This document shows positions 1-64,000 of a DNA stretch of 64,000 bases, piece after piece. Each line of letters opens with the position of its first letter. Position 1 is the first letter of the stretch. Position numbers and translations under genes: made by a program. The stretch is from an uncultured Candidatus Rokubacteria bacterium (GTDB taxonomy: Bacteria > Methylomirabilota > Methylomirabilia > Rokubacteriales > CSP1-6). The notes under the pieces were generated by a model, which was not told the origin of the DNA, searched no databases, and saw nothing but the letters and a program-made list of their open reading frames with translations. The DNA lies in assembly GCA_963789955.1 (NCBI GenBank), contig CAWBMV010000034.1, positions 1,184,001 to 1,248,000 on the forward strand. The letters run 5' to 3'.

Positions 1-103
1 GCCGCACCGGACGGCTCCGCGCCATGATCGTGGCGTTGATGAAGTCCGTCACGGCTCTCGCGACCTCTTCGGGATCGAGCCGGGAGAGATTCCCGGTAGA
101 CAT
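1..103 (-). CDS. Partial hypothetical protein (5' end; runs off window)
   Basis: Reverse-strand ATG at 103 reading MSTGNLSRLDPEEVARAVTDFINATIMARSRPVR, open to the window edge. Confidence 0.4.
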   Translation of the reverse strand, partial: MSTGNLSRLDPEEVARAVTDFINATIMARSRPVR

Positions 104-148
104 GCTGGAGTTCAATATCCTTATGCGCCTCTTACTTTGCAAGTCCTA

Positions 149-178
149 CGAAATGGCGCCGAGACCCGGTTCGTCTAA
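149..178 (+). promoter_or_regulatory. Putative ECF-sigma promoter
   Basis: CGAAAT-N17-CGTCTAA just upstream of the AGGAGG RBS and ATG at 199; resembles TGAAAC-N17-CGTC ECF promoters. Confidence 0.4.
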
Positions 179-198
179 AGCGCCAGGAGGATACGCAA

Positions 199-664
199 AT
201 GAGGCTCGGCAACGCAGAATCCTCACGATGTCCATGCTGGGCTTGCTGTCGGGTTTGACCTTGGCCACCACCGCCCAGGCGCAGTGGCGAGACGAGAGAC
301 ACGGGCCGGTGTTTCGGGACGAGCGCGCCCGCATCGAGCACAGGGCGTTCGTCCGTCACGAAGACTGGCACTTCGACCGTGGCCGTGGCTGGCGATTCGA
401 GCATCGACCTGGATTCTGGTCCCCGTACTACGTCTGGTGGTGGACCGGCGGCCGGGTCGTGATGCTCGCGGCGCCGACCGTCACCGTCGTCAACTACCCC
501 ACCGGCCAGTACCAGCTCCGGGGCGACGGGATCACGGTTCCTTACTACTGGGCCTGGGTGCCGGCTCAGACCTACATCGCGGCGCGCCGCCGCCTGCCGT
601 ACCGGCCGCTCCGGACGTGCCGCCGGCCGGCTCTCCGCCCCCGCCCCCTCCGGCGGCCGGGTAG
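199..664 (+). CDS. Secreted Trp/Arg-rich protein with proline-rich tail (frameshifted)
   Basis: RBS AGGAGG, signal peptide ending AQA, WHFDRGRGWRF/YYVWWW core, tail PPPAVPAAPDVPPAGSPPPPPPAAG in another frame; indels near 212 and 585. Confidence 0.6.
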
Positions 665-703
665 GGTCCAAACAACACGAGCCAATTGAGGAGGATTGAG
701 ATC

Positions 704-842
704 ATGGAACCGAAAGTGCTTCGACGCCTGGCAACGATGTTCCTGCTCGCGTGCGTCGTCACGATCAGCACCGCGGGGTGTCTGCTGGTGCCGGTCCCCG
801 TGGGTCGGCCACGGCGGATACCATCACCGCGGCCGCTGGTAG
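704..842 (+). CDS. Small lipoprotein (frameshifted Gly/His-rich tail)
   Basis: RBS GAGGAGG; MEPKVLRRLATMFLLACVVTISTAGC lipobox-like; tail HGGYHHRGRW* after one indel. Confidence 0.55.
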
Positions 843-971
843 TCGCTCGTAGCGACCGCTCGGCAACACCTTCGCGCGCAGCCTCCTGGTCTTGCCAGGG
901 GGCTGCGCGTGCGTTCGGAGACCTCCGGCGACTTGACTCGGTTCGCACGTCGGCGCTAAGGAAGAAGTGCC

Positions 972-2246
972 GTGAAGCGAGCCCGAGCGCGCGCCGCGAA
1001 ACCGAAGGCCGGTCCGTTCGACGGCTACCGCCGCCGCGACGTTCCCCCGCCTGATCCCGAGCTGACCGAGGTCGGTCCCGGGCACGCCGTGCGGCGAGTA
1101 TCTGCGCCGCTTCTGGCAGCCCGTCGCGTTCGCGCGCGAGCTCACGTCGGCGCCGCTGAGAACCCGACATCCTCGGCGAGGACCTGGTGGTGTTCCGCGA
1201 TCGCGGCGGGCGCGTCGGCGTGCTGCACCTGCACTGCGCGCATCGCGGGACGTCACTCGAGTTCGGGATCCCGCTCGAGCGCGGCATTCGCTGCTGCTAT
1301 CACGGCTGGGTGTACGACGTCGATGGACGGTGCCTGGAGACGCCGGGAGAGCCGGCGGGCAGCCGGCTCCGGGAGCGCATCTGGCAGGGCGCGTATCCGA
1401 CGCACGAGTTCGCGGGCCTCGTGTTCGCATATCTCGGCCCGCCGGACCGGCGCCCCGCATTTCCGGTTTACGACAGCTACGATGTGGCCGGCCATCAGCT
1501 GATGCCCGCCGCGAAGTTCATGCTGCCGTGCAACTGGCTCCAGGTGAAGGACAACAGCATGGACCCGGTGCACACCGCGTTTCTGCACGCGCTCAGCAGC
1601 GGCTACCAGTTCACGCCGGCGTTCGGCGCCGTGCCCGAGCTCGACTGGAAGCTGACCGACGCCGGCATGGTCTACCTGGCGACGCGCCGGGTCGGCGATC
1701 TCGTGTGGGTCCGCGTCTGCGACTACATGCCGCCGAACATTCATCAGTTCACGCGGGAGATCGAGGAAGCCGACGAGCCGAAGCCGGCGAGCCGGCCGGT
1801 GATCATTCGCTGGGCGGTGCCGAACGACGACACGCACACGACGAACTTCGAGCTCGCGCAGGTGGATCCGGCCTGGGGACTCACGCCGGAGCAGGTCGGC
1901 CGGCCCGGGCTTCGGCCAGTCCGACGATCGTCCCTACGACGAGCGCCAGCGCTTTCCCGCCGACTTCGACGCGCAGTCGAGCCAGCGCACGATCGCGGTC
2001 CACGCGCTCGAGAATCTCGCGTCGACCGACCGCGGCGTGATCATGCTCCGGCGCATCGTGCGCGACGGCATCCGCGCGGTGGCCCGCGACCGCGACCCCG
2101 ACGGGACGCGCTGGCCAGAGGGCAAGACCATCCCGACGTTCACGCAGGACATCGTGCTGCGGGTCCCGCCGGCGGCGAGCGCGGAGGCCGATCGGAAGCT
2201 TCTGCGAGCGACCGGGCGGTCGGTGATCGCGAACGGGCGGCGCTGA
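972..2246 (+). CDS. Rieske non-heme iron oxygenase alpha subunit (phthalate 4,5-dioxygenase-like), frameshifted
   Basis: CAHRG...CCYHGW Rieske motif, DPVHTAFLH iron motif, N-terminal GTPCGEYLRRFWQP; pieces 972, 1187 and 2037 joined across indels. Confidence 0.85.
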
Positions 2247-2248
2247 GG

Positions 2249-3418
2249 CTAGAGCCGCGCTTCGTCGATCTTGAGGCCGAGCCAGTAGCGGCCGACCAGC
2301 TCGTAGTGCGCGAGTCGTCCCTGAAGATGCTGCGTGATGACGTGGATATCCTGGAAGTGGCGCTGGAGCAGATGATCCTCGTAGGCCGCCGTCGCGCCCG
2401 CGGCGTTGTACACGCTGTCGATGATCTGCGCGGCGAGCCGGATCCCGTGCGTCGTGGCCAGCCGAAGATTCGCACGATGCTCGAGCGCGAGCGCGTTGTT
2501 CACGCTGGCCGCCCACGCCTCGCGGACCGCCTCGACGAGAAACGCGCGGCCGGAGCGTAGCGCGGCCTCGGCCTGACCCACTGTCAGCTGGATCATCGGC
2601 TGCTCGCGCAGCAAGGTCGGCATCGCGCGCGGGGTCTTGGCGCCGGCCAGCTCGCCGAACGTCTCCAGGCACGTGCGCGCCATCCCGAACGCGACCGCGG
2701 CGTCGCCCGAGGCGAACAGCAAGGTTCGAGGAATGCGGTAGAGCGGCGCGTCCTCGATCAGCGGCGCCGTCTGGGAGAGCACGGTGCGGTCGGTCGGCAC
2801 GAAGACGTCCTTCACCGCGAAGTGGTGCGTGCCCGTCCCGCGCATGCCGCGGGTGTGCCAGGTGTCGAGCAGCTCCGCCTCCGCGACCGGCACGAACATG
2901 TAGCGCGCCTCGGGCGCGTCGCCTTCCATGCGGATCTGCCCGTTCTCGGTGATCTGCGCGTGTGCGGCGACCCACGATGCGTGCCGGCAGCCGGTGCTGA
3001 ACCCCTGGCCGCCCGGGGGGCTGGTGACACGATAGCCGCCCGGTACCACGATCGCCTTCGCGGTCGCCGCCGGCGTGTTCGCCACGACGGCGCGCGGCAC
3101 GTCGGCCCAGATCGTGCGGGCGACGTCGCGCGGCATCCGGGCCGCGTACGTGCCGAAGATCGCACCCTGGTTCAGGCACCAGCCGGTGCTCGCGTCGGCC
3201 TTGCCGATCTCTTCGATGACCTGGATGTAGGTCGGCAGGTCGATCTCGCCGCCACCGATCGCGCGCGGGATCGCCATGTGGAACAGGCCGGCATCCGCCA
3301 TCGCCTCGAAGAGCGGATGCGGCAGCTCGCGCTGCTTCTCGATCTCGTCCGCGGCGGAGCGGATCTGGGGAACGAGCTTGCGGGCGGCGTCGAGCGGCGA
3401 GCGGCCGTCGGTGTCCAG
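2249..3418 (-). CDS. Acyl-CoA dehydrogenase-fold flavin-dependent monooxygenase (HsaA/DszC-like)
   Basis: FSTGCRHASW, WHTRGMRGTGTH, LQRHFQDIHVITQH; frame stays open upstream of Met at 3301 (start approximate). Confidence 0.85.
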   Translation of the reverse strand: MDTDGRSPLDAARKLVPQIRSAADEIEKQRELPHPLFEAMADAGLFHMAIPRAIGGGEIDLPTYIQVIEEIGKADASTGWCLNQGAIFGTYAARMPRDVARTIWADVPRAVVANTPAATAKAIVVPGGYRVTSPPGGQGFSTGCRHASWVAAHAQITENGQIRMEGDAPEARYMFVPVAEAELLDTWHTRGMRGTGTHHFAVKDVFVPTDRTVLSQTAPLIEDAPLYRIPRTLLFASGDAAVAFGMARTCLETFGELAGAKTPRAMPTLLREQPMIQLTVGQAEAALRSGRAFLVEAVREAWAASVNNALALEHRANLRLATTHGIRLAAQIIDSVYNAAGATAAYEDHLLQRHFQDIHVITQHLQGRLAHYELVGRYWLGLKIDEARL

Positions 3419-3434
3419 GGCGGGAGCTCGCTGG

Positions 3435-4322
3435 CTACGAGCCGGCCGCGACGAGGGCGGGCTCGGCGATGTCGAGAGTCGTCACGCGGCGAAGCTCGCG
3501 GCGATACTTCGTGTCGTCGAATGGCCGCGCGCGGTGCATCGTCGCGCGGTTGTCCCAGATCACGAGATCGCCGACACGCCAGGCGTGACGATAGACGAAC
3601 TCTCGCTGGGTGGCGTGCTCGGTCAGGTCGCGCAGCAGGAGACGCCCCTCCGGCAGCGGCCAGTCGAGAATCCGTGTCTGGTGCGACGCCAGGTAGAGCG
3701 AACGGCGGAGCGAGCGCGGGATCGTACGCACCAGCGGGTGCACCGCGCCCTTCAGCTGATCCTGCTCGCTCTGGGAGAACTCGAACCCGAGGATCTGGCG
3801 TGAGTGGGCGATCGAATGGTGCGTGCGCAGCCCTTCGATCAGCGCCTTGGTCTCGGCCGGCAGCGTGTCGTAGGCCGCCCGCATATCGGCGAACTCGGTG
3901 TCGGCCGCGACTGGCGGCACCACGCGCGCGTGCAGCATCGAGTAGCGCCCGGCCGGATCCTTGAACGACGCGTCGGTGTGCCAGAGACGATTGCCGAGCG
4001 TGTAGTGGCGCCGGCGATCGTCGGCCTTCATGATCTGGCCTTCGGCGTTGACGTTCGAGATATCTGACAGCGCCTCGTTGCCGAAGCGATTCTTCGCGAT
4101 CACGCGGCTGCCGGTGCCCTCGTGCAGCTTGCCGTCCAGACGCTGGGCAAACGCGAGCTGCTCGGCGTCCTCGAACGGCTGGTCGCGGAAGACGAGCACG
4201 GCATATTTGTCCATGCCGGCGCGGATCTCGGCGAGCGTTTCCTCGTCGTGGACCGCGCGAAGCTCGATCGGGCTGGCTTCACCGACGAACACTGGATGGA
4301 GGTTCCGGAATGTCAGCGCCAT
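3435..4322 (-). CDS. TauD/TfdA family Fe(II)/2-oxoglutarate dioxygenase
   Basis: WHTDASF, DTEFADMRAAYD and WDNRATMHRA motifs. Confidence 0.92.
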   Translation of the reverse strand: MALTFRNLHPVFVGEASPIELRAVHDEETLAEIRAGMDKYAVLVFRDQPFEDAEQLAFAQRLDGKLHEGTGSRVIAKNRFGNEALSDISNVNAEGQIMKADDRRRHYTLGNRLWHTDASFKDPAGRYSMLHARVVPPVAADTEFADMRAAYDTLPAETKALIEGLRTHHSIAHSRQILGFEFSQSEQDQLKGAVHPLVRTIPRSLRRSLYLASHQTRILDWPLPEGRLLLRDLTEHATQREFVYRHAWRVGDLVIWDNRATMHRARPFDDTKYRRELRRVTTLDIAEPALVAAGS

Positions 4323-4378
4323 AGTCTCCAGAGGGTAGGACGACCCAGGCCGGTCCGTCAAGCGATTGGCCGGCGGAA

Positions 4379-5716
4379 CTAGGGGCAGATATATCCCGTG
4401 CCCGCCGGATTCTTGAAGCACCCCACCGACTCGGGCAGGAGCAGCTTCGGCAGCCACACCACGACATCCGGAAAGAGCACCGTGAAGGCGATCGCGAAGA
4501 AGAAGACGACGTAGAGCGGGAGCGAGCGCACCATGGCGCGGCCGAAGTCCACCCCGACGAACTTCGAGGCGACCAGTAGCGAGAGGCCGTACGGCGGCGT
4601 GATCAAACCGAACACCAGGGTCGTGATGATCACGACGCCCATGTGCACGGGGTTGATCCCGCCGAGGTCGGTCAGCTTGTTGATGATCGGCATGAAGATG
4701 ATGATCGCCGGCACGGCGTCGACGAAGTCGCCGACGATCACGAACAGGCCGACCAGCAGGAACATGATCTTGATCCCGCTCGTGCCCGCGTAGATGGCGA
4801 TCCACGCGGCGACGATGTCGGGGCCGCGCAGATAGGCCAGCATCCAGCCGAACGCGGAGGCGCCCGCCACCGCGGCCAGCGGGATCGCGTAGAGCATGCC
4901 GGCGTAGACGAAATCGCTCGGGAGCTTGCGGATGTGCCGCGGCCTGAGCAGCGGAATCACGACCGCCACGATGTACACGCACGCCACCAGACCCGCCTCG
5001 GTTGGCGTGAACCATCCCGTGAGGATCCCGCCCATGATGATGATCGGGATCACGAGCGGCAGCGCAGCGCGCTGCAGCGCGCCGCCGAACTCGGGCAGGG
5101 TGGCGCGGCGGCGTTTCAGGCCCACCGGCCCGAACAGGTAGCTGTAGACCATGAGCCCGATGCCGATGAGCACGCCAGGGACCACCCCGCCTAGGAACAG
5201 ACCCGCGATCGACACGTTGCCGGTCGCGCCGTAGACGACGGCCATGATGCTCGGCGGGATCAGGTTCGCCATCGTCGAGGCCGACGCGATCAGCGCTGCG
5301 GTGAAGGCGCGATCGTAGCCCTCGCGGTCCATCTCCGGCGCGACGGTGCGGCTCAGCACCGCGACGTCGGCGGTGGACGAGCCGGAGATTCCAGCGAAGA
5401 ACATGCTGAAGAGGGTGATCACCTGAGCCAGACCCCCGCGGAGGTGGCCGACCAGGGTTTGCGACAATACGATCATGCGCTGGGTCACCTCGGCGGAGGT
5501 CATCAGCTCGCCGACCAGGAGGAAGAACGGCACCGCCAGCAGCGCTTCGGAATCGATGCCATGGAACATCTGGCCGATGATCGACGGGAAGCTGATCGGC
5601 GTGAACGCCGTCGCCGCCAGGACGCCGGCCATCAGCGCGAAGGCCACCGGCACGCCGAGATAGCCGAGCGACAGGAACAGCAACGTCATCAGGCCGAGGA
5701 TGAGCCCGCTGTTCAC
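4379..5716 (-). CDS. dctM: TRAP transporter large permease
   Basis: LLAVPFFLLVGELM, FAGISGSSTADV, LIPPSI, GLITPPYG; GTG start overlapping the dctQ stop. Confidence 0.92.
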   Translation of the reverse strand: MNSGLILGLMTLLFLSLGYLGVPVAFALMAGVLAATAFTPISFPSIIGQMFHGIDSEALLAVPFFLLVGELMTSAEVTQRMIVLSQTLVGHLRGGLAQVITLFSMFFAGISGSSTADVAVLSRTVAPEMDREGYDRAFTAALIASASTMANLIPPSIMAVVYGATGNVSIAGLFLGGVVPGVLIGIGLMVYSYLFGPVGLKRRRATLPEFGGALQRAALPLVIPIIIMGGILTGWFTPTEAGLVACVYIVAVVIPLLRPRHIRKLPSDFVYAGMLYAIPLAAVAGASAFGWMLAYLRGPDIVAAWIAIYAGTSGIKIMFLLVGLFVIVGDFVDAVPAIIIFMPIINKLTDLGGINPVHMGVVIITTLVFGLITPPYGLSLLVASKFVGVDFGRAMVRSLPLYVVFFFAIAFTVLFPDVVVWLPKLLLPESVGCFKNPAGTGYICP

Positions 5717-6276
5717 GGTACGACCTCGGCGACGATGTTCGCGTCCTCCGGCCCTTCGAAGCCGTGACGCCACCCGTTGAGCAGTTGCTCGACGACGAAG
5801 AGCGCGATGAGCACGCCCGAGAGCGGAACGATGATCGTGTAGACGCCCAGCGGAATCATCGAGGGCATGCGGAAGCTGCCGAGGTCCAGGAGGAAGTTCT
5901 TGTAGCCGAACCAGATCATGGCGAGCGCGACGCCGAGCACCACTAGCCGCCCGAACGTCTCGAAGGCCGTTCGCGTCGCGCCCCGGAGCCGGCGCGTGAT
6001 CTCGGTCAGGTACAGGTGATCGTGGCGGCGGGTCGCCGCGGCCATGCCGATGAAGATGCCGTACGCGAAGAACGCGGTCGTCACCTGCTGGAGCCAGAGC
6101 CACGGGTGGCCGATGGTGCGGGTGAGGACGTCGAAGAAGACGGACAGGCCGAAACCGATGATGCTGGCCCCGCACAGCGCCATCAGCACGGCCTCGAGCG
6201 AGTCGAGCGCCCGCCACTTGAGATGGCGGTGACGCTCGAGCACCAGCCCTCGCGGGTCGGGCGTCCAGGCCGACAC
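5713..6276 (-). CDS. dctQ: TRAP transporter small permease
   Basis: 4-TM protein between dctP and dctM. Confidence 0.85.
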   Translation of the reverse strand: MSAWTPDPRGLVLERHRHLKWRALDSLEAVLMALCGASIIGFGLSVFFDVLTRTIGHPWLWLQQVTTAFFAYGIFIGMAAATRRHDHLYLTEITRRLRGATRTAFETFGRLVVLGVALAMIWFGYKNFLLDLGSFRMPSMIPLGVYTIIVPLSGVLIALFVVEQLLNGWRHGFEGPEDANIVAEVVP

Positions 6277-6280
6277 CCGG

Positions 6281-7285
6281 CTACTTGGTCTCGCGAATGA
6301 GCTTGAGGATCCGCACCGCGTGGGGGCCGAGCTCGGTGGCGAGCTGGTCCTGGATCGGCTGGGCCGCCTTGGCGAAGCCCGACTTGTCGACACCGTCGAC
6401 CACCTTGACGCCCATCTTCTTGAGCTTCACCGCCGATTCCTGCTCGAGCGCGAGCGCCTTGCCCGGCTCCACGCGCCCCACCTCTTCGGCCGCGCTCTGG
6501 ACCCACTTCTTTTCCTGATCGTTCAGGCTGTTCCAGGTCTTCTCGCTGACCCACACGGCGTTGTTGTTGGCTTCGTGCTGGGTCATCGACAGAACGGGCG
6601 CGACCTCGTAGTGCTTGTTGGCCAGGTAGACGTTGACGCCGTTCTCGGCCGCGTTGACGACGCCGGTCTGCAGCGACGTGTAGACCTCGCCGAACGGCAT
6701 GTGCACGGTCTGGGCACCGTAGGCGGGGAAGTGCGTGTCCTCGGTCTTCGTGGCCTGGACCCGGACCTTCATGCCTTTGATGTCGTCGACCGACTTGACC
6801 TCTTTCTTGCTGTAGATGTTGCGCATGCCCATGGTCATGAGGGCCATCACGTGCGCGCCCTTGACCGAGTCGGCGACCATCTCGCGGAACGCGGCGACCA
6901 CTTGAGGATTGCCGATGACCTTCTTCAGATGGTCCTCGTCGCGGAAGATGAAGTGCAGCGAGAGCACGCCGGCCTGCGGTGCCACCGTCGACGCGTTGGC
7001 GGTCGAGGTGATGATGAAATCGATGTCACCGGCCCGGAGCTTCTGCAGCATCACCGGCTCCTGGCCGAGCTGGGCGCCGGGGAACTGATTGATCCCGAGC
7101 TTGCCGCCCGAGAGCTCCAGCAGCTTGGCGTCGAAGATGTCGGCGGCGATGCCGTAGGCGGTCGTGTGCGGCTGGTCGTAGCCGAAGCTGAGCTTGCGCT
7201 GCGCGGCGGCATCTTCGGGCGCGGCGAGGGCGATGCCCCCGAGAACGACGGCGGCGAGTCCGAGCAGTCCGAGACGTCTTCTCAT
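6281..7285 (-). CDS. dctP: TRAP transporter substrate-binding protein
   Basis: Signal peptide; KGMKVRVQ and MPFGEVYTSLQTGVVNAAEN motifs. Confidence 0.92.
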   Translation of the reverse strand: MRRRLGLLGLAAVVLGGIALAAPEDAAAQRKLSFGYDQPHTTAYGIAADIFDAKLLELSGGKLGINQFPGAQLGQEPVMLQKLRAGDIDFIITSTANASTVAPQAGVLSLHFIFRDEDHLKKVIGNPQVVAAFREMVADSVKGAHVMALMTMGMRNIYSKKEVKSVDDIKGMKVRVQATKTEDTHFPAYGAQTVHMPFGEVYTSLQTGVVNAAENGVNVYLANKHYEVAPVLSMTQHEANNNAVWVSEKTWNSLNDQEKKWVQSAAEEVGRVEPGKALALEQESAVKLKKMGVKVVDGVDKSGFAKAAQPIQDQLATELGPHAVRILKLIRETK

Positions 7286-7337
7286 CGTTGAGCCCCCTGT
7301 GTGAAGCGAGATCGAGCCGGCGTGCCGGCAGGTATCC

Positions 7338-9382
7338 TTAGCGCGAGCCGCCCGCGGCCGTCAACACTCCGGTATGGATGGCCCGAACCTCCACCGCGGA
7401 GACGTCGGTCCCGGCGAGCATGCGCAGGGCGATTGGCGCGAGCTCCGCCACCGCGCCACGACCGGCGCCGACGGGACGGGGCCGACCACCCAGGCTCGCA
7501 GCGGTGCCCCGCGCGGATTCACGAATTCGACGACCGCACCGGCCGTCACGCCAAGCCGCGTCGCGACCTCTGTGCTGAGCCGAACTTCGCGTCCACTCTG
7601 GGCGTCGAGCCCGGCACCGGCGATCAGCTCGGACGCGCAGTCGGGTCGCGCGCAGCGACGCCCGCCTCGCCGCGGTGGCAGCGGCATCCGGCGCGCCGCC
7701 GCGTAGCACGACGCCGTAGATCGCCTCCGCGGCCGCTGAAGTGACGTAGCCCTCGGCCACGTCCGCGGCGACACGCTCCGGATCACGCTCGAGCGGGTCG
7801 CCGAAGCCACCGCCGCCGCTCGACTCCATCAGCAGCACGTCACCGAGCTCGAGCGGATATCCGCTCACCTTGCCGGGCAGCGGGGACGATTGGACACGCT
7901 GACCGTTCCGTCGCGACCCAGAAGCGATTGGTCGCGCCGGCCGCGCCACCCGAGACGCCGAAGGGTGGCAGCACCGCTTTCTCGGCGAGCACCGACAGCT
8001 GTGAGCCCGACACCTGGATCCGCACCTCGCGCGTGAGACCGAGCCCGCCGCGCCAGCGCCCGGGCCCGCCCGAATCCTCGCGCAGCGCGGTGCGCTCGAT
8101 GCGCACGGGATAGAGCTGCTCGACGGCCTCGATGGGCTGGAGCGTCGTCATGTCGCTCTCGGTCCACGTGCGCACGGTGTTGCTGCCGTCGCCGCCGTCG
8201 AAGCCGCCGGTGCCGCCGGCCGGGTACTCGTAGAAGATGAAGGTCTCGCCCGTACGCGGATGCGGGCCGCCGACGTAGCAGTGATTGCCGCCGCCCTTGA
8301 GGTCGCCGGCGATCTTGCCGTCGAGCGCCTGGGCGAGCGCGCCCATCACCGCCGACTCCACGCAGTACTTCACCTCGACCATGCCGCCGCACGGCGCGGG
8401 TGGGTTCGCGTTCACGATCGTGCCCGGCGGCGTGATCACCGTGAGCGGACGGAAGGCGCCGGAGTTCACGTCGGAGCCCGGATCGAGGAACGACTTGATG
8501 ATCGTGAAGGCGCCGGTCGGGGCCATGGCCGGACCGACGTTGGTCGGGCCGAGCGTCTGCGGCGAGGTGCCGGCGAGATCCACCGTGATCGTGTCACCGG
8601 CGATGGTGACCTTCGCGCGCACCGTGAGCGGCTCGAGCCGCTCGGTGCCGGCCTCCAGGTGCGCCTCGTAGACGTATTCGCCGGCGCGGAGCCCGCGGAT
8701 GGCGCGGCGCATCCGGCCCTCGGCGCGGTCCATGAGCTCCGCGACGGCGTCGCGGATCGTCGCGGCGCCGTAGCGCGCGACCAGCTCTTCGATCGCGCTC
8801 GGCGGCCTTCCGGCAGGTCCCGAGCATCGCCTGGAAGTCGCCACGTCGCTCGCGAGGCCCGCGCATGTTGCTGAAGAGCAGGTCCAGCGCGGCCTCGTTC
8901 GGCCGACCGCGATCGACGATCCTGATCGGCGGGATGCGGACGCCTTCCTGGAAGATCTCGGTCGCGCGGCCCGAGAGGCTGCCCGGGCTCATCCCGCCCA
9001 CGTCACCCCAGTGCGCGCGCACGACGGGGAAGACGAACAGCTCGCCGTCCGCGAAGAGCGGATAGATCATCGCCACGTCGTTGAGGTGAGTCCCGCCGGT
9101 ATAGGGCTCGTTGTGCAGGAAGATGTCGCCCGGGTGGATGTCGTCGCCGAACTTCTCCCGCACCGCCTTCATCGACCAGGCGACCGGCACGATGTGGAGC
9201 GGATGATCCTGCCCCTTGGACATGGCGACGATCTGAGCGTGGCCGTCCATGAGCACGCAGGAGAAGTCCTCGCCCTCGTAGAGAATCGACGAGAACGCGG
9301 TGCGCACCAGGGTCACGCGCATCTCGCGCACGATCGAGACGAACGCCTCGCGCAGCACCTCGAGGGTGATGGGATCGATCAC
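7338..9382 (-). CDS. Hydantoinase B/5-oxoprolinase subunit with C-terminal extension (frameshifted)
   Basis: IDPITLEV, HLNDV, RAHWGDVGG, EIFQEG, DSGGPGRWRGG, GGGFGDPLERD; several indels. Confidence 0.88.
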
Positions 9383-11427
9383 GCCCTGGTCTCCCGCTCG
9401 AAACGGAGATTGCCGTACTCGTCGACCTCGCCGCGCCACCCCGGGGGAACGACGGTCGTCGCGCCGAACTCCTCGACGATGGCGGGCCCGCGGAGGTGAG
9501 ACCGCTCGGGAAGCCGCTCTCGCTCCCACACCGCACAGTCGTGCGGCGCTCCTGCGAACCACACTGGACGGCGCCCGACCAGCGCGCCGTCGAGCGAGCT
9601 CTCTGCGCTCTGGTGGCGCTCGCTCGACGGCCTGGGGACGAGGCCGTAGGCCGTCAGTCGCGCGTTGACGAGCTCGATCGTGGCGCCCGGGCTCGAATGC
9701 CCGTATGCGCCGAGGTGCTGGCGGTGGAATGCGGCTTCGATCGTGTCGAGCTCGAGCTCGTTCGCGCCGGAGTCGCCGGCCGCCACGTTCAGCTCGAACG
9801 CCTGACCCTGATAGCGCAGATCGAGCGAGCGGACGAGACGCTGCTCCTGCGCGGTGAATCCTTCCAGGCTCAGCTGGTGGCGCGCGGCGTCCTCCATCTC
9901 CCCGAACAGCTCGACCGCGACCGTGAGGCGATCGCGCAGCGGGCCCACGCGCGTCCTGACGTCGTCGTGCTTGATCTGCGAGGCGAGGAGACCGAGCGCC
10001 GAGAAATTCCCGGGATGGCGGGGCACCAGCACGCGCGGAATCCCGATCTCCTGCGCCAGAGCCAGCGCGTGCATCGGTCCGGCGCCGCCGAAGGCGATCA
10101 GGGTGAAATCGCGCGGATCGTGTCCGCGCTGGATCGAGATCTCGCGGATCGCCGACGTCATTCGCGCGACCGCGATCGTGATGACGCCCTCGGCGAGCGT
10201 CTCGACGGTCATCGAGCGCCCGAGGCGCGTGCCGAGCTCGGCAAGGGCGCGGCGGGCGCCCGCGGCGTCGATGGCGATGCTGCCGCCCAGGCGTTTCGTC
10301 GTCCCGATGCGGCCGAGCACGACGTTCGCGTCCGTCACGGTCGGCTCGGTGCCGCCGAGGCCGTAGGCGACGGGACCCGGCGAGGCGCCGGCGCTGCGGG
10401 GCCCGACTTGAAGGCTTCCGTCGACGTCGAGCCAGGCGATCGAGCCGCCCCCCGCGCCGACGCTGTGCATGTCGAGCTGCGGGACCTTGACCGGAAAGGC
10501 GCCGAGCATACCGTCCGACGTGGTCAGCGGCGCGAGATCGCGCACGAGGCACACGTCGGTCGAGGTGCCGCCCATGTCGTAGGTGATGAAGTCGCGCACG
10601 CCGGCGACCTCGCCCACGAAGCACGCCTGGCTGACGCCGCCGGCCGGGCCCGAGAAGATCGTCTTGATCGGCAGTCGCCGGGCTGTCTCCGTCGTCATCA
10701 TGCCGCCGCTCGAGGCCACGGTGAGGACGCCGTGTGCGTAGCCGGTGGCGCGCAGGCGCTCCTCGAGCCCAGCCAGATAGCCGTCCATGATCGGCTGCAG
10801 ATATGCGTTGAGCACGGTCGTCGAGAAGCGCTCGAACTCACGATACTCGGCGACGACATCGGCGGAGCACGACACGGGCAGTTTCGGGTAGCGCCCCTTC
10901 GCGAGATCGGCGACCGCGCGCTCGTGGGCCGGATTCAGATACGCGTGCAGAAGACAGACCGCGAGCGCCTCGGCGCCCGAGGCCGCGGCGGCGTCGAGCG
11001 CGCGCTCGACACTGGCGGGATCGAGCTCCACCAGCACTCCGCCGTCGGCCGCCAGGCGCTCGACGATCTCGAATCGGTGCTTGCGCTCGACGACCGGCTT
11101 GGGACGCACGAACGTCGGCACGAAGAGCGCCGGAATATTGCGCTTGGTGCGGCCGATCTCGATCAGGTCGCGAAAGCCGGCGGTCGTCAGGATCGCCACC
11201 CGCGCGCCGCGCCGCTCGAGCACGGCGTTGGTCCCGACGGTCGTGCCGTGGACGAGCCGGCGCACGTCACGGCCCGCGATGCCGAGCGCCTGAAGGCCGG
11301 CCAGGACCGCGGCCGCTTCGTTACGAGGCTGTGAAGGGACTTTGGTGACGACGACCTTGCCGGTGGCTTCGTCGACCGCGGTCAGATCGGTGAACGTGCC
11401 GCCGACGTCGATCCCGACTATGAACAT
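9379..11427 (-). CDS. Hydantoinase A/5-oxoprolinase subunit
   Basis: GIDVGGTFTD, HGTTVGTNA, SGPAGG, DMGGTSTD, GAGGGSIA. Confidence 0.93.
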   Translation of the reverse strand: MFIVGIDVGGTFTDLTAVDEATGKVVVTKVPSQPRNEAAAVLAGLQALGIAGRDVRRLVHGTTVGTNAVLERRGARVAILTTAGFRDLIEIGRTKRNIPALFVPTFVRPKPVVERKHRFEIVERLAADGGVLVELDPASVERALDAAAASGAEALAVCLLHAYLNPAHERAVADLAKGRYPKLPVSCSADVVAEYREFERFSTTVLNAYLQPIMDGYLAGLEERLRATGYAHGVLTVASSGGMMTTETARRLPIKTIFSGPAGGVSQACFVGEVAGVRDFITYDMGGTSTDVCLVRDLAPLTTSDGMLGAFPVKVPQLDMHSVGAGGGSIAWLDVDGSLQVGPRSAGASPGPVAYGLGGTEPTVTDANVVLGRIGTTKRLGGSIAIDAAGARRALAELGTRLGRSMTVETLAEGVITIAVARMTSAIREISIQRGHDPRDFTLIAFGGAGPMHALALAQEIGIPRVLVPRHPGNFSALGLLASQIKHDDVRTRVGPLRDRLTVAVELFGEMEDAARHQLSLEGFTAQEQRLVRSLDLRYQGQAFELNVAAGDSGANELELDTIEAAFHRQHLGAYGHSSPGATIELVNARLTAYGLVPRPSSERHQSAESSLDGALVGRRPVWFAGAPHDCAVWERERLPERSHLRGPAIVEEFGATTVVPPGWRGEVDEYGNLRFERETRA

Positions 11428-11543
11428 CCGCGAGGCGCGTACGAGAGTTGTTCGGCGCGGGAGCGTGCGAGTTCCATGGCGGCAGATCGTAGCAGATCGT
11501 GACAGCCTCGTGCGGCTAGCCTGACTCTGCGGACTACCCCACG

Positions 11544-11891
11544 TCAGCGACGCCTGCGCCGTTTGGCCCTGGGGCGCACCGGCCATACTTTGAGGATGAT
11601 GAGCAGCCCCACCGTCCCGAGCACCAGGACCACGCCGAGGAGCAAGAACGGCTGCCACTCCGTGCGCCTCCCGGCCGACACCGTGCGTACCTCGAGCGGT
11701 TGAATCGTTGCCGGAGCGCTGGGCGGATGGCGCTTCTCGATGTCGGAGAGGATGCTCCTGATCTCTTCCTTGGTCTCGCGAGAGGACTCCTCCGACTTGC
11801 TGCTCTCTTGAGCGAACGCCGTTGACACGGTGAGCAGTGTTACGACGACGAACGCCGCCGTGGCGAGTGTTCTGACGGTGCCAAGAGCCAT
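11544..11891 (-). CDS. Hypothetical exported protein with C-terminal TM anchor and basic tail
   Basis: Signal peptide (AFA-QE), C-terminal hydrophobic helix followed by RPRAKRRRRR. Confidence 0.6.
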   Translation of the reverse strand: MALGTVRTLATAAFVVVTLLTVSTAFAQESSKSEESSRETKEEIRSILSDIEKRHPPSAPATIQPLEVRTVSAGRRTEWQPFLLLGVVLVLGTVGLLIILKVWPVRPRAKRRRRR

Positions 11892-12048
11892 GACGTCAAG
11901 CGTACGGCCCGCCGTTTGAAGGGCCAGCCATCTTTCGAGGTACTCGCGGCTGCATCACGACCGAACGAGACCGCTAAGCTTGGTAGTCGGCGCCGACCCC
12001 ACTCGGAGCACGCGAGGTGATAGCATCGGCCAAACAGGGAGGCAACCC

Positions 12049-13393
12049 ATGGCCACGAGCGGCGAGGCGATCAGGCACCTCTGGACCCACAAGACGCAGG
12101 ATCATCCCTGGCTCGCCGACGAGGAGCTCGTGATCGAGCGCGCCGAGGGCGTCTACGTCTGGACCGAGCGCGGCAAGAAGCTCATCGACGGCTTCGCCGG
12201 CCTCGCCGTGGTCAACGTCGGTCACGGCCGGCGCGAGATCGCCGAAGCGATCGCCGAGCAGACCGTGCGCCTGGCCTACTACCCGACGACTCGCCAGTTC
12301 TCGAACCGCCCGGCCGCGGAGCTGGCCGCCAAGCTCGCCCGCCTCACGCCGGGCGATCTGGACTACTCGTTCTTCGCGGTCAGCGGGGCCGAGGCCAACG
12401 AGCGCGCCATGCAGATGGCCCGCCACTACTGGCTCGCCTCCGGCAAGCCCGGCAAGCACAAGGTCATCTCGCTGCAGGGCGGCTACCACGGCGGGACGAC
12501 CGGCACCTTCGCGGTCTGCGGGCTGCCGCATCTGACCGCGGCGTACACCGAGCTTCACGTGCCGGGCTTCGCGAAGGTCACGCCGCCGTACCCGTACCGA
12601 GATCGGGGAACCGGGCACCGACGACGAGCTGGTCAAGCGCCGCGCGCGCGAGCTGCGCGAGGCGATCGTGAAGGAAGGGCCGGAGACGGTGTCCGCGGTC
12701 ATCATGGAGCCGGTGATCTCCTCCGGCGGCTTCATCATGCCGCCGATCGGCTGGCTGCGCGCCGTGCGCGCGATCTGCGACGAGCTCGAGGTGCTGATGA
12801 TCGCCGACGAGGTCATCACCGGGTTCGGCCGTACCGGCCGATGGTTCGCCGTCGAGCACGACGGAATCGTCCCCGACCTGATGACCGTGGCCAAGGGCAT
12901 CACCTCCGGCTACATCCCGCTCTCGGCCGCCATCGCGCGGGGTCGGCTCGCGGACGCGTTCCCCGACGACGCCAAGGAGGAGAACGTGCACCCCGGCACG
13001 TACGCGGCGCACCCGGTCGCGTGCGCGGCGGCGCTCGCCAACATCCAGATCATGGAGAAGGACCACCTGATCGAGAACGCCGAGGCGATGGGCGCGCGGC
13101 TCCGCGACGGGCTCCAGCAGGCGGTCGGCAAGAAGCGGATCGTCGGCGAAGTGCGCGGGCGCGGGCTCCTGGTGTGCGCCGAGCTCGTGGAGCCCGACGG
13201 CTCCGGCCGGCCGCTCGACAAGAACAAAGTGGCGAGGCTCGACCGCATGGCGTGGGATCGCGGCGCGATCGTCTACGCGCGCGGCCAGGTCGTCAGGCTC
13301 GCACCGCCGCTCTGCATCACGCCCGCGGAAGTCGACCAGCTCGTGGACGTCGTGGCGGCGAGCATCGGCGAGCTCGAAGCCGAGCTCGTCTAG
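12049..13393 (+). CDS. Class III PLP aminotransferase (frameshift near 12610)
   Basis: [33 protein letters not shown]. Confidence 0.9.
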
Positions 13394-13415
13394 CCCCGAC
13401 TCGCGAGGCGGGAGG

Positions 13416-15067
13416 GTGGTGGACCCCCGCGCTGGAATGCCCGCGGAGCCAGCCATGCTGGCGAACATTCCGCGGCTGATGACGGCGTACTACACGACGC
13501 GGCCTGATCCCTCGCGGCGCGAGCAGAGGGTGGCCTTCGGCACGTCCGGCCATCGCGGCTCGGCGCTCGTCGGCTCGTTCAACGAGGCCCACATCCTCGC
13601 GATCACCCAGGCCATCTGCGAATACCGCCGACGGCAGGACATCGACGGCCCCCTGTTCCTCGGGATCGATACGCACGCCCTCTCGGAGTCGGCCTTCGCC
13701 AGCGCCCTCGAGGTGCTGGCGGCCCACGGGGTCGAGGTCATGATCGACGACCGTGACGGGTACACGCCCACGCCCGTCATCTCGCACGCGATCCTGACGT
13801 ACAACCGCGGCCGCACGAGCGGTCTCGCCGACGGCATCGTCGTGACGCCCTCGCACAACCCGCCCGAGGACGGCGGCTTCAAGTACAACCCGCCGCACGG
13901 CGGACCCGCCGACACTCACGTGACCGGATGGATCCAGGATCGGGCGAACGCGCTCCTCGCCGACGGTCTCGCGGAGGTGGAACGCGTCACGTTCGAGCGC
14001 GCGCGCCGCGCGTCGACGACGCACCGCTTCGACTACATGGGCGCCTACGTCGCCGATCTGGGAAACGTGGTGGATCTGGACATCGTGCGCGGCGCCCAGC
14101 TCAGCCTCGCGGTCGATCCGCTCGGGGGCGCGGGCGTGCACTACTGGTCGATGATCGGTGACCGCTATCGCTTACCGCTGACGGTGGTGAGCGACGTCGT
14201 CGATCCGACCTTCGCGTTCATGACGGTCGACTGGGACGGCAAGATCCGGATGGACTGCTCGTCGCCCTATGCGATGCGGCGACTCATCGGGCTCAAGGAT
14301 CGCTTCGACGTCGCGTGGGCGTGCGATACCGATCACGATCGGCACGGCATCGTGGCGCGAAGCGTCGGGCTCATGAACCCGAACCACTATCTCGCCGTGG
14401 CGATCTCCTACCTGTTCAGCCATCGGCCCGCCTGGCCGCGAGGCGCCGGAATCGGCAAGACGCTCGTGAGCAGCAGCATGATCGATCGGGTCGCCGCCCG
14501 GCTCGGGCGTCCGCTGCTGGAGGTGCCCGTCGGGTTCAAGTGGTTCGTCGACGGGCTCCTCGCCGCGTCGCTCGGGTTCGGGGGCGAGGAGAGCGCAGGG
14601 GCCTCGTTCCTCCGCCGCGACGGCACGGTGTGGACCACCGACAAGGACGGGATCGTTCTCGGCCTCCTTTCCGCGGAGATGACCGCGGTGACCGGGCGCG
14701 ACCCCGGCGAGCTCTACCGCGAGCTCACGGTGGAATTCGGCGAGTGCGCCTACGAGCGGATCGACGCGCCGGCGACGCCCGAGCAGAAGGCGCGGCTCGC
14801 CGAGGCTGTCGCCGGAGCAGATCACGGCCTCCGAGCTCGCGGGTGAGCGGATCACGGCGCGGCTCACGACGGCGCCGGGGAACAACGCGCCCATCGGCGG
14901 GTTGAAAGTGGTCGCTCCGAGCGGCTGGTTCGCAGCACGGCCCTCGGGCACCGAAGATGTCTACAAGCTCTACGCGGAGAGCTTCAAAGGGAAGCGACCA
15001 TCTGCATCGGATCCAGAAGGAGGCGCTGGCGGTCATTCAGAACGTTATCCGCGAGGGCGAGAGCTAA
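13416..15067 (+). CDS. pgm: Phosphoglucomutase (frameshifts in 3' part)
   Basis: [45 protein letters not shown]. Confidence 0.93.
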
Positions 15068-15122
15068 GTCTTCGGGCCGATCGCGCCGGTCCGTCTCCGC
15101 AACATCCTCCCGCACTGCTTAG

Positions 15123-15165
15123 TGGTCAATACAGCACAGACTCCACAAGGCGAAGAGCGTACTCC
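15123..15165 (+). promoter_or_regulatory. Crp/Fnr-type box (TGGTC-AATACA-GCACA) with -10-like TACTCC
   Basis: Matches the island motif in reverse orientation; TA dinucleotide starts 37 nt after box start. Confidence 0.55.
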
Positions 15166-15228
15166 TTAGTTGGGCCCATCTGACGTCAGGCAGGCCTGGG
15201 ACGACCATTCCCGCTAGCTAAAGGATGA

Positions 15229-15948
15229 GTGATGAAACCACTGGGGGACCGGACGAGAGGTAGTGACCGCGCGCTGTATCGGCGCTTTGGCGCGGCGCTG
15301 GTGATCCTGGTGACCGCGGTTCCGCTCGGCACGCAGCCTGCCCGTTCCGGGGACGCAGTTCAGGCTGTGCAGCCGAGCGCGGTCGCGAGTCGCGTCCGCC
15401 CCCTCGACCTCGTCAAGTCGTCCGTCTCGCAGGTGCTGGCGGCCGTTCAATCACAGACGCCCGCCGGCAGCGAGAGCACCAGCCGCCGGACCGAGATTCG
15501 GCGGGTGGCGGACGCGTTGTTCGACTTCAACGAGATGGCTCGGCTGGCCTTGTCCCGGCACTGGAGCGCCCAGTCGCCGAGGGACCAGGACGAGTTCGTT
15601 CGACTGTTTACCGCGCTGCTGGAACGGTCCTATCTGTCGACGATCGAGAACTACGCTGGAGAGCGGATCGCGTTCCTGGGCGAGTCGATCAACGGCTCGT
15701 ACGCGCAGGTGCGATCCCGGATCACGACCGATCGCCGAGTGGAGATCTCGATCGACTACCGTCTCATCGACAGGGGCGATCGATGGGAGGTGTACGACGT
15801 GGTGCTCGACAACGTGAGCCTCGTCTCGAACTACCGGAGTCAGTTCAATTCGATCATCCGGACGTCGTCCTTCGGGGATCTGTTGACGAGGCTTCGGAAC
15901 AAGCAGATCGACGCGCATGTGATTCCGCGAGTCGGTCGCGGGTCGTGA
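15229..15948 (+). CDS. mlaC: MlaC/Ttg2D (HpnM-like) lipid-binding periplasmic protein, copy 1
   Basis: FDFNEMARLAL, IDYRL, WEVYDVVLDNVSLVSNYRSQF. Confidence 0.85.
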   Translation: MMKPLGDRTRGSDRALYRRFGAALVILVTAVPLGTQPARSGDAVQAVQPSAVASRVRPLDLVKSSVSQVLAAVQSQTPAGSESTSRRTEIRRVADALFDFNEMARLALSRHWSAQSPRDQDEFVRLFTALLERSYLSTIENYAGERIAFLGESINGSYAQVRSRITTDRRVEISIDYRLIDRGDRWEVYDVVLDNVSLVSNYRSQFNSIIRTSSFGDLLTRLRNKQIDAHVIPRVGRGS

Positions 15949-15994
15949 CGACCTTGACATCCGCCCGATCGAAAAGACACACGGAGAGAGCTAC

Positions 15995-16183
15995 ATGAGC
16001 CTGCTCGGAGTCGTCCTCACATTGGTCGTGGTCGGAGTTCTGCTCTGGTTGCTCAACAACTACGTGCCGATGGATTCGAAGATCAAGTCGATCGTCAACG
16101 TGGTCGTCGTCGTCGTCGTCGTCGTCTGGCTCCTGCAGGGCTTCGGGCTGCTCGGCTCATTGCAGAACATCCGCATGAGATAG
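15995..16183 (+). CDS. Small two-TM membrane protein (Thivi_2564-like)
   Basis: LVVVGVLLWLLNNYVPMDSKIKSIVNVVVV pattern; RBS GGAGAG. Confidence 0.8.
   Translation: MSLLGVVLTLVVVGVLLWLLNNYVPMDSKIKSIVNVVVVVVVVVWLLQGFGLLGSLQNIRMR
16103..16126 (+). repeat. (GTC)8 in-frame microsatellite encoding poly-Val
   Basis: Read directly. Confidence 0.9.
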
Positions 16184-16227
16184 CGGGCCCCTGAGGTCAT
16201 CGGGCGCGAAGAGAGCTGGTGATAGGC

Positions 16228-16296
16228 ATGTGGATGGCGTTCGCGATCGGGGTGACTGGTGTGCTGTTGCTCAAGATGTTCGTGCTGCGATTCTGA
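16228..16296 (+). CDS. Putative 22-aa single-TM micro-protein
   Basis: MWMAFAIGVTGVLLLKMFVLRF*, between two other micro-membrane genes. Confidence 0.35.
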   Translation: MWMAFAIGVTGVLLLKMFVLRF

Positions 16297-16384
16297 CGAG
16301 CCCGGCCCCTGTTTCGACCCGCGGGGTGCGATGGCATCAGCGGGTCAAGGGCCAGGACGTCAGGGGAGAGAGAAGGAGAGTGTC

Positions 16385-16534
16385 ATGTTGTGGACAGTTG
16401 CGGTGATTCTGTTGGTGCTGTGGGCGCTCGGGATGGGCACTGCGTACACGGGCGGCGGGTTGGTCCATGTCCTGCTCGTGATCGCGGCTATTGTCGTCGC
16501 ATTCCAGTTTCTAGGGGGTCGCCGGATCGTCTGA
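16385..16534 (+). CDS. lmo0937/DUF5670-like small membrane protein
   Basis: MLWTVAVILLVLWALG...GGLVHVLLVIA; RBS AAGGAG. Confidence 0.85.
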   Translation: MLWTVAVILLVLWALGMGTAYTGGGLVHVLLVIAAIVVAFQFLGGRRIV

Positions 16535-16673
16535 CGACGCCTCGGTGCGTGCGCGGTCGAGCGCCGCAGTAGGGACGTAGCGAGAAGCGTCGAGGATCCC
16601 GGCGACAAGACAACGACGAGTCGCCGGCGAGTAGGTCGCGTTAAACCACGTGTGTTGTGAGGAGAATCGGACT

Positions 16674-17235
16674 ATGCGGTACGGTACTACGATGACGGCA
16701 GCGATCTTGATGACCCTTGTCGTTGCGGCCCCGCTGGCAGCGGGCGCAGCCGACGAGAAGGCCCAGACCACGACGCAAGAAGTCACGACGATGGCCAGCG
16801 ATAGCTGGCTCACCTCCAAGACCAAGATCTCGCTCTTCGCCGACGAACGGGTGAAGATGACCCAGATCAGCGTCGACACCACCAAGGGTGTCGTCCATCT
16901 CCGCGGCAAGGTCGACTCCGCCGAGGCCAAGAGCGCCGCCGGCGACGTCGCGCAAGGGATCGAGGGTGTGAAGTCCGTGAAGAACGATCTCCAGGTGGTG
17001 ACGCCGGCGGCCCGCCAGGCGGTGGACGCCAACGATAAGGACATCGCAAAGGCCGTCGAGACCCGGTTCGGCAAGGATTCGCAGCTCAAGATGGTGGATG
17101 TCCGCACCGACTCCGGTGTCGTCACATTGACCGGTCAGGTGGCGACCATCGGCGCCAGCGCCAAGGCCTCCGAGATGGCGCGCGGCGTTGCCGGGCGTGA
17201 AGTCGGTCAAGAACGAGCTCGCCTTCGCGAAGTAG
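16674..17235 (+). CDS. Dual BON-domain (OsmY-like) protein
   Basis: DSWLTSKTKISL, GVVHLRGKV, GVKSVKNDL, second BON domain; terminal indel near 17195. Confidence 0.88.
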
Positions 17236-17425
17236 AGAACTAGCGGGCTAGGCAGTCGGAACGGGAGAGCAGTGACGGCGCCCGCCGTTCGGCAGCGACG
17301 TGAAGGGGCTGCGACGGCGGGCGTACTCGCATATGCGCTACACACGGTGGACTACATGGCGAGCGAGATCCGTCGCCCAGATGGTGGCGCCGGCGCAGAC
17401 CACAAAAGGATCGGGAACTTGGCGA

Positions 17426-17902
17426 ATGAAGACCCTGGAAGTTGGCAGCGGTCGCGATGGCTCTCGTGATTGTCACCGTGGTTGCGACGGGCCTCGTCGT
17501 GGCGAACTGGCGCGACAAGAAGATGGTTGACGTCAGCCCGGGCCGCGCGACGCTGAGCGTGGCAAGCCCATCGGCGGGACCGGCGGCACCGACGACAGCG
17601 GGCGTCCCGACGCAATCGGCGGTCGACGCGTGCAACCAGTCCGCAGCGGCCCAGGCCGGCCAGCGTGAGAACACCAGATACCGTGATCGCCGGCGCGATC
17701 GGCGCAGTCGCGGGTGCCGCAGTCGGCGCGGCGGGCGGCGCCGTCGTTGCCGGCGGGAGCGGTGCCGGCAAGGGCGCGGTCATCGGTGGCCTCGTGGGCG
17801 CAGGGGGCGGGACGCTCTGGCCTGAACGAGAACAAGAAGCACGACGAGAGCTACCGCAATGCCTACGCAGCCTGCATGCACTCGCGCGGCTACACGGGGT
17901 GA
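17426..17902 (+). CDS. Glycine-zipper membrane protein (frameshifted)
   Basis: TM helix, AVDACNQ, GAIGAVAGAAVGAAGG zipper, YRNAYAACMHSRGY. Confidence 0.7.
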
Positions 17903-18033
17903 GGGGCAGCTTCAACCGGACCGGCCGACATAACATGCCGGATTCGTTCGACTATTGACGCCGTGTGAGGCGCTGGGCTAGACTCTAGCCTTGACCCGTA
18001 TCGAATCCCTGCTCATATAAGAGGGAGCAATAC

Positions 18034-18684
18034 ATGGCCAAAAAAAAGACGCGCCACTCGATCTCAGGACGTACCTTGCGAAGGCCCGCGGGGGAACCAC
18101 CAAGGACTTTCGAAAGAAAGCCACCGTCTTCACGCAGGGCAGTACCCGCGGACGCGGTCTTTTACATCGAGAAGGGCAAGGTGAAGCTGACGGTCCTGTC
18201 CACGCGCGGAAAGGAAGCGGTCGTCGCAATCTTGGGGAGCGGCGATTTCTTTGGTGAAGGGTGCCTCGCGGGACAGCCGCTTCGCATGGCCACGGCGACC
18301 GCGATGACCGAGTGCTCGATCCTTCGGCTTCAAAAAGAAACCATGGTCCGGATGCTCCACAATGAGCCCGCATTGTCCGAGCTCTTCATGGCGTACCTGC
18401 TCTCCCGGAATGTGCGGATCGAAGAGGACCTGGTCGATCAGCTGTTCAATTCCAGTGAGAAGCGGCTGGCGCGGATTCTGTTGTTGCTGACCCGCTTCGG
18501 CAAAGACGGGCAACATGAGCCCGTCGTGCCCAAGATCAGTCAGGAAACCCTGGCCGAAATGGTCGGGACGACGCGGTCCCGAGTCAGTTTCTTCATGAAC
18601 AAGTTTCGGAAGCTGGGCTTCATTGAATACAACGGCGGCTTGAACGTTCATAGCTCCCTCCTGAATATCGTCCTCCACGACTAG
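18034..18684 (+). CDS. Crp/Fnr family transcriptional regulator, copy 1
   Basis: cNMP-binding FFGEGCLAGQPLRMATA and HTH ISQETLAEMVGTTRSRVS; 5' indels. Confidence 0.93.
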   Translation: MAKKKTRHSISGRTLRRPAGEPPRTFERKPPSSRRAVPADAVFYIEKGKVKLTVLSTRGKEAVVAILGSGDFFGEGCLAGQPLRMATATAMTECSILRLQKETMVRMLHNEPALSELFMAYLLSRNVRIEEDLVDQLFNSSEKRLARILLLLTRFGKDGQHEPVVPKISQETLAEMVGTTRSRVSFFMNKFRKLGFIEYNGGLNVHSSLLNIVLHD

Positions 18685-18722
18685 AGGGCGTCAGACCGGT
18701 CCTCCCTCCTAAGTAGAAGACC

Positions 18723-18775
18723 TGAGCAATTCTGCTCAGACAGCAGAACCTGAGTGGTCGACCCTGTGATGCATG
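18723..18775 (+). promoter_or_regulatory. Crp-type box (TGAGC-AATTCT-GCTCA, perfectly inverted arms), -10 GACCCT, ATG near +1
   Basis: Perfect 5-6-5 inverted repeat 38 nt after the crp stop. Confidence 0.75.
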
Positions 18776-18902
18776 GCGCGACGTGTCTCGCAAACCCTGG
18801 AAATGGGGCACGGGCCCGGGACGATTCGCGCAGGACACCTGCGCGCCGAGACCCCGGTGAATCTGGCGTGTTTACCTGCTGCCGACATCTGCGAGGGCCA
18901 CC

Positions 18903-19157
18903 ATGCAAGTCGAAGCTCTTCGTCTCTTCATCCGGGAGAAGCTCCAAGACGGCCGTCTACCTCACGAGCAGATCTCACAGGTGCAAAGCCGTCCAGCCGA
19001 CGGACAGAAATGCGACGCCTGCGAGAAGCTCATTACGATGGCCCAGTTCGTGGTGACGGGGACCACCCTCGCGGGTCGGGGATCCATTCAGTTGCACGTC
19101 GAATGCTTCCAGCTCTGGGACGACGAGAGGTCCGCGCGGAGGTCGAAAACCGCGTGA
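18903..19157 (+). CDS. Small CxxC...HxxC putative zinc-binding protein, paralog 1
   Basis: CDACEKLIT...LHVECFQLW; paralog at 25463; RBS GAGGG. Confidence 0.75.
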   Translation: MQVEALRLFIREKLQDGRLPHEQISQVQSRPADGQKCDACEKLITMAQFVVTGTTLAGRGSIQLHVECFQLWDDERSARRSKTA

Positions 19158-19197
19158 GCAATATTGACCAGTCTTCGCGTGCCGGCGCGGATAGAGT
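19155..19197 (+). promoter_or_regulatory. Crp-type box (TGAGC-AATATT-GACCA) with -10 TAGAGT
   Basis: -10 begins exactly 37 nt after box start. Confidence 0.7.
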
Positions 19198-19229
19198 CTC
19201 CCTTCAAGAGGACGTCAAGGGGGTGAGGC

Positions 19230-19670
19230 ATGACGACTCCCGTAACGTGGCTCAATGAAGGCTCTCGCCTTGATGGTGTCCGGGTGCTGGTCGTCGACGA
19301 CGCGCGCAACGTGCGAGAGGTCGTGAGTGACATCCTCACGCATGATGGCGCCACGGTCACCGCGGTCGATTCCGCCGAGGAGGCGCTCGCCGCGCTGCAG
19401 AGGGAGCGCCCGGACGTGCTCCTGAGCGACCTCGCGATGCCCGGAAAGGGTGGCTACTGGCTGATCGGGCAGGTTCGGGCGCTCCCGCCTGAGCGTGGTG
19501 GAGTTACCCCCGCCGCGGCCCTGACGGCTTACACCGGTCCCGAACACCGCGCGAGCGTCCTGAGAGCAGGGTTCCAGCTCCATGTGGAGAAGCCCATCGG
19601 TCTCGATGCGTTGATCGGGGTCGTGGCGATGCTGGCGCCGAAGGAACGCGCCGTAGCACCCAGGTTGTGA
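19230..19670 (+). CDS. Stand-alone response regulator receiver
   Basis: VLVVDD, SDLAMPG, ALTAY, HVEKP. Confidence 0.9.
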   Translation: MTTPVTWLNEGSRLDGVRVLVVDDARNVREVVSDILTHDGATVTAVDSAEEALAALQRERPDVLLSDLAMPGKGGYWLIGQVRALPPERGGVTPAAALTAYTGPEHRASVLRAGFQLHVEKPIGLDALIGVVAMLAPKERAVAPRL

Positions 19671-19722
19671 CGCCCGCGGACGAGCCGTTCGAGCCGACTC
19701 CTCAGTCGGCGTAGATCACAAC

Positions 19723-21526
19723 GTGGGCCTGCGAAGCCCGCGCCGGGGCTCGGCGCGCCGGCGGGCGACGTCCGTGCTGGAGGAGCGCCTGCGGTTCGAG
19801 ACGCTCCTCTCGGAGCTCTCGGCTGGGTTGATCCACCTCCCGGCCAGCGCGATCGACGCGGCGCTCGCGCGCGCGCTGCAGCAGGTCGCCATGTTCCTCG
19901 GCGTGGATCGCGGCAGCCTCGACGTGTACGCCGGAGGCGAGCCGGGGGTCCGTGTCTCATGGACGCGGCCCGGCCTCGAAGAGCCGCCGCGGGTCATGGA
20001 CGCCGATCAGTTCCCCTGGACGGCCAAGAGACTCTGGAGCGGGGACATCGTCCGATTCGCTCGGACCGATGAGCTCCCGGAAGACGCGGCGCTCGATCGC
20101 GCAAGCTACGAGCGCGCGGGTACGCGATCGAAGGTGTCTCTCCCCCTGAGCGCCGGTGGTCCCGATGCTCGGCGTGCTCTCCTTCGGCTCGGTTCGGAGC
20201 GAACGAGCCTGGCCAGCCGAGTTGGTGGAACGGCTTCGCCTTCTCGGCGCGGCCTTCGCCAGTGCCCTGGAACGGAAGCGCATGGAGCTCTCGCTCGCCG
20301 AGCGCGTTCGATTCGAGAAGCTCCTGTCGTCCCTCTCGACCGCATTGAGTCATCTGTCGGCCGGCGATTTCAATCGAGAGGTTCAGCGCGCGCTTCATCG
20401 CGTCGTCGACTTCCTCGGGGTGGCGCGCGGTAGTCTGATCGAGTTCTCCCGGGACGGGAGCACCACCCATTCGTGGGCGATCGAGGAATGGATGGACGTC
20501 GGCGAGTTCCCGTGGATGACGGCGCGCCTGCAGCGCGGAGACGTCGTCAGCTTTTCCGAGATCGAGAAGCTTCCGGACGAGGCCGCGGTGGACCGGCGGA
20601 GCTATCTCGATCACCGCGTCAAGCCCCAGGTGGCGGTGCCGCTGCTGGCAGGTGGCATCGTGGTGGGAGGCCTCGTGTTCAGCACGGGCGACGCCGAACG
20701 CTCGAGGTCGGACGAGGTGTTACTGATGCAGCAGCTGCACCTCCTCGGGGAAGTCTTCGCCAATGCGCTGTCGCGCAAGCAGGGAGAGCTCGAAACGCAG
20801 CGGCTGCGGCAGGAGCTGACGCACATCGGCCGGGTGTCTGCGATGGGCGAGCTCAGTGCGTCCCTGGCCCACGAGCTGAACCAACCGCTGACCGCGATCC
20901 TCAGCAACGCTCAGGCGGCTCAGAATCTGCTCGCGTGCGACGTCGTCGATCTCGAGGCGATGCGCGAAATCCTGACCGACATCGTCGCGGATGACAAGCG
21001 GGCCGCTGCCGTGATCCGCCGGCTGCGCAGCTTGCTCAGGAAGGGTGACCTCGAGTTCGTCCCGCTCGACGTCAACGAAATCGTCAGTGAAGTGGGTTGG
21101 CTCGTGAAGAACGATGCGCTCACCCGCAACGTGTCGCTGCGCCTCGACCTCGCCGCCGATCTGCCAGGGGTGCTCGGCGACCGGGTGCAGCTGCAGCAGG
21201 TGGTGCTGAACCTGGTGCTGAATGGCCTCGAAGCCCTGCGGCCACCCTGGGCGGGTGCCCGAACTCTCGTCATCCGGACCGCCAGGGACGGTGCCACCAC
21301 CGTCACGGTTGCGGTTCAGGACTCCGGCGCCGGGATCGATGAGAAGGACACGGACCGCATCTTCCAGCCCTTCTACACGACCAAGGCCGAAGGATTGGGT
21401 ATGGGCCTGGCCATTGCGCGAACCATCGTGGACGCGCACGGCGGCCGGCTGGTCGCCGCGAACAACGAACATGGCGGGGCGACCGTCCGGTTCACGTTGC
21501 CGATGGGGAGGACGGACGAATGCTGA
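19723..21526 (+). CDS. Sensor histidine kinase with two GAF-like domains (frameshift near 20160)
   Basis: Repeated ERLRFE...FPW units; AHELNQPL, QVVLNLVLN, DSGAGI, FYTTK, GMGL. Confidence 0.88.
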
Positions 21527-22153
21527 CCGCAGTCGTACCGCTCGTCTTCGTCGTCGACGATGACCTTTCGGTGCGCAAGAGCTTGAGTCGCTTGCTGACA
21601 TTGGCCGGGTACACGGTCGAGGCGTTCCAGTCGGCCCGCGAGTTCCTGACGCGTGAAGCGCCGGAGGGCCCGTGCTGCCTGGTCCTCGACGTGCGGATGC
21701 CAGGCCTCACCGGGATCGAGATGCAGGAGGCGCTGGCGGCCGCGGGGCGCCGAATGTCCATCGTCTTCATCACGGGTCACCTCGACGTTCCGGCGAGCGT
21801 CAAGGCCATGAAAGGCGGGGCGGTCGACCTGCTCACCAAGCCAATCGATCGGGAAGAGCTCCTGGCCGCGGTCGCGCGGGCCGTAGCAAAGGACGCGGCG
21901 GATCTGGAGCGACGAGACTCGCACCGCGGAGATCCGGCAGCGCGTCAAGATGCTGACCGTGCGGGAGACGCAGGTCTTCGCGCTCGTCGTGACGGGAATG
22001 TTGAACAAGCAGATCGCCTACGATCTCGGTGTCGGCCTGAAGACGATCAAGGCGCACCGCGCGCGGGTCATGGAAAAGATGCGGGCGGCATCGGTGGCCG
22101 AGCTGGTTCGTCTGGCGGACGCGGCCGGCGTGATCGTGCCCGGGCCCTCGTGA
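21520..22153 (+). CDS. FixJ/StyR-type response regulator (REC + LuxR HTH; frameshift near 21920)
   Basis: VVDDD, LDVRMPG, ITGH, LTKP; LTVRETQV...NKQIA...TIKAHRARVMEKM. Confidence 0.9.
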
Positions 22154-23064
22154 CGGCGGCGCACCGGCTCTCGTCGCGCATCGACCGATTTCCGCCGCCC
22201 CGTCTCACGCCGCGCGTCGTCTGGTCGCTGCTCCGGGAGACGGTCTTCGAGTGGTACGAGGACCGGGCGCCGAGGCTGGGGGCGGCGCTCGCGTTCTACA
22301 CCGTCTTCGCGCTGGCGCCGGGGCTGATCGTCATCATCGCCCTCGCGGCGCTCCTGCTCGGGCATGAGGCGGCGCAGGGCCAGATCATCGATCAGGTACA
22401 GGACCTCATCGGCGTCGCCGGGGCCCAGGCGATTCAGGCGGCGATCGAGAGTGCCCGCAGCGCCGGCGGCAGCCTCGCCGCCACCGGCCTGGGCGTCCTC
22501 ACGCTGCTGTTTGGGCTCTGGGGTGTCTTCGGAGAGCTGCAGGACGCGCTGAACACCATCTGGGGCGTGACGACCAGGCCCTGGCGTGGGGTGATCGGCG
22601 CCGTCAAGGAGCGTTTCTGGTCGTTCACGATGGTCGTCGGCATCGGATTCTTGCTGCTCGTCTCCCTCGCCGCCAGTGCCTGGCTGGCGGCGGTCGGAAA
22701 GTTCTTCGCCCAGCTGTCGCCGCTACCGGTGGCGGTGATGGAGACGGCCAACGCGCTTCTGTCGTTCGTCACCATCACCCTCATGTTCGCCGTGATCTAC
22801 AAGCTCCTGCCGGACGTGAAGATCACGTGGCAGAACGTGTGGGTCGGCGCCGCCGTGACGGCGCTCCTGTTCACGATCGGCAAGTCGTTGATCGGACTCT
22901 ATCTGGGTCGCAGCACGGTGGCCTCGGTATACGGCGCCGCCGGCTCTCTTATCGTCATTCTGCTCTGGATCTACTACTCGGCTCAGGTCGTGTTCTTCGG
23001 CGCGGAGTTCACCAAGGTCTACTCGAGGCACTTCGGAACGCACGTTCGCGCCGGATCCTCGTGA
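22150..23064 (+). CDS. YihY/BrkB family membrane protein
   Basis: GAALAFYTVFALAP, ELQDALNTIW, YGAAGSLIVILLWIYYSAQVVFFGAEF. Confidence 0.9.
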   Translation: MTAAHRLSSRIDRFPPPRLTPRVVWSLLRETVFEWYEDRAPRLGAALAFYTVFALAPGLIVIIALAALLLGHEAAQGQIIDQVQDLIGVAGAQAIQAAIESARSAGGSLAATGLGVLTLLFGLWGVFGELQDALNTIWGVTTRPWRGVIGAVKERFWSFTMVVGIGFLLLVSLAASAWLAAVGKFFAQLSPLPVAVMETANALLSFVTITLMFAVIYKLLPDVKITWQNVWVGAAVTALLFTIGKSLIGLYLGRSTVASVYGAAGSLIVILLWIYYSAQVVFFGAEFTKVYSRHFGTHVRAGSS

Positions 23065-23146
23065 TGTAAATCCCGTCCGCACGTGGCCAAGGTCCAATAC
23101 CGCGGCGGCGCGCGGTGCCCTACAGTCATCAGGAGAGGTATTCCCT

Positions 23147-23584
23147 GTGATCGACGCACCCGTCATCGCCATCGTCGACGATGACGCCTCGATCCGTCGG
23201 GCGCTCCATCGCCTGGTCCAGGCGAAGGGCTATACCGTCGAGAGCTTCGCCTCCGCCCGTGAGTTTCTCGACGCGGTGCCCCACTGCCGACCGGCCTGCC
23301 TCGTGCTCGACGTCCATCTCAACGGGAGCGGGTTCGAGCTCCAGGAACGCCTGGCCGCCGACGGGCTGAAGATCCCGATCATCTTCATCACGGCCCACGA
23401 CGACGACTCGACCCGGCGTCGGCTCGAAAAGTGCGGGGCTGTCGCGCACCTCTGGAAGCCCGTGGACGAGCAGGCGTTACTTCAGGCGATCCAGCGCGCC
23501 ATCTGGCCGGACGACGACCCGAGCGCGATGCGCCCTAGAGCTGCTCGCGGACCGGAAGGGACAGAAGCTCCAGGAACTGGCTGA
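23147..23584 (+). CDS. Single-domain response regulator
   Basis: IVDDD, LVLDVHL, FITAH, LWKP. Confidence 0.85.
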   Translation: MIDAPVIAIVDDDASIRRALHRLVQAKGYTVESFASAREFLDAVPHCRPACLVLDVHLNGSGFELQERLAADGLKIPIIFITAHDDDSTRRRLEKCGAVAHLWKPVDEQALLQAIQRAIWPDDDPSAMRPRAARGPEGTEAPGTG

Positions 23585-24796
23585 AGAATCCCCGGCCGCG
23601 CCACTGCTGGTACTCGATCTTGCGCGCGTACTTCAGATCCTCCTCGAAGACCTGCTCGAGCTGGGCGACGACGGTCGTGTGATAGACGACGGCGTTGAGC
23701 TCCTCGTTGAGCGCGAACGAGCGACTGTCCAGATTGGTGCTTCCGATCGTCGCCCAGATGCCATCGACGGTCATCACCTTCGCGTGGAGAAGTCCCGGCT
23801 GATACTCGTAGATCTCGATGCCCGCCTCGAGCAGCTCGCCGAACTTCGAGCGACTCGCCTGGCGAACGATGTTGTTGTCGATCGCGCCGGGCAACAGCAC
23901 GACGACCCGCACGCCGCGGCCGGGCGCCTCGATGAGCGCTCGGGTCATCCGGTCGTCGGGAAGGAAGTACGGATTGGTGACGTAGATCGATCGTCGGGCC
24001 GAGGAGATGGCAAGCAGGAACATCGTGTACATCGAGAAGCTTCCCCGCGGGGGAGCTCCGGACGATTTGGGCCGAGACCGACCCGGACCGGGGCGGTCGC
24101 GGGAAGTACGACTCGCCGCCGAGCACGTTGTTGGTCGCGTCGAGCCAGTTTTCGACAAAGGCGCCCTGGAGCGATGCGACCACCGGGCCTTCGACGCGAA
24201 CATCCGTGTCGCGCCAGTGCCCTTTCGTTCGCCCGTCCCCCATCCATTTCGGGCTGAGACCGGACCCGCCGGTGAATCCGACCCGCCCGTCGACGACGAG
24301 GATGCGTCGGTGATTGCGCTTGTTCGCCCTCCCGAACCCAACGGCGGCGAGCAAGCTCAGCGGACTCAACGGCCGAAACGTGGCGACCTGGCAGCCTGCG
24401 CGCGTCATCGTCTCCCGATACTCCGCCGGCATCTTGATGGTCCCGAATCCGTCCAGCAGGACGTGCGCGCGGACCCCCGCCCGGCAGCGATCGGCGAACG
24501 CCTCCGCGATCTCACGGCCGATCGGGCACGTCCTCGTAGAAATACTGGGCGTACGTGATCGTCTCGCGTGCCGCGCGAATCGCCGCCAGCTGCGCGGGAA
24601 AGATCTGATCACCGTTCAGCAGCACGTCCACGATGTTGCCGCCGCCGACCGGCGCCACGGTATAGGCCTCGATGGTCGGAATGAACGCGGGGTCTGCGAC
24701 CGCCAGCTGTGGCAGGGCGAAGTGGGACGGCACTCGGGCGCACGCGGCCGCCGCAAGGCCGAGTAGGGTCGCGCCGATGAGCATCAGGAAGCGCAT
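23535..24796 (-). CDS. cls: Cardiolipin synthase / phospholipase D family (frameshifted)
   Basis: NHRRILVVDG and LHAKVMTVDG HKD-type motifs (the first reads R for K), NPYFLP, GSTNLDSRSFALNEE. Confidence 0.88.
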
Positions 24797-24827
24797 CGTT
24801 CGATTTGACCTCTCGCGAGGGACTGGA

Positions 24828-24894
24828 CCTAGTGGACCTTGGTCCAACAGAAGGTCGGGATCGATGGCATCGACGTGGACCAAGGTCCACTAGG
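24828..24894. repeat. Perfect 19-bp inverted repeat, each arm containing TGGACC-WW-GGTCCA
   Basis: CCTAGTGGACCTTGGTCCA (24828-24846) and TGGACCAAGGTCCACTAGG (24876-24894). Confidence 0.85.
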
Positions 24895-25031
24895 CAAGCG
24901 AGACGCACGTGGATCATCCTGTCGGAAGGACTTGAAGTGTCGGTGGCCCTGATCGGCACCAGGCCGGCGCCAAGAGGATTGCCCGTGACGGTCGCACTCG
25001 CAGCTAACCCGAATCCTCTGGAGGGCTCTAC

Positions 25032-25307
25032 ATGCCACGGCGACCTCTCTCTTTCGTCGGCGCCGAATCGTCCGAACGCATCACGGCTATCCAGATCGCG
25101 CGCGCACAGCTGTTCGACGTCGATGTCGACCGCAAGAAACGGATCGACGACGCCATCGACTACTTCGGCGCGGGTCAGATCGCCGTCGCTCGGAAGGGTG
25201 TCCGCCAATTCCGGCCGGCCAGGACAGATCGCTTGACGATCACCCCGTTTGCGCGAGCGACGCGCTTTCGGCGAGCGTGTCGCCTCCGCCCGCGTGCCGA
25301 AAGATAG
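25032..25307 (+). CDS. Hypothetical protein
   Basis: RBS GAGGG, plausible codon usage in the 5' two-thirds; no family recognised. Confidence 0.35.
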   Translation: MPRRPLSFVGAESSERITAIQIARAQLFDVDVDRKKRIDDAIDYFGAGQIAVARKGVRQFRPARTDRLTITPFARATRFRRACRLRPRAER

Positions 25308-25320
25308 GTCGGGACGAACA

Positions 25321-25363
25321 TGAGCAATTCTGACCAGACGTCAGAACGTGATTGGCCGATCCT
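25321..25363 (+). promoter_or_regulatory. Crp-type box (TGAGC-AATTCT-GACCA) with -10 GATCCT
   Basis: 37-nt offset; promoter module paralogous to 18723. Confidence 0.75.
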
Positions 25364-25462
25364 GTGGCGCATCGCGGTGAGGTGTCCCGAAAACCTCGGG
25401 GATGCGTACGGGCTCGAGACGCTTCCCGCGGGAATTCCTGTCGAACATCTGAGGAGCCACCA

Positions 25463-25714
25463 ATGGACATCGAAGCCCTTCGTCTCCTCATCCGAAGCAA
25501 GCTCAATGACGGGCGCCTGCCGTATGACAGCATGCCGAGATTCTGGGGCGGTGCCGGCGACGGGGAGCAGTGCGACGTCTGCGACACGCTCATCACGAAG
25601 GAGCAGTTAGTGATGGAGGGCATTGCCTCCGTGCTCAGCAACAAGAAGCCCGTTCAATTTCACGTCGGGTGCTTCTACGCCTGGGATGCCGAGCGGCGCG
25701 TGCCGCAGTCGTAG
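25463..25714 (+). CDS. Small CxxC...HxxC putative zinc-binding protein, paralog 2
   Basis: MDIEALRLLIRSKLNDGRLP...CDVCDTLIT...FHVGCFYAW; RBS GAGGAG. Confidence 0.78.
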   Translation: MDIEALRLLIRSKLNDGRLPYDSMPRFWGGAGDGEQCDVCDTLITKEQLVMEGIASVLSNKKPVQFHVGCFYAWDAERRVPQS

Positions 25715-25799
25715 CCTTCCACGCGTCGACGTTAGGTTATTCCCCTCCCACGCCGCGCGTTGCGGCGCATGCCAGAGCGGGGTGCCAACCCAGTGCCGG

Positions 25800-25853
25800 T
25801 GAGCAATTGTGAACAGAATTAAGAACCGACACTGGACCATCTTGTAGCGCATG
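25800..25853 (+). promoter_or_regulatory. Crp-type box (TGAGC-AATTGT-GAACA), -10 CATCTT, ATG near +1
   Basis: Motif match; precedes the bEBP ATG with no RBS. Confidence 0.65.
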
Positions 25854-26960
25854 GCGCGGCGTGACCCGTCCGACTTCGACCCCGGGAACGGTGCGGGGAT
25901 CTGGGCTACAGGAGCCCCACGACACGGCGACGCGGCGGTGGCCTTCGCCGCTTCCATCGTGGAGCCCACCAACGACCGTCCGCTCCTCGACGGAAGCCCC
26001 CAGATGCGCGCCATCGTGACCGTCATCGAGAATGTCGCCGATACGGACGCGACGGTCTTGATCCGTGGTGAAAGCGGCGTCGGGAAGGATCTGGTGGCCA
26101 GAGCCGTCCATGCTGCCTCGTCGCGCTGTCGTGGTCCGTTCGTCAAGGTCAACTGCGCCGCGATCCCGCTGGGGCTGCTCGAGTCCGAGTTGTTCGGGCA
26201 CGAGAGGGGAGCCTTCACCGGCGCGCACCAGCGTAAGCATGGGCAGTTCGAATATGCGAACAGGGGCACGATCTACCTGGACGAGCTTGCGGAGCTGCCG
26301 CTGGCCCTCCAGGCCAAGCTCCTGCACGTGTTGCAGGACTTCCAGTTCTCACGCGTGGGAGGCCTCGAGCTTCTACAAGTCGACACACGGGTGGTCGCCG
26401 CGACGAATCGTAACCTCGAGGCGGCGATGGCGCGCGGCGAGTTCCGCGAGGACCTTTACTACCGCCTCAACGTAGTCGAGATCAAGGTGCCCCCGCTGCG
26501 GGAGCGCCGCGAAGAGATCCCGGCATTGGCTTCGCGGTTCCTGGCCCGGTTCAACTCCCAGTACGGGCGGCAGAAGCAGCTCATGCCCGAGACGCTGGCG
26601 CGGCTGACCGAGTACTCCTGGCCCGGTAACGTGCGCGAGCTCGAAAACGTGATCCGCCGGCTGGCAGTGCTCGGAGACGGGGACCAGACGATGGAGGCCC
26701 TGATGAGCCGGAATCGCAATGGACACAACGGATATCACGGGCATAACGGGCACGTCCCAGTTCCATCGCCGATCGCCTCGGAGGGCCTGAGAGAGGCCGG
26801 GCGCCGCGGGGCGCGAGACGCCGAGCGCACGGCGCTCCTGGAAGTGCTCGATCGCGTGAGCTGGAACCGTACCCAGGCCGCGCGGATTCTCAAGGTCAGC
26901 TACAAGACGCTGCTCAAGAAAATCTCCGAATGCGGCCTGACGCCGCCTGTTCGCGGCTGA
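25851..26960 (+). CDS. Sigma54-dependent activator (AAA+ and Fis HTH) lacking a regulatory domain
   Basis: GESGVGKD, ESELFGHERGAFTGA, LDE, FREDLYYRLNV, WPGNVRELEN, C-terminal HTH. Confidence 0.92.
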   Translation: MARRDPSDFDPGNGAGIWATGAPRHGDAAVAFAASIVEPTNDRPLLDGSPQMRAIVTVIENVADTDATVLIRGESGVGKDLVARAVHAASSRCRGPFVKVNCAAIPLGLLESELFGHERGAFTGAHQRKHGQFEYANRGTIYLDELAELPLALQAKLLHVLQDFQFSRVGGLELLQVDTRVVAATNRNLEAAMARGEFREDLYYRLNVVEIKVPPLRERREEIPALASRFLARFNSQYGRQKQLMPETLARLTEYSWPGNVRELENVIRRLAVLGDGDQTMEALMSRNRNGHNGYHGHNGHVPVPSPIASEGLREAGRRGARDAERTALLEVLDRVSWNRTQAARILKVSYKTLLKKISECGLTPPVRG

Positions 26961-27066
26961 CGGGGCGCGCCGCGTCGCGACCCGGCGAGTCGACGTCGCG
27001 GCCCGACCGGGTGAGTTCTCCGGCGGGTTGAGCCCTGGCGCCCGCTCCCGCAGCAACAGCCAAACC

Positions 27067-27117
27067 TGAGCACTTCTGACCAGACGCCGGACCCTGCGTT
27101 GGCGATCCTGGTGTATG
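27067..27117 (+). promoter_or_regulatory. Crp-type box (TGAGC-ACTTCT-GACCA), -10 GATCCT, ATG near +1
   Basis: 37-nt offset; heads the mlaC2-MMPL operon. Confidence 0.75.
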
Positions 27118-27199
27118 GCGCGACGTGTCTCATCCGACCGCAACGTCGAGCCTGCCGCGCGAACCATCGCTTGGAGCTGCGCGGGAGGGAGGTCGACTC

Positions 27200-27844
27200 A
27201 TGGTCAGATACTACGCGCGCGTTTTCGGGATCCTGGTTCTCCTGTTCGCGCTCGTCCCCGCTCGCGGCGCTTGGGCAGGCGCGCCGAGCGATCAGCTGCG
27301 CGCCGGGATCGACCGGGTGTTCAAGATCCTCGACGACCCCGAGCTGGACGGCGACAAGAAGCTCAACCAGCGCCGAAGCGCCATCGTCATCGCCGCCAAC
27401 GAGATATTCGACTTCGGCGAGATGGCGAAGCGATCCCTCGGTCAGTACTGGCCGCAGCGGACGTCCGCCGAACGCGTGGAGTTCGTTCGCCTCTTCACTG
27501 AACTGGTCCAGCGCTCGTACATCTCCAAGGTGGACCAGCACGGCGCTCACAAGATGACCGTGCAGGGCGAGCGGATTGACGGCGACTACGCTGTCGTGCG
27601 GACGACGCTCCCGCTCAGCGCAGGACACGAGTTGCCCATTGACTACAGCATGCGCAGCATCGACGACCGCTGGCAGGTGTACGACCTCAGCATCGACGGG
27701 ATCAGCCTCGTGGCGAACTACCGGGCGCAATTCAACAAAATCATCCGGACCTCCTCGTACGAGGCTCTGGTCGCGAAGTTCAAGTCGCACCAAGCTGAAT
27801 TGGCGGCGCCCTCGACTGCCTCCGGAGGACAGCCTGCGCGATGA
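27200..27844 (+). CDS. mlaC: MlaC/Ttg2D (HpnM-like) protein, copy 2
   Basis: RBS GGGAGG; signal peptide; FDFGEMAKRSLG, WQVYDLSIDGISLVANYRAQF. Confidence 0.88.
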   Translation: MVRYYARVFGILVLLFALVPARGAWAGAPSDQLRAGIDRVFKILDDPELDGDKKLNQRRSAIVIAANEIFDFGEMAKRSLGQYWPQRTSAERVEFVRLFTELVQRSYISKVDQHGAHKMTVQGERIDGDYAVVRTTLPLSAGHELPIDYSMRSIDDRWQVYDLSIDGISLVANYRAQFNKIIRTSSYEALVAKFKSHQAELAAPSTASGGQPAR

Positions 27845-27869
27845 TCGTCGATCCGGCAGGTGACCGTCC

Positions 27870-30662
27870 ATGGTTCCGCTCTCGCTGACCGGCAGGATCT
27901 TACAGACCCTCGTCCGGCTTTGCTGCGCCCACCCAGCGTTGACGGTCTCCATGGCGTTCGCCTGTGCCGCGCTCGGCGCCGGTTATGCGGCACATTCCCT
28001 CACGCTCGAGACGTCCAAGTTCCATCTGCTGCCGCTCCACCAGCAGTACGCCACGCTCTACAAGGACTACGCCGAGGACTTCGGCCAGCTCGAGGACATC
28101 GTCGTGGTCGTGGAAGCCCCGCAGATCGAGACCTCGACGGCTTACGCGGCCCGCCTGGCCGGTGTTCTTCGCCACGGCGCCCTCGAGACGGCGCGCATCA
28201 GCTATCGGATCGACGCGAGCCGTCTCGAAGCGCACGGGCTCTTGTACCTGCCGCTCGACACGCTACGAACGACGCTCGACACGGTCGCCGGCCAGGAAGA
28301 GCTGCTGGCCGACTTCGCCGGCAGCTCGACGCTCGATCGTCTGGTTGCCGGCATCAACCAGTCCATCGGCGGAACTTTCCTGCCAGGCGTGTTCGGCCCC
28401 GGGGGCGGGGACGAGCCGAACCCAGCGCCCGCGCGTCTGCTTCGCGATCTCCTGACCCAGATGTCGGAGCGGATCGACGGCGGGCCGTACCGCTCGCCCT
28501 GGGTGAATTTGATCGCAGCCCCCACGTTCGCACCGGACGGCGGCTACTTCTTGTCCCACGACCGGCGCCTCCTCTACGTCGTGGTTGACCTCGTCGAGGT
28601 ACCGCGCACCTTCGCCACCGAGCACGCGGCGGTCCTCGCCATCCGGGCCGCGATCGCGAGCCTCCGCCAGGAGTTTCCATCGGTCGAGGCCGGCGTCACG
28701 GGAGCGCCCGCGCTCTTCAGTGACGAGCTGACCGCCGCCACCCGAGACGGCGAGATCGCCAGTGTCCTGGCGTTGTTCCTCACGCTCGGTCTGTTGATGC
28801 TCGCGTTTCGACGGCTCGCCACCTCGTGCGCGATGCTCGTCGTGCTCGCCTTGAGCCTGGGCTGGTCGCTCGGCATCATCACGCTGCTCGTCGGCCAGCT
28901 CACGATCTTTTCCATGATGTTCGTCTCGGTCGTCATCGGTCTCGGGAGCGACTACGGCATCTTCTTCCTGTTCCGATATCGGGAAGAGCGAGTGCTCGGT
29001 CTGACGCTCGTCGGTGCGCTCGAGCGTACCGCGGCGCGAAGCGGCCCGGCCATTCTGCTGGGTGCCCTCACCGCTGCGGTGACCTTCTACATCCTGACCA
29101 TCGCCGAGTTCAGCGGTATCCGCGACTTCGGCTTCATCTCCGGCACGGCGATCCTTCTCGCATTTCTGTCGATGCTCACCGTCTTCCCGGCGACCGTGCT
29201 GCTCCTCGACCGGTGGCGGGGGGCCCCGCGACTCGTGCCGATCGCCGGCCGTCCAGACACTCACCGGTCGCCCGACCTCAAACCGATCGAGCGCAGACAA
29301 TTGCAGGTCCCAGCGCTGGAGTGGCTCGCGGGTTTTCCGAAGACCATCGTCGCCGCCGCGGTCCTCCTGACCGCCGCATCGCTGTGGGCGGCACCGCGGG
29401 TGGGTTTTGACTATAACCTGTTGAACCTCCAGGCCGACGGCACCGAGTCGGTCGTCTGGGAGAGGAAGGCCGCTGCCGCTTCGGGACGCTCGGTGTTCGC
29501 AGCGCTCTCGACGGCCGCGTCGCTCCCGGAGCTCGAGGACAGGCAAGCCGCATTTCAGCGCCTGCCCTCCGTCTCCGACGTCCAGAGCGTCCTGTCGGTG
29601 TTACCCGATCGACAGGCCGACAAGCTGGCAGTTCTCCAGCGCCTTGGAGACGTGGCCGACAGCATCCGCCCGGGCGCGCCGCGCCCCCTCGATCTCCGTG
29701 CGCTCACCGTGGCGCTCGAGACCTTGAAGCGCCGCCTCGACGTCGCGAGTGCGCAAAGCGGCGCCGGGGGGCCGCCGGAGGAGATCGTCGCCACTGCCCG
29801 AACGACCTCGAGGCTTCTCGAGAGGCTCAAGGCGCGCGAGGGCGGTGCCGTCGAGGTCGCGCTCGCCGACTACCAGGCGCGGCTGTCGGCCGACTTCGCC
29901 CAGCAGTGGCGCCGGCTCCAGCTGGCGGCCCGGCCGGCGCCTCTCACGCCGGGCGATCTGCCGGAAGAGCTGCGACGAAAGTTCATCGGCAAGAGCGGGC
30001 ACCTGCTTCTTCAGGTGTACTCCCGGCTCGACCTCTGGGATCGGCACAGTCAGGCGCGCTTCGTGGAGGAGCTGCGGACCGTCGACCCGAGCGTCACGGG
30101 ACAGCCTGTCGTCGCCTACGAGTCGACGCAGCTCATCGAGCGGACGTTCCGGCTCGGACTGGCGTACGCCTTCGCGCTCGTCGCCGGCATCGCGGCGCTC
30201 ATGATCCGCCGTGTGCGGGAGACCGTGCTCGCGATGGTGCCGCTGATCCTGGGCACGCTGTGGACGGTCGGGATCATGCAGTTGGCCGGGCTGAAGTTCA
30301 ACCTGGTGAACGTCTGGGCGCTTCCGCTCATCGTCGGCTCCGCCGCCGAGTACGGCGTGAACATCGTTCTCCGGTCTCTCGAATCGGAGGCGCACGGCGA
30401 GGGACGACGGCTCGCGCGCAGCACCGTCATGGGGGTGGTGTTCAACGGTCTCACGACCCTGGCGGGCTTCGGCAGCCTGCTCGTCGCGCACCATCGAGGC
30501 GTGTGGAGCCTGGGCTTGCTGCTCGTGATCGGCTCCGCGACGACGCTGATCGCCTCGCTGGTCGTGCTGCCCACGCTGGTGCGCCTCGGCGGCGAGCGCC
30601 GCCGATCTGAGGCCGAGCACAGCCCTGTGGTCGCCACCGCCGTGACCGCGATCGCAAGCTAG
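27870..30662 (+). CDS. MMPL/RND family transporter, HpnN (hopanoid exporter)-like
   Basis: 930 aa; GLLYLP, AGVTG, GLGSDYGIF, FDYNLLNLQ, VTGQPV, GFGSLLVAHHRG. Confidence 0.88.
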   Translation: MVPLSLTGRILQTLVRLCCAHPALTVSMAFACAALGAGYAAHSLTLETSKFHLLPLHQQYATLYKDYAEDFGQLEDIVVVVEAPQIETSTAYAARLAGVLRHGALETARISYRIDASRLEAHGLLYLPLDTLRTTLDTVAGQEELLADFAGSSTLDRLVAGINQSIGGTFLPGVFGPGGGDEPNPAPARLLRDLLTQMSERIDGGPYRSPWVNLIAAPTFAPDGGYFLSHDRRLLYVVVDLVEVPRTFATEHAAVLAIRAAIASLRQEFPSVEAGVTGAPALFSDELTAATRDGEIASVLALFLTLGLLMLAFRRLATSCAMLVVLALSLGWSLGIITLLVGQLTIFSMMFVSVVIGLGSDYGIFFLFRYREERVLGLTLVGALERTAARSGPAILLGALTAAVTFYILTIAEFSGIRDFGFISGTAILLAFLSMLTVFPATVLLLDRWRGAPRLVPIAGRPDTHRSPDLKPIERRQLQVPALEWLAGFPKTIVAAAVLLTAASLWAAPRVGFDYNLLNLQADGTESVVWERKAAAASGRSVFAALSTAASLPELEDRQAAFQRLPSVSDVQSVLSVLPDRQADKLAVLQRLGDVADSIRPGAPRPLDLRALTVALETLKRRLDVASAQSGAGGPPEEIVATARTTSRLLERLKAREGGAVEVALADYQARLSADFAQQWRRLQLAARPAPLTPGDLPEELRRKFIGKSGHLLLQVYSRLDLWDRHSQARFVEELRTVDPSVTGQPVVAYESTQLIERTFRLGLAYAFALVAGIAALMIRRVRETVLAMVPLILGTLWTVGIMQLAGLKFNLVNVWALPLIVGSAAEYGVNIVLRSLESEAHGEGRRLARSTVMGVVFNGLTTLAGFGSLLVAHHRGVWSLGLLLVIGSATTLIASLVVLPTLVRLGGERRRSEAEHSPVVATAVTAIAS

Positions 30663-30681
30663 AAAGACAAAGGAACGCCCA

Positions 30682-31996
30682 ATGAAGGTCCGTTCAATCG
30701 TCGTCGGTGTCATCCTCGTCGTGGCGTCGGTGCTCATGGCCGACAACGTTCAGGGTCAGAGCAAGGCTACGGGCAACGGAATCGACGCCCACGTGCGCAC
30801 GATGCTCGAGAATGGGCGGCGAATCTTTCGCTTCGATACCTTCGGCAGCGAAGCCTTCTGGGGCGAGACGCTCCAGCTCCACAGAGCCATCGCCGGCGAG
30901 AAGAACGGAGGTGTCGGCGGCGGCGTGAGCCCAAAGACCGCGCTGTCGGTCGGCCTGAAGGTCGATGCGGATGCGTTGCCCGCCCCGCTGAAGCGGCAGA
31001 TCAAGGACGGCAAGGTCGACCTCGACGACCCCGCGACCACGCTCGCCCTTCTCAAGCTGAACTCGGTCGTCGGCGTCACCGGGTTGTTCAACACCCAGGG
31101 GAACCTCGTCTCGATGGGACTTCAGTGCGCTCTCTGCCACTCGACCGTGGACGACTCCTTCGCATCCGGGATCGGCAAACGCCAGGACGGGTGGGCCAAC
31201 CGTGACCTCAACGTCGGGCTCATCGTGTCGCTGGCGCCGAACCTCACGCCGTTCGCCGAGCTCCTCGGTGTCGACGTCGCCACGGTGAAGAAGGTGCTCA
31301 CCAGCTGGGGGCCCGGCCGATTCGATGCCGAGCTCGACAAGGACGGCAAGGCCTTTCGACCGGACGGAAAGCAAGCAGGAACGCTGATTCCTCCCGCCTT
31401 CGGTCTCGCCGGCGTGAACCTGAGCACCTGGACGGGCTTTGGATCCGCTCACGTACTGGAACGCGTACGTCGCGGCGACGCAGATGCACGGCGCGGGGAC
31501 GTTCTTCGACGCGCGGTTCAACGATGGCGAGCAATATCCGGTATCGGCCAAGAGTCACTCCGGCAACACGCGCCCAACGCGTGACGCGGTGACCTCGAAG
31601 CTGGCGGCTCTTCACTTCTACCAGCTCGCGCTGCCCGCGCCGAAAGCGCCGGCGGCGAGCTTCGACAAGGACGCCGCCGCGCGCGGACTCGTGCTGTTCA
31701 ACGGCACCGCCAAGTGCGCCACCTGTCACGTCCCGCCGCTCTTCACCGAGCCCGGAAACAACCTGCACGCGCCCAGCGAGATCGGCGTTGACTCTTTCCA
31801 GGCTGACCGCTCACCGACTCACATGTACCGGACCGCGCCCCTCGCCGGGCTCTGGACCCACCAGAAGGGCGGCTTCTACCATGACGGCCGCTTTGCCACG
31901 TTGCGGGACGTGCTCGAGCACTACGACGCGTTCTTCAAGCTGGGGTTGAGCGAGCGGGAAAAGACCGAGCTCACCGAATACCTGAAATCGCTGTAG
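30682..31996 (+). CDS. Periplasmic di-heme c-type cytochrome (frameshift near 31445)
   Basis: Signal peptide; CALCH and CATCH; YRTAPLAGLW...FYHDGRF peroxidase-like C-terminus. Confidence 0.8.
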
Positions 31997-32009
31997 GGGA
32001 GAAAAAGAA

Positions 32010-32300
32010 ATGCGAACCAGTGAGGTCTTCATTCTGGGAACGATCACAGGCGCAGTCGGCATCTTGCTCTGGGGGAGACAGATCCAGAGCTCTGTGCGAG
32101 GAAAGACATCGGCGGTGCGCTCGAAGGCCGCGGAGGGGATCCGCGCGGTGGAAACGCAGACCGGGAAAGTGCTGGACCGAGGCGGGAGCTCCCTGCGTCG
32201 AGCCGAAGAGTTCTTGCAGGATACGAAGGAGCACGTCAGTGACGCGCTTCGAGCGGCGGAGGTTGCGATTCGCCCGGCACCAGCAACCGGAACAGCATGA
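32010..32300 (+). CDS. Small membrane-anchored helical protein (YtxH-like)
   Basis: FILGTITGAVGILLW followed by a charged amphipathic helix. Confidence 0.6.
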   Translation: MRTSEVFILGTITGAVGILLWGRQIQSSVRGKTSAVRSKAAEGIRAVETQTGKVLDRGGSSLRRAEEFLQDTKEHVSDALRAAEVAIRPAPATGTA

Positions 32301-32968
32301 CCATGCGAACACAGCTCATTGCCACCCTCGTCGTCTTCGTCCTGACCGGAGGGTGCGCCGGGCTCGGGGGCGCGCCGTCGGCCGAGCCGAGCCAGAAGGG
32401 CGGGACGCAGCCCGCGTCTCGCCCGCTCGATGCGCAACAGGCCGAGCGCCTTCGGCTCGTCATGCTCCCGCTCGTCAAAGCCATGAATCATCCGCGCCCC
32501 TTGAATCAGGTCCGGGTGGCGATCATGGACGATCCGCACGTCAACGCGGCCAGCGCGGGCGGGGGAGAGTTCTATGTCACCACCGGGCTGCTTCTGAAGG
32601 CCAGCGATGACCAGCTCCGGGGGGTGCTGGCTCACGAGCTCGCCCACGACGATCTCGGCCATGTCGCCAAGGCTCAAACGCTCGGCGTCGGAGTGGGCAT
32701 CGGCGTGATTGTTCTCGACCAGCTGTTCCCCGGCAGCGGCAGTCTCACGCCTCTCGCCGGCGCCTTGATTACCAATGGCTACAGCCGCCAGGAGGAATAC
32801 GACGCGGACCGCCACGGTGTCGATCTCCTTCGCGGTGCCGGGTATTCCAAGGACGTGATGATCAACACGCTGACCTGGCTCCTGCAGACAGAGGGCGCCA
32901 GCGGGGGAGGGTTCCTCGCCAGCCATCCGGGAACGCAAGACCGGATCGACGCGCTGAAAAAGCTATAG
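32297..32968 (+). CDS. M48 family zinc metallopeptidase lipoprotein
   Basis: Lipobox TGGC, NAASAGG, HELAH, YSRQEEYDAD, SHPGTQDRI. Confidence 0.9.
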   Translation: MTMRTQLIATLVVFVLTGGCAGLGGAPSAEPSQKGGTQPASRPLDAQQAERLRLVMLPLVKAMNHPRPLNQVRVAIMDDPHVNAASAGGGEFYVTTGLLLKASDDQLRGVLAHELAHDDLGHVAKAQTLGVGVGIGVIVLDQLFPGSGSLTPLAGALITNGYSRQEEYDADRHGVDLLRGAGYSKDVMINTLTWLLQTEGASGGGFLASHPGTQDRIDALKKL

Positions 32969-33481
32969 TGAAGCCCGCGCCGCGCATCGTCGGACTCGTC
33001 TTCCTGGTGGCGGCGGGTTGCGTCGGGGGAGAGAGCGCGCCGCCGCGCGAGCCGGTTGTCCAGCCGGCCGCGCCCTGCAGCGCGTCCCACAGATCAGAGC
33101 GCCGCCAAGAAGATTCCCGCTCCTCCCTCAACCGCGGAGCAGTCTCGGAAGACGGAGAGCGCCGCTCCGGGGAAGCCGGCGGCGTCGCCACCCCTGAACC
33201 TGGCGTCTCTGGAGCAGCGACTCAGAGACACCAAGGCCATCGGCGTGTTCACGAAGATCTCGCTCAAGAATCAAGTCGATGACCTGCTGAGTCAGTTTCG
33301 AGCGTTCCACCAGGAAGGCGCAGGAGCCCTGACCGAGCTTCGGGAAAAGTACAATCTTCTTCTCCTCAAGGTGTTGTCTCTCCTGCAGGCCGGTGACCCG
33401 GTGCTGGCTCAAGCTGTCGCGGCGTCACGCGAAGCGATCTGGAGCCTCCTTGCGGATCCGGCAAAGTTTGCAACGCTCTAA
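32968..33481 (+). CDS. Hypothetical lipoprotein (frameshifted)
   Basis: VAAGC lipobox; C-terminal LEQRLRDTKAIGVFTKISLKNQVDDLL helical domain. Confidence 0.65.
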
Positions 33482-33502
33482 CCTCACAGGAGGCGAAGCG
33501 CT

Positions 33503-33757
33503 GTGAGAACACGTGCAAAAGGCTGGGCCCTCAGCGTTGCGATGACGATGCTCTCCGCGGGGCCGTCGATCGCCGCGGATGACGTATCGGTCCTCAAGGA
33601 TCTGACGGCCGTGATCGCGCTCCAGGCGCTGCCCTGTGGTCAAGTCATCGCTGTCGTGCGCCAAGCTGAGAGCGACTACATCACGTCATGCCAGGACGGG
33701 AACCGCTACCGGGTGTTCATCAACTCCGAGGGGCGGGTTGTCGCGCTGAAGCAATAG
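33503..33757 (+). CDS. Small secreted two-Cys protein
   Basis: RBS AGGAGG; signal peptide; LPCGQV...SCQDGNRYRV. Confidence 0.7.
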   Translation: MRTRAKGWALSVAMTMLSAGPSIAADDVSVLKDLTAVIALQALPCGQVIAVVRQAESDYITSCQDGNRYRVFINSEGRVVALKQ

Positions 33758-33826
33758 GATGCTCCTCGCGCCGATTCGGTCTGCTCTGCCGACTCGCCAA
33801 TTGAATCTGCTCCTTGCAAAACGGGC

Positions 33827-35676
33827 ATGAACAACTGGGGGATCGTTGCGCTCGTCGTTGCGGCCCTGTACTGGCTGCAGGCCGTGCTGATCCCGATGGC
33901 GATGGCCATCTTGCTCACGTTCCTCTTGAGTCCCGTGGTGGGCATCGTCCAGCGGCGAGGGCTGGGTCGAGTGCCGGCGGTCCTCGTGACGGTTTTCCTC
34001 GCGTTCTCGATCCTGGGCGGGATTGGCTGGACGCTCACTCGCCAGCTGGTAACGCTCGCCAACGAGCTGCCACGGTACAGCCTGAACATCCACCAGAGAA
34101 TCGCGGATCTTCGCGGAGCCAGCCAGGGCGGCTCGGTGGAGAAGGTTCAGAAAGCGGTGGAGGACGTGGTCGGCGAGATCCAGAAGACGGGCAAGCGAAG
34201 GTGTGACGGGCTCACAAGTCGGTCGCCGTCGTCCTGGAGCCCCCGTCGATCCTTGCGCACTTGCCAACCCTTCTCCAAGCGCTGGCGAACGCGGGGCTCG
34301 TGACGGTGCTCGTGATCTTCATGCTGCTCGAGCGCCGGGAGCTGCGGGATCGGCTGATCTTGCTGATTGGCTATCGGCGGATGACGGCGACGACCAGAGC
34401 GCTAGACGAAGCCGGGGCGCGTATCAGCCGGTACCTGCTCATGCAATGCATCATCAACGGCAGTTTCGGCGTGGCCGTGGGACTCGGCCTCTTCCTGATC
34501 GGAGTTCCCTACGCCGTCACCTGGGGATCCCTGGCGGCCGCCCTTCGGTTCATCCCGTACCTGGGGGCTTTCGTCGCGATGCTCCTGCCGCTTGCCCTCA
34601 GTCTGGCGGTCTTCCCGGGGTGGCTCCAGCCGGCGCTGGTTGTCGGTCTGTTCCTCGTGCTGGAGCCCATCACCGGCTCGGTGATCGAGTCGTGGTTGTA
34701 CGGTCAAAGTGCGGGGGTATCGCAGGTCGCGCTGCTGAGTAGCGTTGACCTTCTGGACCTGGCTCTGGGGACCGGCGGGGTTGCTGATGGCGACGCCCCT
34801 GACGGTCTGCCTCGTCGTTCTCGGCAAGCACCTGCCCGCCCTGGGGTTCATCGTCGTGCTCATGGGTGACCGGCCGGTCATCGAGGCCAAGGCGCGCTAC
34901 TATCAGCGACTGCTCGCGCGAGACCAGGACGAGGCGGCCGACATCGTCGAGACCTACGTGAACAAGGACGGACGAGAGTCAGTCTATGACGCGGTGCTCC
35001 TCCCCGCGCTCTACTATGCCAAGCAGGACCGTGATCGCGGTCTGTTGAGCGAGGGTGACGCTGAATTCGTGGGACAGGCGACCCGAGAGATCCTCGACGT
35101 TCTCGCCCACGACGCTGCCGGCCCCTCAGAGAGGGACTCCGGGGACCTCTCCGTGAGTGACCCCGGCGACACCCGGGTCCGGATCCTAGGGTGTCCCGCT
35201 CGAGACGAGGCAGATGCCGTGGCTCTCGAGATGGTGCGACACCTGCTCGACCCGGCGCGGTACCGGATCGAGGTGAGCGGGACCGGGATGCTCACGGCGG
35301 AAGTGGCCGCCTGGGTCGACCTGCACCGCCCCGCGCTCCTCTGCATCGGGACGGTGGCGCCAGGAGGCTTGAGCCAGGCGCGGCATCTCTGCAAGCGCCT
35401 GCGTTCGCAGTGTCCGGAGCTCAAGATCGTGGTCGGTCGCTGGGGTCTCCACGACGAAAGGGATACCGATCGCGAGCTCCTGCTCGCGGCCGGAGCCGAT
35501 CACGTCGAGACGACGGTGCTCGATACACAACGGGCACTCGCCCAGGTGGCGCTGACGCTCGGGCGCCCGGCTCCGGAGCTCGCCACCGACGCTGGTTCCC
35601 GAGGTCGTGCCAGAGACCGACCCCGCCGACGTCCACGGCGCTCGAGTGGGCCCGAGGCGCGGAACCGATACCGTGA
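33827..35676 (+). CDS. AI-2E family transporter with C-terminal cytoplasmic extension (frameshifted; end approximate)
   Basis: LTFLLSP, RELRDRLI, RISRYLLMQ, LRFIPYLG, FWTWLWGPAGLLMATPLT, YYQRLLA. Confidence 0.85.
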
Positions 35677-35761
35677 ACCTGCGGCGTGCGGGCGACCGCT
35701 GCCAGCCTCGGCGATTTCGCCTCGTCGCTCGGCGTCGGCCTGCTGTGGACGGCGGTCGACT

Positions 35762-35926
35762 GTCGTTCCGAGAATCAGTCAGGAAACCCTGGCCGACATG
35801 GTCGGGACCACGCGGTCCAGGGTGAGTTTCTTCATGAACAAGTTTCGGAAGCTGGGCCTCATTGAATATAGCGGGGGGCAACTGCAGGTTCACAGCTCCC
35901 TCCTGGGGGTCGTCCTCCACGACTAG
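35762..35926 (+). pseudogene. Crp/Fnr remnant (HTH only), third copy
   Basis: VVPRISQETLADMVGTTRSRVSFFMNKFRKLG...VLHD*, highly similar to the crp 3' ends; cNMP domain absent. Confidence 0.8.
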
Positions 35927-36015
35927 ACGGCGTCGATACCCCGTTATCAGTCGCAGCGCAAGCCAGCGGACGATCCGACGGCAGTCATCGCGCTCCGCGA
36001 GCAAGACCCGCCCGG

Positions 36016-36118
36016 CGTCTCCATGACCGCCACCGTACGTGTACGGGTAGCGCTCTTGGGCGGAGTGTCTTGACCATCCCTCGAAGACGGGAGGGGCTCG
36101 GTGGCTATGGTCCAACTC
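36016..36118 (+). repeat. About 100-bp leader repeat, copy A
   Basis: Aligns with 37007-37107; contains the CCGTAC-GT-GTACGG palindrome. Confidence 0.8.
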
Positions 36119-36999
36119 CGCGGAGAGTGCGCGATGCCCGTCAAAGGTGCTGGGGCGATGGCGACACAGTTGAGGAAGACCGGACTCGGTGTTCTGGGCG
36201 ACATGCCGTGGGGGACCCACTGTTGTCACTTCTATCAGACGCAAAAGGAGCTCTTGGAGACGCTCGTCCCTTATTTCAAGGCGGGCCTGGAGAGCCGGGA
36301 GTTCTGCTTCTGGCTCGTCCCGGAACCCCTGACCGAGGCGAAGGCCCAGAGGGCGCTGCGCCAGCATCTGCCCGACGCTGATCGATACCTGGCGGACGGG
36401 AGCATCGAGATTGTATCGAGCCGGAAGTGGTATCTCCACCGAGGCAAGTTTTCGCGCGCGCGGGTCGCCCGTATATGGAACGAGAAACTGGAGCAAGCAT
36501 CGGCTCGAGGCTACACCGGGGTGAGGGCCACTGGGAACGCCTTCTGGCTCCACAGAAAGCAGTGGAGGCTCTTCGATGAGTACGAACGAACGCTCAATGA
36601 CTCCCTTGCCGGGAAAGTCCTTGGTCGTCTTGTGCAGTTATCCGCTCGTCGTGTGCGGAGCGACCGAGGTGCTCGACGTAGCGCGGAATCATCACTTTGC
36701 CATCGCAAAGCGAGCGAGGAAATGGGAGGTTGTCCAGTGGCGGACGCCGTCCAGCTCGGCGCGAGCGCTACGAGGCCCTGACGAGCCGGGAGCGAGATGT
36801 GTTCCACCTGGCCGCCGAGGGCCACACCAACCCCCAGATTTCCCAGCGACTATCTATTGGCGTCCGTACCGTCGAGGGCTACCGCGCGAATCTCATGCGC
36901 AAGCTTGGCCTGCGCAATCAGACCGACTTGGTCCGGTACGCGCTCCAGGGGGGACTGCTGCCCGACGAAACATGGATCCGCCAGAGGAAAGGCGACTGA
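36101..36999 (+). CDS. MEDS domain + LuxR/NarL HTH regulator (frameshifted)
   Basis: PWGTHCCHFYQT, FKAGLE, EYERTLN, LCSYPL; LTSRERDV...TNPQI...TVEGYRANLMRKL. Confidence 0.85.
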
Positions 37000-37006
37000 C
37001 GCCGGT

Positions 37007-37107
37007 CCTCTCCGTGACGCCACCGTACGTGTACGGCTAGCACTTTTAGGCAGAGTGCGGGATCATTCTCGAGGACGGGAGGGGTTCTGATGGCGATGGT
37101 CCAACTC
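37007..37107 (+). repeat. About 100-bp leader repeat, copy B (leading into uORF MAMVQLGS*)
   Basis: Aligns with 36016-36118. Confidence 0.8.
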
Positions 37108-37130
37108 GGCAGCTAGGCGGGGCCGACTCG

Positions 37131-37786
37131 ATGGCACAGAAAAAAAATGACGTGCCGCTCGATCTCAGGACGTATCTGGCGAAGGCCCGCGGGGGAACCA
37201 CCAAGGCCTATCGGAAAGAAAACCACCGTCTTCTCGCAGGGCAGTCCCGCGGACGCGGTTTTTTACATCGAGAAGGGCAAGGTGAAGCTGACGGTCCTGT
37301 CCACGCGCGGGAAGGAAGCGGTCGTCGCAATCTTGGGGAGCGGCGATTTCTTTGGTGAAGGGTGCCTCGCGGGACAGCCGCTTCGCATGGCCACGGCGAC
37401 CGCGATGACCGAGTGCTCGATCCTTCGAGCTTCAAAAAGAAACCATGGTCCGGATGCTCCACAATGAACCCGCATTGTCCGAGCTCTTCATGGCGTACCT
37501 GCTCTCCCGGAATGTGCGGATCGAAGAGGACCTGGTCGATCAGCTGTTCAATTCCAGTGAGAAACGGCTGGCGCGGATTCTGTTGTTGCTGACCCGCTTC
37601 GGCAAGGACGGGCAACATGAGCCCGTCGTGCCCAGGATCAGTCAGGAAACCCTGGCCGAAATGGTCGGGACGACGCGGTCCCGAGTCAGTTTCTTCATGA
37701 ACAAGTTTCGGAAGCTGGGCTTCATTGAATACAACGGCGGCTTGAACGTTCATAGCTCCCTCCTGAATATCGTCCTCCACGACTAG
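37131..37786 (+). CDS. Crp/Fnr family transcriptional regulator, copy 2 (frameshifted)
   Basis: Nearly identical DNA to 18034-18684. Confidence 0.9.
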
Positions 37787-37790
37787 AGGG

Positions 37791-38432
37791 TCAGTACCTC
37801 CGAGGGCGCTGAAGCTCCTCGTCCAGATGCTCCGTCCCGACGCGACGATTCCATCGCCACACGCCGACGGCCAGGATCGCCGCAAGAGTCAGCAGGACGG
37901 CGAGACCAAGCCACCGCTCTGCCCGGTGCACATCGGCCACGATGGCTTTGATCTGATCGGTGAAGAAGTAGGCCAAACCGAACACTAGCGGGACGCCGAG
38001 TACGGCGGCACCCACGTCCGCCACGACGAACTTCCAGAACGGCACGCGCGCAATGCCCGCCGTCAGAAACGCGGCCGCGCGGAGCCCCATGACGTGCCGC
38101 GCCGTGACGACCGTCTTCAGCGCATGCCGTCGATACGCCGCCTTGAACCACATCTCGCGCGCGGGCGACAGGACCAACCGGACTACTCGCCAGTTGAGGA
38201 CCTGCTCACCCCAGTGGCGGCCGACCCAGTAGAGCACCATATCACCGGATAGGACCCCCAGCAGACAGACGGGTAGCGCAAGCCACCACCGGACGATTTC
38301 CTCGTGGCTCAGCACGGCGGCCGCGATGATCGGCATTTCCTCGGGGATCGGCACTCCCAGGCTGCCGAGCAAGAGCACGGCGAAAACGCCGATGTACGTA
38401 AAGTTGTCGACGAACTCCTGGAGTGCCTCCAC
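37791..38432 (-). CDS. DedA family membrane protein
   Basis: GVPIPEE, GDMVLYWVGR, ARHVMGLR. Confidence 0.9.
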   Translation of the reverse strand: MEALQEFVDNFTYIGVFAVLLLGSLGVPIPEEMPIIAAAVLSHEEIVRWWLALPVCLLGVLSGDMVLYWVGRHWGEQVLNWRVVRLVLSPAREMWFKAAYRRHALKTVVTARHVMGLRAAAFLTAGIARVPFWKFVVADVGAAVLGVPLVFGLAYFFTDQIKAIVADVHRAERWLGLAVLLTLAAILAVGVWRWNRRVGTEHLDEELQRPRRY

Positions 38433-38592
38433 CGCATCCTCGCTGGACCAACGATGTTGCGTGTGCTCAGGCCCTTCGTGCAGTGTAGCCCGACCCCGAC
38501 CGGGTACGCTGCCAGGACCCTGTAAGGGCCTCGGTACCGGCTATCTGTCGCGGCGGTCGAGCAAAACCGCGATTCGCGGCAATCGCCAGACC

Positions 38593-38645
38593 TGAGCAAT
38601 TCTGATCAGCGTCAGAACTTGTATTCGACGATCCTTCACCGTATG
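38593..38645 (+). promoter_or_regulatory. Crp-type box (TGAGC-AATTCT-GATCA), -10 GATCCT, ATG near +1
   Basis: 37-nt offset. Confidence 0.75.
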
Positions 38646-39481
38646 ACTCGACGTGTCTCATCCGAGGGCGACCGGGGGAACGGCGCGGGGATCTGGGCCC
38701 TTCGTGTGGGGGACCCACCACGAGTCGCTCCGGCGGCAGGCCTTCGTGGGGTCATCGCAATGGCGGCGCTGGCACTGACCACGTCGTCGAGGAGCGGGGC
38801 CAAGCCCAAGCGGCGCTCGCGTTCGCCGCGTCGATCGTGGAATCGTCGGACGACGCGATCGTCGGTATGACGCTCGACGGGATGGTCACAAGCTGGAACG
38901 CCGGTGCCGAGCGGCTCTATGGGTACCCGGCCCGCGAGGTCATCGGGCGGTGGCCAATCGGAATCACGGTTCCGGAGGACGAGCAGCCAAAGATCCTCAA
39001 GCGGGTCGGACGCGGAGAACGGGTCGACCACTACGAGACCGTCGGCGTGAGGCGGGACGGACGATGCATCAACGTGTCCGTCACGGTGTCGCCGATCCGC
39101 GACGCTGGGGGAAAGATCATCGGGGCATCGTCGATCGCCCGTGACATCACGCACCGCAAGGAGGCCGAGGCTTCGGCACCGGAACGGGACACCCTGCGAT
39201 ATGTCGCGAGCCTGGCCGCCGCGGCGGCGCACGAGATCAACAATCCGCTGGCGGTGATCATGGGCTATGCGCAACTCCTGGCCGACAAAGTGGATGCGCA
39301 GGGACAAGGGCAGATCGACGAGATCCTGGAGGCACTTTCGCGAATTCAGGAGATCGTCGCGCGGATGAAGCGCGTGACCCGGATCGATCTGACCGAGCCG
39401 GCTCCGTATCTGCCGGAGATGCTCGACCTGAACGGATCGAGCGAGCCTGAAGGAGGCGATGTGACATGGAAACCATCTTGA
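38643..39481 (+). CDS. PAS + HisKA protein without ATPase domain (5' frame uncertain)
   Basis: IVESSDDAIVG..SWNAGAERLYGY..VSPIRD..IARDIT; AHEINNPL; stops after the DHp. Confidence 0.8.
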
Positions 39482-39546
39482 TCGTTCTTCTCGTGTTGTT
39501 CCTACTCGGTGGTGGCGGCTGGGGATACTCTCGCTGGCGCCGGTAG
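39466..39546 (+). CDS. 26-aa membrane micro-protein (DUF3309-like)
   Basis: RBS AAGGAGG; METILIVLLVLFLLGGGGWGYSRWRR*. Confidence 0.75.
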   Translation: METILIVLLVLFLLGGGGWGYSRWRR

Positions 39547-39759
39547 CGGCTCGCGGCGCTTCGCCGAGTCGACGGCTCGAGCGCTCGATCCTCCTGCTCA
39601 CGGGTTCGTACGGACCAAGGCAGCCGACCGTCCGCTAGCTAGATCTTCGCCGTTCTACAAGTACTCTGTCGGATATAGTCCAAGGGGTGCCCCACCCGAG
39701 CTCCGTGCCGCGGACCGTTATCGTTGGGGCTAAGGATACATGAGAGACAGGGATAGATC

Positions 39760-40164
39760 GTGAGCCAGGATCGCGACCGTCTGCGTGATCTCAGCGCCCG
39801 GCTGCTGAGGCTCCACGGAATTCTCCTGGACCGCGAGCGGCGCGCGTACGAGGAGCGCCACGGGTCCGTCGCCTCGCGCGAGCTGCTTCACCTCTTGCTT
39901 CACGACGAGCACTTTTCGTGGCTGCGCTCGCTCTCGTCGATGATCGCGAAGATCGACGAAGTGGTCGATGCCGACGAGCCGCTCCCGCCCGAGAGCCTGC
40001 AGAGCGCGTTTCGCGAAGCCCATCGGCTCCTGAAGTCCGGGACGGGCGGAGCCTTTCAGGACAAGTACCACCTCGCGCTCCAGGACTCGCCCGACGTGAT
40101 CATGGCGCATGCCGCGGTCAGTCGCGTCCTGTCCGACTCGGGCTCAGGTCCGGGACCGCGCTGA
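39760..40164 (+). CDS. Hypothetical protein
   Basis: Good codon usage; LLRLHGILLD..FSWLRSLS..ALQDSPDVIMAH. Confidence 0.7.
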   Translation: MSQDRDRLRDLSARLLRLHGILLDRERRAYEERHGSVASRELLHLLLHDEHFSWLRSLSSMIAKIDEVVDADEPLPPESLQSAFREAHRLLKSGTGGAFQDKYHLALQDSPDVIMAHAAVSRVLSDSGSGPGPR

Positions 40165-40198
40165 TCGGCGCCCGGCAACTCCGGGCGTGTGACCGCCC

Positions 40199-42105
40199 TT
40201 GAGCTCCCTGACGCGCCGCGATTTCCTGAACGGCGTCGCGCTCAGCGTGGGTGGGGCGTTCCTCTCGCCGCGCGAGGTGTTCGGCTGAGCCTCGACGATC
40301 CGCGGGGCCCGTCGCCCTATCCACCGACGCTCACCGGCATGCGCGGCAGTCCCGACGGCTCCTTCGAGGTCGCTCACGCGCTGCGGGATGGGTCGTTCTG
40401 GACGACTGCGGGACCGCCCGCCGACACGGGCGAACGCTACGATCTCGTGGTCGTCGGCGCCGGCATCAGCGGGCTGGCCGCCGCCTGGTACTTCAGCAAG
40501 GCCGCCGGCCCGTCGGCGCGTATCCTCGTGCTCGACAACCACGACGACTTCGGCGGCCACGCACGGCGTAACGAGTTCCAGATCGGCGGGCGCACCTTGA
40601 TCGGCTACGGCGGCACGTTTGCCATCGATAGCCCCGCGCCGTACAGCCCGACCGCGAGCGCACTGCTGACCGAGCTGGGTGTCGACGTCTCGCGCTGGGG
40701 GCGCATGGTCGAGCGCGGTCTCTACGCGGGGCTCGGCATGAGCACGGCGGTCTTCTTCGATCGTGAGACCTTCGGAGTTGATCGGCTCGTGCGCGCGCCG
40801 TCGGCGATCATCGAGCAGGGCGCGGCAGGGCCGGGGACAGGCCAGGCCGATCCGCTGGCCGTTTTTCTGGCCGACGCGCCGCTGCCCGATTCGGCGCGAC
40901 GCGACGTCGCGCGGCTGGTCAAGGCGTCCGCCGACTATCTCCCCGGACTCGACGATGGCCAGAAGAAGGCGCGGCTCGCTCGTATGAGCTACGCCGATTT
41001 CCTGGTGAAGATGGCCGGCTGCGACGCCGGCGTGCTGCCGTTCTTTCAAGCTCGCCCGCATTCGCTCTACGGTCTGGGCATCGACGCCGTCTCGGCGCTC
41101 GACGCGTGGGGCATCGGCCTCCCCGGATTCGCGGGCATGCGGCTCGAGCCGACGGCCGGCCCCGGCATGGGGCTCGACGCGCGCCCCGGCCGCCGCTCGC
41201 CGTTCTTGCACTTTCCCGACGGCAACGCGACGATCGCTCGACTGCTCGTCCGGCGGCTCATCCCGCACGCGGTCCCCGGCCGGACCGCCGACGATGTGGT
41301 GCTGTCGCGCGTCGACTACGGGCGACTCGACGAGCGCGGACCGGTGCGCCTGCGCCTGAACAGCACCGCCGTGCGCGCCCGCCACACGAGCCAATCGACC
41401 GAAGTCGAAGTCGACTACGTGCGCTCAGGCCGGCTCGAGCAGGTGCGCGCTCGGAGCTGCGTGCTGGCCTGCTGGAGCGGCGTGATCCCGTATCTCTGCC
41501 CCGAGCTCTCGCGAGCGCAAGGCGAGGCGCTCGCCTATGCGACGAAAGTTCCGATCGTGCAGACCACCGTGGTGCTGCGGCGCTGGACCAGCTTTCACGC
41601 GCTGCAGGTTAGCCAGGCTCACTGCCCGGGAAGCTTTCACACGTCGGTCGGCCTGGATCTGCCGGTGCGCGTCGGACGCTATCAGCCGCCGCGACGGCCG
41701 GAAGAGCCGATCATCGTCCAGATGATGCGCACGCCATGCCGGCCCGGACTTGCAGCGCGCGAGCAGCATCGTGCCGGCCGCGTGGAGCTGCTCACGACGA
41801 CCTTCGACACGTTCGAGCAGAACGTGCGCGACCAGCTCACGCGCATGCTCGGGGCAGGGGGGTTCGACGCTGCGCGGGACATTCGGGCTCTCACGGTGAA
41901 CCGGTGGCCGCATGGCTATGCGTACCAGTACAACTCGCTCTGGGATCCGTTCTGGATAAGCGGCGGGCCGCTGCCGTGTGTGGCCGCGCGACAGCCGTTC
42001 GGGCGCATCGCCATCGCCAACGCGGACGCCGCGGCCTATGCCTACACGGACGCGGCGATCGATCAGGCCTACCGCGCGGTCGGTGAGGTGCTCGCTCGCG
42101 CGTGA
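40199..42105 (+). CDS. Tat-exported FAD oxidoreductase, spermidine dehydrogenase (SpdH)-like
   Basis: TRRDFLNG signal in a shifted frame; YPPTLTGMRGS, GAGISG, DNHDDFGGHARRNEF, HFPDGNA, NRWPHGYAY. Confidence 0.82.
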
Positions 42106-42122
42106 TCGTGAGCGATGACGGC

Positions 42123-42743
42123 TCAGCTCGAGCTCCAGGCGAACGGCGCGAAGTGGCCGTTGTTGCGACCGGACGTGTCGTCCCAGTTGATCCCGAACCC
42201 GTGCATGTGGCCGCGGGAGGCCTTCGCGAGCGCGAGCCGGCGCGCCGCCGGATGCCCCACGTTGTCGAAGTAGATCGGCTCGTCCGGCTTGGCGCCGGCG
42301 ATGCCCTCGATCGCGATGTCGAGCATGCCCGGAATCGATACCGAGCGTCGCATCCCGTTCATCTCGAATGTGATCGGTTTCGTCGCGGCGCCTCCGAAAT
42401 TGCTGATCAGCGGCGCCACCGCCGCCATCGGACCACCGCCCTGGCCGCTGGCGATCGTCGTGAGCGCATCGCGCTGCTCCTTCGACGCGCGCTCGTCCAG
42501 GACGAGTCCCACCGTCCAGTTGCCCTGGATCATCGGACCCGGTGTGTGCAGCAAGACGGCAAAGCTCAGGCCGTCGAGCCGGGTGCTTCCATACTGGCCC
42601 CGATCGACGCGGAACACGAGGCCGGCATCGCAGTAGCCCTTGGTCGGCCGTGCCGCGAGGCCCGAGGTCGGGCACGGACACACGGAATCGCAGCTGCACG
42701 CTTCGCAGTATTCGCCGCTGATCTGCCACTGAACGTTCGCCAT
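42123..42743 (-). CDS. DUF1326 domain protein
   Basis: Own RBS AGGAGG; YCEACSCDSVCPC, DERASKEQRDAL, FAPFAWS. Confidence 0.85.
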   Translation of the reverse strand: MANVQWQISGEYCEACSCDSVCPCPTSGLAARPTKGYCDAGLVFRVDRGQYGSTRLDGLSFAVLLHTPGPMIQGNWTVGLVLDERASKEQRDALTTIASGQGGGPMAAVAPLISNFGGAATKPITFEMNGMRRSVSIPGMLDIAIEGIAGAKPDEPIYFDNVGHPAARRLALAKASRGHMHGFGINWDDTSGRNNGHFAPFAWSSS

Positions 42744-42862
42744 CAGCTTCCTCCTGGCCGTCGGCCGACACGGCGCATCTGCTTCGCGGTCGCCCTCGGC
42801 TGCACGCTCAACGTACATCAGGTATGCCTCGCGTGCAGCCTTCGGCGTCACCGGGGGCCCGG

Positions 42863-43682
42863 CTACATCGGGAGGCTGCTCGGCTCTCAACAGGATCGCG
42901 AAGCTGGGTCGGACCACGACGGCGAGGCCGAGGAGCACGAGGACGATCCCGGTCGTCCGCGCGATCCACTCGCCGCGCGGGAGGAGTTTTTCCGCGGCCA
43001 CGATGGCGGCGATGAGCAGGACCCAGGCCAGACTCATGGCGCCGGCCACCACCAGCACGAGCATGAGCGCCCAGCAGCAGCCCAGACAGTAGAGGGCGTG
43101 AGCACGGCCCATCGCCAGGCCGCCTTGCCACCCCTCGCGCCAGTGGCCGAACAGAAACCCGAGAGGACTCCGACAGTGGCGCAGACACACCCGTTTGAGC
43201 GGCGAGAGCTGAAAGATCCCCGCGCCGATGAGGACAGCGGCGACGACGTAGGCCAGCGCGCCGCTGCTGATGGCGCCGAGGGCCACACTGGCGAAATAGA
43301 CCGGAACGCCCGTCAGGGCCCAGAGGCCGAGGTACATCAGCGTGAACGATCCGACTCGAATCGCCTTCAGCGCGGTGCCCGCGTTGCGCTGGGTCGCGGC
43401 GTAGAGGCCGATCATCGGGAGCGCGCTCGGCAGCATCATCGCCGTCATCATCACGGACCACGCGGTCACGTACGCCAGACCGTCGGCGAACGTCGGCCGC
43501 ATCGCCATCTCCATGCCGGCCATGTCGTCCATCCCCATCGGCGAGAGCAGGACGTGCGCCCACGCGGCGAGCATGATGACGACCAGGAGCACGGTCGTGA
43601 GCACCGAAGCAGGAGTGCGAGCGGTCAGCTCAGAGGGATCGGGGACCGAGTCGCCAGGGCCGCCGGCGTGCATCGCGGACAC
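42863..43682 (-). CDS. DUF2182 metal-binding integral membrane protein
   Basis: WSVMMTAMMLPS, QLSPLKRVCLRHCRSP, YCLGCCWALM; stop probably masked by an indel. Confidence 0.85.
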
Positions 43683-43713
43683 TCTATCGTCCGCGTCGGG
43701 GCGAGTCCAGCGC

Positions 43714-44604
43714 CTACCCGATGCGGGCGCGCACGAAGTCGCCGATGCCGGCGATGGCCTTCTCGGCCTCGTCCAGGATCGGCAAGAACCAGTGCCAGAC
43801 GTGGACCATCGCGGGCCACTCCTCGACCTTGACGTCCACGCCGGCCGCCCGGGCGCGCGCGCCGAGGCCGATCGCGTCGTCGAGCAGCACTTCGTCGCTG
43901 CCCACGTGGATCAGCAGCGGCGGCAGGTTGCGCAGGTCGGCGTAGAGCGGCGAGACCAGCGCCGCCTTGCGGTCGCCGGCCCCGACGTAGGCCTGCGCCA
44001 GCGCCTCGACACCGTCGCGGGTGACGATCGGATCCGCGGCGGCCTTGGTGGCGTAGCTGGCGCCGCTGCAGGTGAGATCGACCCACGGCGAGATGCAGAC
44101 GCCGCCGGCGGGCCGTGGCAGTCCGCGGTCGCGGAGCGCGAGGAGCGTCGCCACCGTGAGGCCGCCGCCCGCCGAGTCGCCGCCCAGCACGATCCGGGCG
44201 GGCGCGATGCCGCGCGCCAGCAGCCACTGATACGCCGCGACGGCGTCATCCAGCGCGGCCGGAAAGGGATTCTCGGGCGCGAGCCGGTAGTCGAGCAGCA
44301 GCGCTCGGGTGCCGGCCGCCCGCGCGATGGCGGCGGCGAGATGACGGTGCGAGCGGGGCGAGCCGATCGCGTAGCCGCCGCCGTGGAAGTAGAGCACGAC
44401 CGCGTCGGTTCGGACGCCTGGAGGCGTGAGCCACTCGGCGGTTCGCTCCGGCGCCTTCACGACCTCGATCGCGACGTCGGCGGGCGTGGGGAACACGCGC
44501 TCGGCGCGGTCGTACTGGGCGCGGCGCTCCGCCAGGGTCAGGGAGCTCGACGGCGGAAGCTTCGCCAGGTGATCTCGGACGGCTCGGATTCCACGCGCGG
44601 TCAT
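43714..44604 (-). CDS. HSL-family alpha/beta hydrolase (esterase/lactonase)
   Basis: HGGG, DYRLAPE, GDSAGG, EVLLDD, HVW. Confidence 0.92.
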   Translation of the reverse strand: MTARGIRAVRDHLAKLPPSSSLTLAERRAQYDRAERVFPTPADVAIEVVKAPERTAEWLTPPGVRTDAVVLYFHGGGYAIGSPRSHRHLAAAIARAAGTRALLLDYRLAPENPFPAALDDAVAAYQWLLARGIAPARIVLGGDSAGGGLTVATLLALRDRGLPRPAGGVCISPWVDLTCSGASYATKAAADPIVTRDGVEALAQAYVGAGDRKAALVSPLYADLRNLPPLLIHVGSDEVLLDDAIGLGARARAAGVDVKVEEWPAMVHVWHWFLPILDEAEKAIAGIGDFVRARIG

Positions 44605-45365
44605 GTGCCCTCCAGCTTCGCGATCGCCGGGAAGACCTCGGACTGAGCCCGGTGCAGGTCCTCGGCGAAGTCGACTTCGGTCCACGGCAACCCGGTGACC
44701 CCCACGGCCTCGACGCGCTGCCGGCTCACCAGGAGGTGCAGCGCGTCCTCATATTCGCAGATCCCCTGGCTGTCCTCGATGACCTGCTCGAGCAGGCCGA
44801 TCAGCTCACGGCCGGCCTCGGGCCCGCACTTGAAGAAGCCGATGCCCTCGCCGACGCGATCCCACGCCCTGGGGACCACCTTCTTGCCGAGCGCGATGAC
44901 CCGGTTGTCCTGCACGTAGATCTTCACTTCCTCGCCCGTGTCGGCAAAGCCCTCGTCGATCAGGAACGCCTGCGCGGCCGGCGACTCGACGAGCCGTCGC
45001 AGGAATTCACGCGGGAACACGACGTCGGCGTCCATGATGAGGGTCGGCTCGCGCGTGATGACGTCGCGCGCGCAGTAGAGCGAGAGCGACGAGCCCTTCT
45101 GATAGGCCGGGTTGTCGATGCACTCGATCGTCATTCCCGATGGAGCCGTCGCCGCGAGCGCTCGCACCTGATCGGCGCAGTGTCCGACGACGATCACGAC
45201 GTGTCGCACCCCGACCGCGTGGAGCGCGTCGAGCATGCGCGCCAGGATCGCGCGGCCGCCGACCGGAAGGAGCGACTTCTGCGTGTGATCGGTCAGGGGC
45301 GCCAGCCGTCGGGCGACGCCGGCGGCCAGGATGATGGCCGTCACCTTACGCTCTGGTTCGTTCAT
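44601..45365 (-). CDS. Phosphocholine/phosphonate cytidylyltransferase family (LicC/PntC-like)
   Basis: ILAAGVARRL..QKSLL, MDADVVF, EEVK, GEGIG, EYED, WTEVDFAEDL. Confidence 0.85.
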   Translation of the reverse strand: MNEPERKVTAIILAAGVARRLAPLTDHTQKSLLPVGGRAILARMLDALHAVGVRHVVIVVGHCADQVRALAATAPSGMTIECIDNPAYQKGSSLSLYCARDVITREPTLIMDADVVFPREFLRRLVESPAAQAFLIDEGFADTGEEVKIYVQDNRVIALGKKVVPRAWDRVGEGIGFFKCGPEAGRELIGLLEQVIEDSQGICEYEDALHLLVSRQRVEAVGVTGLPWTEVDFAEDLHRAQSEVFPAIAKLEGT

Positions 45366-45470
45366 ACCTTCTCGGTGCCTATAGTATCCTGTGCGTAACC
45401 GAATCGACGCAGGATCGAGACCGAAGTTCGACCGCATGGCCCGTGGTCAGTGACGGGGGATTGACGCGAA

Positions 45471-46271
45471 TTGAGCAGGACGACGACCCGGCGATCTCAG
45501 ACGCCTCTCGAGCGAGTCCACGAGCCGTCTCAGCAGCGGGACGTGTTTCAGCGCGACGGCTTCGTGGTGGTTCCAGGGCTCTTCGACGCGCAGGAAATCG
45601 CGCGCATTTCCGAATGGACCGACGAGCTCGAGCGCAGCCCCGAAGTGCCCGGGCGGTCCATGAAGTATTACGAGCCGAGCTTGCTGCGTCCGGGCGAGCG
45701 CGTGCTCCAGCGCATCGAGAACTTCTGCCCGTTCCACGACGGCTTCGCCGGACTCTGCGACGGCGACAAGCTTCGCGGCTCGGTGTCACGACTCCTCGGC
45801 GAGCCGGCCGTTCTGTTCAAGGACAAGATCAACTTCAAGCTCCCGGGCGGCGACGGCTTCAAGCCGCATCAGGACCAGCAGGCCGGCTGGAGCACCTACG
45901 CGGATCTGTTCGTCACCGCCATGGTCAGCATCGACTCCACGACCGCCCAGAACGGCTGCCTCGAGCTGTGCGCCGGGCAGCACACGCGCGGGCTGATCGG
46001 CGAAGAGTGGAAGCCGCTGACCGACGACGACATGCGCCGCCTCGGCGGGCGCGCGGTGCCGACGCAGCCCGGTGACGCGGTGTTCTTCGACTCCTACACG
46101 CCGCACGCCTCGGCCCCGAATCTCACCGCCGAGCGCCGGCGCGTGCTCTACATCACCTACAACCGCCTGTCGGCCGGCGACCACCGCGTGCAGTACTACG
46201 CCGACAAGCGCAAGAGCTTCCCGCCCGACATCGAGCGAGATCCCAATCGGACCTACACGTTTCGTGTCTGA
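45471..46271 (+). CDS. PhyH-family Fe(II)/2OG dioxygenase (PhnY-like)
   Basis: LFKDKINFKLPGGDGFKPHQD (HxD), PHASAPN, RRVLYITY. Confidence 0.85.
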   Translation: MSRTTTRRSQTPLERVHEPSQQRDVFQRDGFVVVPGLFDAQEIARISEWTDELERSPEVPGRSMKYYEPSLLRPGERVLQRIENFCPFHDGFAGLCDGDKLRGSVSRLLGEPAVLFKDKINFKLPGGDGFKPHQDQQAGWSTYADLFVTAMVSIDSTTAQNGCLELCAGQHTRGLIGEEWKPLTDDDMRRLGGRAVPTQPGDAVFFDSYTPHASAPNLTAERRRVLYITYNRLSAGDHRVQYYADKRKSFPPDIERDPNRTYTFRV

Positions 46272-46289
46272 GTCACGACTCGAGGAACT

Positions 46290-46490
46290 ATGATCCTGCG
46301 TATCGCGCTCGTCCTCGTGGCCTGTCTGTCGATCGCCTCGCCGGCCTATGCCTATCTCGATCCGGGCACCGGCAGCATGCTGATCTCGGCCGTGCTCGGC
46401 GTGGCGGCGGCCGTCGCGCTCGCGGTGAAGATGTTCTGGTACCGGCTGATCGGGTTCTTCCGCGGCAAGAGGCCGGCAGCGGACAAGTAG
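46290..46490 (+). CDS. 66-aa signal peptide + YLDPGTGS + TM + basic tail protein
   Basis: RBS GAGG; AYA cleavage-like site, YLDPGTGS, hydrophobic helix, RGKR. Confidence 0.82.
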   Translation: MILRIALVLVACLSIASPAYAYLDPGTGSMLISAVLGVAAAVALAVKMFWYRLIGFFRGKRPAADK

Positions 46491-46536
46491 CGCCGACGAC
46501 GCGACGGCCGGTGCCCAACCGAGTGTCGCGCCGTTC

Positions 46537-47690
46537 ATGAGCATGTGGCAGGACTGGAAGAGCTTCCGTCGCTTCCGACGACTTCCGCCCGGCGACCGGA
46601 ACATCGTCTTCTACTCCGAGACGCATCAGGATTGGCACCATCTGCAGCCGCTCATCGAGTTCTTGACCGAGCGATTGTCGCGGCCGTGTGCCACGTCACC
46701 TCGGAGCCGATCGTGCCGCTGCCGTCGGCGCCCGGCCTGCACGGCTTCCGCATCGGCCCCGGCGCGATCTGCACCTGGTTCTTCCAGACGATCAAGGCGG
46801 ACGTGATGGTCCTGACGATGCTCGATCTGCAGAACTTCCACCTCAAGCGCTCGCTCCATCCCGTCCACTACGCCTACGTGTTCCACAGCATGGGCAGCAC
46901 GCACATGGTGGATCACGCGAACTCGTACGATCACTACGACAGTCTCCTGTGCGTCGGCCCGCATCACGTCGACGAGATCCGCCGGCGCGAGGCGCTGCAC
47001 CGCCTGCCGGCCAAGCATCTCTTCGCGCACGGCTACCCGCGGCTCGAGCGGCTCGTCGCGCTGGCGGCCGCTGAGCCGCCTCGCTCCGCGCATACGACCG
47101 CGCTGCTGGCGCCGACGTGGGGCGACCAATCGATCCTGCACGTCTGCGGTGAGCCGTTGATCGCCGCGTTGCTGGGCGCCGGCATCCGCGTCATCCTGCG
47201 TCCGCACTACCAGACGACGCGCCTGGCGCCGGGGCTGATCGAAGGTCTGGTCGCGCGATTCGGCGCGGATCCAGGCTTCCGTCACGTCACCCGGATGGAA
47301 GAGAGCGCCTCGTTGTTCGAGTCCGACCTTCTCATCTGCGACTGGTCCGCGATGGCGATCGAGTACGCGTTGGGGCTCGGCAAGCCCGTCCTCTTCGTCG
47401 ACGTCCCCCCTCGCATCCGTAACCCGAACTATGCGGAGCTCGGTCTGGAGCCGATGGAGATACGTATCCGTCGCGAGCTCGGCGCGGTGCTTCCGCTCGA
47501 CCGGGTGGAGGAGGCGCCGCGCTACGTGGCCGAGCTGCTTCGCGACCCCGCCGACCTGCGCAAGCGCAACGCGGAGCGGCGAGAGGCCTGGGTGTTCAAC
47601 TTCGGCCGCAGCGTCGAGGCGGGGGCGCGAGAGATCGCGCGCATCGCCGACGAGCGGGCCGGCATCGGAGCGCGCGGCCGACAGGCGTGA
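46537..47690 (+). CDS. CDP-glycerol glycerophosphotransferase (TagB/TagF) family protein (frameshift near 46685)
   Basis: FHSMGSTH, GYPR, LAPTWG, RPH, LICDWSAMAIEY, KPVLF. Confidence 0.8.
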
Positions 47691-49483
47691 GCGACAGATC
47701 ACGGCTGTTCCGGTGGCTCGGCTGGTTCGCCCTGGCCAATGCGGGCCTCCTCGCGATCATCGGCCTGCGCTATCTGTGGCTCTACGCGGCGCTCGGCCGC
47801 ACGGTGTCCTGGAGCTACGCGCTCGTGGCCTTCGTCGGCCACATGAGCGCGCTCGCCTGCCTCCCGCTCCTGGTGCTGCTCCTCCCGGTCGCCGCGCTGA
47901 TGCCACGGCCGCGTCTGATGCTGCCGCTCGGCGTCGGGCTCGCGAGCGTCGGCGTCGCCTTCGTCGTGCTCGACAGCCTCGTGTTCGCCGAGAACCGCTA
48001 CCACTTGAACGTCCTGACCTTCAGCCTGCTCGAGCCGCAGACGTGGGCGTTTCTGGCGCTCTACTTCGTCGTGGCGCTGGCGATCGAGTCGATGCTGGCC
48101 GGCTGGATCTGGCAGCGGACGGCGCGGCCGGCGACGCGTCGAATCGGGCGATATCTCGCGGTCGGCCTGGCCGGATGCTTCGTCGCCGCGCACCTCGTTC
48201 ACGCGTGGGGCTCGGCGCACTACGACGTGTCGGTGACCGCGTTCACCCGCTACCTGCCGCTCTACTATCCACTCCGCAACCCGGGACTGATGGCGCGGCT
48301 CGGTCTCATCGATCGGGCGGGCGCGCGCGAACGCGGAGTCGGCGACGCGCTCGACCGGGCGGAGGCCGGCGAGCTGATCTATCCGCTGGCGCCCATGCGA
48401 TGTGACCCGCGCACGCCCGAGCTCAACGTGTTGCTGGTCGTGATCGATGCCATGCGCGCCGATGCCTTGACGCCGGAGGTCGCGCCGAGGCTCTCCGGAC
48501 TCGCGCGCGGCGGGATCGAGTTCGGCCGCCACTACAGCGGCGGCAACTCGTCGCGGGCCGGGATGTTCTCTCTGTTCTACGCGATCCCCGCGACGTACTT
48601 CGACGAGTTCGCCGCTCGCGCCCGGCCGCCCGTGCTGATGGACGTGATCCGACAGCACGGCTACCAGCTCGGGATCTTCGCCAGCTCGCCGATCTATCGC
48701 CTCGTGGATCTCGATCGCACCGCCTTCGCCCACGTGCCCAATCTGCGCATGGAGACGAGCTCGGGTGAAGGGTCGAGCGGGCGGGATCGCGTGCTGACCG
48801 GCGAGTGGCGCGAGTGGCTCGGCCGGCGGGATTCGGCACGGCCATTCTTCGGCTTTCTCTACTACAACGCCGCGGTGTCCGTCGAGCCACCGCCGGACTA
48901 TCATCCGTCGATCCCGCGGCCGACCCGCGCTTCGAAGGCGCTGCAGTCGCGCAACGAGCGCTACCTCGCCGCGCTGCACTACGTCGACTCGCTGCTGGGG
49001 CAGGTGCTCGACGATCTCGTACGTCGGAAGCTCCTCGATCGCACGATCGTGATCGTCACGTCCGACCACGGGATCGAGTTCGACGAGAACCGGCTCGGCT
49101 TCAAGGGCCACGGCACCGCCTACAGCGAGTACCAGATGCGCACGCCGCTCGTGGTGCGCTGGCCCGGTCGGCCGCCCGGAAAGGTCACCCGCCGTACGTC
49201 CCACAACGACATCGCGCCGACCCTGCTGACGGAGCTGTTCGGGTGCGCCAATCCGCCGTCCGACTACGCGAGCGGGTCGAGCCTCTTCTCGGGCACTCAG
49301 TGGAGCTGGCTCGTCGTCGCCAGCTATCGCGAGTACGCCGTGGTCGAGCCGGAGCGCGTGACCGTGGTGTTCCCCGCCGGCTACGAAGTTCGCGTTCAGG
49401 ACTATCAGCTCGCGCGCACCCAGACGCCACCCCGCGACGCGCTGCGCGCCGCGATGCTGGAGATGAGCCGGTTCTATCGTTGA
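47687..49483 (+). CDS. yejM: YejM/PbgA-like (DUF3413 + sulfatase-fold) inner membrane protein
   Basis: WFALAN, DSLVFAENRYHLN, 5 TM, LPLYYPL, IDAMRAD, HYSGGNSS, TSDHG, GHG. Confidence 0.82.
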   Translation: MSDRSRLFRWLGWFALANAGLLAIIGLRYLWLYAALGRTVSWSYALVAFVGHMSALACLPLLVLLLPVAALMPRPRLMLPLGVGLASVGVAFVVLDSLVFAENRYHLNVLTFSLLEPQTWAFLALYFVVALAIESMLAGWIWQRTARPATRRIGRYLAVGLAGCFVAAHLVHAWGSAHYDVSVTAFTRYLPLYYPLRNPGLMARLGLIDRAGARERGVGDALDRAEAGELIYPLAPMRCDPRTPELNVLLVVIDAMRADALTPEVAPRLSGLARGGIEFGRHYSGGNSSRAGMFSLFYAIPATYFDEFAARARPPVLMDVIRQHGYQLGIFASSPIYRLVDLDRTAFAHVPNLRMETSSGEGSSGRDRVLTGEWREWLGRRDSARPFFGFLYYNAAVSVEPPPDYHPSIPRPTRASKALQSRNERYLAALHYVDSLLGQVLDDLVRRKLLDRTIVIVTSDHGIEFDENRLGFKGHGTAYSEYQMRTPLVVRWPGRPPGKVTRRTSHNDIAPTLLTELFGCANPPSDYASGSSLFSGTQWSWLVVASYREYAVVEPERVTVVFPAGYEVRVQDYQLARTQTPPRDALRAAMLEMSRFYR

Positions 49484-51010
49484 GGGCGGGCCCGCTCGGC
49501 GTGCTGCTCCTCGGCGCGATGTGTGCGGCGGCCGCGCCGGTCTCCGCGGAGCAGGCGGGGAGTGGAATCGTCCGGGTGGTCGGCGACCGCTTGAATCTCG
49601 TCATTGCGCTCGAAGGGGCCACTCCCGTCGAGTGGCGGGCCTGCCATCCATCGTGTACGAACGCCGACGCGGGCACCGGCACCGCCGTGTGGCTGATCGG
49701 TGCGGGCGATCCGGCGATCCGGCTGGTCGTGCGCGATCTGGATCCTCCGCTGGATCTGCAAGGTCTGCGATTCTCCGTCAGCCTCACCGAGGACGAGCGC
49801 GCGCGCATCGCGACCTTCCAGGCCGACTTGCCGGTGCCCGGCGTCCGCCTGGTGAAGTCGTTCGAGGTCTCGCGCTACGGCTACGAAGTCGTCATGACCG
49901 CGCGCATGATCGGACCGAACGCCGCCGCGTTCATGTCGGGCCGGCGACTCACGCTCGAGCTCGGTGCCGTCCGCGGTCTGGCCCCGCCGCCGGCGGCGGG
50001 CTTCGCCGCGATGCTCGAGCGGATGAGCCGCGTCATCGTCACCGGCCGGGTGCGCACGGTCCGGGACGACAGCCGTGAGCCGAGGACGCTCCGCCCGGGC
50101 GACTGGGTCGGATTCCGCAGCCGCTTCTGGGCGTTGCTCGTTCGCTCGGACGGCGCCGGCGACCTCGAGGCGCAGCCCGGCGCGGATGCCCCGCTGGCGC
50201 TGACGGAGGAGCGCGGCCGGCTCTCCTGGCGCGACACGTTCTATGCGGGTCCGCTCGAGCACGCCACGTTGACCCGGGCCGATCCGCGGCTCGGCCGGCT
50301 GCTCTTCTCCGGGCTCTGGTTCTGGCTGCGCCCGCTGAGCTTCGGGCTCCTGTTCCTCCTGCGCGGGCTGACCGAGCTCATCGGACATCCGGGCTTCGCC
50401 ATCATCGCCCTCGCGGTGTCGGTCAAGATCCTCTTGCTTCCGCTGACCATCGTGGCCGAACGACTGCAGGAGCAGGTGAACGCCACGCAGGCGCGGCTCC
50501 AGCCCGGCATCGACGCGATCAAGGCCGCGTACCGTGGTGAGGAGCGCACGCGGCGCACGATCGCGCTCTACCGCGAGCACGGCGTGCACCCGCTCTACAC
50601 CTTGAAGAGCCTGGCCGGATTCATGATCCAGCTTCCGGTGTTCATCGCCGTGTTCGACATGCTGGCCGAGAATTTCGATCTCCAGCACCAATCGTTCGCC
50701 TGGATCCGGGATCTGTCGCGCCCGGATGCGCTGGCGGGGCTGCCCGTGTGCGTGCCGTTCTTCGGCTGTGACCTGAACTTGCTGCCGTTCCTGATGAGCG
50801 GCGTGTCGCTGGCGACCCTGCTGCGGTTCCGCTCGTCGGTCCTCACGCCGCCGCTGGTCCGCCGCCAGCGGCGAAATCTGATGGCCATCACGGCCCTGTT
50901 CTTCCTGCTCTTCTACACGTTCCCGGCGGCGCATGGTCCTCTACTGGACCTCGACGAACTCCTTCCAGCTCTTGAGCCAGGAGCTCGGGAGGTTATGGCG
51001 CCGGGCGTGA
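49480..51010 (+). CDS. yidC: Membrane protein insertase YidC paralog (3' frameshift near 50930)
   Basis: TTG start overlapping the yejM stop; AIIALAVSVKILLLPL, IQLPVFIA, WIRDLSRPD, LLPFLM, MVLYWTSTN. Confidence 0.85.
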
Positions 51011-51031
51011 ATGCGATACCCTGAATGAAGC

Positions 51032-51331
51032 GTGAACGCTGCTCGAGCATGGACGCTGGCGTCGTTCGTCGTCGTCGCGTCGTGGCATGCCGCGTCGGCC
51101 ATGGCGCAGCCGAGCCCCGCCGGCGTGTCGAAGGAGCGCGTCACCTTCCAGAGCGATCACCTCACCCTCGTCGGCTTTCTCTTCAAACCTGACGGACCCG
51201 GCCCGTTTCCCGGGCTCATCTGGAATCACGGCAGCGAGAAGAGCCCCGGGACGATGCGTTCCGGCGCTCCTGGCCGCCACCGACGAGACCCTGCAGGGCG
51301 CCGGGCGCCCCGATCCGTCTTGACCTCCTGA
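51032..51331 (+). pseudogene. Truncated exported alpha/beta hydrolase (dienelactone hydrolase-like N-terminus)
   Basis: VTFQS..LVGFLFKPDGPGPFPGLIWNHGSE, then homology ends near 51250. Confidence 0.6.
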
Positions 51332-51346
51332 GAACGCCCGCCTAGG

Positions 51347-52774
51347 GTGGTGAGCATGAGTGACGCTGAAGACTTCGCCACCTTGTTCGCGCGCGAATCC
51401 GCCAGGCCCGTGCTCGAAATCGGGCAGATCGTGAAGGGGCGCATCATCCAGATCTCGGCCGAGAGCGTGTTCGTCGATGTCGGCGGCAAGGGCGAGGCCT
51501 GGATCGAGCGCGCCGAGCTCACCGATGGCGACGGCAAGCTTCGCGTGGGCATCGGCGACGAGATCGAGGCCACGGTCGTATCGACCGGCGACGAAATCCG
51601 GCTCTCGCACAAGCTTCGCCAGGGAGCGCAGGCCCGGCAGGCGCTCGCTGTCGCGGCCCAGACGGGCATTCCCGTCGAGGGCAAGGTGGCCGCCGTCATC
51701 AAGGGCGGTTACGAGGTCACGGTCGGCGGCCTGCGCGGGTTCTGTCCGTTCTCTCAAATGGATGTGCGGCGCGTCGAGGCCACGGACGAGTACGTCGGGC
51801 GCGTCCTCGAGTTCCGCGTGACGACCTTCAGCGAGAACGGGCGTAATCTCGTGCTCTCGCGCCGGCGCCTGCTCGAGGAGCGCTCCGCCGAGATGGCCGA
51901 GGAGACGCGGAAGAAGATCATTCCGGGCGCCGTGCTGGCGGGCACGGTGGCCTCGCTCGCGGACTTCGGCGCCTTCATCGACCTGGGCGGCGTGCAGGGG
52001 CTCGTGCCGCTCTCCGAGCTCTCTCATTCTCGCGCAAGCCGGCCCGCCGATCTCCTGCGCGTGGGCGACGCCGTGTCCGTCAAGGTGCTCCGGATCGACC
52101 AGGAGAAGGGGCGGATCTCGCTCAGCCTGAAGGCCCTCGAGGGTGATCCGTGGGCCGGGGTGGCCGGACGCCTCCGCGAGCGCCAGATCGTGCGCGGGCG
52201 CGCCGTTCGCTCGACCGAGTTCGGGGTGTTCGTCGAGCTCATGCCCGGCGTGGACGGGCTTCTGCACATCACCGAGATACCTCGGAGCCGTCAGGGCGCG
52301 CTGCGCGAGGCCGCGGCCGCCGCCACCGAGGTCAACGTGCTCATCATCAACATCGACCGGGAAAAACGGCGTGTCGCGCTCGCGCTCGCGCCCGAGGGCG
52401 CCGAGCTCGGGCAGCAGATGGAGTCACGCGTCGAGGTGGGGGCGGTGCTCAAGGGCACCGTCGAGCGCCACGAGCCGTTCGGCGTCTTCGTGCGGCTCGG
52501 GCCGGGACAGACCGGGCTCGTGCCGACTGGAGAGCTCTCCATGAGCCGCGGCGCCGACGCGCGCAGGACCTTTCCCGTCGACAGCGAGATCAAGGTGCTC
52601 GTCCTCGCGATCGAAGAGGGCGGCCGTCGGATTCGCCTGTCGCACGCGCAGGCGCTCGCGCGCGAGGAGCAGGCCGAGACGCAAGCCTACATGCAGCAGA
52701 GCCCGAAACGGGGCGACGGATTCGGGCTCACGCTCGGCGAGCGCATCAAGCAGGGCTCGAAGAAGCGACTGTGA
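51347..52774 (+). CDS. rpsA: Multi-S1-domain protein (30S ribosomal protein S1 paralog)
   Basis: Five S1-like repeats (VFVDVGGK, FCPFSQ, FGAFIDL, FGVFVEL, FGVFVRL). Confidence 0.8.
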   Translation: MVSMSDAEDFATLFARESARPVLEIGQIVKGRIIQISAESVFVDVGGKGEAWIERAELTDGDGKLRVGIGDEIEATVVSTGDEIRLSHKLRQGAQARQALAVAAQTGIPVEGKVAAVIKGGYEVTVGGLRGFCPFSQMDVRRVEATDEYVGRVLEFRVTTFSENGRNLVLSRRRLLEERSAEMAEETRKKIIPGAVLAGTVASLADFGAFIDLGGVQGLVPLSELSHSRASRPADLLRVGDAVSVKVLRIDQEKGRISLSLKALEGDPWAGVAGRLRERQIVRGRAVRSTEFGVFVELMPGVDGLLHITEIPRSRQGALREAAAAATEVNVLIINIDREKRRVALALAPEGAELGQQMESRVEVGAVLKGTVERHEPFGVFVRLGPGQTGLVPTGELSMSRGADARRTFPVDSEIKVLVLAIEEGGRRIRLSHAQALAREEQAETQAYMQQSPKRGDGFGLTLGERIKQGSKKRL

Positions 52775-52810
52775 CGGCGGTCCCACACCGCCGCTAGCCA
52801 GGAGGCCGCG

Positions 52811-54277
52811 ATGACGGCTCAGAATCGCTACGGCTTTGGTGCCGGGCCGCGGATGCGCCGGGGGCTCTCCACCGCCGTCCCGATCCCGACGCGGCTCGTG
52901 TCCAACGAGGAGTTCCCGCCGATCCCGCAAACACTTTCGCAGCGGCGAGTGGAGGATCGGATTCTCGCCGAGGCTGGGCGCCTGGCGCCGCGACTCGGGC
53001 TGAGTCGCCGCCAGTTCCTGAGCCGAAGCGGCGGGATGGCGGCCTCGCTGCTGGCGATGAACGCGGTCTTCGGCCGCTTCTTCGACGTGCTCCCCGTGGA
53101 AGCTGCCGATCCGGCCGCCTTCCAGGAGCGGAGCGGCGCGCCGGTCTTCATTTTCGACGTGCAGCTGCACTACGTCAGCGCCAACTATGACCCGACCAAC
53201 GCCGAAGCGAGCCGAAGAGGCGCGGTCTCCAAGGGCGCGCTCCTCGGGCTCCGCCGGGGCTCGCGCCGGCTGAATCCGAAGCTCGAGTCCGATCGCGGCA
53301 CGATGGCCGATCTCGCCTGGGACAACATGGTCAAGGAGGTCTTCCTCGACAGCGAGACGGCGATCGGCCTCATCTCGACGCCGCCTGGGCCGTACCCGCA
53401 AGAAGCCGTCGTCCCGCCGAAGGAGATGACGCACATTCGCGACGAGATCAACCGCGTCACGCAGTCGCGGCGGATGCTCGCCCATGGGCTCGTCTCGCCG
53501 CAGCTCGGCCAGGCCGATCTCGACTTCATGGATCAGCAGGCGGCCACGCTCAAGGTCGACGCCTGGAAGGCGTACACCGGTGCTGCCGCCAAGGGATTCG
53601 AGCACGGCTGGTTCCTCGACGACGAGAAGATCGCCTATCCCATGCTCGAGAGAGCGCGCAAGACCGGCGTGCGCCGGTTCTGCGTCCACAAGGGCCTGCC
53701 GCTCGGTCCGGTCGCGGACTACAACCATCCGCGCGACCTGATCAAGGCGGCGAAGGACTTCCCCGACATCGATTTTCTCGTCTACCACGCGGGGCTGCTC
53801 AGCGTGTCGGCGGGCAAGCCCACCGGTGAAGTGCCGTGGACGACCGAGTTCTGTCGGATGAAGAAACAGGCAAATCTGAAGAATATCTACATGGAGCTCG
53901 GCTCGACGTTCGGACAGCTCGTGACCACCAATCCCACGGCGTGCGCGCACCTGCTCGGTCAGATCGTCGACGCGTTCGGGGTCGATCACGTGCTGTGGGG
54001 CACCGACTCGATCTGGTACGGCACGCCGCAATGGCAGATCGACGCGTTCCGGCGCTTCGAGATTCCCGCGGTGCTCGTCGACAAGCACGGCTACGCGCCG
54101 CTGACACGCGCGGCGAAGGAGCAGATCTTCGGACTGAACGCGGCACGTGTCTTCGGTGTCGACGTCGCGGCGAAGCGCAATGAGATCCCGAAGGACTATC
54201 TGACGCGCATGAAGATGGCGTACCTCGACGAGGGACCGACGCCCAGCCATCACTGGTACGGCTGGATCGCAGGCTAG
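52811..54277 (+). CDS. Amidohydrolase_2 family protein
   Basis: FDVQLHY, CVHKG, YHAG, LWGTDSIW, IFGLNAAR. Confidence 0.85.
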   Translation: MTAQNRYGFGAGPRMRRGLSTAVPIPTRLVSNEEFPPIPQTLSQRRVEDRILAEAGRLAPRLGLSRRQFLSRSGGMAASLLAMNAVFGRFFDVLPVEAADPAAFQERSGAPVFIFDVQLHYVSANYDPTNAEASRRGAVSKGALLGLRRGSRRLNPKLESDRGTMADLAWDNMVKEVFLDSETAIGLISTPPGPYPQEAVVPPKEMTHIRDEINRVTQSRRMLAHGLVSPQLGQADLDFMDQQAATLKVDAWKAYTGAAAKGFEHGWFLDDEKIAYPMLERARKTGVRRFCVHKGLPLGPVADYNHPRDLIKAAKDFPDIDFLVYHAGLLSVSAGKPTGEVPWTTEFCRMKKQANLKNIYMELGSTFGQLVTTNPTACAHLLGQIVDAFGVDHVLWGTDSIWYGTPQWQIDAFRRFEIPAVLVDKHGYAPLTRAAKEQIFGLNAARVFGVDVAAKRNEIPKDYLTRMKMAYLDEGPTPSHHWYGWIAG

Positions 54278-54303
54278 CTCGGGAGAATCCACGGAGAGAG
54301 CTC

Positions 54304-54846
54304 ATGGCCAGACTGCCCGATCCGCTCAGCACCCTGTCGCCCGACGCCAGGCGCGTCTACGACAAGATCACCGCCAAGCGCGGCCAGATGAAGGGTGGCC
54401 CGTTCGCGTCGCTGATGCACCATCCGGCGCTGGCCGAGAAGGTCGGCGACCTCGGCGAGTACTTGCGATTCGGCGGTACCTTGCCCGGCGACATCCGCGA
54501 GATGGCGATCCTGATCACCGCGCGCTCGGTGAGCCAGGCCTATGAGTGGGTGGCTCATGCCAGAATCGCGCGCACCGAGAAGCTGCCCGACGATGTCATC
54601 GAGCGCATCCGGACGCGCCGTGATCTCTCGACGATCCCGGCGCGCTACGCCCGCGCCGCGCGCGTCGTCCAGCATGTGCTCGCGTACGAATCGATCCCGC
54701 AGGATCTTCAAGATCAGGTGAAGGGTGACCTCGGGATGCCCGGGCTCATCGAGCTGGTCACGCTCGCCGGCCAGTACCGCATGATTGCCGGCGTGTTGTT
54801 CGCGTTCGACTCGCCGCTGCCGGCGGGCACGCCGCCGCCGTTCTGA
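54304..54846 (+). CDS. Carboxymuconolactone decarboxylase/AhpD-like protein
   Basis: GPFASLMHHP, REMAILITAR, YEWVAH. Confidence 0.85.
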   Translation: MARLPDPLSTLSPDARRVYDKITAKRGQMKGGPFASLMHHPALAEKVGDLGEYLRFGGTLPGDIREMAILITARSVSQAYEWVAHARIARTEKLPDDVIERIRTRRDLSTIPARYARAARVVQHVLAYESIPQDLQDQVKGDLGMPGLIELVTLAGQYRMIAGVLFAFDSPLPAGTPPPF

Positions 54847-54862
54847 CGGAGGCGCGACACCG

Positions 54863-55474
54863 ATGGACTACACGTTCCTCGTCGACACCTACGCGAGCGA
54901 GCGGCTCAAGACCCTCTCGGTGTGGGCGATGTTCGAGGACGCCGACCTCAACGTGCGCCCGCACCCGAATCTGGCGCGTGACCGGACGTTCCACGAGCAC
55001 ATGGTGCATCAGTGCTATAGCGAGGACCGCTGGTTCACGGGCATGTTCGGGATCGACGTCGGCGCGCCGCCGTTCCCGGCCGAAGAGACGCGCCTGGCCT
55101 TCATCAAACGGTATGATGAGGATTCCGCGAAGCGGCTCGACCGGCTGCGAGAGAAACTGGCCGAGTGGTGGGCGCAGGACGTCGCGTTCTTCGACACGAC
55201 CCACAGCCGCGCCTGGGTCATGGTCCGGCGTATCGCGCACACCGCGCACCATCGGGCGGAGCAGACGACCCTGCTAAGACTGCTGGGCCGCCAGGTCTGG
55301 AGCGTTTACGGGCCCTCGGTGGACACCGGCGGGCTGCCGGCGAACGGCGCGCGCACGATCTATGCGTACCCCGACATCGCGGCGCTCGTCGACGGCGAGT
55401 CGCGGGGCGGGGCGAAGAGCGCGCTGCCCGGGCCGGGCTCCAAGCCGAGCACAGAGCGCGCGGGCTCGTCGTAG
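54863..55474 (+). CDS. DinB family protein
   Basis: EHMVHQC, RRIAHTAHHR, VYGPSVDTGG. Confidence 0.85.
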   Translation: MDYTFLVDTYASERLKTLSVWAMFEDADLNVRPHPNLARDRTFHEHMVHQCYSEDRWFTGMFGIDVGAPPFPAEETRLAFIKRYDEDSAKRLDRLREKLAEWWAQDVAFFDTTHSRAWVMVRRIAHTAHHRAEQTTLLRLLGRQVWSVYGPSVDTGGLPANGARTIYAYPDIAALVDGESRGGAKSALPGPGSKPSTERAGSS

Positions 55475-55489
55475 ACGCGCGGGGCAGAT

Positions 55490-55753
55490 GCGAGCTTCCT
55501 GACGGGCCTCGCCGCGTGGCGGCTCGGCGGCGATGCCCGATGGCTCGCGGCAGCCGTGCTCATCGGCCTGGCGGTGCCGTACACGCTTGTCGTCGTCAAG
55601 CCGACGAACGACCGGCTTCTCGATCTCGCGTGCAACCCGACGTCGGCCGAGACTCACATGCTGCTGGAGCGGTGGGGCAAGCTCCACGCCGTTCGTAGCG
55701 GCCTGAGCCTGCTGGCGACGCTCGTATATCTTGACCTTGTGGTCAGGGCCTGA
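55490..55753 (+). pseudogene. DUF1772 (anthrone oxygenase-like) C-terminal remnant
   Basis: PYTLVVVKPTNDRLL...WGKLHAVRS; N-terminal half and start absent. Confidence 0.6.
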
Positions 55754-55761
55754 ACACCCGA

Positions 55762-56310
55762 TCAGATGAAGAAGGTCAAATTCTTCGCGAGCAGGACGCT
55801 CTGGTCGAGGATCACCATGCGGCGCGCGATCTTCCAGCCGCCGTCCACCCGGCGCAGCACGTCCTCGCGCTTGCCGACGAGCACGTCGGTCTCCGTCTCG
55901 ACGCGATTGCGGTAGACGAGAAAGCGACAGCGGACGTCGATCTCCGACGGCGCCGCCGATCCCGGGGGCGACGCGCGCAAGATCTGGACGTTCGAGACCA
56001 TGTGGCAGATGCGCGAGGGTGGTTCCTCGGCCCAGTGGATGCCGGTCTGGATCTGGGCCACGCGCCGCCCGAGCGTGTCCTTGCCCTCGTCGAACCAGTT
56101 CACGTCGGCGCCCTCGCGGGTGAACTCGCGCTCACGATCGTCGTGGGGCACGTTGCGCCGCATCGGCATCCAGTAGCGCGCGTCTTCGGTGAAGAGCGTG
56201 AGCCACTCGTCGAACCGGCGCGCGTCGAGGAGCTCCGCCTCGTTGTAGAGAAACTCCTCGATCTCCCGATGAAGAAGGAGGCGTGCGAGCGCGGCCGCGT
56301 CGGCGCTCAC
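55762..56310 (-). CDS. Aromatic ring-hydroxylating dioxygenase beta subunit
   Basis: EFLYNEAELLD, RYWMP, WAEEPPSRICH, GKREDVLR, AKNLTFF. Confidence 0.92.
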   Translation of the reverse strand: MSADAAALARLLLHREIEEFLYNEAELLDARRFDEWLTLFTEDARYWMPMRRNVPHDDREREFTREGADVNWFDEGKDTLGRRVAQIQTGIHWAEEPPSRICHMVSNVQILRASPPGSAAPSEIDVRCRFLVYRNRVETETDVLVGKREDVLRRVDGGWKIARRMVILDQSVLLAKNLTFFI

Positions 56311-57659
56311 GAGGGCAGGAGCCCCGTCCAGCTCTCGGCCTCCATGAACTGACGCCAGCGCGTGTAGAAGCCGCGCTGGTTGTGCTCGCTGGCGTTGGCC
56401 TGCGTCACGTCGCTGATCGCGCCGGGGAGCTTGAGGCCGTGGTCTTCGAAATCACGCCGGGCGCGGCCCAGGCCCATCTCGTAGTTGTAGGGGTACTGGC
56501 GCGCGATGGTGCCGCGGCTCGCCTTGTGGGCGTAGTTCCAGTTCTCCATGTCGTCCTGCTCGGTCAGCCCGGACGGGCCCGAATAGCGGATGTAGTAGTG
56601 GCGCAGGAAGTCTTTCACCTCCGTCGGCGCGTCGGCGTCGACGAAGTACCAGCGCCAGACCTCGGTCTGGTGCGGCCCGCGCGGGTGCCACACCGCGAGC
56701 GTGCGCGGCTGGCGCGCCAGGGGAGAGGCGTTGGGGAACAACGTGCCGGGTCCGCCGAAGAGCCGCCAGTACTCGCCGCGCCGGCGCCTCCGCTCTTCCT
56801 CGCAATACTTGAAGTAGTCGGCGACGATCGGCGCGTCCTGATAGGCCGGCGCGAGCGGCGAGTCGTGGTTGCGAAGGAACGCGATCATCGAGTGGCCGAG
56901 CTCGGGAAACGAGACGTCGAGCCACCGCGCCTCGTTGCGCTCCTGCATGTCGCGGCGGCCCTTGCCGCTCGGACCGATGCCGACCATGTCCACCGAGCGG
57001 TGGCTGACGCCGTGGTAGCGATCACCCGAGAAGTTCTCGGCCGGGAACTTCCAGTTGCAGGGGATGAGCCACTTGTGGATGCCGCCGATGGCCTCGGTGC
57101 CGCCTTCACGGCCGTCCCACGAGTCCAGCAGCAGATCGAGATAGAGCTTGTAGCCGCCCAAATATTCGGTGAACGGCGGCGCGGCGGGATCCCACGTCGC
57201 CCAGATCGTGCCCTTGTAGTTCTCGATCCGCGCGACCTCGACGAGGCCCCACTGGCTTCGATCGAGCTGCGCGCCATAGGCGTCCTTGGCGAACGGCACG
57301 CCGACCAGCGCGCCGTCGGTGCCGTAGCTCCAGCCGTGGTACGGGCACTGGAACTCGACCGTGTTGCCCTCGTCGTAGCGGCACACCTTCATGCCGCGAT
57401 GCCGGCACGAGTTGAGGAAGACCCGGATCCGTCCGGCGCGATCACGACACAGAATGACTGACTCCTCGCCCATCGACGAAGTGAGATAGTCGCCGGGCTT
57501 CGAGATCTGGCTCTCGTGGCCGATGAAGAGCCACACGCGGGCGAACACCCGCTCGAGCTCTTGCCGATAGATCTCGTCGCTGACGAAGATCTCGCGACTG
57601 ATGATGCCGCGCTCGACGTCGACCAGGCTCTTCAAAGCTCCCGGCTCCGTGCTGGCCAT
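56307..57659 (-). CDS. Aromatic ring-hydroxylating dioxygenase alpha subunit
   Basis: CRHRG..CPYHGW, NWKFPAENFSGDRYHGVSH, EQDDMENW. Confidence 0.93.
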   Translation of the reverse strand: MASTEPGALKSLVDVERGIISREIFVSDEIYRQELERVFARVWLFIGHESQISKPGDYLTSSMGEESVILCRDRAGRIRVFLNSCRHRGMKVCRYDEGNTVEFQCPYHGWSYGTDGALVGVPFAKDAYGAQLDRSQWGLVEVARIENYKGTIWATWDPAAPPFTEYLGGYKLYLDLLLDSWDGREGGTEAIGGIHKWLIPCNWKFPAENFSGDRYHGVSHRSVDMVGIGPSGKGRRDMQERNEARWLDVSFPELGHSMIAFLRNHDSPLAPAYQDAPIVADYFKYCEEERRRRRGEYWRLFGGPGTLFPNASPLARQPRTLAVWHPRGPHQTEVWRWYFVDADAPTEVKDFLRHYYIRYSGPSGLTEQDDMENWNYAHKASRGTIARQYPYNYEMGLGRARRDFEDHGLKLPGAISDVTQANASEHNQRGFYTRWRQFMEAESWTGLLPS

Positions 57660-57785
57660 GCTCGCCCTCCTCGAGCTCAGTCCGGCGCCTCGCTGCGACG
57701 CTCGGATCTCACGCGACGCCAATGGTAGGGCAAGACGCGCTGCCGCGATAGCCCGCGGCCGGTCGGTATACAGTGGAGCCCGGTA

Positions 57786-58114
57786 TGCGAGGCCGCCGCC
57801 CCCTGATCCTGCTGCTGTTCGCCGCGTTCTCGGTGCTGGCAAGCGTGGCCGGTGCCAGCACCCGGGACGTGCCGCTGACCGTCGAAGAGCCGGCCGGCGT
57901 GGCGCGCCAGCTCGAGCCGGTGACGTTCGGCGTGCCCCTGCCTCGCTGTCTGACCCGCGACGTGACGCGGCTGCGCCTCTATGGGCCGGAAGGCCACGCC
58001 GTGCCGGCGGCATTCAGCGTCGTGAACCGCTGGCTCGACGACGGCTCGGTATCCCTCTGGTATCTGTCCGAGGACGCGCGCCCGTCGATGGCGCAACCGT
58101 CAGCGACCAGGTAG
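57786..58114 (+). pseudogene. Exported protein with only a YetA/PcRGLX-like N-terminal barrel (probably truncated)
   Basis: Signal peptide; PVTFGVPLP..LRL..GHAVPAAF..RWLDDGSV, then an early stop. Confidence 0.5.
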
Positions 58115-58126
58115 ACTGCCCGCGCC

Positions 58127-59323
58127 ATGACAGAGCCCCGCCGCCCGCTCGAAGGAATCCGAGTGCTCGAGCTCGCCCAGGTCGTCGCCGGTCCGTTCTG
58201 CGGCGCACTGATGGCCGAGTTCGGCGCCGAGGTGATCAAGACCGAGATGCCCGGCCGGGGCGACGACCTCCGGCGCCTCGGCCCGACCGAGGACGGCTGC
58301 ACGTACTGGTTCGCGGTCGACAACCGGAACAAGAAGCTCATGACGCTCGATCTGCATCTGCTGAAGGGGCAGGACATCGTTCGGCGGCTGGTCTCGCACT
58401 GCGACGTGGTCCTCGAGAACTTCCGCCCGGGTGTCCTGGAGCGCTGGGGCCTCGGCTGGGAGTCGCTGCACGCGATCAATCCGCGTCTCGTGATGGCGCG
58501 CATCACCGCGTTCGGCCAGACCGGCCCACTGAACCAGGGCCCGGGCTACGCGGCGATCGGCTCGGCGTTCGGCGGCACGTGGTACGTGAACGGGCCCGCC
58601 GATCGGCCTCCGTCGCGTCCCACGCCCGTGTATCCCGACTACATGACGGGGCTCTTCACCGCGTTCGGCGTGATGGCCGCGCTCCGCCATCGCGACGCCA
58701 CCGGCGAGGGGCAGTGGATCGACGCCGCGCTCTACGAGTCGGCCTTCCGCGTGATGGAATTCACGGCGACTCTCTACGGCCGGCAGGGCGTCGTCCGTGA
58801 GCGCGGTGGTCTGCAGCATGCGGGCTGGCCGGGCGGGGCGTTCGAGACGCAGGACGGCAAGTGGATCGTGTTCACGGCGCCGGCGCAGCATCTGTTCGAG
58901 CGCCTCTGCGCGATGATCGGCGAGCCCGAGCTGCCGCGCGACCCGCGCTTCGCGTCGGCCGCCGCGCGGCCCGCGAACATCCCGGTCATCCTCGATCTGA
59001 TGACGAAGTGGTTCGCGGCGCGCCCGTTCGAGAAGGCGCTGGCCGAGCTCAAGAGCGCCGACATCCCGCACTCGCCGATCATGAGCATGGCCGACATCTT
59101 CGCCGATCCGCACTATCGCGCGCGCCAGATGATCGTCGACGTGCCGGTCGAGGGGCTCGGCGCGCTGCCTCAGCCGGGCGTGGTCCCCAAGCTCTCGCTG
59201 ACCCCGGGACGCGTCACGCACGCGGGTGGAGCGCTCGGGAGCCACACCGACGAGATCCTCTCGCGGCTGCTCGGTATGAGCGGCGACGAGATCGCTCAGC
59301 TGCGCGCCGACCGCGTCGTCTAG
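58127..59323 (+). CDS. CoA-transferase family III (CaiB/BaiF)
   Basis: VAGPFCG..FGAEVIK, NRNKK, ENFRPG, FGQTGP. Confidence 0.92.
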   Translation: MTEPRRPLEGIRVLELAQVVAGPFCGALMAEFGAEVIKTEMPGRGDDLRRLGPTEDGCTYWFAVDNRNKKLMTLDLHLLKGQDIVRRLVSHCDVVLENFRPGVLERWGLGWESLHAINPRLVMARITAFGQTGPLNQGPGYAAIGSAFGGTWYVNGPADRPPSRPTPVYPDYMTGLFTAFGVMAALRHRDATGEGQWIDAALYESAFRVMEFTATLYGRQGVVRERGGLQHAGWPGGAFETQDGKWIVFTAPAQHLFERLCAMIGEPELPRDPRFASAAARPANIPVILDLMTKWFAARPFEKALAELKSADIPHSPIMSMADIFADPHYRARQMIVDVPVEGLGALPQPGVVPKLSLTPGRVTHAGGALGSHTDEILSRLLGMSGDEIAQLRADRVV

Positions 59324-59371
59324 CCTCGCGCCGCGGTCGTCGGCCGTGCCGCGCCACCGGAATCGCCCGAA

Positions 59372-59405
59372 GCCGGGCGGGTGGCACCGGCGCCACCCGC
59401 CCGGC
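59372..59405. terminator. 14-bp GC hairpin between convergent genes
   Basis: GCCGGGCGGGTGGC-N6-GCCACCCGCCCGGC; no clear U-tract. Confidence 0.5.
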
Positions 59406-59590
59406 CCGGGCGAAGTCGGTCCAACAACAATCCGGGTCAGCTCAACCCGATGTCTCCTTCATCGTCCTTTGTGATCGCGATCGTCGGCGATCGTCGGCGA
59501 GCGCGGGCGAGGCCGAATTACGGAATCGAGACGTGTCCTTCGCAATTCGATTGCGAAACTTCTGCGGATCGTACGGCTGCCGGCCGCGAG

Positions 59591-60838
59591 CTATGAGAGG
59601 GCCGGCCGCCGGCGGACGAGCGTAGCGCCCAGCGGCCCGAGCACCAGCGCCGCGCCCACGGTGTTGAGGATCGTGAACCCCCACACGCCCAGGATCATGC
59701 CGCCGGCGGCCGAGCCGCACGCGCCCATCATGCCCATGAACAGATCGGCGAGGCCTTGAGTCGACGCGCGCTCGGCCGGCGAGAGCGCGTCGGTCAGGAG
59801 CGCGCTACCCGCCACGAAGGCGAAGTTCCAGCCGACACCGTTGAGGAACAGCCCTAGGATGATCAGCGTGCGATCGCTGCCCGGCGCCAGCCCCGCGAGC
59901 AGCACGGCGCCGATCAGGACGAGCGCGCCGACGACGATCATCGGAAGCCGGCCCAGGCGGTCGCAGAGCCACCCTGAGAGCGGTGAGGCGATGTACATGC
60001 CGCCCAGGTGAAGCCCCACCGCCACGCCGATCGTCTGCACGCCGTGCCCCTGGTCGTGCAGGTAGACCGGCGAGGTGGAGGTGGTGCTGATCATGACGAA
60101 CTGGCTGATCGTCAGCGTGGCCAGCGCCAGCTGCACGCGGACGTCGGCCAGGATCTCACCGAGGGCTCGCGCCGGCTGCGCCGCGCCGCCGCGCGAGAAG
60201 GCCTCGTCAAGCTGGCGCGCGATTGCCAGCGGATCGGGGCGCAGGAAAAGCTCGACGAGCAGCGCGGCCACCGTGTAGCCCGCGACGCTGATCAGGAACG
60301 CGCTGGCCGACGGCGCGATGCCGAGCGAGCCGGCGAGACGGAGCGCCGGCTCCATCAGGTTCGGCCCCAGGATCGACCCCGCGCTCGAGCCCCAGACGAT
60401 GAGGCCCATCGCCCGGCCGCGCTGAGCGCCCGGGCTCACGTCGGCGGCGGCGTAGCGCGCGAGCAGGTTCGAGGTCTGCGAGATCCCGAACAGCGCCATC
60501 CCCACGAGCAGCAGCGCGAAGCTTCCGACCGTGACGCCGACCATGCCGACGATCGCGCCGAGCACGGCGAGCCCGTAGCCGAGCGCCAGACCCGGGCGGC
60601 GTCCCCGGCGCTCCATGAACCGCGAGAGCGGCCAGCTGGCGAGCGCCGTTCCGAGCGCGCCGACGGCGACCGGCATGCCCGACCACGTGTTCGTGCCGGT
60701 GATGCCCGCGGCCATGATGCCGCCGATCGCCATGCCGATCGAGTGGCCGGTGCTCCCGCAGACCTGCGCGGCGAACAAGGTGATCATCAACCGGCCGCGA
60801 CTCGGCGTCGTACGAGGCGTCGTGGCCAGCGTGCTCAT
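59591..60838 (-). CDS. MFS transporter
   Basis: About 12 TM; MERRGRR, ARYAAADV, CDRLGR, GWNFAFVAGS. Confidence 0.9.
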   Translation of the reverse strand: MSTLATTPRTTPSRGRLMITLFAAQVCGSTGHSIGMAIGGIMAAGITGTNTWSGMPVAVGALGTALASWPLSRFMERRGRRPGLALGYGLAVLGAIVGMVGVTVGSFALLLVGMALFGISQTSNLLARYAAADVSPGAQRGRAMGLIVWGSSAGSILGPNLMEPALRLAGSLGIAPSASAFLISVAGYTVAALLVELFLRPDPLAIARQLDEAFSRGGAAQPARALGEILADVRVQLALATLTISQFVMISTTSTSPVYLHDQGHGVQTIGVAVGLHLGGMYIASPLSGWLCDRLGRLPMIVVGALVLIGAVLLAGLAPGSDRTLIILGLFLNGVGWNFAFVAGSALLTDALSPAERASTQGLADLFMGMMGACGSAAGGMILGVWGFTILNTVGAALVLGPLGATLVRRRPALS

Positions 60839-60967
60839 CGACTCGTCAGTGTAGGGGGGCGATTGGAACCGGTAAACGGCCAATCGATCGAAATCGACGA
60901 AATCATTGGCTCGATATCCGGAACCTCCACGCTTGTCACTTGACGCGGGACGGCCGCGAGGCTACAC

Positions 60968-61363
60968 GTGATCGGGATTCGCATGATGGTGACCTTGGTG
61001 AGCTTCGACATCGACGGGACGCTGGAGGTCGGCGATCCGCCGGGCATCGTGTCCATCGCGCTGGTGCAGACGGCCAGGCACCTGGGCTATCTCATCGGAA
61101 GCTGCTCGGACCGGCCGATCAGCCACCAGCGAAGCCTGTGGGAGCGGCTGCGGATTCCCGTCGACTTCACGGTGCTCAAGCACGAGCTGGCGACCGTCAA
61201 GATGCGCTTCGAGGCCGCGGCGTACTACCACATCGGCGACACCGACGTCGACCACTACTACGCGACCGGCGCGGGCTTCAGATTCCTCAAGGCCGACGCT
61301 TCCGAGCGGCGGCTCTGGCCGGTCGAGCTCTTCGCCGACCCTCCCGGGCGAGCGCACTCGTGA
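60968..61363 (+). CDS. Small HAD-superfamily hydrolase
   Basis: FDIDGTL, SCSDR, K, HIGDTDVD. Confidence 0.85.
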   Translation: MIGIRMMVTLVSFDIDGTLEVGDPPGIVSIALVQTARHLGYLIGSCSDRPISHQRSLWERLRIPVDFTVLKHELATVKMRFEAAAYYHIGDTDVDHYYATGAGFRFLKADASERRLWPVELFADPPGRAHS

Positions 61364-62509
61364 TCGCAACCCCGCCGGCGCGGCAATCCGCGCTCGCGGT
61401 CGCGCTGGCCGGCCTCGTCGCGCTCGCGGTGGCCATCGGCATCGGCCGCTTCGCGTTCACGCCGATCCTGCCGATGATGCAAGAAGACGCGGGCGTCTCG
61501 ATCGCCACGGGCGGCTGGCTCGCGTCGGCGAACTACGTCGGCTACCTGGCGGGCGCGCTCTCGGTGATCTGGTGGCGGATCGGCGCGGCGACGGGCATCC
61601 GCGCCGGACTCGCCGCCATCGGGGTCACGACGCTCGCGATGGGACTGGCGCCGCACCTTGCCGTGTGGCTCGTCCTGCGCGCGCTGGCCGGAGTCGCGAG
61701 CGCCTGGGTGCTCATCTACGTGTCGGCGTGGTGTCTCGAGCGCCTCGCCTCGCTCGGTCGGCCGGCGCTGGGCAACACGGTCTATGCGGGCGTCGGCACC
61801 GGGATCGCGCTGGCCGGCGCACTCTGTCTGGCGCTCATGCGCACCGGCGCCGGCTCGGCGCGCGCCTGGATCGTGCTGGGCGCTCTCTCGCTCGTGCTCA
61901 CGACCGGTATCTGGGCCGTCTTCGGAGTCCGGGCCGAAGCGGCGGCGCCGGGCGAGCGATCGGCCGCGCGCGGGATGGTCTGGGATCGCGAATCGCTGCG
62001 GCTGGTGCTCTGCTACGGCGCGTTCGGCTTCGGCTACATCATCCCGGCGACGTTCTTGCCGGTCATGGCCAAGCAGGTGATCCGCGAGCCGGCGATCTTC
62101 GGCTGGTCCTGGCCGGTCTTCGGCGCGGCGGCGATGAGCTCGACGCTCGCCACCGCCATGCTTCGGAGCTTCATCGACCACCCGCCGTCTCTGGATCGTG
62201 AGCCATCTGGTCATGGCGGTCGGCGTCGCGCTGCCGGTCGTCTGGTCGGGCGTCGTGCCGATCATGCTCGCCGCGCTCTTCGTCGGCGGCACCTTCATGG
62301 TGACCACCATGACCGGCATGCAGGAGGCGCGGAGCGTCGGGGGCGCGCACGCCACGGGCCTGATGGCGGCGTTGACCTCGGCCTTCGCCCTGGGACAGAT
62401 CGCCGGGCCGATCAGCGTGAGCCTCGTCGTCGGCGCCGGCGGGAGCTTCGCGGCGGCCCTCGTCCTGGCCTGCCTGGCGCTCGTCGTCAGCGCCTACGCG
62501 CTGACCTGA
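61360..62509 (+). CDS. YbfB/YjiJ (DUF1228) MFS transporter (frameshift near 62180)
   Basis: GIGRFAFTPILP, LASANYVGYLAG, GFGYIIPATFLP, GQIAGP. Confidence 0.88.
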
Positions 62510-62546
62510 TCCCGCGCTTCGATCGCCGTCGGCGAGCGCCCCGTGC

Positions 62547-62869
62547 TCAGCGCGGGAGCGTCACCCGCGGCGCGCCGGGCACGATCGCCAGGTGGATCGG
62601 GTTCACGCCGGGCACGTGCCCGGCGAGCGCGTGGATCGCGTCCTCGGCCTGCTCGAGCGGGAACGAGAGCGTGTGCATCTTGTCGAACGGATAGTGCCCC
62701 GACTCGATCAGCTCGATCGCGCGGAACGTCTCGTCTCGTAGTCGCTGCCGCAGATACCGCACGCCTCGATGCGCAGCAGCGCGTCGTCGAGCCCGATCGC
62801 GGGCCGCGCGAACTCGCGGGCTTCGAGGGTCCTGGGCTTGACGAGGACGGCCGCCCGTACCGTCGCCAT
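62547..62869 (-). pseudogene. Zn-dependent alcohol dehydrogenase with large internal deletion
   Basis: N-terminus MATVRAAVLVKP...EACGICGSD abuts, out of frame, the C-terminus AIELIESGHYPFDKMHTLSFPLEQA near 62735. Confidence 0.75.
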
Positions 62870-62881
62870 GGTCGAATGCGC

Positions 62882-63265
62882 CTACTTGATGTCCAGGAGC
62901 GCGCTCAGCCCACGATGAAACGTCGGGGCGCCTCCGGGGACCATGCACGTCTCCAGCACCTCGAACAGCTCCTCGCGCGTCGCGCCGAACCGCATCGCGC
63001 GCTCCATGTGCGCGACCAGGGCGGCCTTCTCGGATCCGCGGAACGCCAGGAGCGCGATGGCGATGAACTCGCGCACCTTGGCCGACACGTGCTGGCCGTC
63101 GCCGAGCCCGAGCTCGTAGATCCGGTTGTAGGCCTCGACGAAGTCCGGATCCTGGCGCGCCGCGAACTCCCACTCCGGATAGATGTAGCCGCGCGCCTTC
63201 TTCATGCGCGCGATCAGCGCCTCGGCGCGCTCGGCCCGATCCTTGTCCACCGCGTTCTGGGGCAT
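62882..63265 (-). CDS. Carboxymuconolactone decarboxylase family protein
   Basis: KVREFIAIALLA..HMERAMRFGATREELFE; RBS GGAGGAG. Confidence 0.85.
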   Translation of the reverse strand: MPQNAVDKDRAERAEALIARMKKARGYIYPEWEFAARQDPDFVEAYNRIYELGLGDGQHVSAKVREFIAIALLAFRGSEKAALVAHMERAMRFGATREELFEVLETCMVPGGAPTFHRGLSALLDIK

Positions 63266-63281
63266 CGCTCTCCTCCGGGCG

Positions 63282-64000
63282 CTATCGTACCTTGCCGCGC
63301 GCCGCGACCGGCCAGGTGACCTCGACCACGCCGTTCCGGACGCCGTAGACCTCGTCGACCATGTTGGTGACGACGCAGCAGTGGTTCGGGACGACGTGGA
63401 CGATGTCGCCGACCCTCGGCCGCGCCCCGCACGCGGAGAGAGTCGACGGTGGCGTGCTCTTCCGAGAGGCCCGTCACCGCCGCCTCGGGATATTCCATCA
63501 GGTGTCCGTAGCCCGTCATGAAGTAGAGGTCTGACGTCAGGACCTTCGAGCCGGCGTCGAGGATCGCGCGTGTCGGCGTCGGTCGGCTCACGACGGTGGC
63601 CCGTACGCGCATCGCGCAGTTGTCCCAGGTGGCGGTGCCGGTCGAGACGACCATCGCGTCGTTGTAGACGCACGTGCCGGCGCGATGCTCGGTGAGCATC
63701 GGGAAGTTCTGCGCGGTGAAGAGCGCGGGCGTACCGCCCCCGGAGACCACCGGCACCGGAATCCCCGCCTGCTTGAAGAGTCCCAGCGCACGCTCGAAGA
63801 AATCGCGCGTGTTCGGGTCGCGATTGGGGAAGGTCATGAGCCCTTCGAAGTGCATGCGAGGACGGCGCATGACCGTGCGGGCCAGGTCGAACGCCTCGTC
63901 CGGCGTCTGTACCCCGGTGCGGCCGAACCCCGTGTCGCACTCGACGAGAAATCGCACGTCGGCCCCGGCGTGCGCCGCGGCGTCGGACAGCTCGCGCGCG
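63282..64000 (-). CDS. D-threonine aldolase/D-serine dehydratase family PLP enzyme (partial; frameshift near 63440)
   Basis: VECDTGFGRTG, SGGGTP, EHRAG, LDAGSK, LSEEH, VPNHCC. Confidence 0.88.

Follow-up and report, generated by a model that had tools for sequence, protein, structure and literature searches.

A probable operator of one Crp subfamily, in class II promoter geometry, in a Rokubacteria genome

The window analysed here, a stretch of 64,000 nucleotides from an uncultured Candidatus Rokubacteria bacterium, contains a repeated palindromic box lying among genes for Crp/Fnr-family proteins. This raises the question of which protein reads the box, and with what effect on the genes behind it.

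The boxes and the promoter cassette

Re-reading of the sequence located all seven 5-6-5 sites described in the first-pass annotation, on the + strand and with a trailing G, and found their -10-like hexamers 37 nt from the box start (38 nt at 25800). The box, TGAGCAATTTTGAMCA then GAC, is a 16-bp 5-6-5 palindrome. The trailing G is part of a -35-like CAGACN overlapping the right half-site, and the local -10 hexamers are weak.

15123..15165, + strand: box TGGTC-AATACA-GCACA, -35 slot CAGACT, weak -10 TACTCC; 5' of mlaC1
18723..18765, + strand: box TGAGC-AATTCT-GCTCA, -35 slot CAGACA, -10 GACCCT; cassette copy, 38 nt past the crp stop
19155..19197, + strand: box TGAGC-AATATT-GACCA, -10 TAGAGT; 5' of a stand-alone receiver (19230-19670)
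25321..25363, + strand: box TGAGC-AATTCT-GACCA, -10 GATCCT; cassette copy, 5' of a CxxC...HxxC protein (25463-25714)
25800..25843, + strand: box TGAGC-AATTGT-GAACA, -10 CATCTT at offset 38; cassette copy, ATG at 25851
27067..27109, + strand: box TGAGC-ACTTCT-GACCA, -10 GATCCT; cassette copy, 5' of mlaC2
38593..38635, + strand: box TGAGC-AATTCT-GATCA, -10 GATCCT; 5' of the PAS-HisKA gene

The seven sites are not independent of one another. Five of them (18723, 25321, 25800, 27067 and 38593) share homology far past the 16 bp and are therefore duplicates of one promoter cassette, leaving 15123 and 19155 as the two that are no cassette copies. The 15123 site is the weakest of the seven (its hexamer lacks the final T and scores -2.5), and its orthologue is present in G108 (L141:1039), the sole relative, among 16 genus genomes, matching this stretch past the end of pgm. 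The 19155 site has the best -10 of the seven, and its box-receiver unit recurs in G108 and G138.

At its downstream end the cassette runs into the predicted leaderless start of the PAS kinase gene, whose first codons it includes. Of 38 cassettes, 21 have an ATG at 7 nt past the weak GATCCT/CATCCT hexamer, and 11 rows from relatives keep this ATG in the PAS kinase frame; the spacing reported for leaderless genes is 6-7 bp (PMC12340547). The start of the PAS gene, earlier put at 38837, was moved to 38643, its ATG lying 7 nt past the hexamer. Contigs from RNA runs X15 and X16 cover the PAS gene, with little or none over 38479-38652; the contigs start at differing points, and contigs do not show transcription starts. 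The probable ancestral cassette is that at 38593, which in relatives sits directly after crp, whereas here dedA (37791-38432) stands between the crp copy and the box. Two other promoter candidates were rejected, namely a sigma-54 promoter in TGGCGCGACGTGTC, where GG and GC are wrongly spaced and the motif coincides with the ATG that opens a coding sequence, and an ECF-type pair, GATCC ... CGTGTC, whose spacing ranges from 15 to 18 nt across copies and whose downstream part is coding.

The repeat might also act as RNA structure instead of binding a protein, given that in the cassette family an inverted repeat of 7 bp (TTCTGAC...RTCAGAA) extends into the right half of the box and pairs at 199 of 259 positions. 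This is exceedingly improbable, as the two strands have similar numbers of wobble-compatible mismatches (18 and 20), other-phyla sites lack the inverted repeat, and a structured leader was rejected because 37 sequences folded as shuffled ones do (mean z 0.04), with no consensus structure and no Rfam match.

The strict pattern derived from the seven sites, and circular for the seven themselves, has nine matches in the 6.8-Mb genome, two of them additional sites on contig C37. When the window was simulated 100 times with an order-3 Markov model, it had none. Leave-one-out matrices recovered six sites with only 3-8 genome matches scoring equal or higher; that for 15123 gave 168 at or above its score. 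A matrix from 95 other-phyla sites placed the seven boxes within the top 11 genome matches, every matrix training site having been chosen with patterns derived from the window's own sites. All 11 are non-coding, in a genome ~76% coding by our own gene calls. Each of the seven sites scores higher on the + than on the - strand, the correct orientation toward its gene. De novo palindrome counts in 80 loci ranked TGAGC-N6 first among 5-mers with spacer 6; this ranking was not used as evidence because other spacers gave similar z-scores from coding DNA. Four further sites lie elsewhere in the genome, outside the region, and no box was found 5' of crp itself, of the minus-strand cls and dedA, of the MEDS/LuxR gene or of the AI-2E gene. 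The sites of the proposed island-wide regulon are thus real, but "island-wide" does not describe them, several island genes being boxless and four sites lying outside.

A Crp subfamily that accompanies the box

The region carries the following crp sequences.

18034..18684, + strand: crp, Crp/Fnr family, helix TTRSRVSFF
35762..35926, + strand: crp C-terminal fragment, remnant of a further copy
37131..37786, + strand: second crp copy, 97% identical to 18034, 1-base insertions near 37214 and 37430

The 18034 protein matches PF00027 (60.5 bits) and PF13545 (43.4 bits), both above cut-off, and the intact homologue in G108, when modelled, resembles CRP folds, the rmsd of ~14 Å arising from domain orientation; the model bears on the fold and not on the ligand. 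The annotated 18034 protein, put forward for EMSA, would carry ~35 out-of-frame residues near its N terminus, the ORF having a 1-base deletion near 18039 and an insertion at 18144. A copy on contig C35 is missing its native N terminus, and no island crp copy is intact in this assembly. The circuit could therefore be decaying in this genome, the repeats being mostly relics of a duplicated promoter amid reshuffled modules and broken regulator copies, and the regulon no longer working. Such decay would fit the frameshifts in both island crp copies and many neighbours, as well as five sites that copy one cassette down to the first codons of the PAS kinase gene. The indels are, however, probably assembly errors, because the flanking genes, pgm and the aminotransferase for example, carry single-base indels too, and contigs from independent soil runs, like G108, are free of those in crp. 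Moreover, 15123 and 19155 are no cassette copies and the boxes are retained in G108 and G109, which together make the relic reading very unlikely.

The box adjoins this Crp subfamily in Rokubacteria, Acidobacteriota, Nitrospirota and Alphaproteobacteria. Of 80 loci drawn from several phyla, 71 have it near the subfamily gene; the 192 matches compare with 28 when these loci were simulated once with a Markov model. For 74 of 116 Crp matches, a box lies ≤300 nt downstream or ≤600 nt upstream. Boxes number 10 per 10 kb up to 300 bp from crp and 0.25-1.7 farther out. The subfamily itself occurs in 80 of 201 sampled Xanthobacteraceae (the family of L116) and, in the window's class, in 31 of 250 genomes, as well as in Acidobacteriota and Nitrospirota. 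Within the Xanthobacteraceae sample, where kin are not independent, the strict pattern is present in 52 of the 80 Crp-bearing genomes and in 13 of the 121 that have no detected Crp, and a reversed-control pattern in 3 of 201; 28 of the 80 have no strict match. Another 13 of 219 genomes without detected Crp carry one. A Bradyrhizobium japonicum plasmid bears the gene with boxes beside it (WP_038944727.1 is an intact homologue from this species), and a Granulicella plasmid stretch with three Crp/Fnr genes gave no match at score 14 or more.

The recognition helix R-S-R-V-S-F typifies the subfamily. Among 115 homologues its first Arg (CAP R180) is present in 100% and R182 in 99%, CAP numbers having been assigned by hand on the alignment. 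Pro-type relatives (RPRISG) have a shifted, Clr-like box such as TGTTCC-N4-GGAACA, several fitting HGTYHC-N4-GRWACA. At position 11, boxes close to genes for non-Pro helices have T in 83 of 96 cases, and those close to genes for Pro helices have G in 9 of 13. Among genomes of the class, the standard pattern occurs in 11 of 20 non-Pro (G097 and G125 counted as such without their helix being seen) and 0 of 11 Pro; the variant, designed from five of its own seven Pro-genome matches, occurs in 0 of 20 and 7 of 11. Fifteen of 16 Pro-type proteins fall in one clade of a quick tree, so the covariation amounts to a single phylogenetic contrast. In Clr, K197 of the RPKVNR helix reads C6/G11 (PMC10187061; PMC10127613).

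Because the box accompanies the subfamily in several phyla and shifts in the sub-branch whose recognition helix has changed, it is probably the docking site of this Crp subfamily, through which signalling, envelope and probably stress genes would be activated. The earlier proposal that the box is the operator of the local Crp is thereby backed by comparative evidence across phyla. A different crp-associated regulator might bind instead, as FixJ-like, LuxR and sigma-54 activator proteins are all encoded in the region. It is very unlikely, since in 52 of 67 loci with a box the locus itself yields neither a LuxR-type nor a sigma-54-activator hit, the sites crowd within 300 bp of crp, the box changes along with the Crp helix, and the cassette shows no sigma-54 -24/-12 spacing.

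Class II geometry and predicted outputs

At class II promoters the CRP site is centred at -41.5. Of 101 sites from the several phyla, oriented without use of the -10 (33 of 134 were dropped for ambiguous orientation), 49 have TANNNT at offset 37/38, compared with 2 for the mirror control, and CAGAC in the -35 slot overlaps the right half-site. This fixed spacing to the -10 and the overlapping -35-like element support class II geometry. The comparison thus upholds the geometry first claimed.

A dimer of the subfamily would bind the box centred about -41.5 and activate sigma-70-type promoters in class II manner, these being weak without the activator. Contact with the outer TG would fall to the first helix Arg (CAP R180), and the invariant position-3 Arg would read the inner G:C, as does K197 of Clr. 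The preference for activation over repression is drawn solely from promoter geometry. A right half-site overlapping CAGACN in the -35 slot would, on a repression reading, block RNA polymerase, and several other-phyla promoters with a good TANNNT might fire unaided. Repression is nevertheless very unlikely, in that spacing is fixed to within one base across phyla, which occlusion does not need, the local hexamers are weak, and class II activators occupy the -35 region (PMC10187061).

Under activation, the outputs would be signalling proteins (a PAS kinase, a receiver and a sigma-54 activator that lacks a sensor), a pair of small Zn-binding proteins and two lipid-transport units of MlaC/MMPL type.

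15229..15948, + strand: mlaC1, MlaC/HpnM-like
after mlaC1 to 17243, + strand: small membrane proteins (Thivi_2564, lmo0937/DUF5670) and a double-BON protein (16650-17243)
18903..19157, + strand: CxxC...HxxC protein of 84 aa, paralogue of 25463
19723..23584, + strand: kinase group behind the 19230 receiver (GAF-HisKA kinase, FixJ-like regulator, YihY/BrkB, receiver)
25851..26960, + strand: sigma-54 activator with GAFTGA, predicted leaderless, ATG 7 nt after the hexamer
about 27200-27844 and 27870-30662, + strand: mlaC2 and an HpnN-like MMPL transporter
38643..39481, + strand: PAS-HisKA gene, predicted leaderless; frameshift near 38750 in this assembly

The genes from mlaC1 through the double-BON protein possibly share one transcript. 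The TGA stop of the 84-aa protein forms the first three bases of the 19155 box. Of the receiver-kinase operon named earlier, the box-receiver unit is kept; the kinase-regulator pair is absent from the matching region of G108, and its co-regulation is therefore at most putative. No receiver or sensor domain was found in the sigma-54 activator, which has captured a piece of the PAS kinase N terminus as its own initial ~40 residues. The region holds no tRNA, and no integrase was found among 49 scanned ORFs; its GC content is 0.651 compared with 0.683 (9 of 252 windows are as low), and variable content lies between flanks common to the window and G108.

The 63 other-phyla targets scanned against Pfam (30 of 93 downstream ORFs were excluded as doubtful calls, near-duplicates or Crp copies) include YflT, CsbD, YtxH, DUF3309, DUF1328, Transgly_assoc, AI-2E, Band_7 and HisKA_2 kinases. 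They suggest a stress and envelope response, a label resting on a minority, as 28 of the 63 have no Pfam hit.

Ligand, significance and relation to known systems

The cAMP signatures are E72, RS (82-83) and TS (127-128) (PMC10187061). In the 115 homologues E72 (99%) and R82 (86%) are kept, and the RS/TS signatures are absent, S83 being M/I/L/T and T127-S128 being I/V/F/M then E/Q. The signal of this Crp is thus probably not cAMP, which raises the question of the ligand sensed. With the loss of these signatures, activation by cAMP or cGMP becomes doubtful.

The literature and databases searched gave no named model, solved structure or motif for this subfamily, and the literature no description of subfamily or motif, with figure logos, supplements and most subscription papers outside its scope; only unnamed Crp/Fnr clusters were matched in the ESM Atlas. 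Although the activation mechanism itself is textbook, a specific operator makes the regulon predictable from sequence, including in uncultured Rokubacteria, and the subfamily is common in abundant, hard-to-study soil groups. The B. japonicum plasmid, carrying gene and boxes, makes the system testable in a culturable strain. More speculatively, the branch could be a cyclic-nucleotide-independent master switch of a sigma-70 general stress response in soil bacteria, one that travels across phyla with its operator, gains new target genes by copying a ready-made promoter cassette, and reads DNA through a Clr-like code of the position-3 Arg, of which a natural Ser-to-Pro variant rewrote the operator; this wider picture is tentative and rather doubtful.

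The best sequence and fold hits are the actinobacterial CRP/GlxR proteins (Mtb CRP, 3MZH; C. glutamicum GlxR, 4CYD; E 3e-17, 26-28% identity), which bind cAMP and have a RETV helix not shared here. Mtb CRP and GlxR read TGTGA boxes. FNR/FixK and NtcA belong to the same superfamily, and NtcA sites are reported to be centred near -41.5 (PMC3898017). FNR is defined by a four-Cys Fe-S motif plus an ExxSR-type helix (PMC3590769); the present protein has no such helix, no Glu in the helix and no four-Cys motif, with one conserved Cys, C76. Its NCBIfam scores are far below cut-off (NtcA 52/245, Fnr (NF008365) 22.7/228 bits).

E. coli CRP resembles this subfamily in its cNMP-binding and Crp HTH fold, a 5-6-5 palindrome starting TG, a -35-region site and the conserved R180. 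It differs in its helix (RETVGR versus RSRVSF, at about 23-24% identity), in its RS/TS signatures, replaced here by RM/RI/RL and IE, and in its box, TGTGA-N6-TCACA as against TG(A/T/G)(G/T)C-A...T-G(A/C)NCA; none of the seven sites fits the former within one mismatch. S. meliloti Clr (PDB 7PZA/7PZB; cluster G) has likewise lost E181 and has a basic residue at helix position 3, but it is not an orthologue (22% identity, 33 bits), keeps its cNMP-binding residues and is activated by cAMP and cGMP. In place of the C6/G11 of Clr, the Ser-type box of the window has invariant C5/G12 and A6/T11. The RPKVNR helix and the HGTYHC-N4-GRWACA site are absent from the window's protein and boxes and are approached only by the Pro-type relatives. 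The Ser/Pro pair offers a natural test of the Crp recognition code beside the solved Clr-DNA structure.

The boxes and their genomic setting

The seven 16-base 5-6-5 Crp/Fnr-type boxes, with their trailing G and hexamer offsets, were found exactly as placed by the first-pass annotation.

Features of the window
15123, 18723, 19155, 25321, 25800, 27067, 38593: the seven boxes
17955-17984: crp promoter, sigma-70-like (TTGACG-18-TAGACT), without a box; TAnnnT kept there in related contigs
18034: crp ORF, with a deletion near 18039 and an insertion at 18144
18730-18748, 25328-25346: 7-bp inverted repeat over the right half-site and -35 slot of the Rokubacteria cassette
18903-19157, 25463-25714: paralogous CxxC...HxxC proteins (83-84 aa), with further paralogues on contigs C3 and C20; no match to the 25463 protein in Pfam or NCBIfam
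25851-26960: sigma-54 activator gene
30682-31996: split gene behind the MMPL gene, with weak MauG/di-haem peroxidase similarity
36101-36999: MEDS sensory domain, then LuxR HTH, probably a single frameshifted gene, between copies of a 114-nt repeat (36009-36121, 37000-37110)
37131: further crp copy, with two insertions
38643-39481: PAS kinase gene

A matrix from the seven sites gave 11 matches scoring ≥19 in 6.77 Mb, all 11 non-coding. With a matrix from 95 sites of other phyla, which is not fully independent because its training sites were chosen with the window-derived pattern, the seven lay within the top 11 genome matches, together with C37:19058(-), C37:19097(+), C37:20338(+) and C34:915052(-); the next match, reverse readings of the same sites set aside, was coding and 2 bits lower. 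The seven boxes are not chance occurrences. Leave-one-out testing and the -10 hexamer both mark 15123 as the weakest site; it is nonetheless retained before mlaC in the related genome G108.

On contig C37, two back-to-back boxes (19057-19113) form a divergent promoter pair, with the third site 1.2 kb on (20338) and small genes behind. At C34:109932 lies a different, AT-rich palindrome, TAATCAATACTGATCA, without a -10 at offset 37, which is probably the site of another regulator; its neighbors we take, from their sequence, to be an excisionase-like HTH gene and a citrate-synthase-like gene.

The 15-40 kb region (GC 0.651 versus 0.683) is a reshuffled module set between flanks common to G108, in which no tRNA was found, nor any integrase among 49 ORFs scanned. 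It encodes MlaC (two copies), an HpnN-like MMPL protein, BON, small membrane proteins, YihY, DedA, AI-2E, kinases, receivers and the sigma-54 activator, along with a PLD-domain (cls-like) gene; crp is present as three copies or pieces. Among named relatives, the nearest to the window Crp comes from a Ca. Rokuibacteriota genome (83%). Besides the indels in the two window crp copies, the copy on contig C35 lacks its native start. The crp indels are absent from G108 and from contigs of independent soil runs, and many single-base indels separate the window from G108, including in the flanking genes pgm and aminotransferase; assembly error is thus the likelier cause of the crp indels in this strain. 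The comparison suggests an error-prone assembly, so split genes in the window are not to be taken as pseudogenes.

Cassette duplication and promoter geometry

Extended shared flanks, from ∼60 nt upstream to ∼100 nt downstream, revealed that five (18723, 25321, 25800, 27067 and 38593) are copies of one cassette, leaving three independent promoter types in the window. The 3′ part of the cassette corresponds to the beginning of the PAS kinase gene, and the N terminus of the sigma-54 activator still holds a piece of it. Several relatives have the box and PAS kinase immediately after crp, an arrangement that is probably ancestral, and copying of a promoter likely enlarged the regulon. Independent support for the box is provided by other phyla, whose sites have unrelated flanks. 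Because its N terminus is a captured PAS kinase piece, the sigma-54 activator has no sensor domain and could be controlled by transcription alone, in which case a Crp-to-sigma-54 relay may operate.

Among 101 sites of other taxa, oriented solely by the trailing G after 33 ambiguous ones were dropped, TANNNT occurred at offset 37 in 36 and at offset 38 in 13, compared with a single site at either offset in the mirror direction. These sites have the -35-like element CAGAC at offsets 14-18, where it overlaps the right half-site. If transcription begins at offset 49, the box center lies at -41.5. The window hexamers, of the GATCCT type, are weak, and gain independent support from an ATG that follows them by 7 nt in 21 of 38 cassette copies (no ATG in eight, other gaps in nine). 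In 11 rows from relatives this ATG shares the reading frame of PAS kinase; in the window and the relative G109 it shares that of the sigma-54 activator. Both the PAS kinase and sigma-54 activator genes appear to be leaderless, with the ATG 7 nt past the -10; for leaderless genes in Deinococcus, a spacing of 6-7 bp is reported (PMC12340547). The inverted repeat in the Rokubacteria cassette may serve as another protein site overlapping the first, or simply reflect common descent.

Linkage to one Crp subfamily and the predicted regulon

The window matrix gave 192 matches in 71 of 80 loci around Crp homologues of Acidobacteriota, Nitrospirota, Alphaproteobacteria and others, versus 28 in one Markov simulation. 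A box lay ≤300 nt downstream or ≤600 nt upstream in 74 of 116 Crp matches, and box density rose tenfold within 300 bp of crp. A LuxR-type or sigma-54-activator gene was absent from the fetched stretch in 52 of 67 box-bearing loci. Among 80 Xanthobacteraceae genomes carrying the Crp, 52 had the strict pattern, derived from the window sites, versus 13 of 121 lacking the Crp, a contrast whose p-value relatedness would inflate; against the link stand the 28 Crp-carrying genomes without a strict match and the Granulicella plasmid stretch, on which no good box was found. On a B. japonicum plasmid (NZ_CP126014.1, 10614-12678) the Crp and three boxes lie near genes for Ku, glucose dehydrogenase and a GH15 hydrolase, offering a test system in a culturable organism. 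Taken together, the sequence data indicate that this Crp subfamily probably uses the box as its class II activator site. The earlier reading of a Crp operator in class II promoters is supported in part: it gains from the cross-phyla crp link and fixed -10 spacing, and its five duplicates are not independent sites.

Predicted local targets, each with a box upstream, are mlaC1 (perhaps with BON and small membrane proteins), mlaC2-MMPL, the two CxxC...HxxC proteins, a receiver, the sensorless sigma-54 activator and the PAS kinase. The proposed island-wide regulon does not hold, as boxes are missing in front of crp, cls, dedA, MEDS/LuxR and AI-2E; nor were boxes found among the top matches at paralogous mlaC, BON or Zn-protein genes elsewhere in the genome. 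Of 63 first genes scanned behind boxes in other phyla, 35 had a Pfam match, including six HisKA_2 kinases, three receivers, two sigma-54 activators and two other Crp proteins, as well as YflT, CsbD, YtxH, DUF3309 (twice), DUF1328, Transgly_assoc, AI-2E and Band_7. CsbD, YflT and YtxH are markers of general stress regulons, and a stress role is inferred with moderate confidence.

DNA recognition compared with CAP and Clr

No NCBIfam model passes for the window Crp, its best PDB matches share 26-28% identity, and no description of the subfamily with its box was found in the literature, where figure logos are unsearchable and subscription papers were mostly out of reach. The recognition helix reads T-T-R-(S/P/A)-R-(V/I)-S-F-F in 115 homologues, with R180 (CAP numbering) in 100% and the third-position Arg in 99%. 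Equivalents of E72 and R82 are retained, and the Cys in GEGCL in 92%, whereas S83 is replaced by M/I/L and T127-S128 by I-E, so that the cAMP signature is absent. The protein may act ligand-free, sense redox state or respond to a different ligand.

Members of the RPRISG clade of the subfamily, with Pro at helix position 2, have boxes of the form TGTTC-AAnnnG-GRACA, whose distance to a TA-starting hexamer is unchanged; box position 11 is G in nine of 13 of their sites and T in 83 of 96 for other helices. Within the window's class, non-Pro genomes had the standard pattern in 11 of 20 and the variant in none, whereas Pro genomes had the standard pattern in none of 11 and the variant in seven, five of which had shaped the variant pattern. 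This apparent helix-box covariation is a single evolutionary contrast, and the assignment of residues to bases is inferred. E181 and R185 of CAP read G4 of TGTGA (PMC10187061), and readout in Clr is moved to the inner G by Pro at position 2 together with Lys at position 3 (PMC10187061, PMC10127613). Unlike CAP, the subfamily lacks E181 and R185, and its box retains TG, not TGA. The subfamily would work in a CRP-like manner at a class II promoter, and its DNA reading appears more Clr-like; with helix, site and ligand signature all different, it belongs to neither CRP nor Clr.

Follow-up and report, generated by a model that had tools for sequence, protein, structure and literature searches.

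Gene content and reading frames of the locus

The window, a stretch of 64,000 nucleotides of a contig from a soil Candidatus Rokubacteria genome, holds six directly observed genes at 44601-51010. Profile searches against Pfam and NCBIfam, together with the sequence, confirmed the layout claimed in an earlier note on this DNA. A gene for a nucleotidyl(cytidylyl)transferase of the LicC/PntC/IPCT type (NT; 44601..45437, minus strand) is divergent from five plus-strand genes. These encode a PhyH-family Fe(II)/2-oxoglutarate oxygenase similar to PhnY* (45471..46271, TTG start), a 66-aa micro-protein (46290..46490), a TagF-like phosphotransferase (46537..47690), a YejM/PbgA homologue (47687..49483) and YidC2, a divergent second YidC (49480..51010) whose TTG start overlaps the YejM stop. 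The micro-protein, recognized by translation and GC3, belongs to no Pfam or NCBIfam family. In agreement with the earlier note, 18 nt (46272-46289) separate the oxygenase gene from the micro-protein gene, 46 nt (46491-46536) separate the latter from the TagF-like gene, and the remaining genes overlap by 4 nt at 47687-47690 and 49480-49483. GC3 ranged between 0.84 and 0.91 across all six frames. No sigma-70 promoters or terminators were found, and the Rfam search gave no matches; the divergent region (45366..45470) likewise had neither a sigma-70-like promoter nor an Rfam match.

Two genes change frame. In the TagF-like gene the switch lies near 46685, with the ATG at 46537 and the body in the frame of 46545. 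In YidC2 it lies near 50930; the uncorrected ORF spans 49480-51024 (+), and the true end (MVLYWTSTNSF...RRA, stop at 51008-51010) is in the other frame. Orthologues of both genes have intact reading frames, and contigs from all four public runs compared had one additional base at 46683-46685 and one base fewer at 50930/50931. The two 1-nt frameshifts are assembly indels. The assembly is indel-prone, because its canonical yidC and two other genes are likewise out of frame. Contigs of the RNA-library run X15 covered 45576-51094 in eight pieces, for which DNA carry-over is possible.

Distribution and conservation

Among the 251 genomes of the phylum, 33 had the TagF-like gene, and these belong without exception to one family. 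The block is a presence/absence accessory cassette, and its genes are gained and lost jointly, as directly observed. All compared loci had the order NT/PhyH/micro-protein/TagF/YejM/YidC2, as far as the contigs reach, and this order was conserved over 64-91% identity and into Gammaproteobacteria. The co-occurrence check proposed in the earlier note thus showed that the families recur together in other genomes. The cassette form was found in Rokubacteria, Gammaproteobacteria, Chloroflexota, Actinomycetota and Planctomycetota, with differing supply modules.

NT was adjacent in only 8 of 23 Rokubacteria-type loci and was not found in 8 loci with at least 7.6 kb of upstream DNA; PhyH was missing in three loci that include the upstream DNA (L046, L048 and L063). 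NT and PhyH occurred together in Rokubacterial and Elongatibacter clusters only. An amidohydrolase after rpsA was rejected as a cassette part, as it persists when the cassette is absent: in the cassette-less genome G014, the flanking hydrolase abuts rpsA. It is 37% identical to an amidohydrolase near the Elongatibacter cluster and unrelated to one beside PepM.

The closest relative outside the phylum was the cultured Elongatibacter sediminis CH-27 (locus L061), with identities to the window of 65% (micro-protein), 50% (TagF), 44% (YejM), 36% (YidC2), 61% (PhyH) and 35% (NT). There these genes lie in a complete PepM-Ppd-AEP-transaminase cluster: a PepM-NT fusion scored 393.5 bits against a cut-off of 319.6, Ppd 413.5 bits against 312.5, and an AEP transaminase, just under its cut-off, 357.6 bits against 360.8. 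A membrane methyltransferase of the PEMT/ICMT/LmtA type also lies within this cluster.

Putative head-group genes and the proposed phosphonate link

NT matched Pfam NTP_transf_3 with 64.6 bits. Its longest ORF reaches 45437; orthologues begin at MNEP, and the true start is probably the shared M25 at 45365 (MNEPER... in the window). Its best solved relatives were the AEP-specific Tde PntC-AEPT (6pd1, E 2.5e-12), IPCT (2xme) and LicC (1jyk), which together with the NTP_transf_3 fold place it among the PntC/LicC cytidylyltransferases. The top NCBIfam match was inositol-1-phosphate cytidylyltransferase (IPCT, 99.4 bits). Glu104 and Glu196 of Tde-PntC contact the AEP amine (PMC6697681). The Glu196 equivalent is retained in NT (EYEDAL) and is Glu also in the Elongatibacter NT; at the Glu104 position NT resembles LicC in having Asp.

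The oxygenase matched Pfam PhyH with 95.1 bits. Its top NCBIfam family was methylphosphonate hydroxylase PhnY* (NF052437) with 180.7 bits, followed by the next family with 34.9 bits. Since the cut-off of NF052437 is 500, the protein is related to PhnY*, as judged from the profile scores, but not a member of that family. The HxD...H iron triad of PhyH-type oxygenases is present, with PHQD and TPHAS aligning to EvdO2. The 61% identical orthologue of Elongatibacter lies inside the AEP cluster.

No PepM was found in the window or in the 23 Rokubacteria-type loci. The locus is not a PepM-defined phosphonate biosynthetic cluster; the Elongatibacter cluster does contain PepM. A search of the whole genome for pepM and ppd, suggested in the earlier note, revealed a PepM-NT fusion (376.6 bits) and Ppd (295.5 bits), both on contig C22. 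At E<=1e-60, 18 of the 33 cassette-bearing genomes of the phylum had no PepM match, among them genomes that are 95-99% complete (G013, G023, G136, G235, G134, G006 and G140). Within the same family, PepM was found in 15/33 genomes with the cassette and 44/126 without it; related genomes do not count as independent cases here. Two of the genomes counted, G235 and G076, are unpublished.

Outside the Rokubacteria, PepM and Ppd accompanied 9 of 34 TagF-like loci, and some TagF-like relatives lie beside PepM-Ppd-Fe-ADH. Non-phosphonate supply genes were a PPDK-like protein with an NT in 21/34 and pyruvate kinase with ATP sulfurylase in 2/34. In the genomes tested for it, phosphonatase PhnX had no match over its cut-off (5/5), and no AEP importer was identified. 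Matches over the cut-off of the AEP-transaminase family in four of five PepM-less cassette genomes were rejected as phosphonate support, being located beside a GS-like gene and a DMGDH/GcvT-like gene and not beside phn genes.

Putative transfer genes

The TagF-like protein (46545-47690 for the body of the gene) matched PF04464 (Glyphos_transf) with 27.0 bits, above the cut-off of 22.1, as did its relatives L069, L073, L092 and L068. Intact orthologues have 388-412 aa. A structure model of the L019 orthologue (pLDDT 88.6) had TagF as best PDB fold (3l7i/3l7j, E 7e-12 to 8e-12, TM 0.57-0.62), followed by Cps3D and TarL. H118 and H228 of L019 were invariant in 18 sequences and may correspond to the two catalytic histidines of TagF, H444 and H584. 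The gene context suggests a donor other than CDP-glycerol or CDP-ribitol. Among longer proteins, no fusion of TagF-like enzymes to YidC or sulfatase domains was found at E<=1e-10, which is weak evidence. In the literature searched, no paper was found joining TagF/Glyphos_transf with phosphonoglycan or pepM, and none joining sulfatase/LicD/cytidylyltransferase with Prochlorococcus pepM clusters.

The micro-protein consists of a signal-peptide-like helix, the segment AYA|YLDPGTGS, one transmembrane helix and a basic tail. Its GC3 was 0.91 and its pN/pS ~0.2 (22 distinct Rokubacterial copies). It has 571 close relatives, and 14428 representatives were found at E<=0.001 and 3985 at 1e-10. In six protein clusters (P0125-P0130) the peptide is naturally fused to the N-terminus of TagF-like enzymes. 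Because of these fusions, it is most likely, from sequence, a membrane anchor of the TagF-like enzyme; a role as acceptor, raised in the earlier note, is disfavoured. In a model of the fusion P0126 the TagF part was confident and the YLDPGTGS segment was not (pLDDT 37-53), so that the model is uninformative on contacts.

The YejM-like protein combines a five-helix DUF3413 domain (172.4 bits) with a periplasmic domain of the alkaline phosphatase superfamily (Sulfatase, 123.8 bits), and it is the only DUF3413 gene product of the genome. Homology to E. coli YejM (5i5h) is full-length (226.7 bits over residues 5-565, E 5e-66). Against the YejM/PbgA/LapC family NF038282 it scored 277.1 bits, below the curated cut-off of 825. 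The E. coli protein, which regulates LPS, lacks the DH pair. The window protein retains VVIDAMRAD, GGNSS and TSDHG, where E. coli YejM has AGRG, and DH motifs were retained in 9/9 aligned sulfatase-fold partners. With the Ser/Thr nucleophile and metal-binding motifs intact, this YejM relative looks like an enzyme and is predicted to be catalytic. Its accessory distribution argues against a housekeeping role in LPS regulation, because the TagF-like partner occurs in 33/251 genomes and the YidC2 cassette in 8/41.

YidC2 matched PF02096 (60KD_IMP, 73.2 bits, cut-off 35) and TIGR03592 (85.1 bits, cut-off 84.3). The earlier note had correctly observed that the usual rpmH-type locus is absent from the window, and YidC2 is not the genome's only YidC: the canonical copy (211 bits) lies on contig C36 in an rnpA-yidD-yidC-mnmE locus. 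In the phylogeny, YidC2 fell into a separate clade with the copy of the Elongatibacter cluster. Of 41 related genomes, eight had an orthologue (64-89% identity), and every one of these eight also gave a second match, to canonical YidC. At what is presumably the positive position of the TM2 hydrophilic groove, the YidC2 of the window, L018 and L019 and the canonical YidC have Lys, L076 has Arg and the Elongatibacter YidC2 has Asn. Alignment of six sulfatase-fold partners with six YidCs by hhalign gave a probability of 0.1%, and the partners therefore hide no YidC domain. Insertion by YidC alone is known for small N-out proteins such as M13 procoat and Pf3 coat, and second YidC paralogues are known; a dedicated insertase is a plausible, putative role for YidC2.

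Proposed function and alternatives

From these genes we infer a likely function in decorating the cell surface, and we lean towards a phosphonate as the cargo, most probably 2-aminoethylphosphonate (AEP) carrying a hydroxyl group at C1. (Hydroxy)AEP would be salvaged from soil or synthesized by the unlinked PepM-Ppd route. The PhnY*-like oxygenase may hydroxylate AEP at C1, and NT, of PntC/LicC type, would join the product to CMP. The micro-protein, with its N-terminus outside, a single helix in the membrane and its tail inside, would anchor the TagF-like enzyme. On the cytoplasmic side, this enzyme would load an acceptor in the membrane with the phosphono group of the CMP donor and set CMP free. 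After the loaded carrier has arrived at the outer leaflet, transfer of the head group to a final periplasmic acceptor, for which lipid A, a glycan or a lipid are candidates, would fall to the YejM-like enzyme. YidC2 may serve to insert the micro-protein, which is procoat-like, and possibly also the YejM-like protein; alternatively, it may share directly in the crossing. As background, TagB/TagF release CMP on transfer, and EptA, LtaS and OpgB transfer head groups from phospholipid donors. The relay logic put forward in the earlier note, with a CMP/CDP donor, a cytoplasmic TagF-like step and a periplasmic sulfatase-fold step, fits the gene anatomy. Its phosphonate head group drew mixed evidence: the Elongatibacter cluster and PepM-linked relatives speak for it, the 18/33 genomes without PepM and the adjacency of NT in only 8/23 loci against it. 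Further points in its favour are the PhnY* match of the oxygenase, PntC 6pd1 as best solved relative of NT, and PepM and Ppd elsewhere in the genome. Further points against it are the three loci without PhyH, the non-phosphonate supply genes of other TagF-like loci, the IPCT match of NT, the PhnY* score far under the cut-off, and the missing PhnX and AEP importer.

The same relay could carry another cargo, a possibility that we regard as real though minor. A phosphate-ester head group (phosphoethanolamine, phosphocholine, inositol phosphate, phosphoglycerate or similar) would then be activated as a CDP-alcohol, with PhyH hydroxylating the head group or the acceptor. The PepM-less genomes are consistent with this, as are the 23 of 34 TagF-like loci with PPDK-like kinases or pyruvate kinase plus ATP sulfurylase instead of PepM, the IPCT match of NT and its LicC-like Asp. 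A LicC/IPCT-type enzyme activating phosphoglycerate in Caulobacter (PMC12275187) provides a precedent. However, PhyH scores five times higher for PhnY* than for the next curated family and has its orthologue in a full AEP cluster, the cassette holds no kinase for a phospho-alcohol, and NT and PhyH are paired only in the Rokubacterial and Elongatibacter clusters.

No flippase is encoded in the cassette. In a bolder version, which we consider doubtful, the micro-anchored TagF-like enzyme, the YidC-like protein and the YejM/LtaS-type enzyme would form a single trans-membrane relay. The YidC groove would then, beyond inserting proteins, move the loaded carrier through the membrane, this carrier being either a lipid or the YLDPGTGS tail of the peptide itself. 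Such a flippase-free export of small phospho(no) head groups would be used, with exchangeable supply modules, in thousands of bacterial lineages.

A role in transport or envelope homeostasis has been proposed for PbgA/YejM. It is rather unlikely that the YejM-like protein and YidC2 serve such a role here while the micro-anchored TagF-like enzyme makes the final phosphono- or phospholipid in one step. The full-length YejM/PbgA homology, including the lipid-binding five-helix domain, would agree with this, and the Elongatibacter methyltransferase suggests that the head group is linked to a lipid. Burkholderiales clusters that share the head-group genes are predicted lipid makers (PMC8942020). 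However, catalysis by the YejM-like protein is favoured, because it retains the metal-binding and nucleophile motifs lost in E. coli YejM and its aligned partners all keep the DH pair.

Two readings are very improbable. Scavenging for P supply without decoration would have the periplasmic domain hydrolyse phosphonate or phosphate esters from the environment, with C-P cleavage started by the oxygenase. It is consistent with phosphonate monoester hydrolase 4upk as second-best solved relative of that domain (E 1.5e-12) and with the catabolic role of PhnY-type oxygenases in oxidative phosphonate degradation (PMC8942020), but the cassette has no PhnZ-type partner, its NT, TagF-like transferase and YidC have no catabolic role, and related clusters are biosynthetic (PepM, Ppd). 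Decay to pseudogenes or meaningless adjacency has the two frame changes in its favour, and against it the four runs lacking both, the indel-prone assembly, the conserved gene order and the low pN/pS of the peptide.

Returning to the phosphonate relay, the steps after C-P bond formation were called enigmatic in the 2019 PntC paper (PMC6697681), and the transferases that are missing for phosphonate surface decoration now have concrete candidates in the cassette. Elongatibacter sediminis CH-27 is a cultured, non-pathogenic carrier of the full version, and the idea is therefore directly testable. Membrane peptides of 60-110 aa, a very large family without a name (the 3985 representatives at E<=1e-10), also acquire a context linked to function. 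In addition, the cassette presents a YejM relative that looks like an enzyme, and a YidC paralogue bound to a single pathway. Should most carriers salvage AEP, it would link soil phosphonate pools to cell-surface chemistry.

Comparison with known systems

In outline the cassette resembles the Lic pathway (LicB, LicA, LicC, LicD) of Streptococcus pneumoniae and Haemophilus, by which choline is salvaged for surface decoration. Shared features would be a salvaged small amine head group, LicC-type activation and transfer to envelope glycans. A phosphonate would need no LicA kinase, which fits the minimal set of NT and oxygenase; unlike Lic, the cassette has no LicD and no identified importer, and its relay runs via TagF-like and YejM-like proteins.

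With TagB/TagF/TarL and Cps3D, the TagF-like enzyme shares PF04464, TagF as best fold, APTW- and RPH-type motifs and two invariant His, and phosphotransfer with CMP as leaving group is its expected chemistry by analogy to TagB/TagF. It differs from TagF in having 13-14% identity and ~390 aa without the membrane-binding N-domain; its probable anchor is a separate or fused micro-peptide, its donor probably a CMP-phosphonate instead of CDP-glycerol, and no TagGH-type exporter or LCP ligase lies near the cassette.

As in EptA/MCR-1, LtaS, OpgB and PbgA/YejM, a polytopic region is joined to a periplasmic alkaline-phosphatase-superfamily domain in the YejM-like protein, whose nucleophile and metal motifs are those of the active transferases. 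In contrast to E. coli YejM, it is accessory and paired with the TagF-like protein and YidC2. In YidC2 the core of YidC is retained, as is, in the Rokubacterial copies, the Lys of the groove; unlike other second YidC paralogues, it accompanies a biosynthetic cassette and makes up a clade of its own. The micro-protein has a procoat-like topology when compared with M13 procoat and Pf3 coat, and its short segment facing outward contains an Asp that is invariant.

The cassette is probably a variation of known phosphonyl-tailoring pathways. Pnt pathways likewise use a LicC/PntC-type NT and a 2OG oxygenase as head-group module (PMC6697681; PMC8942020), with a cell-surface destination inferred in both cases. 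In Elongatibacter the head-group set, made up of Ppm-PntC, Ppd, AEPT, a 2OG oxygenase and another PntC, corresponds to the seven-gene core 'Burkholderiales_CDP-OH', for which 1-hydroxy-AEP lipids are the predicted product (PMC8942020). Unlike in Pnt clusters, PepM is unlinked in the window's genome and was not found in 18/33 cassette genomes. The transfer module is what differs: known or predicted Pnt clusters use LicD-like or CDP-alcohol phosphatidyltransferases (PMC6697681; PMC8942020), and the cassette has a TagF-like enzyme with the micro-protein as its probable anchor, a YejM of enzyme type and a paralogue of YidC.

Cassette organization and assembly indels

All six genes at 44601–51010 had a coding-type GC3 (0.84–0.91), and the G+C content along the window was 61–71%. 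A nucleotidyltransferase (NT) was encoded on the − strand; divergently from it followed a PhyH oxygenase, a 66-aa micro-protein, a TagF-like protein, a YejM homologue and a YidC (YidC2). The spacing described in an earlier note, with gaps of 18 and 46 nt and two 4-nt overlaps, was borne out by the sequence. The source was an uncultured member of the Rokubacteria/Methylomirabilota: close copies of the micro-protein carried the NCBI name 'Methylomirabilota bacterium', and most related loci were titled Candidatus Rokuibacteriota.

Two frame changes were absent from the earlier note. The TagF-like gene, starting with ATG at 46537, changed frame near 46685. YidC2 changed frame near 50930, its conserved C-terminus and stop (51008–51010) lying in another frame. 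We read both as assembly indels and not as decay, because the orthologues had intact frames, contigs from 4/4 public runs had one base more at 46683–46685 and one base less at 50930/50931 than the window, and further genes of the same assembly were out of frame. The latter were the canonical yidC, an AEP-transaminase-like gene (AEP, 2-aminoethylphosphonate; C12:372291-373348) and the C-terminus of a PepM-NT fusion, showing that this assembly is prone to indels. The canonical yidC (locus L001, G000:C36:31786-35346, 420–2112) was spread over three frames (420–815, 647–1003 and 943–2112).

The NT stop overlapped the likely start of an alpha/beta hydrolase gene (Abhydrolase_3) as ATGA (44601–44604, − strand). 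This hydrolase was retained in the cassette-less genome G014, and in G015 it lay on the opposite side of the cassette. At 51011–51346, all that was left ahead of rpsA of two genes was the 5′ part (~100 codons; 51032–51331) of one for a ~280-aa secreted hydrolase and the final codons of one for a response regulator. Both genes were whole in the relatives L016, L018 and L019, so the window's genome has a deletion at this place. On the − strand at 42123–43682, PpoB2/DUF2182 and DUF1326 domains formed a single 519-aa ORF; they were two genes (270 and 206–229 aa) in L016, L019 and L020.

Distribution of the cassette

The earlier note would have been contradicted by the cassette YidC being the only one of its genome. 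It was not: a second, canonical copy (211 bits) was found in an rnpA-yidD-yidC-mnmE locus on contig C36; the cassette copy scored 76 bits. Of 41 related genomes, 8 had a YidC2 orthologue (64–89% identity), and every one of the 8 also had a weaker canonical match. Around these orthologues the order NT / PhyH, micro-protein, TagF-like, YejM-like, YidC2 was kept as far as the contigs extended. In G014, of the same genus, the flanking hydrolase directly abutted rpsA. The cassette has therefore been gained or lost as a whole block.

The TagF-like gene was present in 33 of 251 genomes of the phylum (including the unpublished genome G235), all of one family and spread over 8 of 68 genera. A TagF-like alignment scan with one genome per species gave 57 loci, 23 of them of the Rokubacteria type. 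Among these 23, the YejM-like gene was found in 20 and YidC2 in 14, the rest stopping at a contig edge; in L044 the YejM gene was relocated upstream, with all parts retained. PhyH was present in 17/23. It was not found in the upstream DNA of L046, L048 and L063, and its position was beyond the sequence covered in L053, L054 and L057. The NT was adjacent in only 8/23, and it was not found in 8 loci with at least 7.6 kb of upstream DNA. Since the YejM-like and YidC2 gaps were contig edges, and NT and PhyH were partly missing from upstream DNA that was present, the invariant core consists of micro-protein, TagF-like, YejM-like and YidC2, with NT and PhyH more loosely associated.

Cassettes with 71–75% identity were also found on contigs binned as Verrucomicrobiia, Acidoferrum, Nitrosotalea (an archaeon) and Dormiibacterota (L046, L049, L052, L055, L058), which are probably mis-binned. 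The four of these in the YidC tree (L046, L049, L052, L055) fell inside the Rokubacterial YidC2 clade.

Characterization of the cassette proteins

Among solved structures, the NT was closest to PntC of Treponema denticola (6pd1), which is specific for AEP, and to IPCT and LicC. Glu196 of PntC is described as contacting the AEP amine (PMC6697681). Its equivalent was kept in the NT, and the Glu104 equivalent was Asp, as in LicC. PhyH had the iron triad, and its best curated family was the PhnY* methylphosphonate hydroxylase, at 180.7 bits against a cut-off of 500 (next family, 34.9). PhnY* homologues are described as usually hydroxylating the carbon adjacent to phosphorus (PMC8942020).

The micro-protein consisted of a signal-peptide-like helix ending in AYA, the motif YLDPGTGS, one helix and a basic tail; in Chloroflexia, the motif directly followed the start codon. 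It matched no Pfam or NCBIfam family. Its gene was under purifying selection (pN/pS about 0.2, a crude count on 22 distinct copies). A profile search gave 14428 representatives at E<=0.001 and 3985 at 1e-10, the best 150 matches all being 62–161 aa long. In six clusters, P0125–P0130 (427–449 aa), the micro-protein was fused to the N-terminus of TagF-like enzymes, and for this reason we read it as a putative outward-facing anchor of the TagF-like enzyme. Four of the six contained PF04464. Two other candidates from the fusion search, P0122 and P0124, were rejected as read-through artefacts.

An AlphaFold model of the TagF-like orthologue from L019 (pLDDT 88.6) had TagF as best match, and two His were invariant in 18 sequences. 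The YejM-like protein, encoded by the only DUF3413 gene in the genome, was homologous to E. coli YejM over its whole length (E 5e-66). It had TSDHG where E. coli has AGRG, and kept GGNSS and VVIDAMRAD.

The YidC tree comprised 24 rows. Besides 16 Rokubacterial YidC2 picked for full length, these were the YidC2 and the canonical YidC of Elongatibacter, the copy from L076 and five canonical YidCs of the order. Partial or duplicate YidC2 stayed outside it (L040–L042, L044, L045, L047, L050, L051, L053, L054, L056, L058–L060, L063). In this quick search with long branches, a single branch (SH-aLRT 99) set the cassette copies apart from the other copies, and Elongatibacter YidC2 joined the Rokubacterial YidC2 (98), not its own canonical YidC. 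The TM2 groove position was Lys in Rokubacterial YidC2 and canonical YidC, Arg in L076 and Asn in Elongatibacter YidC2 (L061:12082-13332).

Relatives outside Rokubacteria

The families that the earlier note had combined into one system recurred together elsewhere, with their order kept in related genomes and also combined in a cluster of the cultured gammaproteobacterium Elongatibacter sediminis CH-27, the nearest non-Rokubacterial locus. There, an NT, a PepM-NT fusion, Ppd, a PEMT/ICMT/LmtA-type membrane methyltransferase and an AEP transaminase preceded the micro-protein (YLDPSTGS), TagF-like, YejM-like, YidC2 and PhyH. The genome also carried a canonical YidC.

Among the 34 non-Rokubacterial loci, PepM and Ppd lay beside the TagF-like gene in 9; most of these also had an Fe-ADH, suggestive of 2-hydroxyethylphosphonate. 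A 1000–1370-aa PPDK_N/PEP-utilizer protein with an NT was found in 21 and pyruvate kinase with ATP sulfurylase in 2; 2 were too short for typing. A membrane sulfatase-fold protein was present in 22/34, an NT of the cassette type in 28/34, the micro-protein motif in 10/34 and a YidC gene only in L061 (Elongatibacter) and L076. Tests for proteins fused to YidC gave negative results in our set of loci. The gene content makes the TagF-like family a partner that generally accompanies membrane enzymes of the sulfatase fold, and the modules that supply the head group are exchangeable. The NT and PhyH module of the window version was shared only with the Elongatibacter AEP cluster.

In the 21 loci with the PPDK_N/PEP-utilizer swivel protein (within L071–L096; e.g. 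L079:3432-15686, L092:4435-10182), this protein and the NT were followed by the TagF-like gene; methyltransferases and a membrane protein of the sulfatase fold often accompanied them. These loci, from Acidimicrobiia, Phycisphaerae and Planctomycetota, probably represent the same machine fed by a kinase. In L069:6396-12681 and L067:164-6512, a micro-protein (AHA|YTDPGTGA), a sulfatase-fold membrane protein and homologues of ATP sulfurylase and pyruvate kinase flanked the TagF-like gene, giving a third kind of supply module.

Proposed phosphonate supply and mechanism

The genome search for pepM and ppd suggested in the earlier note found both, on a contig other than the window's (C22). In L038 (G000:C22:572000-591999, 9264–13657), PepM was fused to an NTP_transf_3 domain and accompanied by Ppd and an Amidohydro_2 gene, with neither an aminotransferase nor an Fe-ADH beside them. 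A PepM-like match occurred in 15/33 cassette genomes versus 44/126 cassette-less genomes of the same family; the tally includes the unpublished G076. This distribution is the main weakness of the phosphonate reading. Either AEP is salvaged, for which an NT, present in the cassette, would suffice, or the cassette handles a cargo other than a phosphonate.

One genome without PepM encoded an aminotransferase over two AEP-transaminase cut-offs (398.4 and 325.5 bits; L105:3420-12241, G013:C99). Its neighbours were a glutamine-synthetase-like gene on one side and an FAD oxidase/GcvT fusion on the other, not phn genes.

Beyond the observed parts, families, linkage and PepM context of the relatives, we infer a phosphonate mechanism in which AEP would be hydroxylated and CMP-activated. 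The micro-protein-anchored TagF-like enzyme would load a membrane carrier with the phosphono group on the inner face, and the YejM-like enzyme would complete the transfer outside. YidC2 may insert the procoat-like micro-protein or aid crossing.

Comparison with known systems

The activation of phosphonates by nucleotidyl transfer has been described, as has the occurrence of sulfatase genes close to pepM (PMC6697681; PMC8942020). Our literature search found no paper tying TagF-like or YejM-type enzymes, YidC or the YLDPGTGS peptide to phosphonate tailoring. We regard the cassette as a variant among pathways for the tailoring of phosphonyl or head groups. Its head-group half copies the Burkholderiales core that, as described in PMC8942020, is predicted to give 1-hydroxy-AEP lipids, whereas its transfer half differs from that core.
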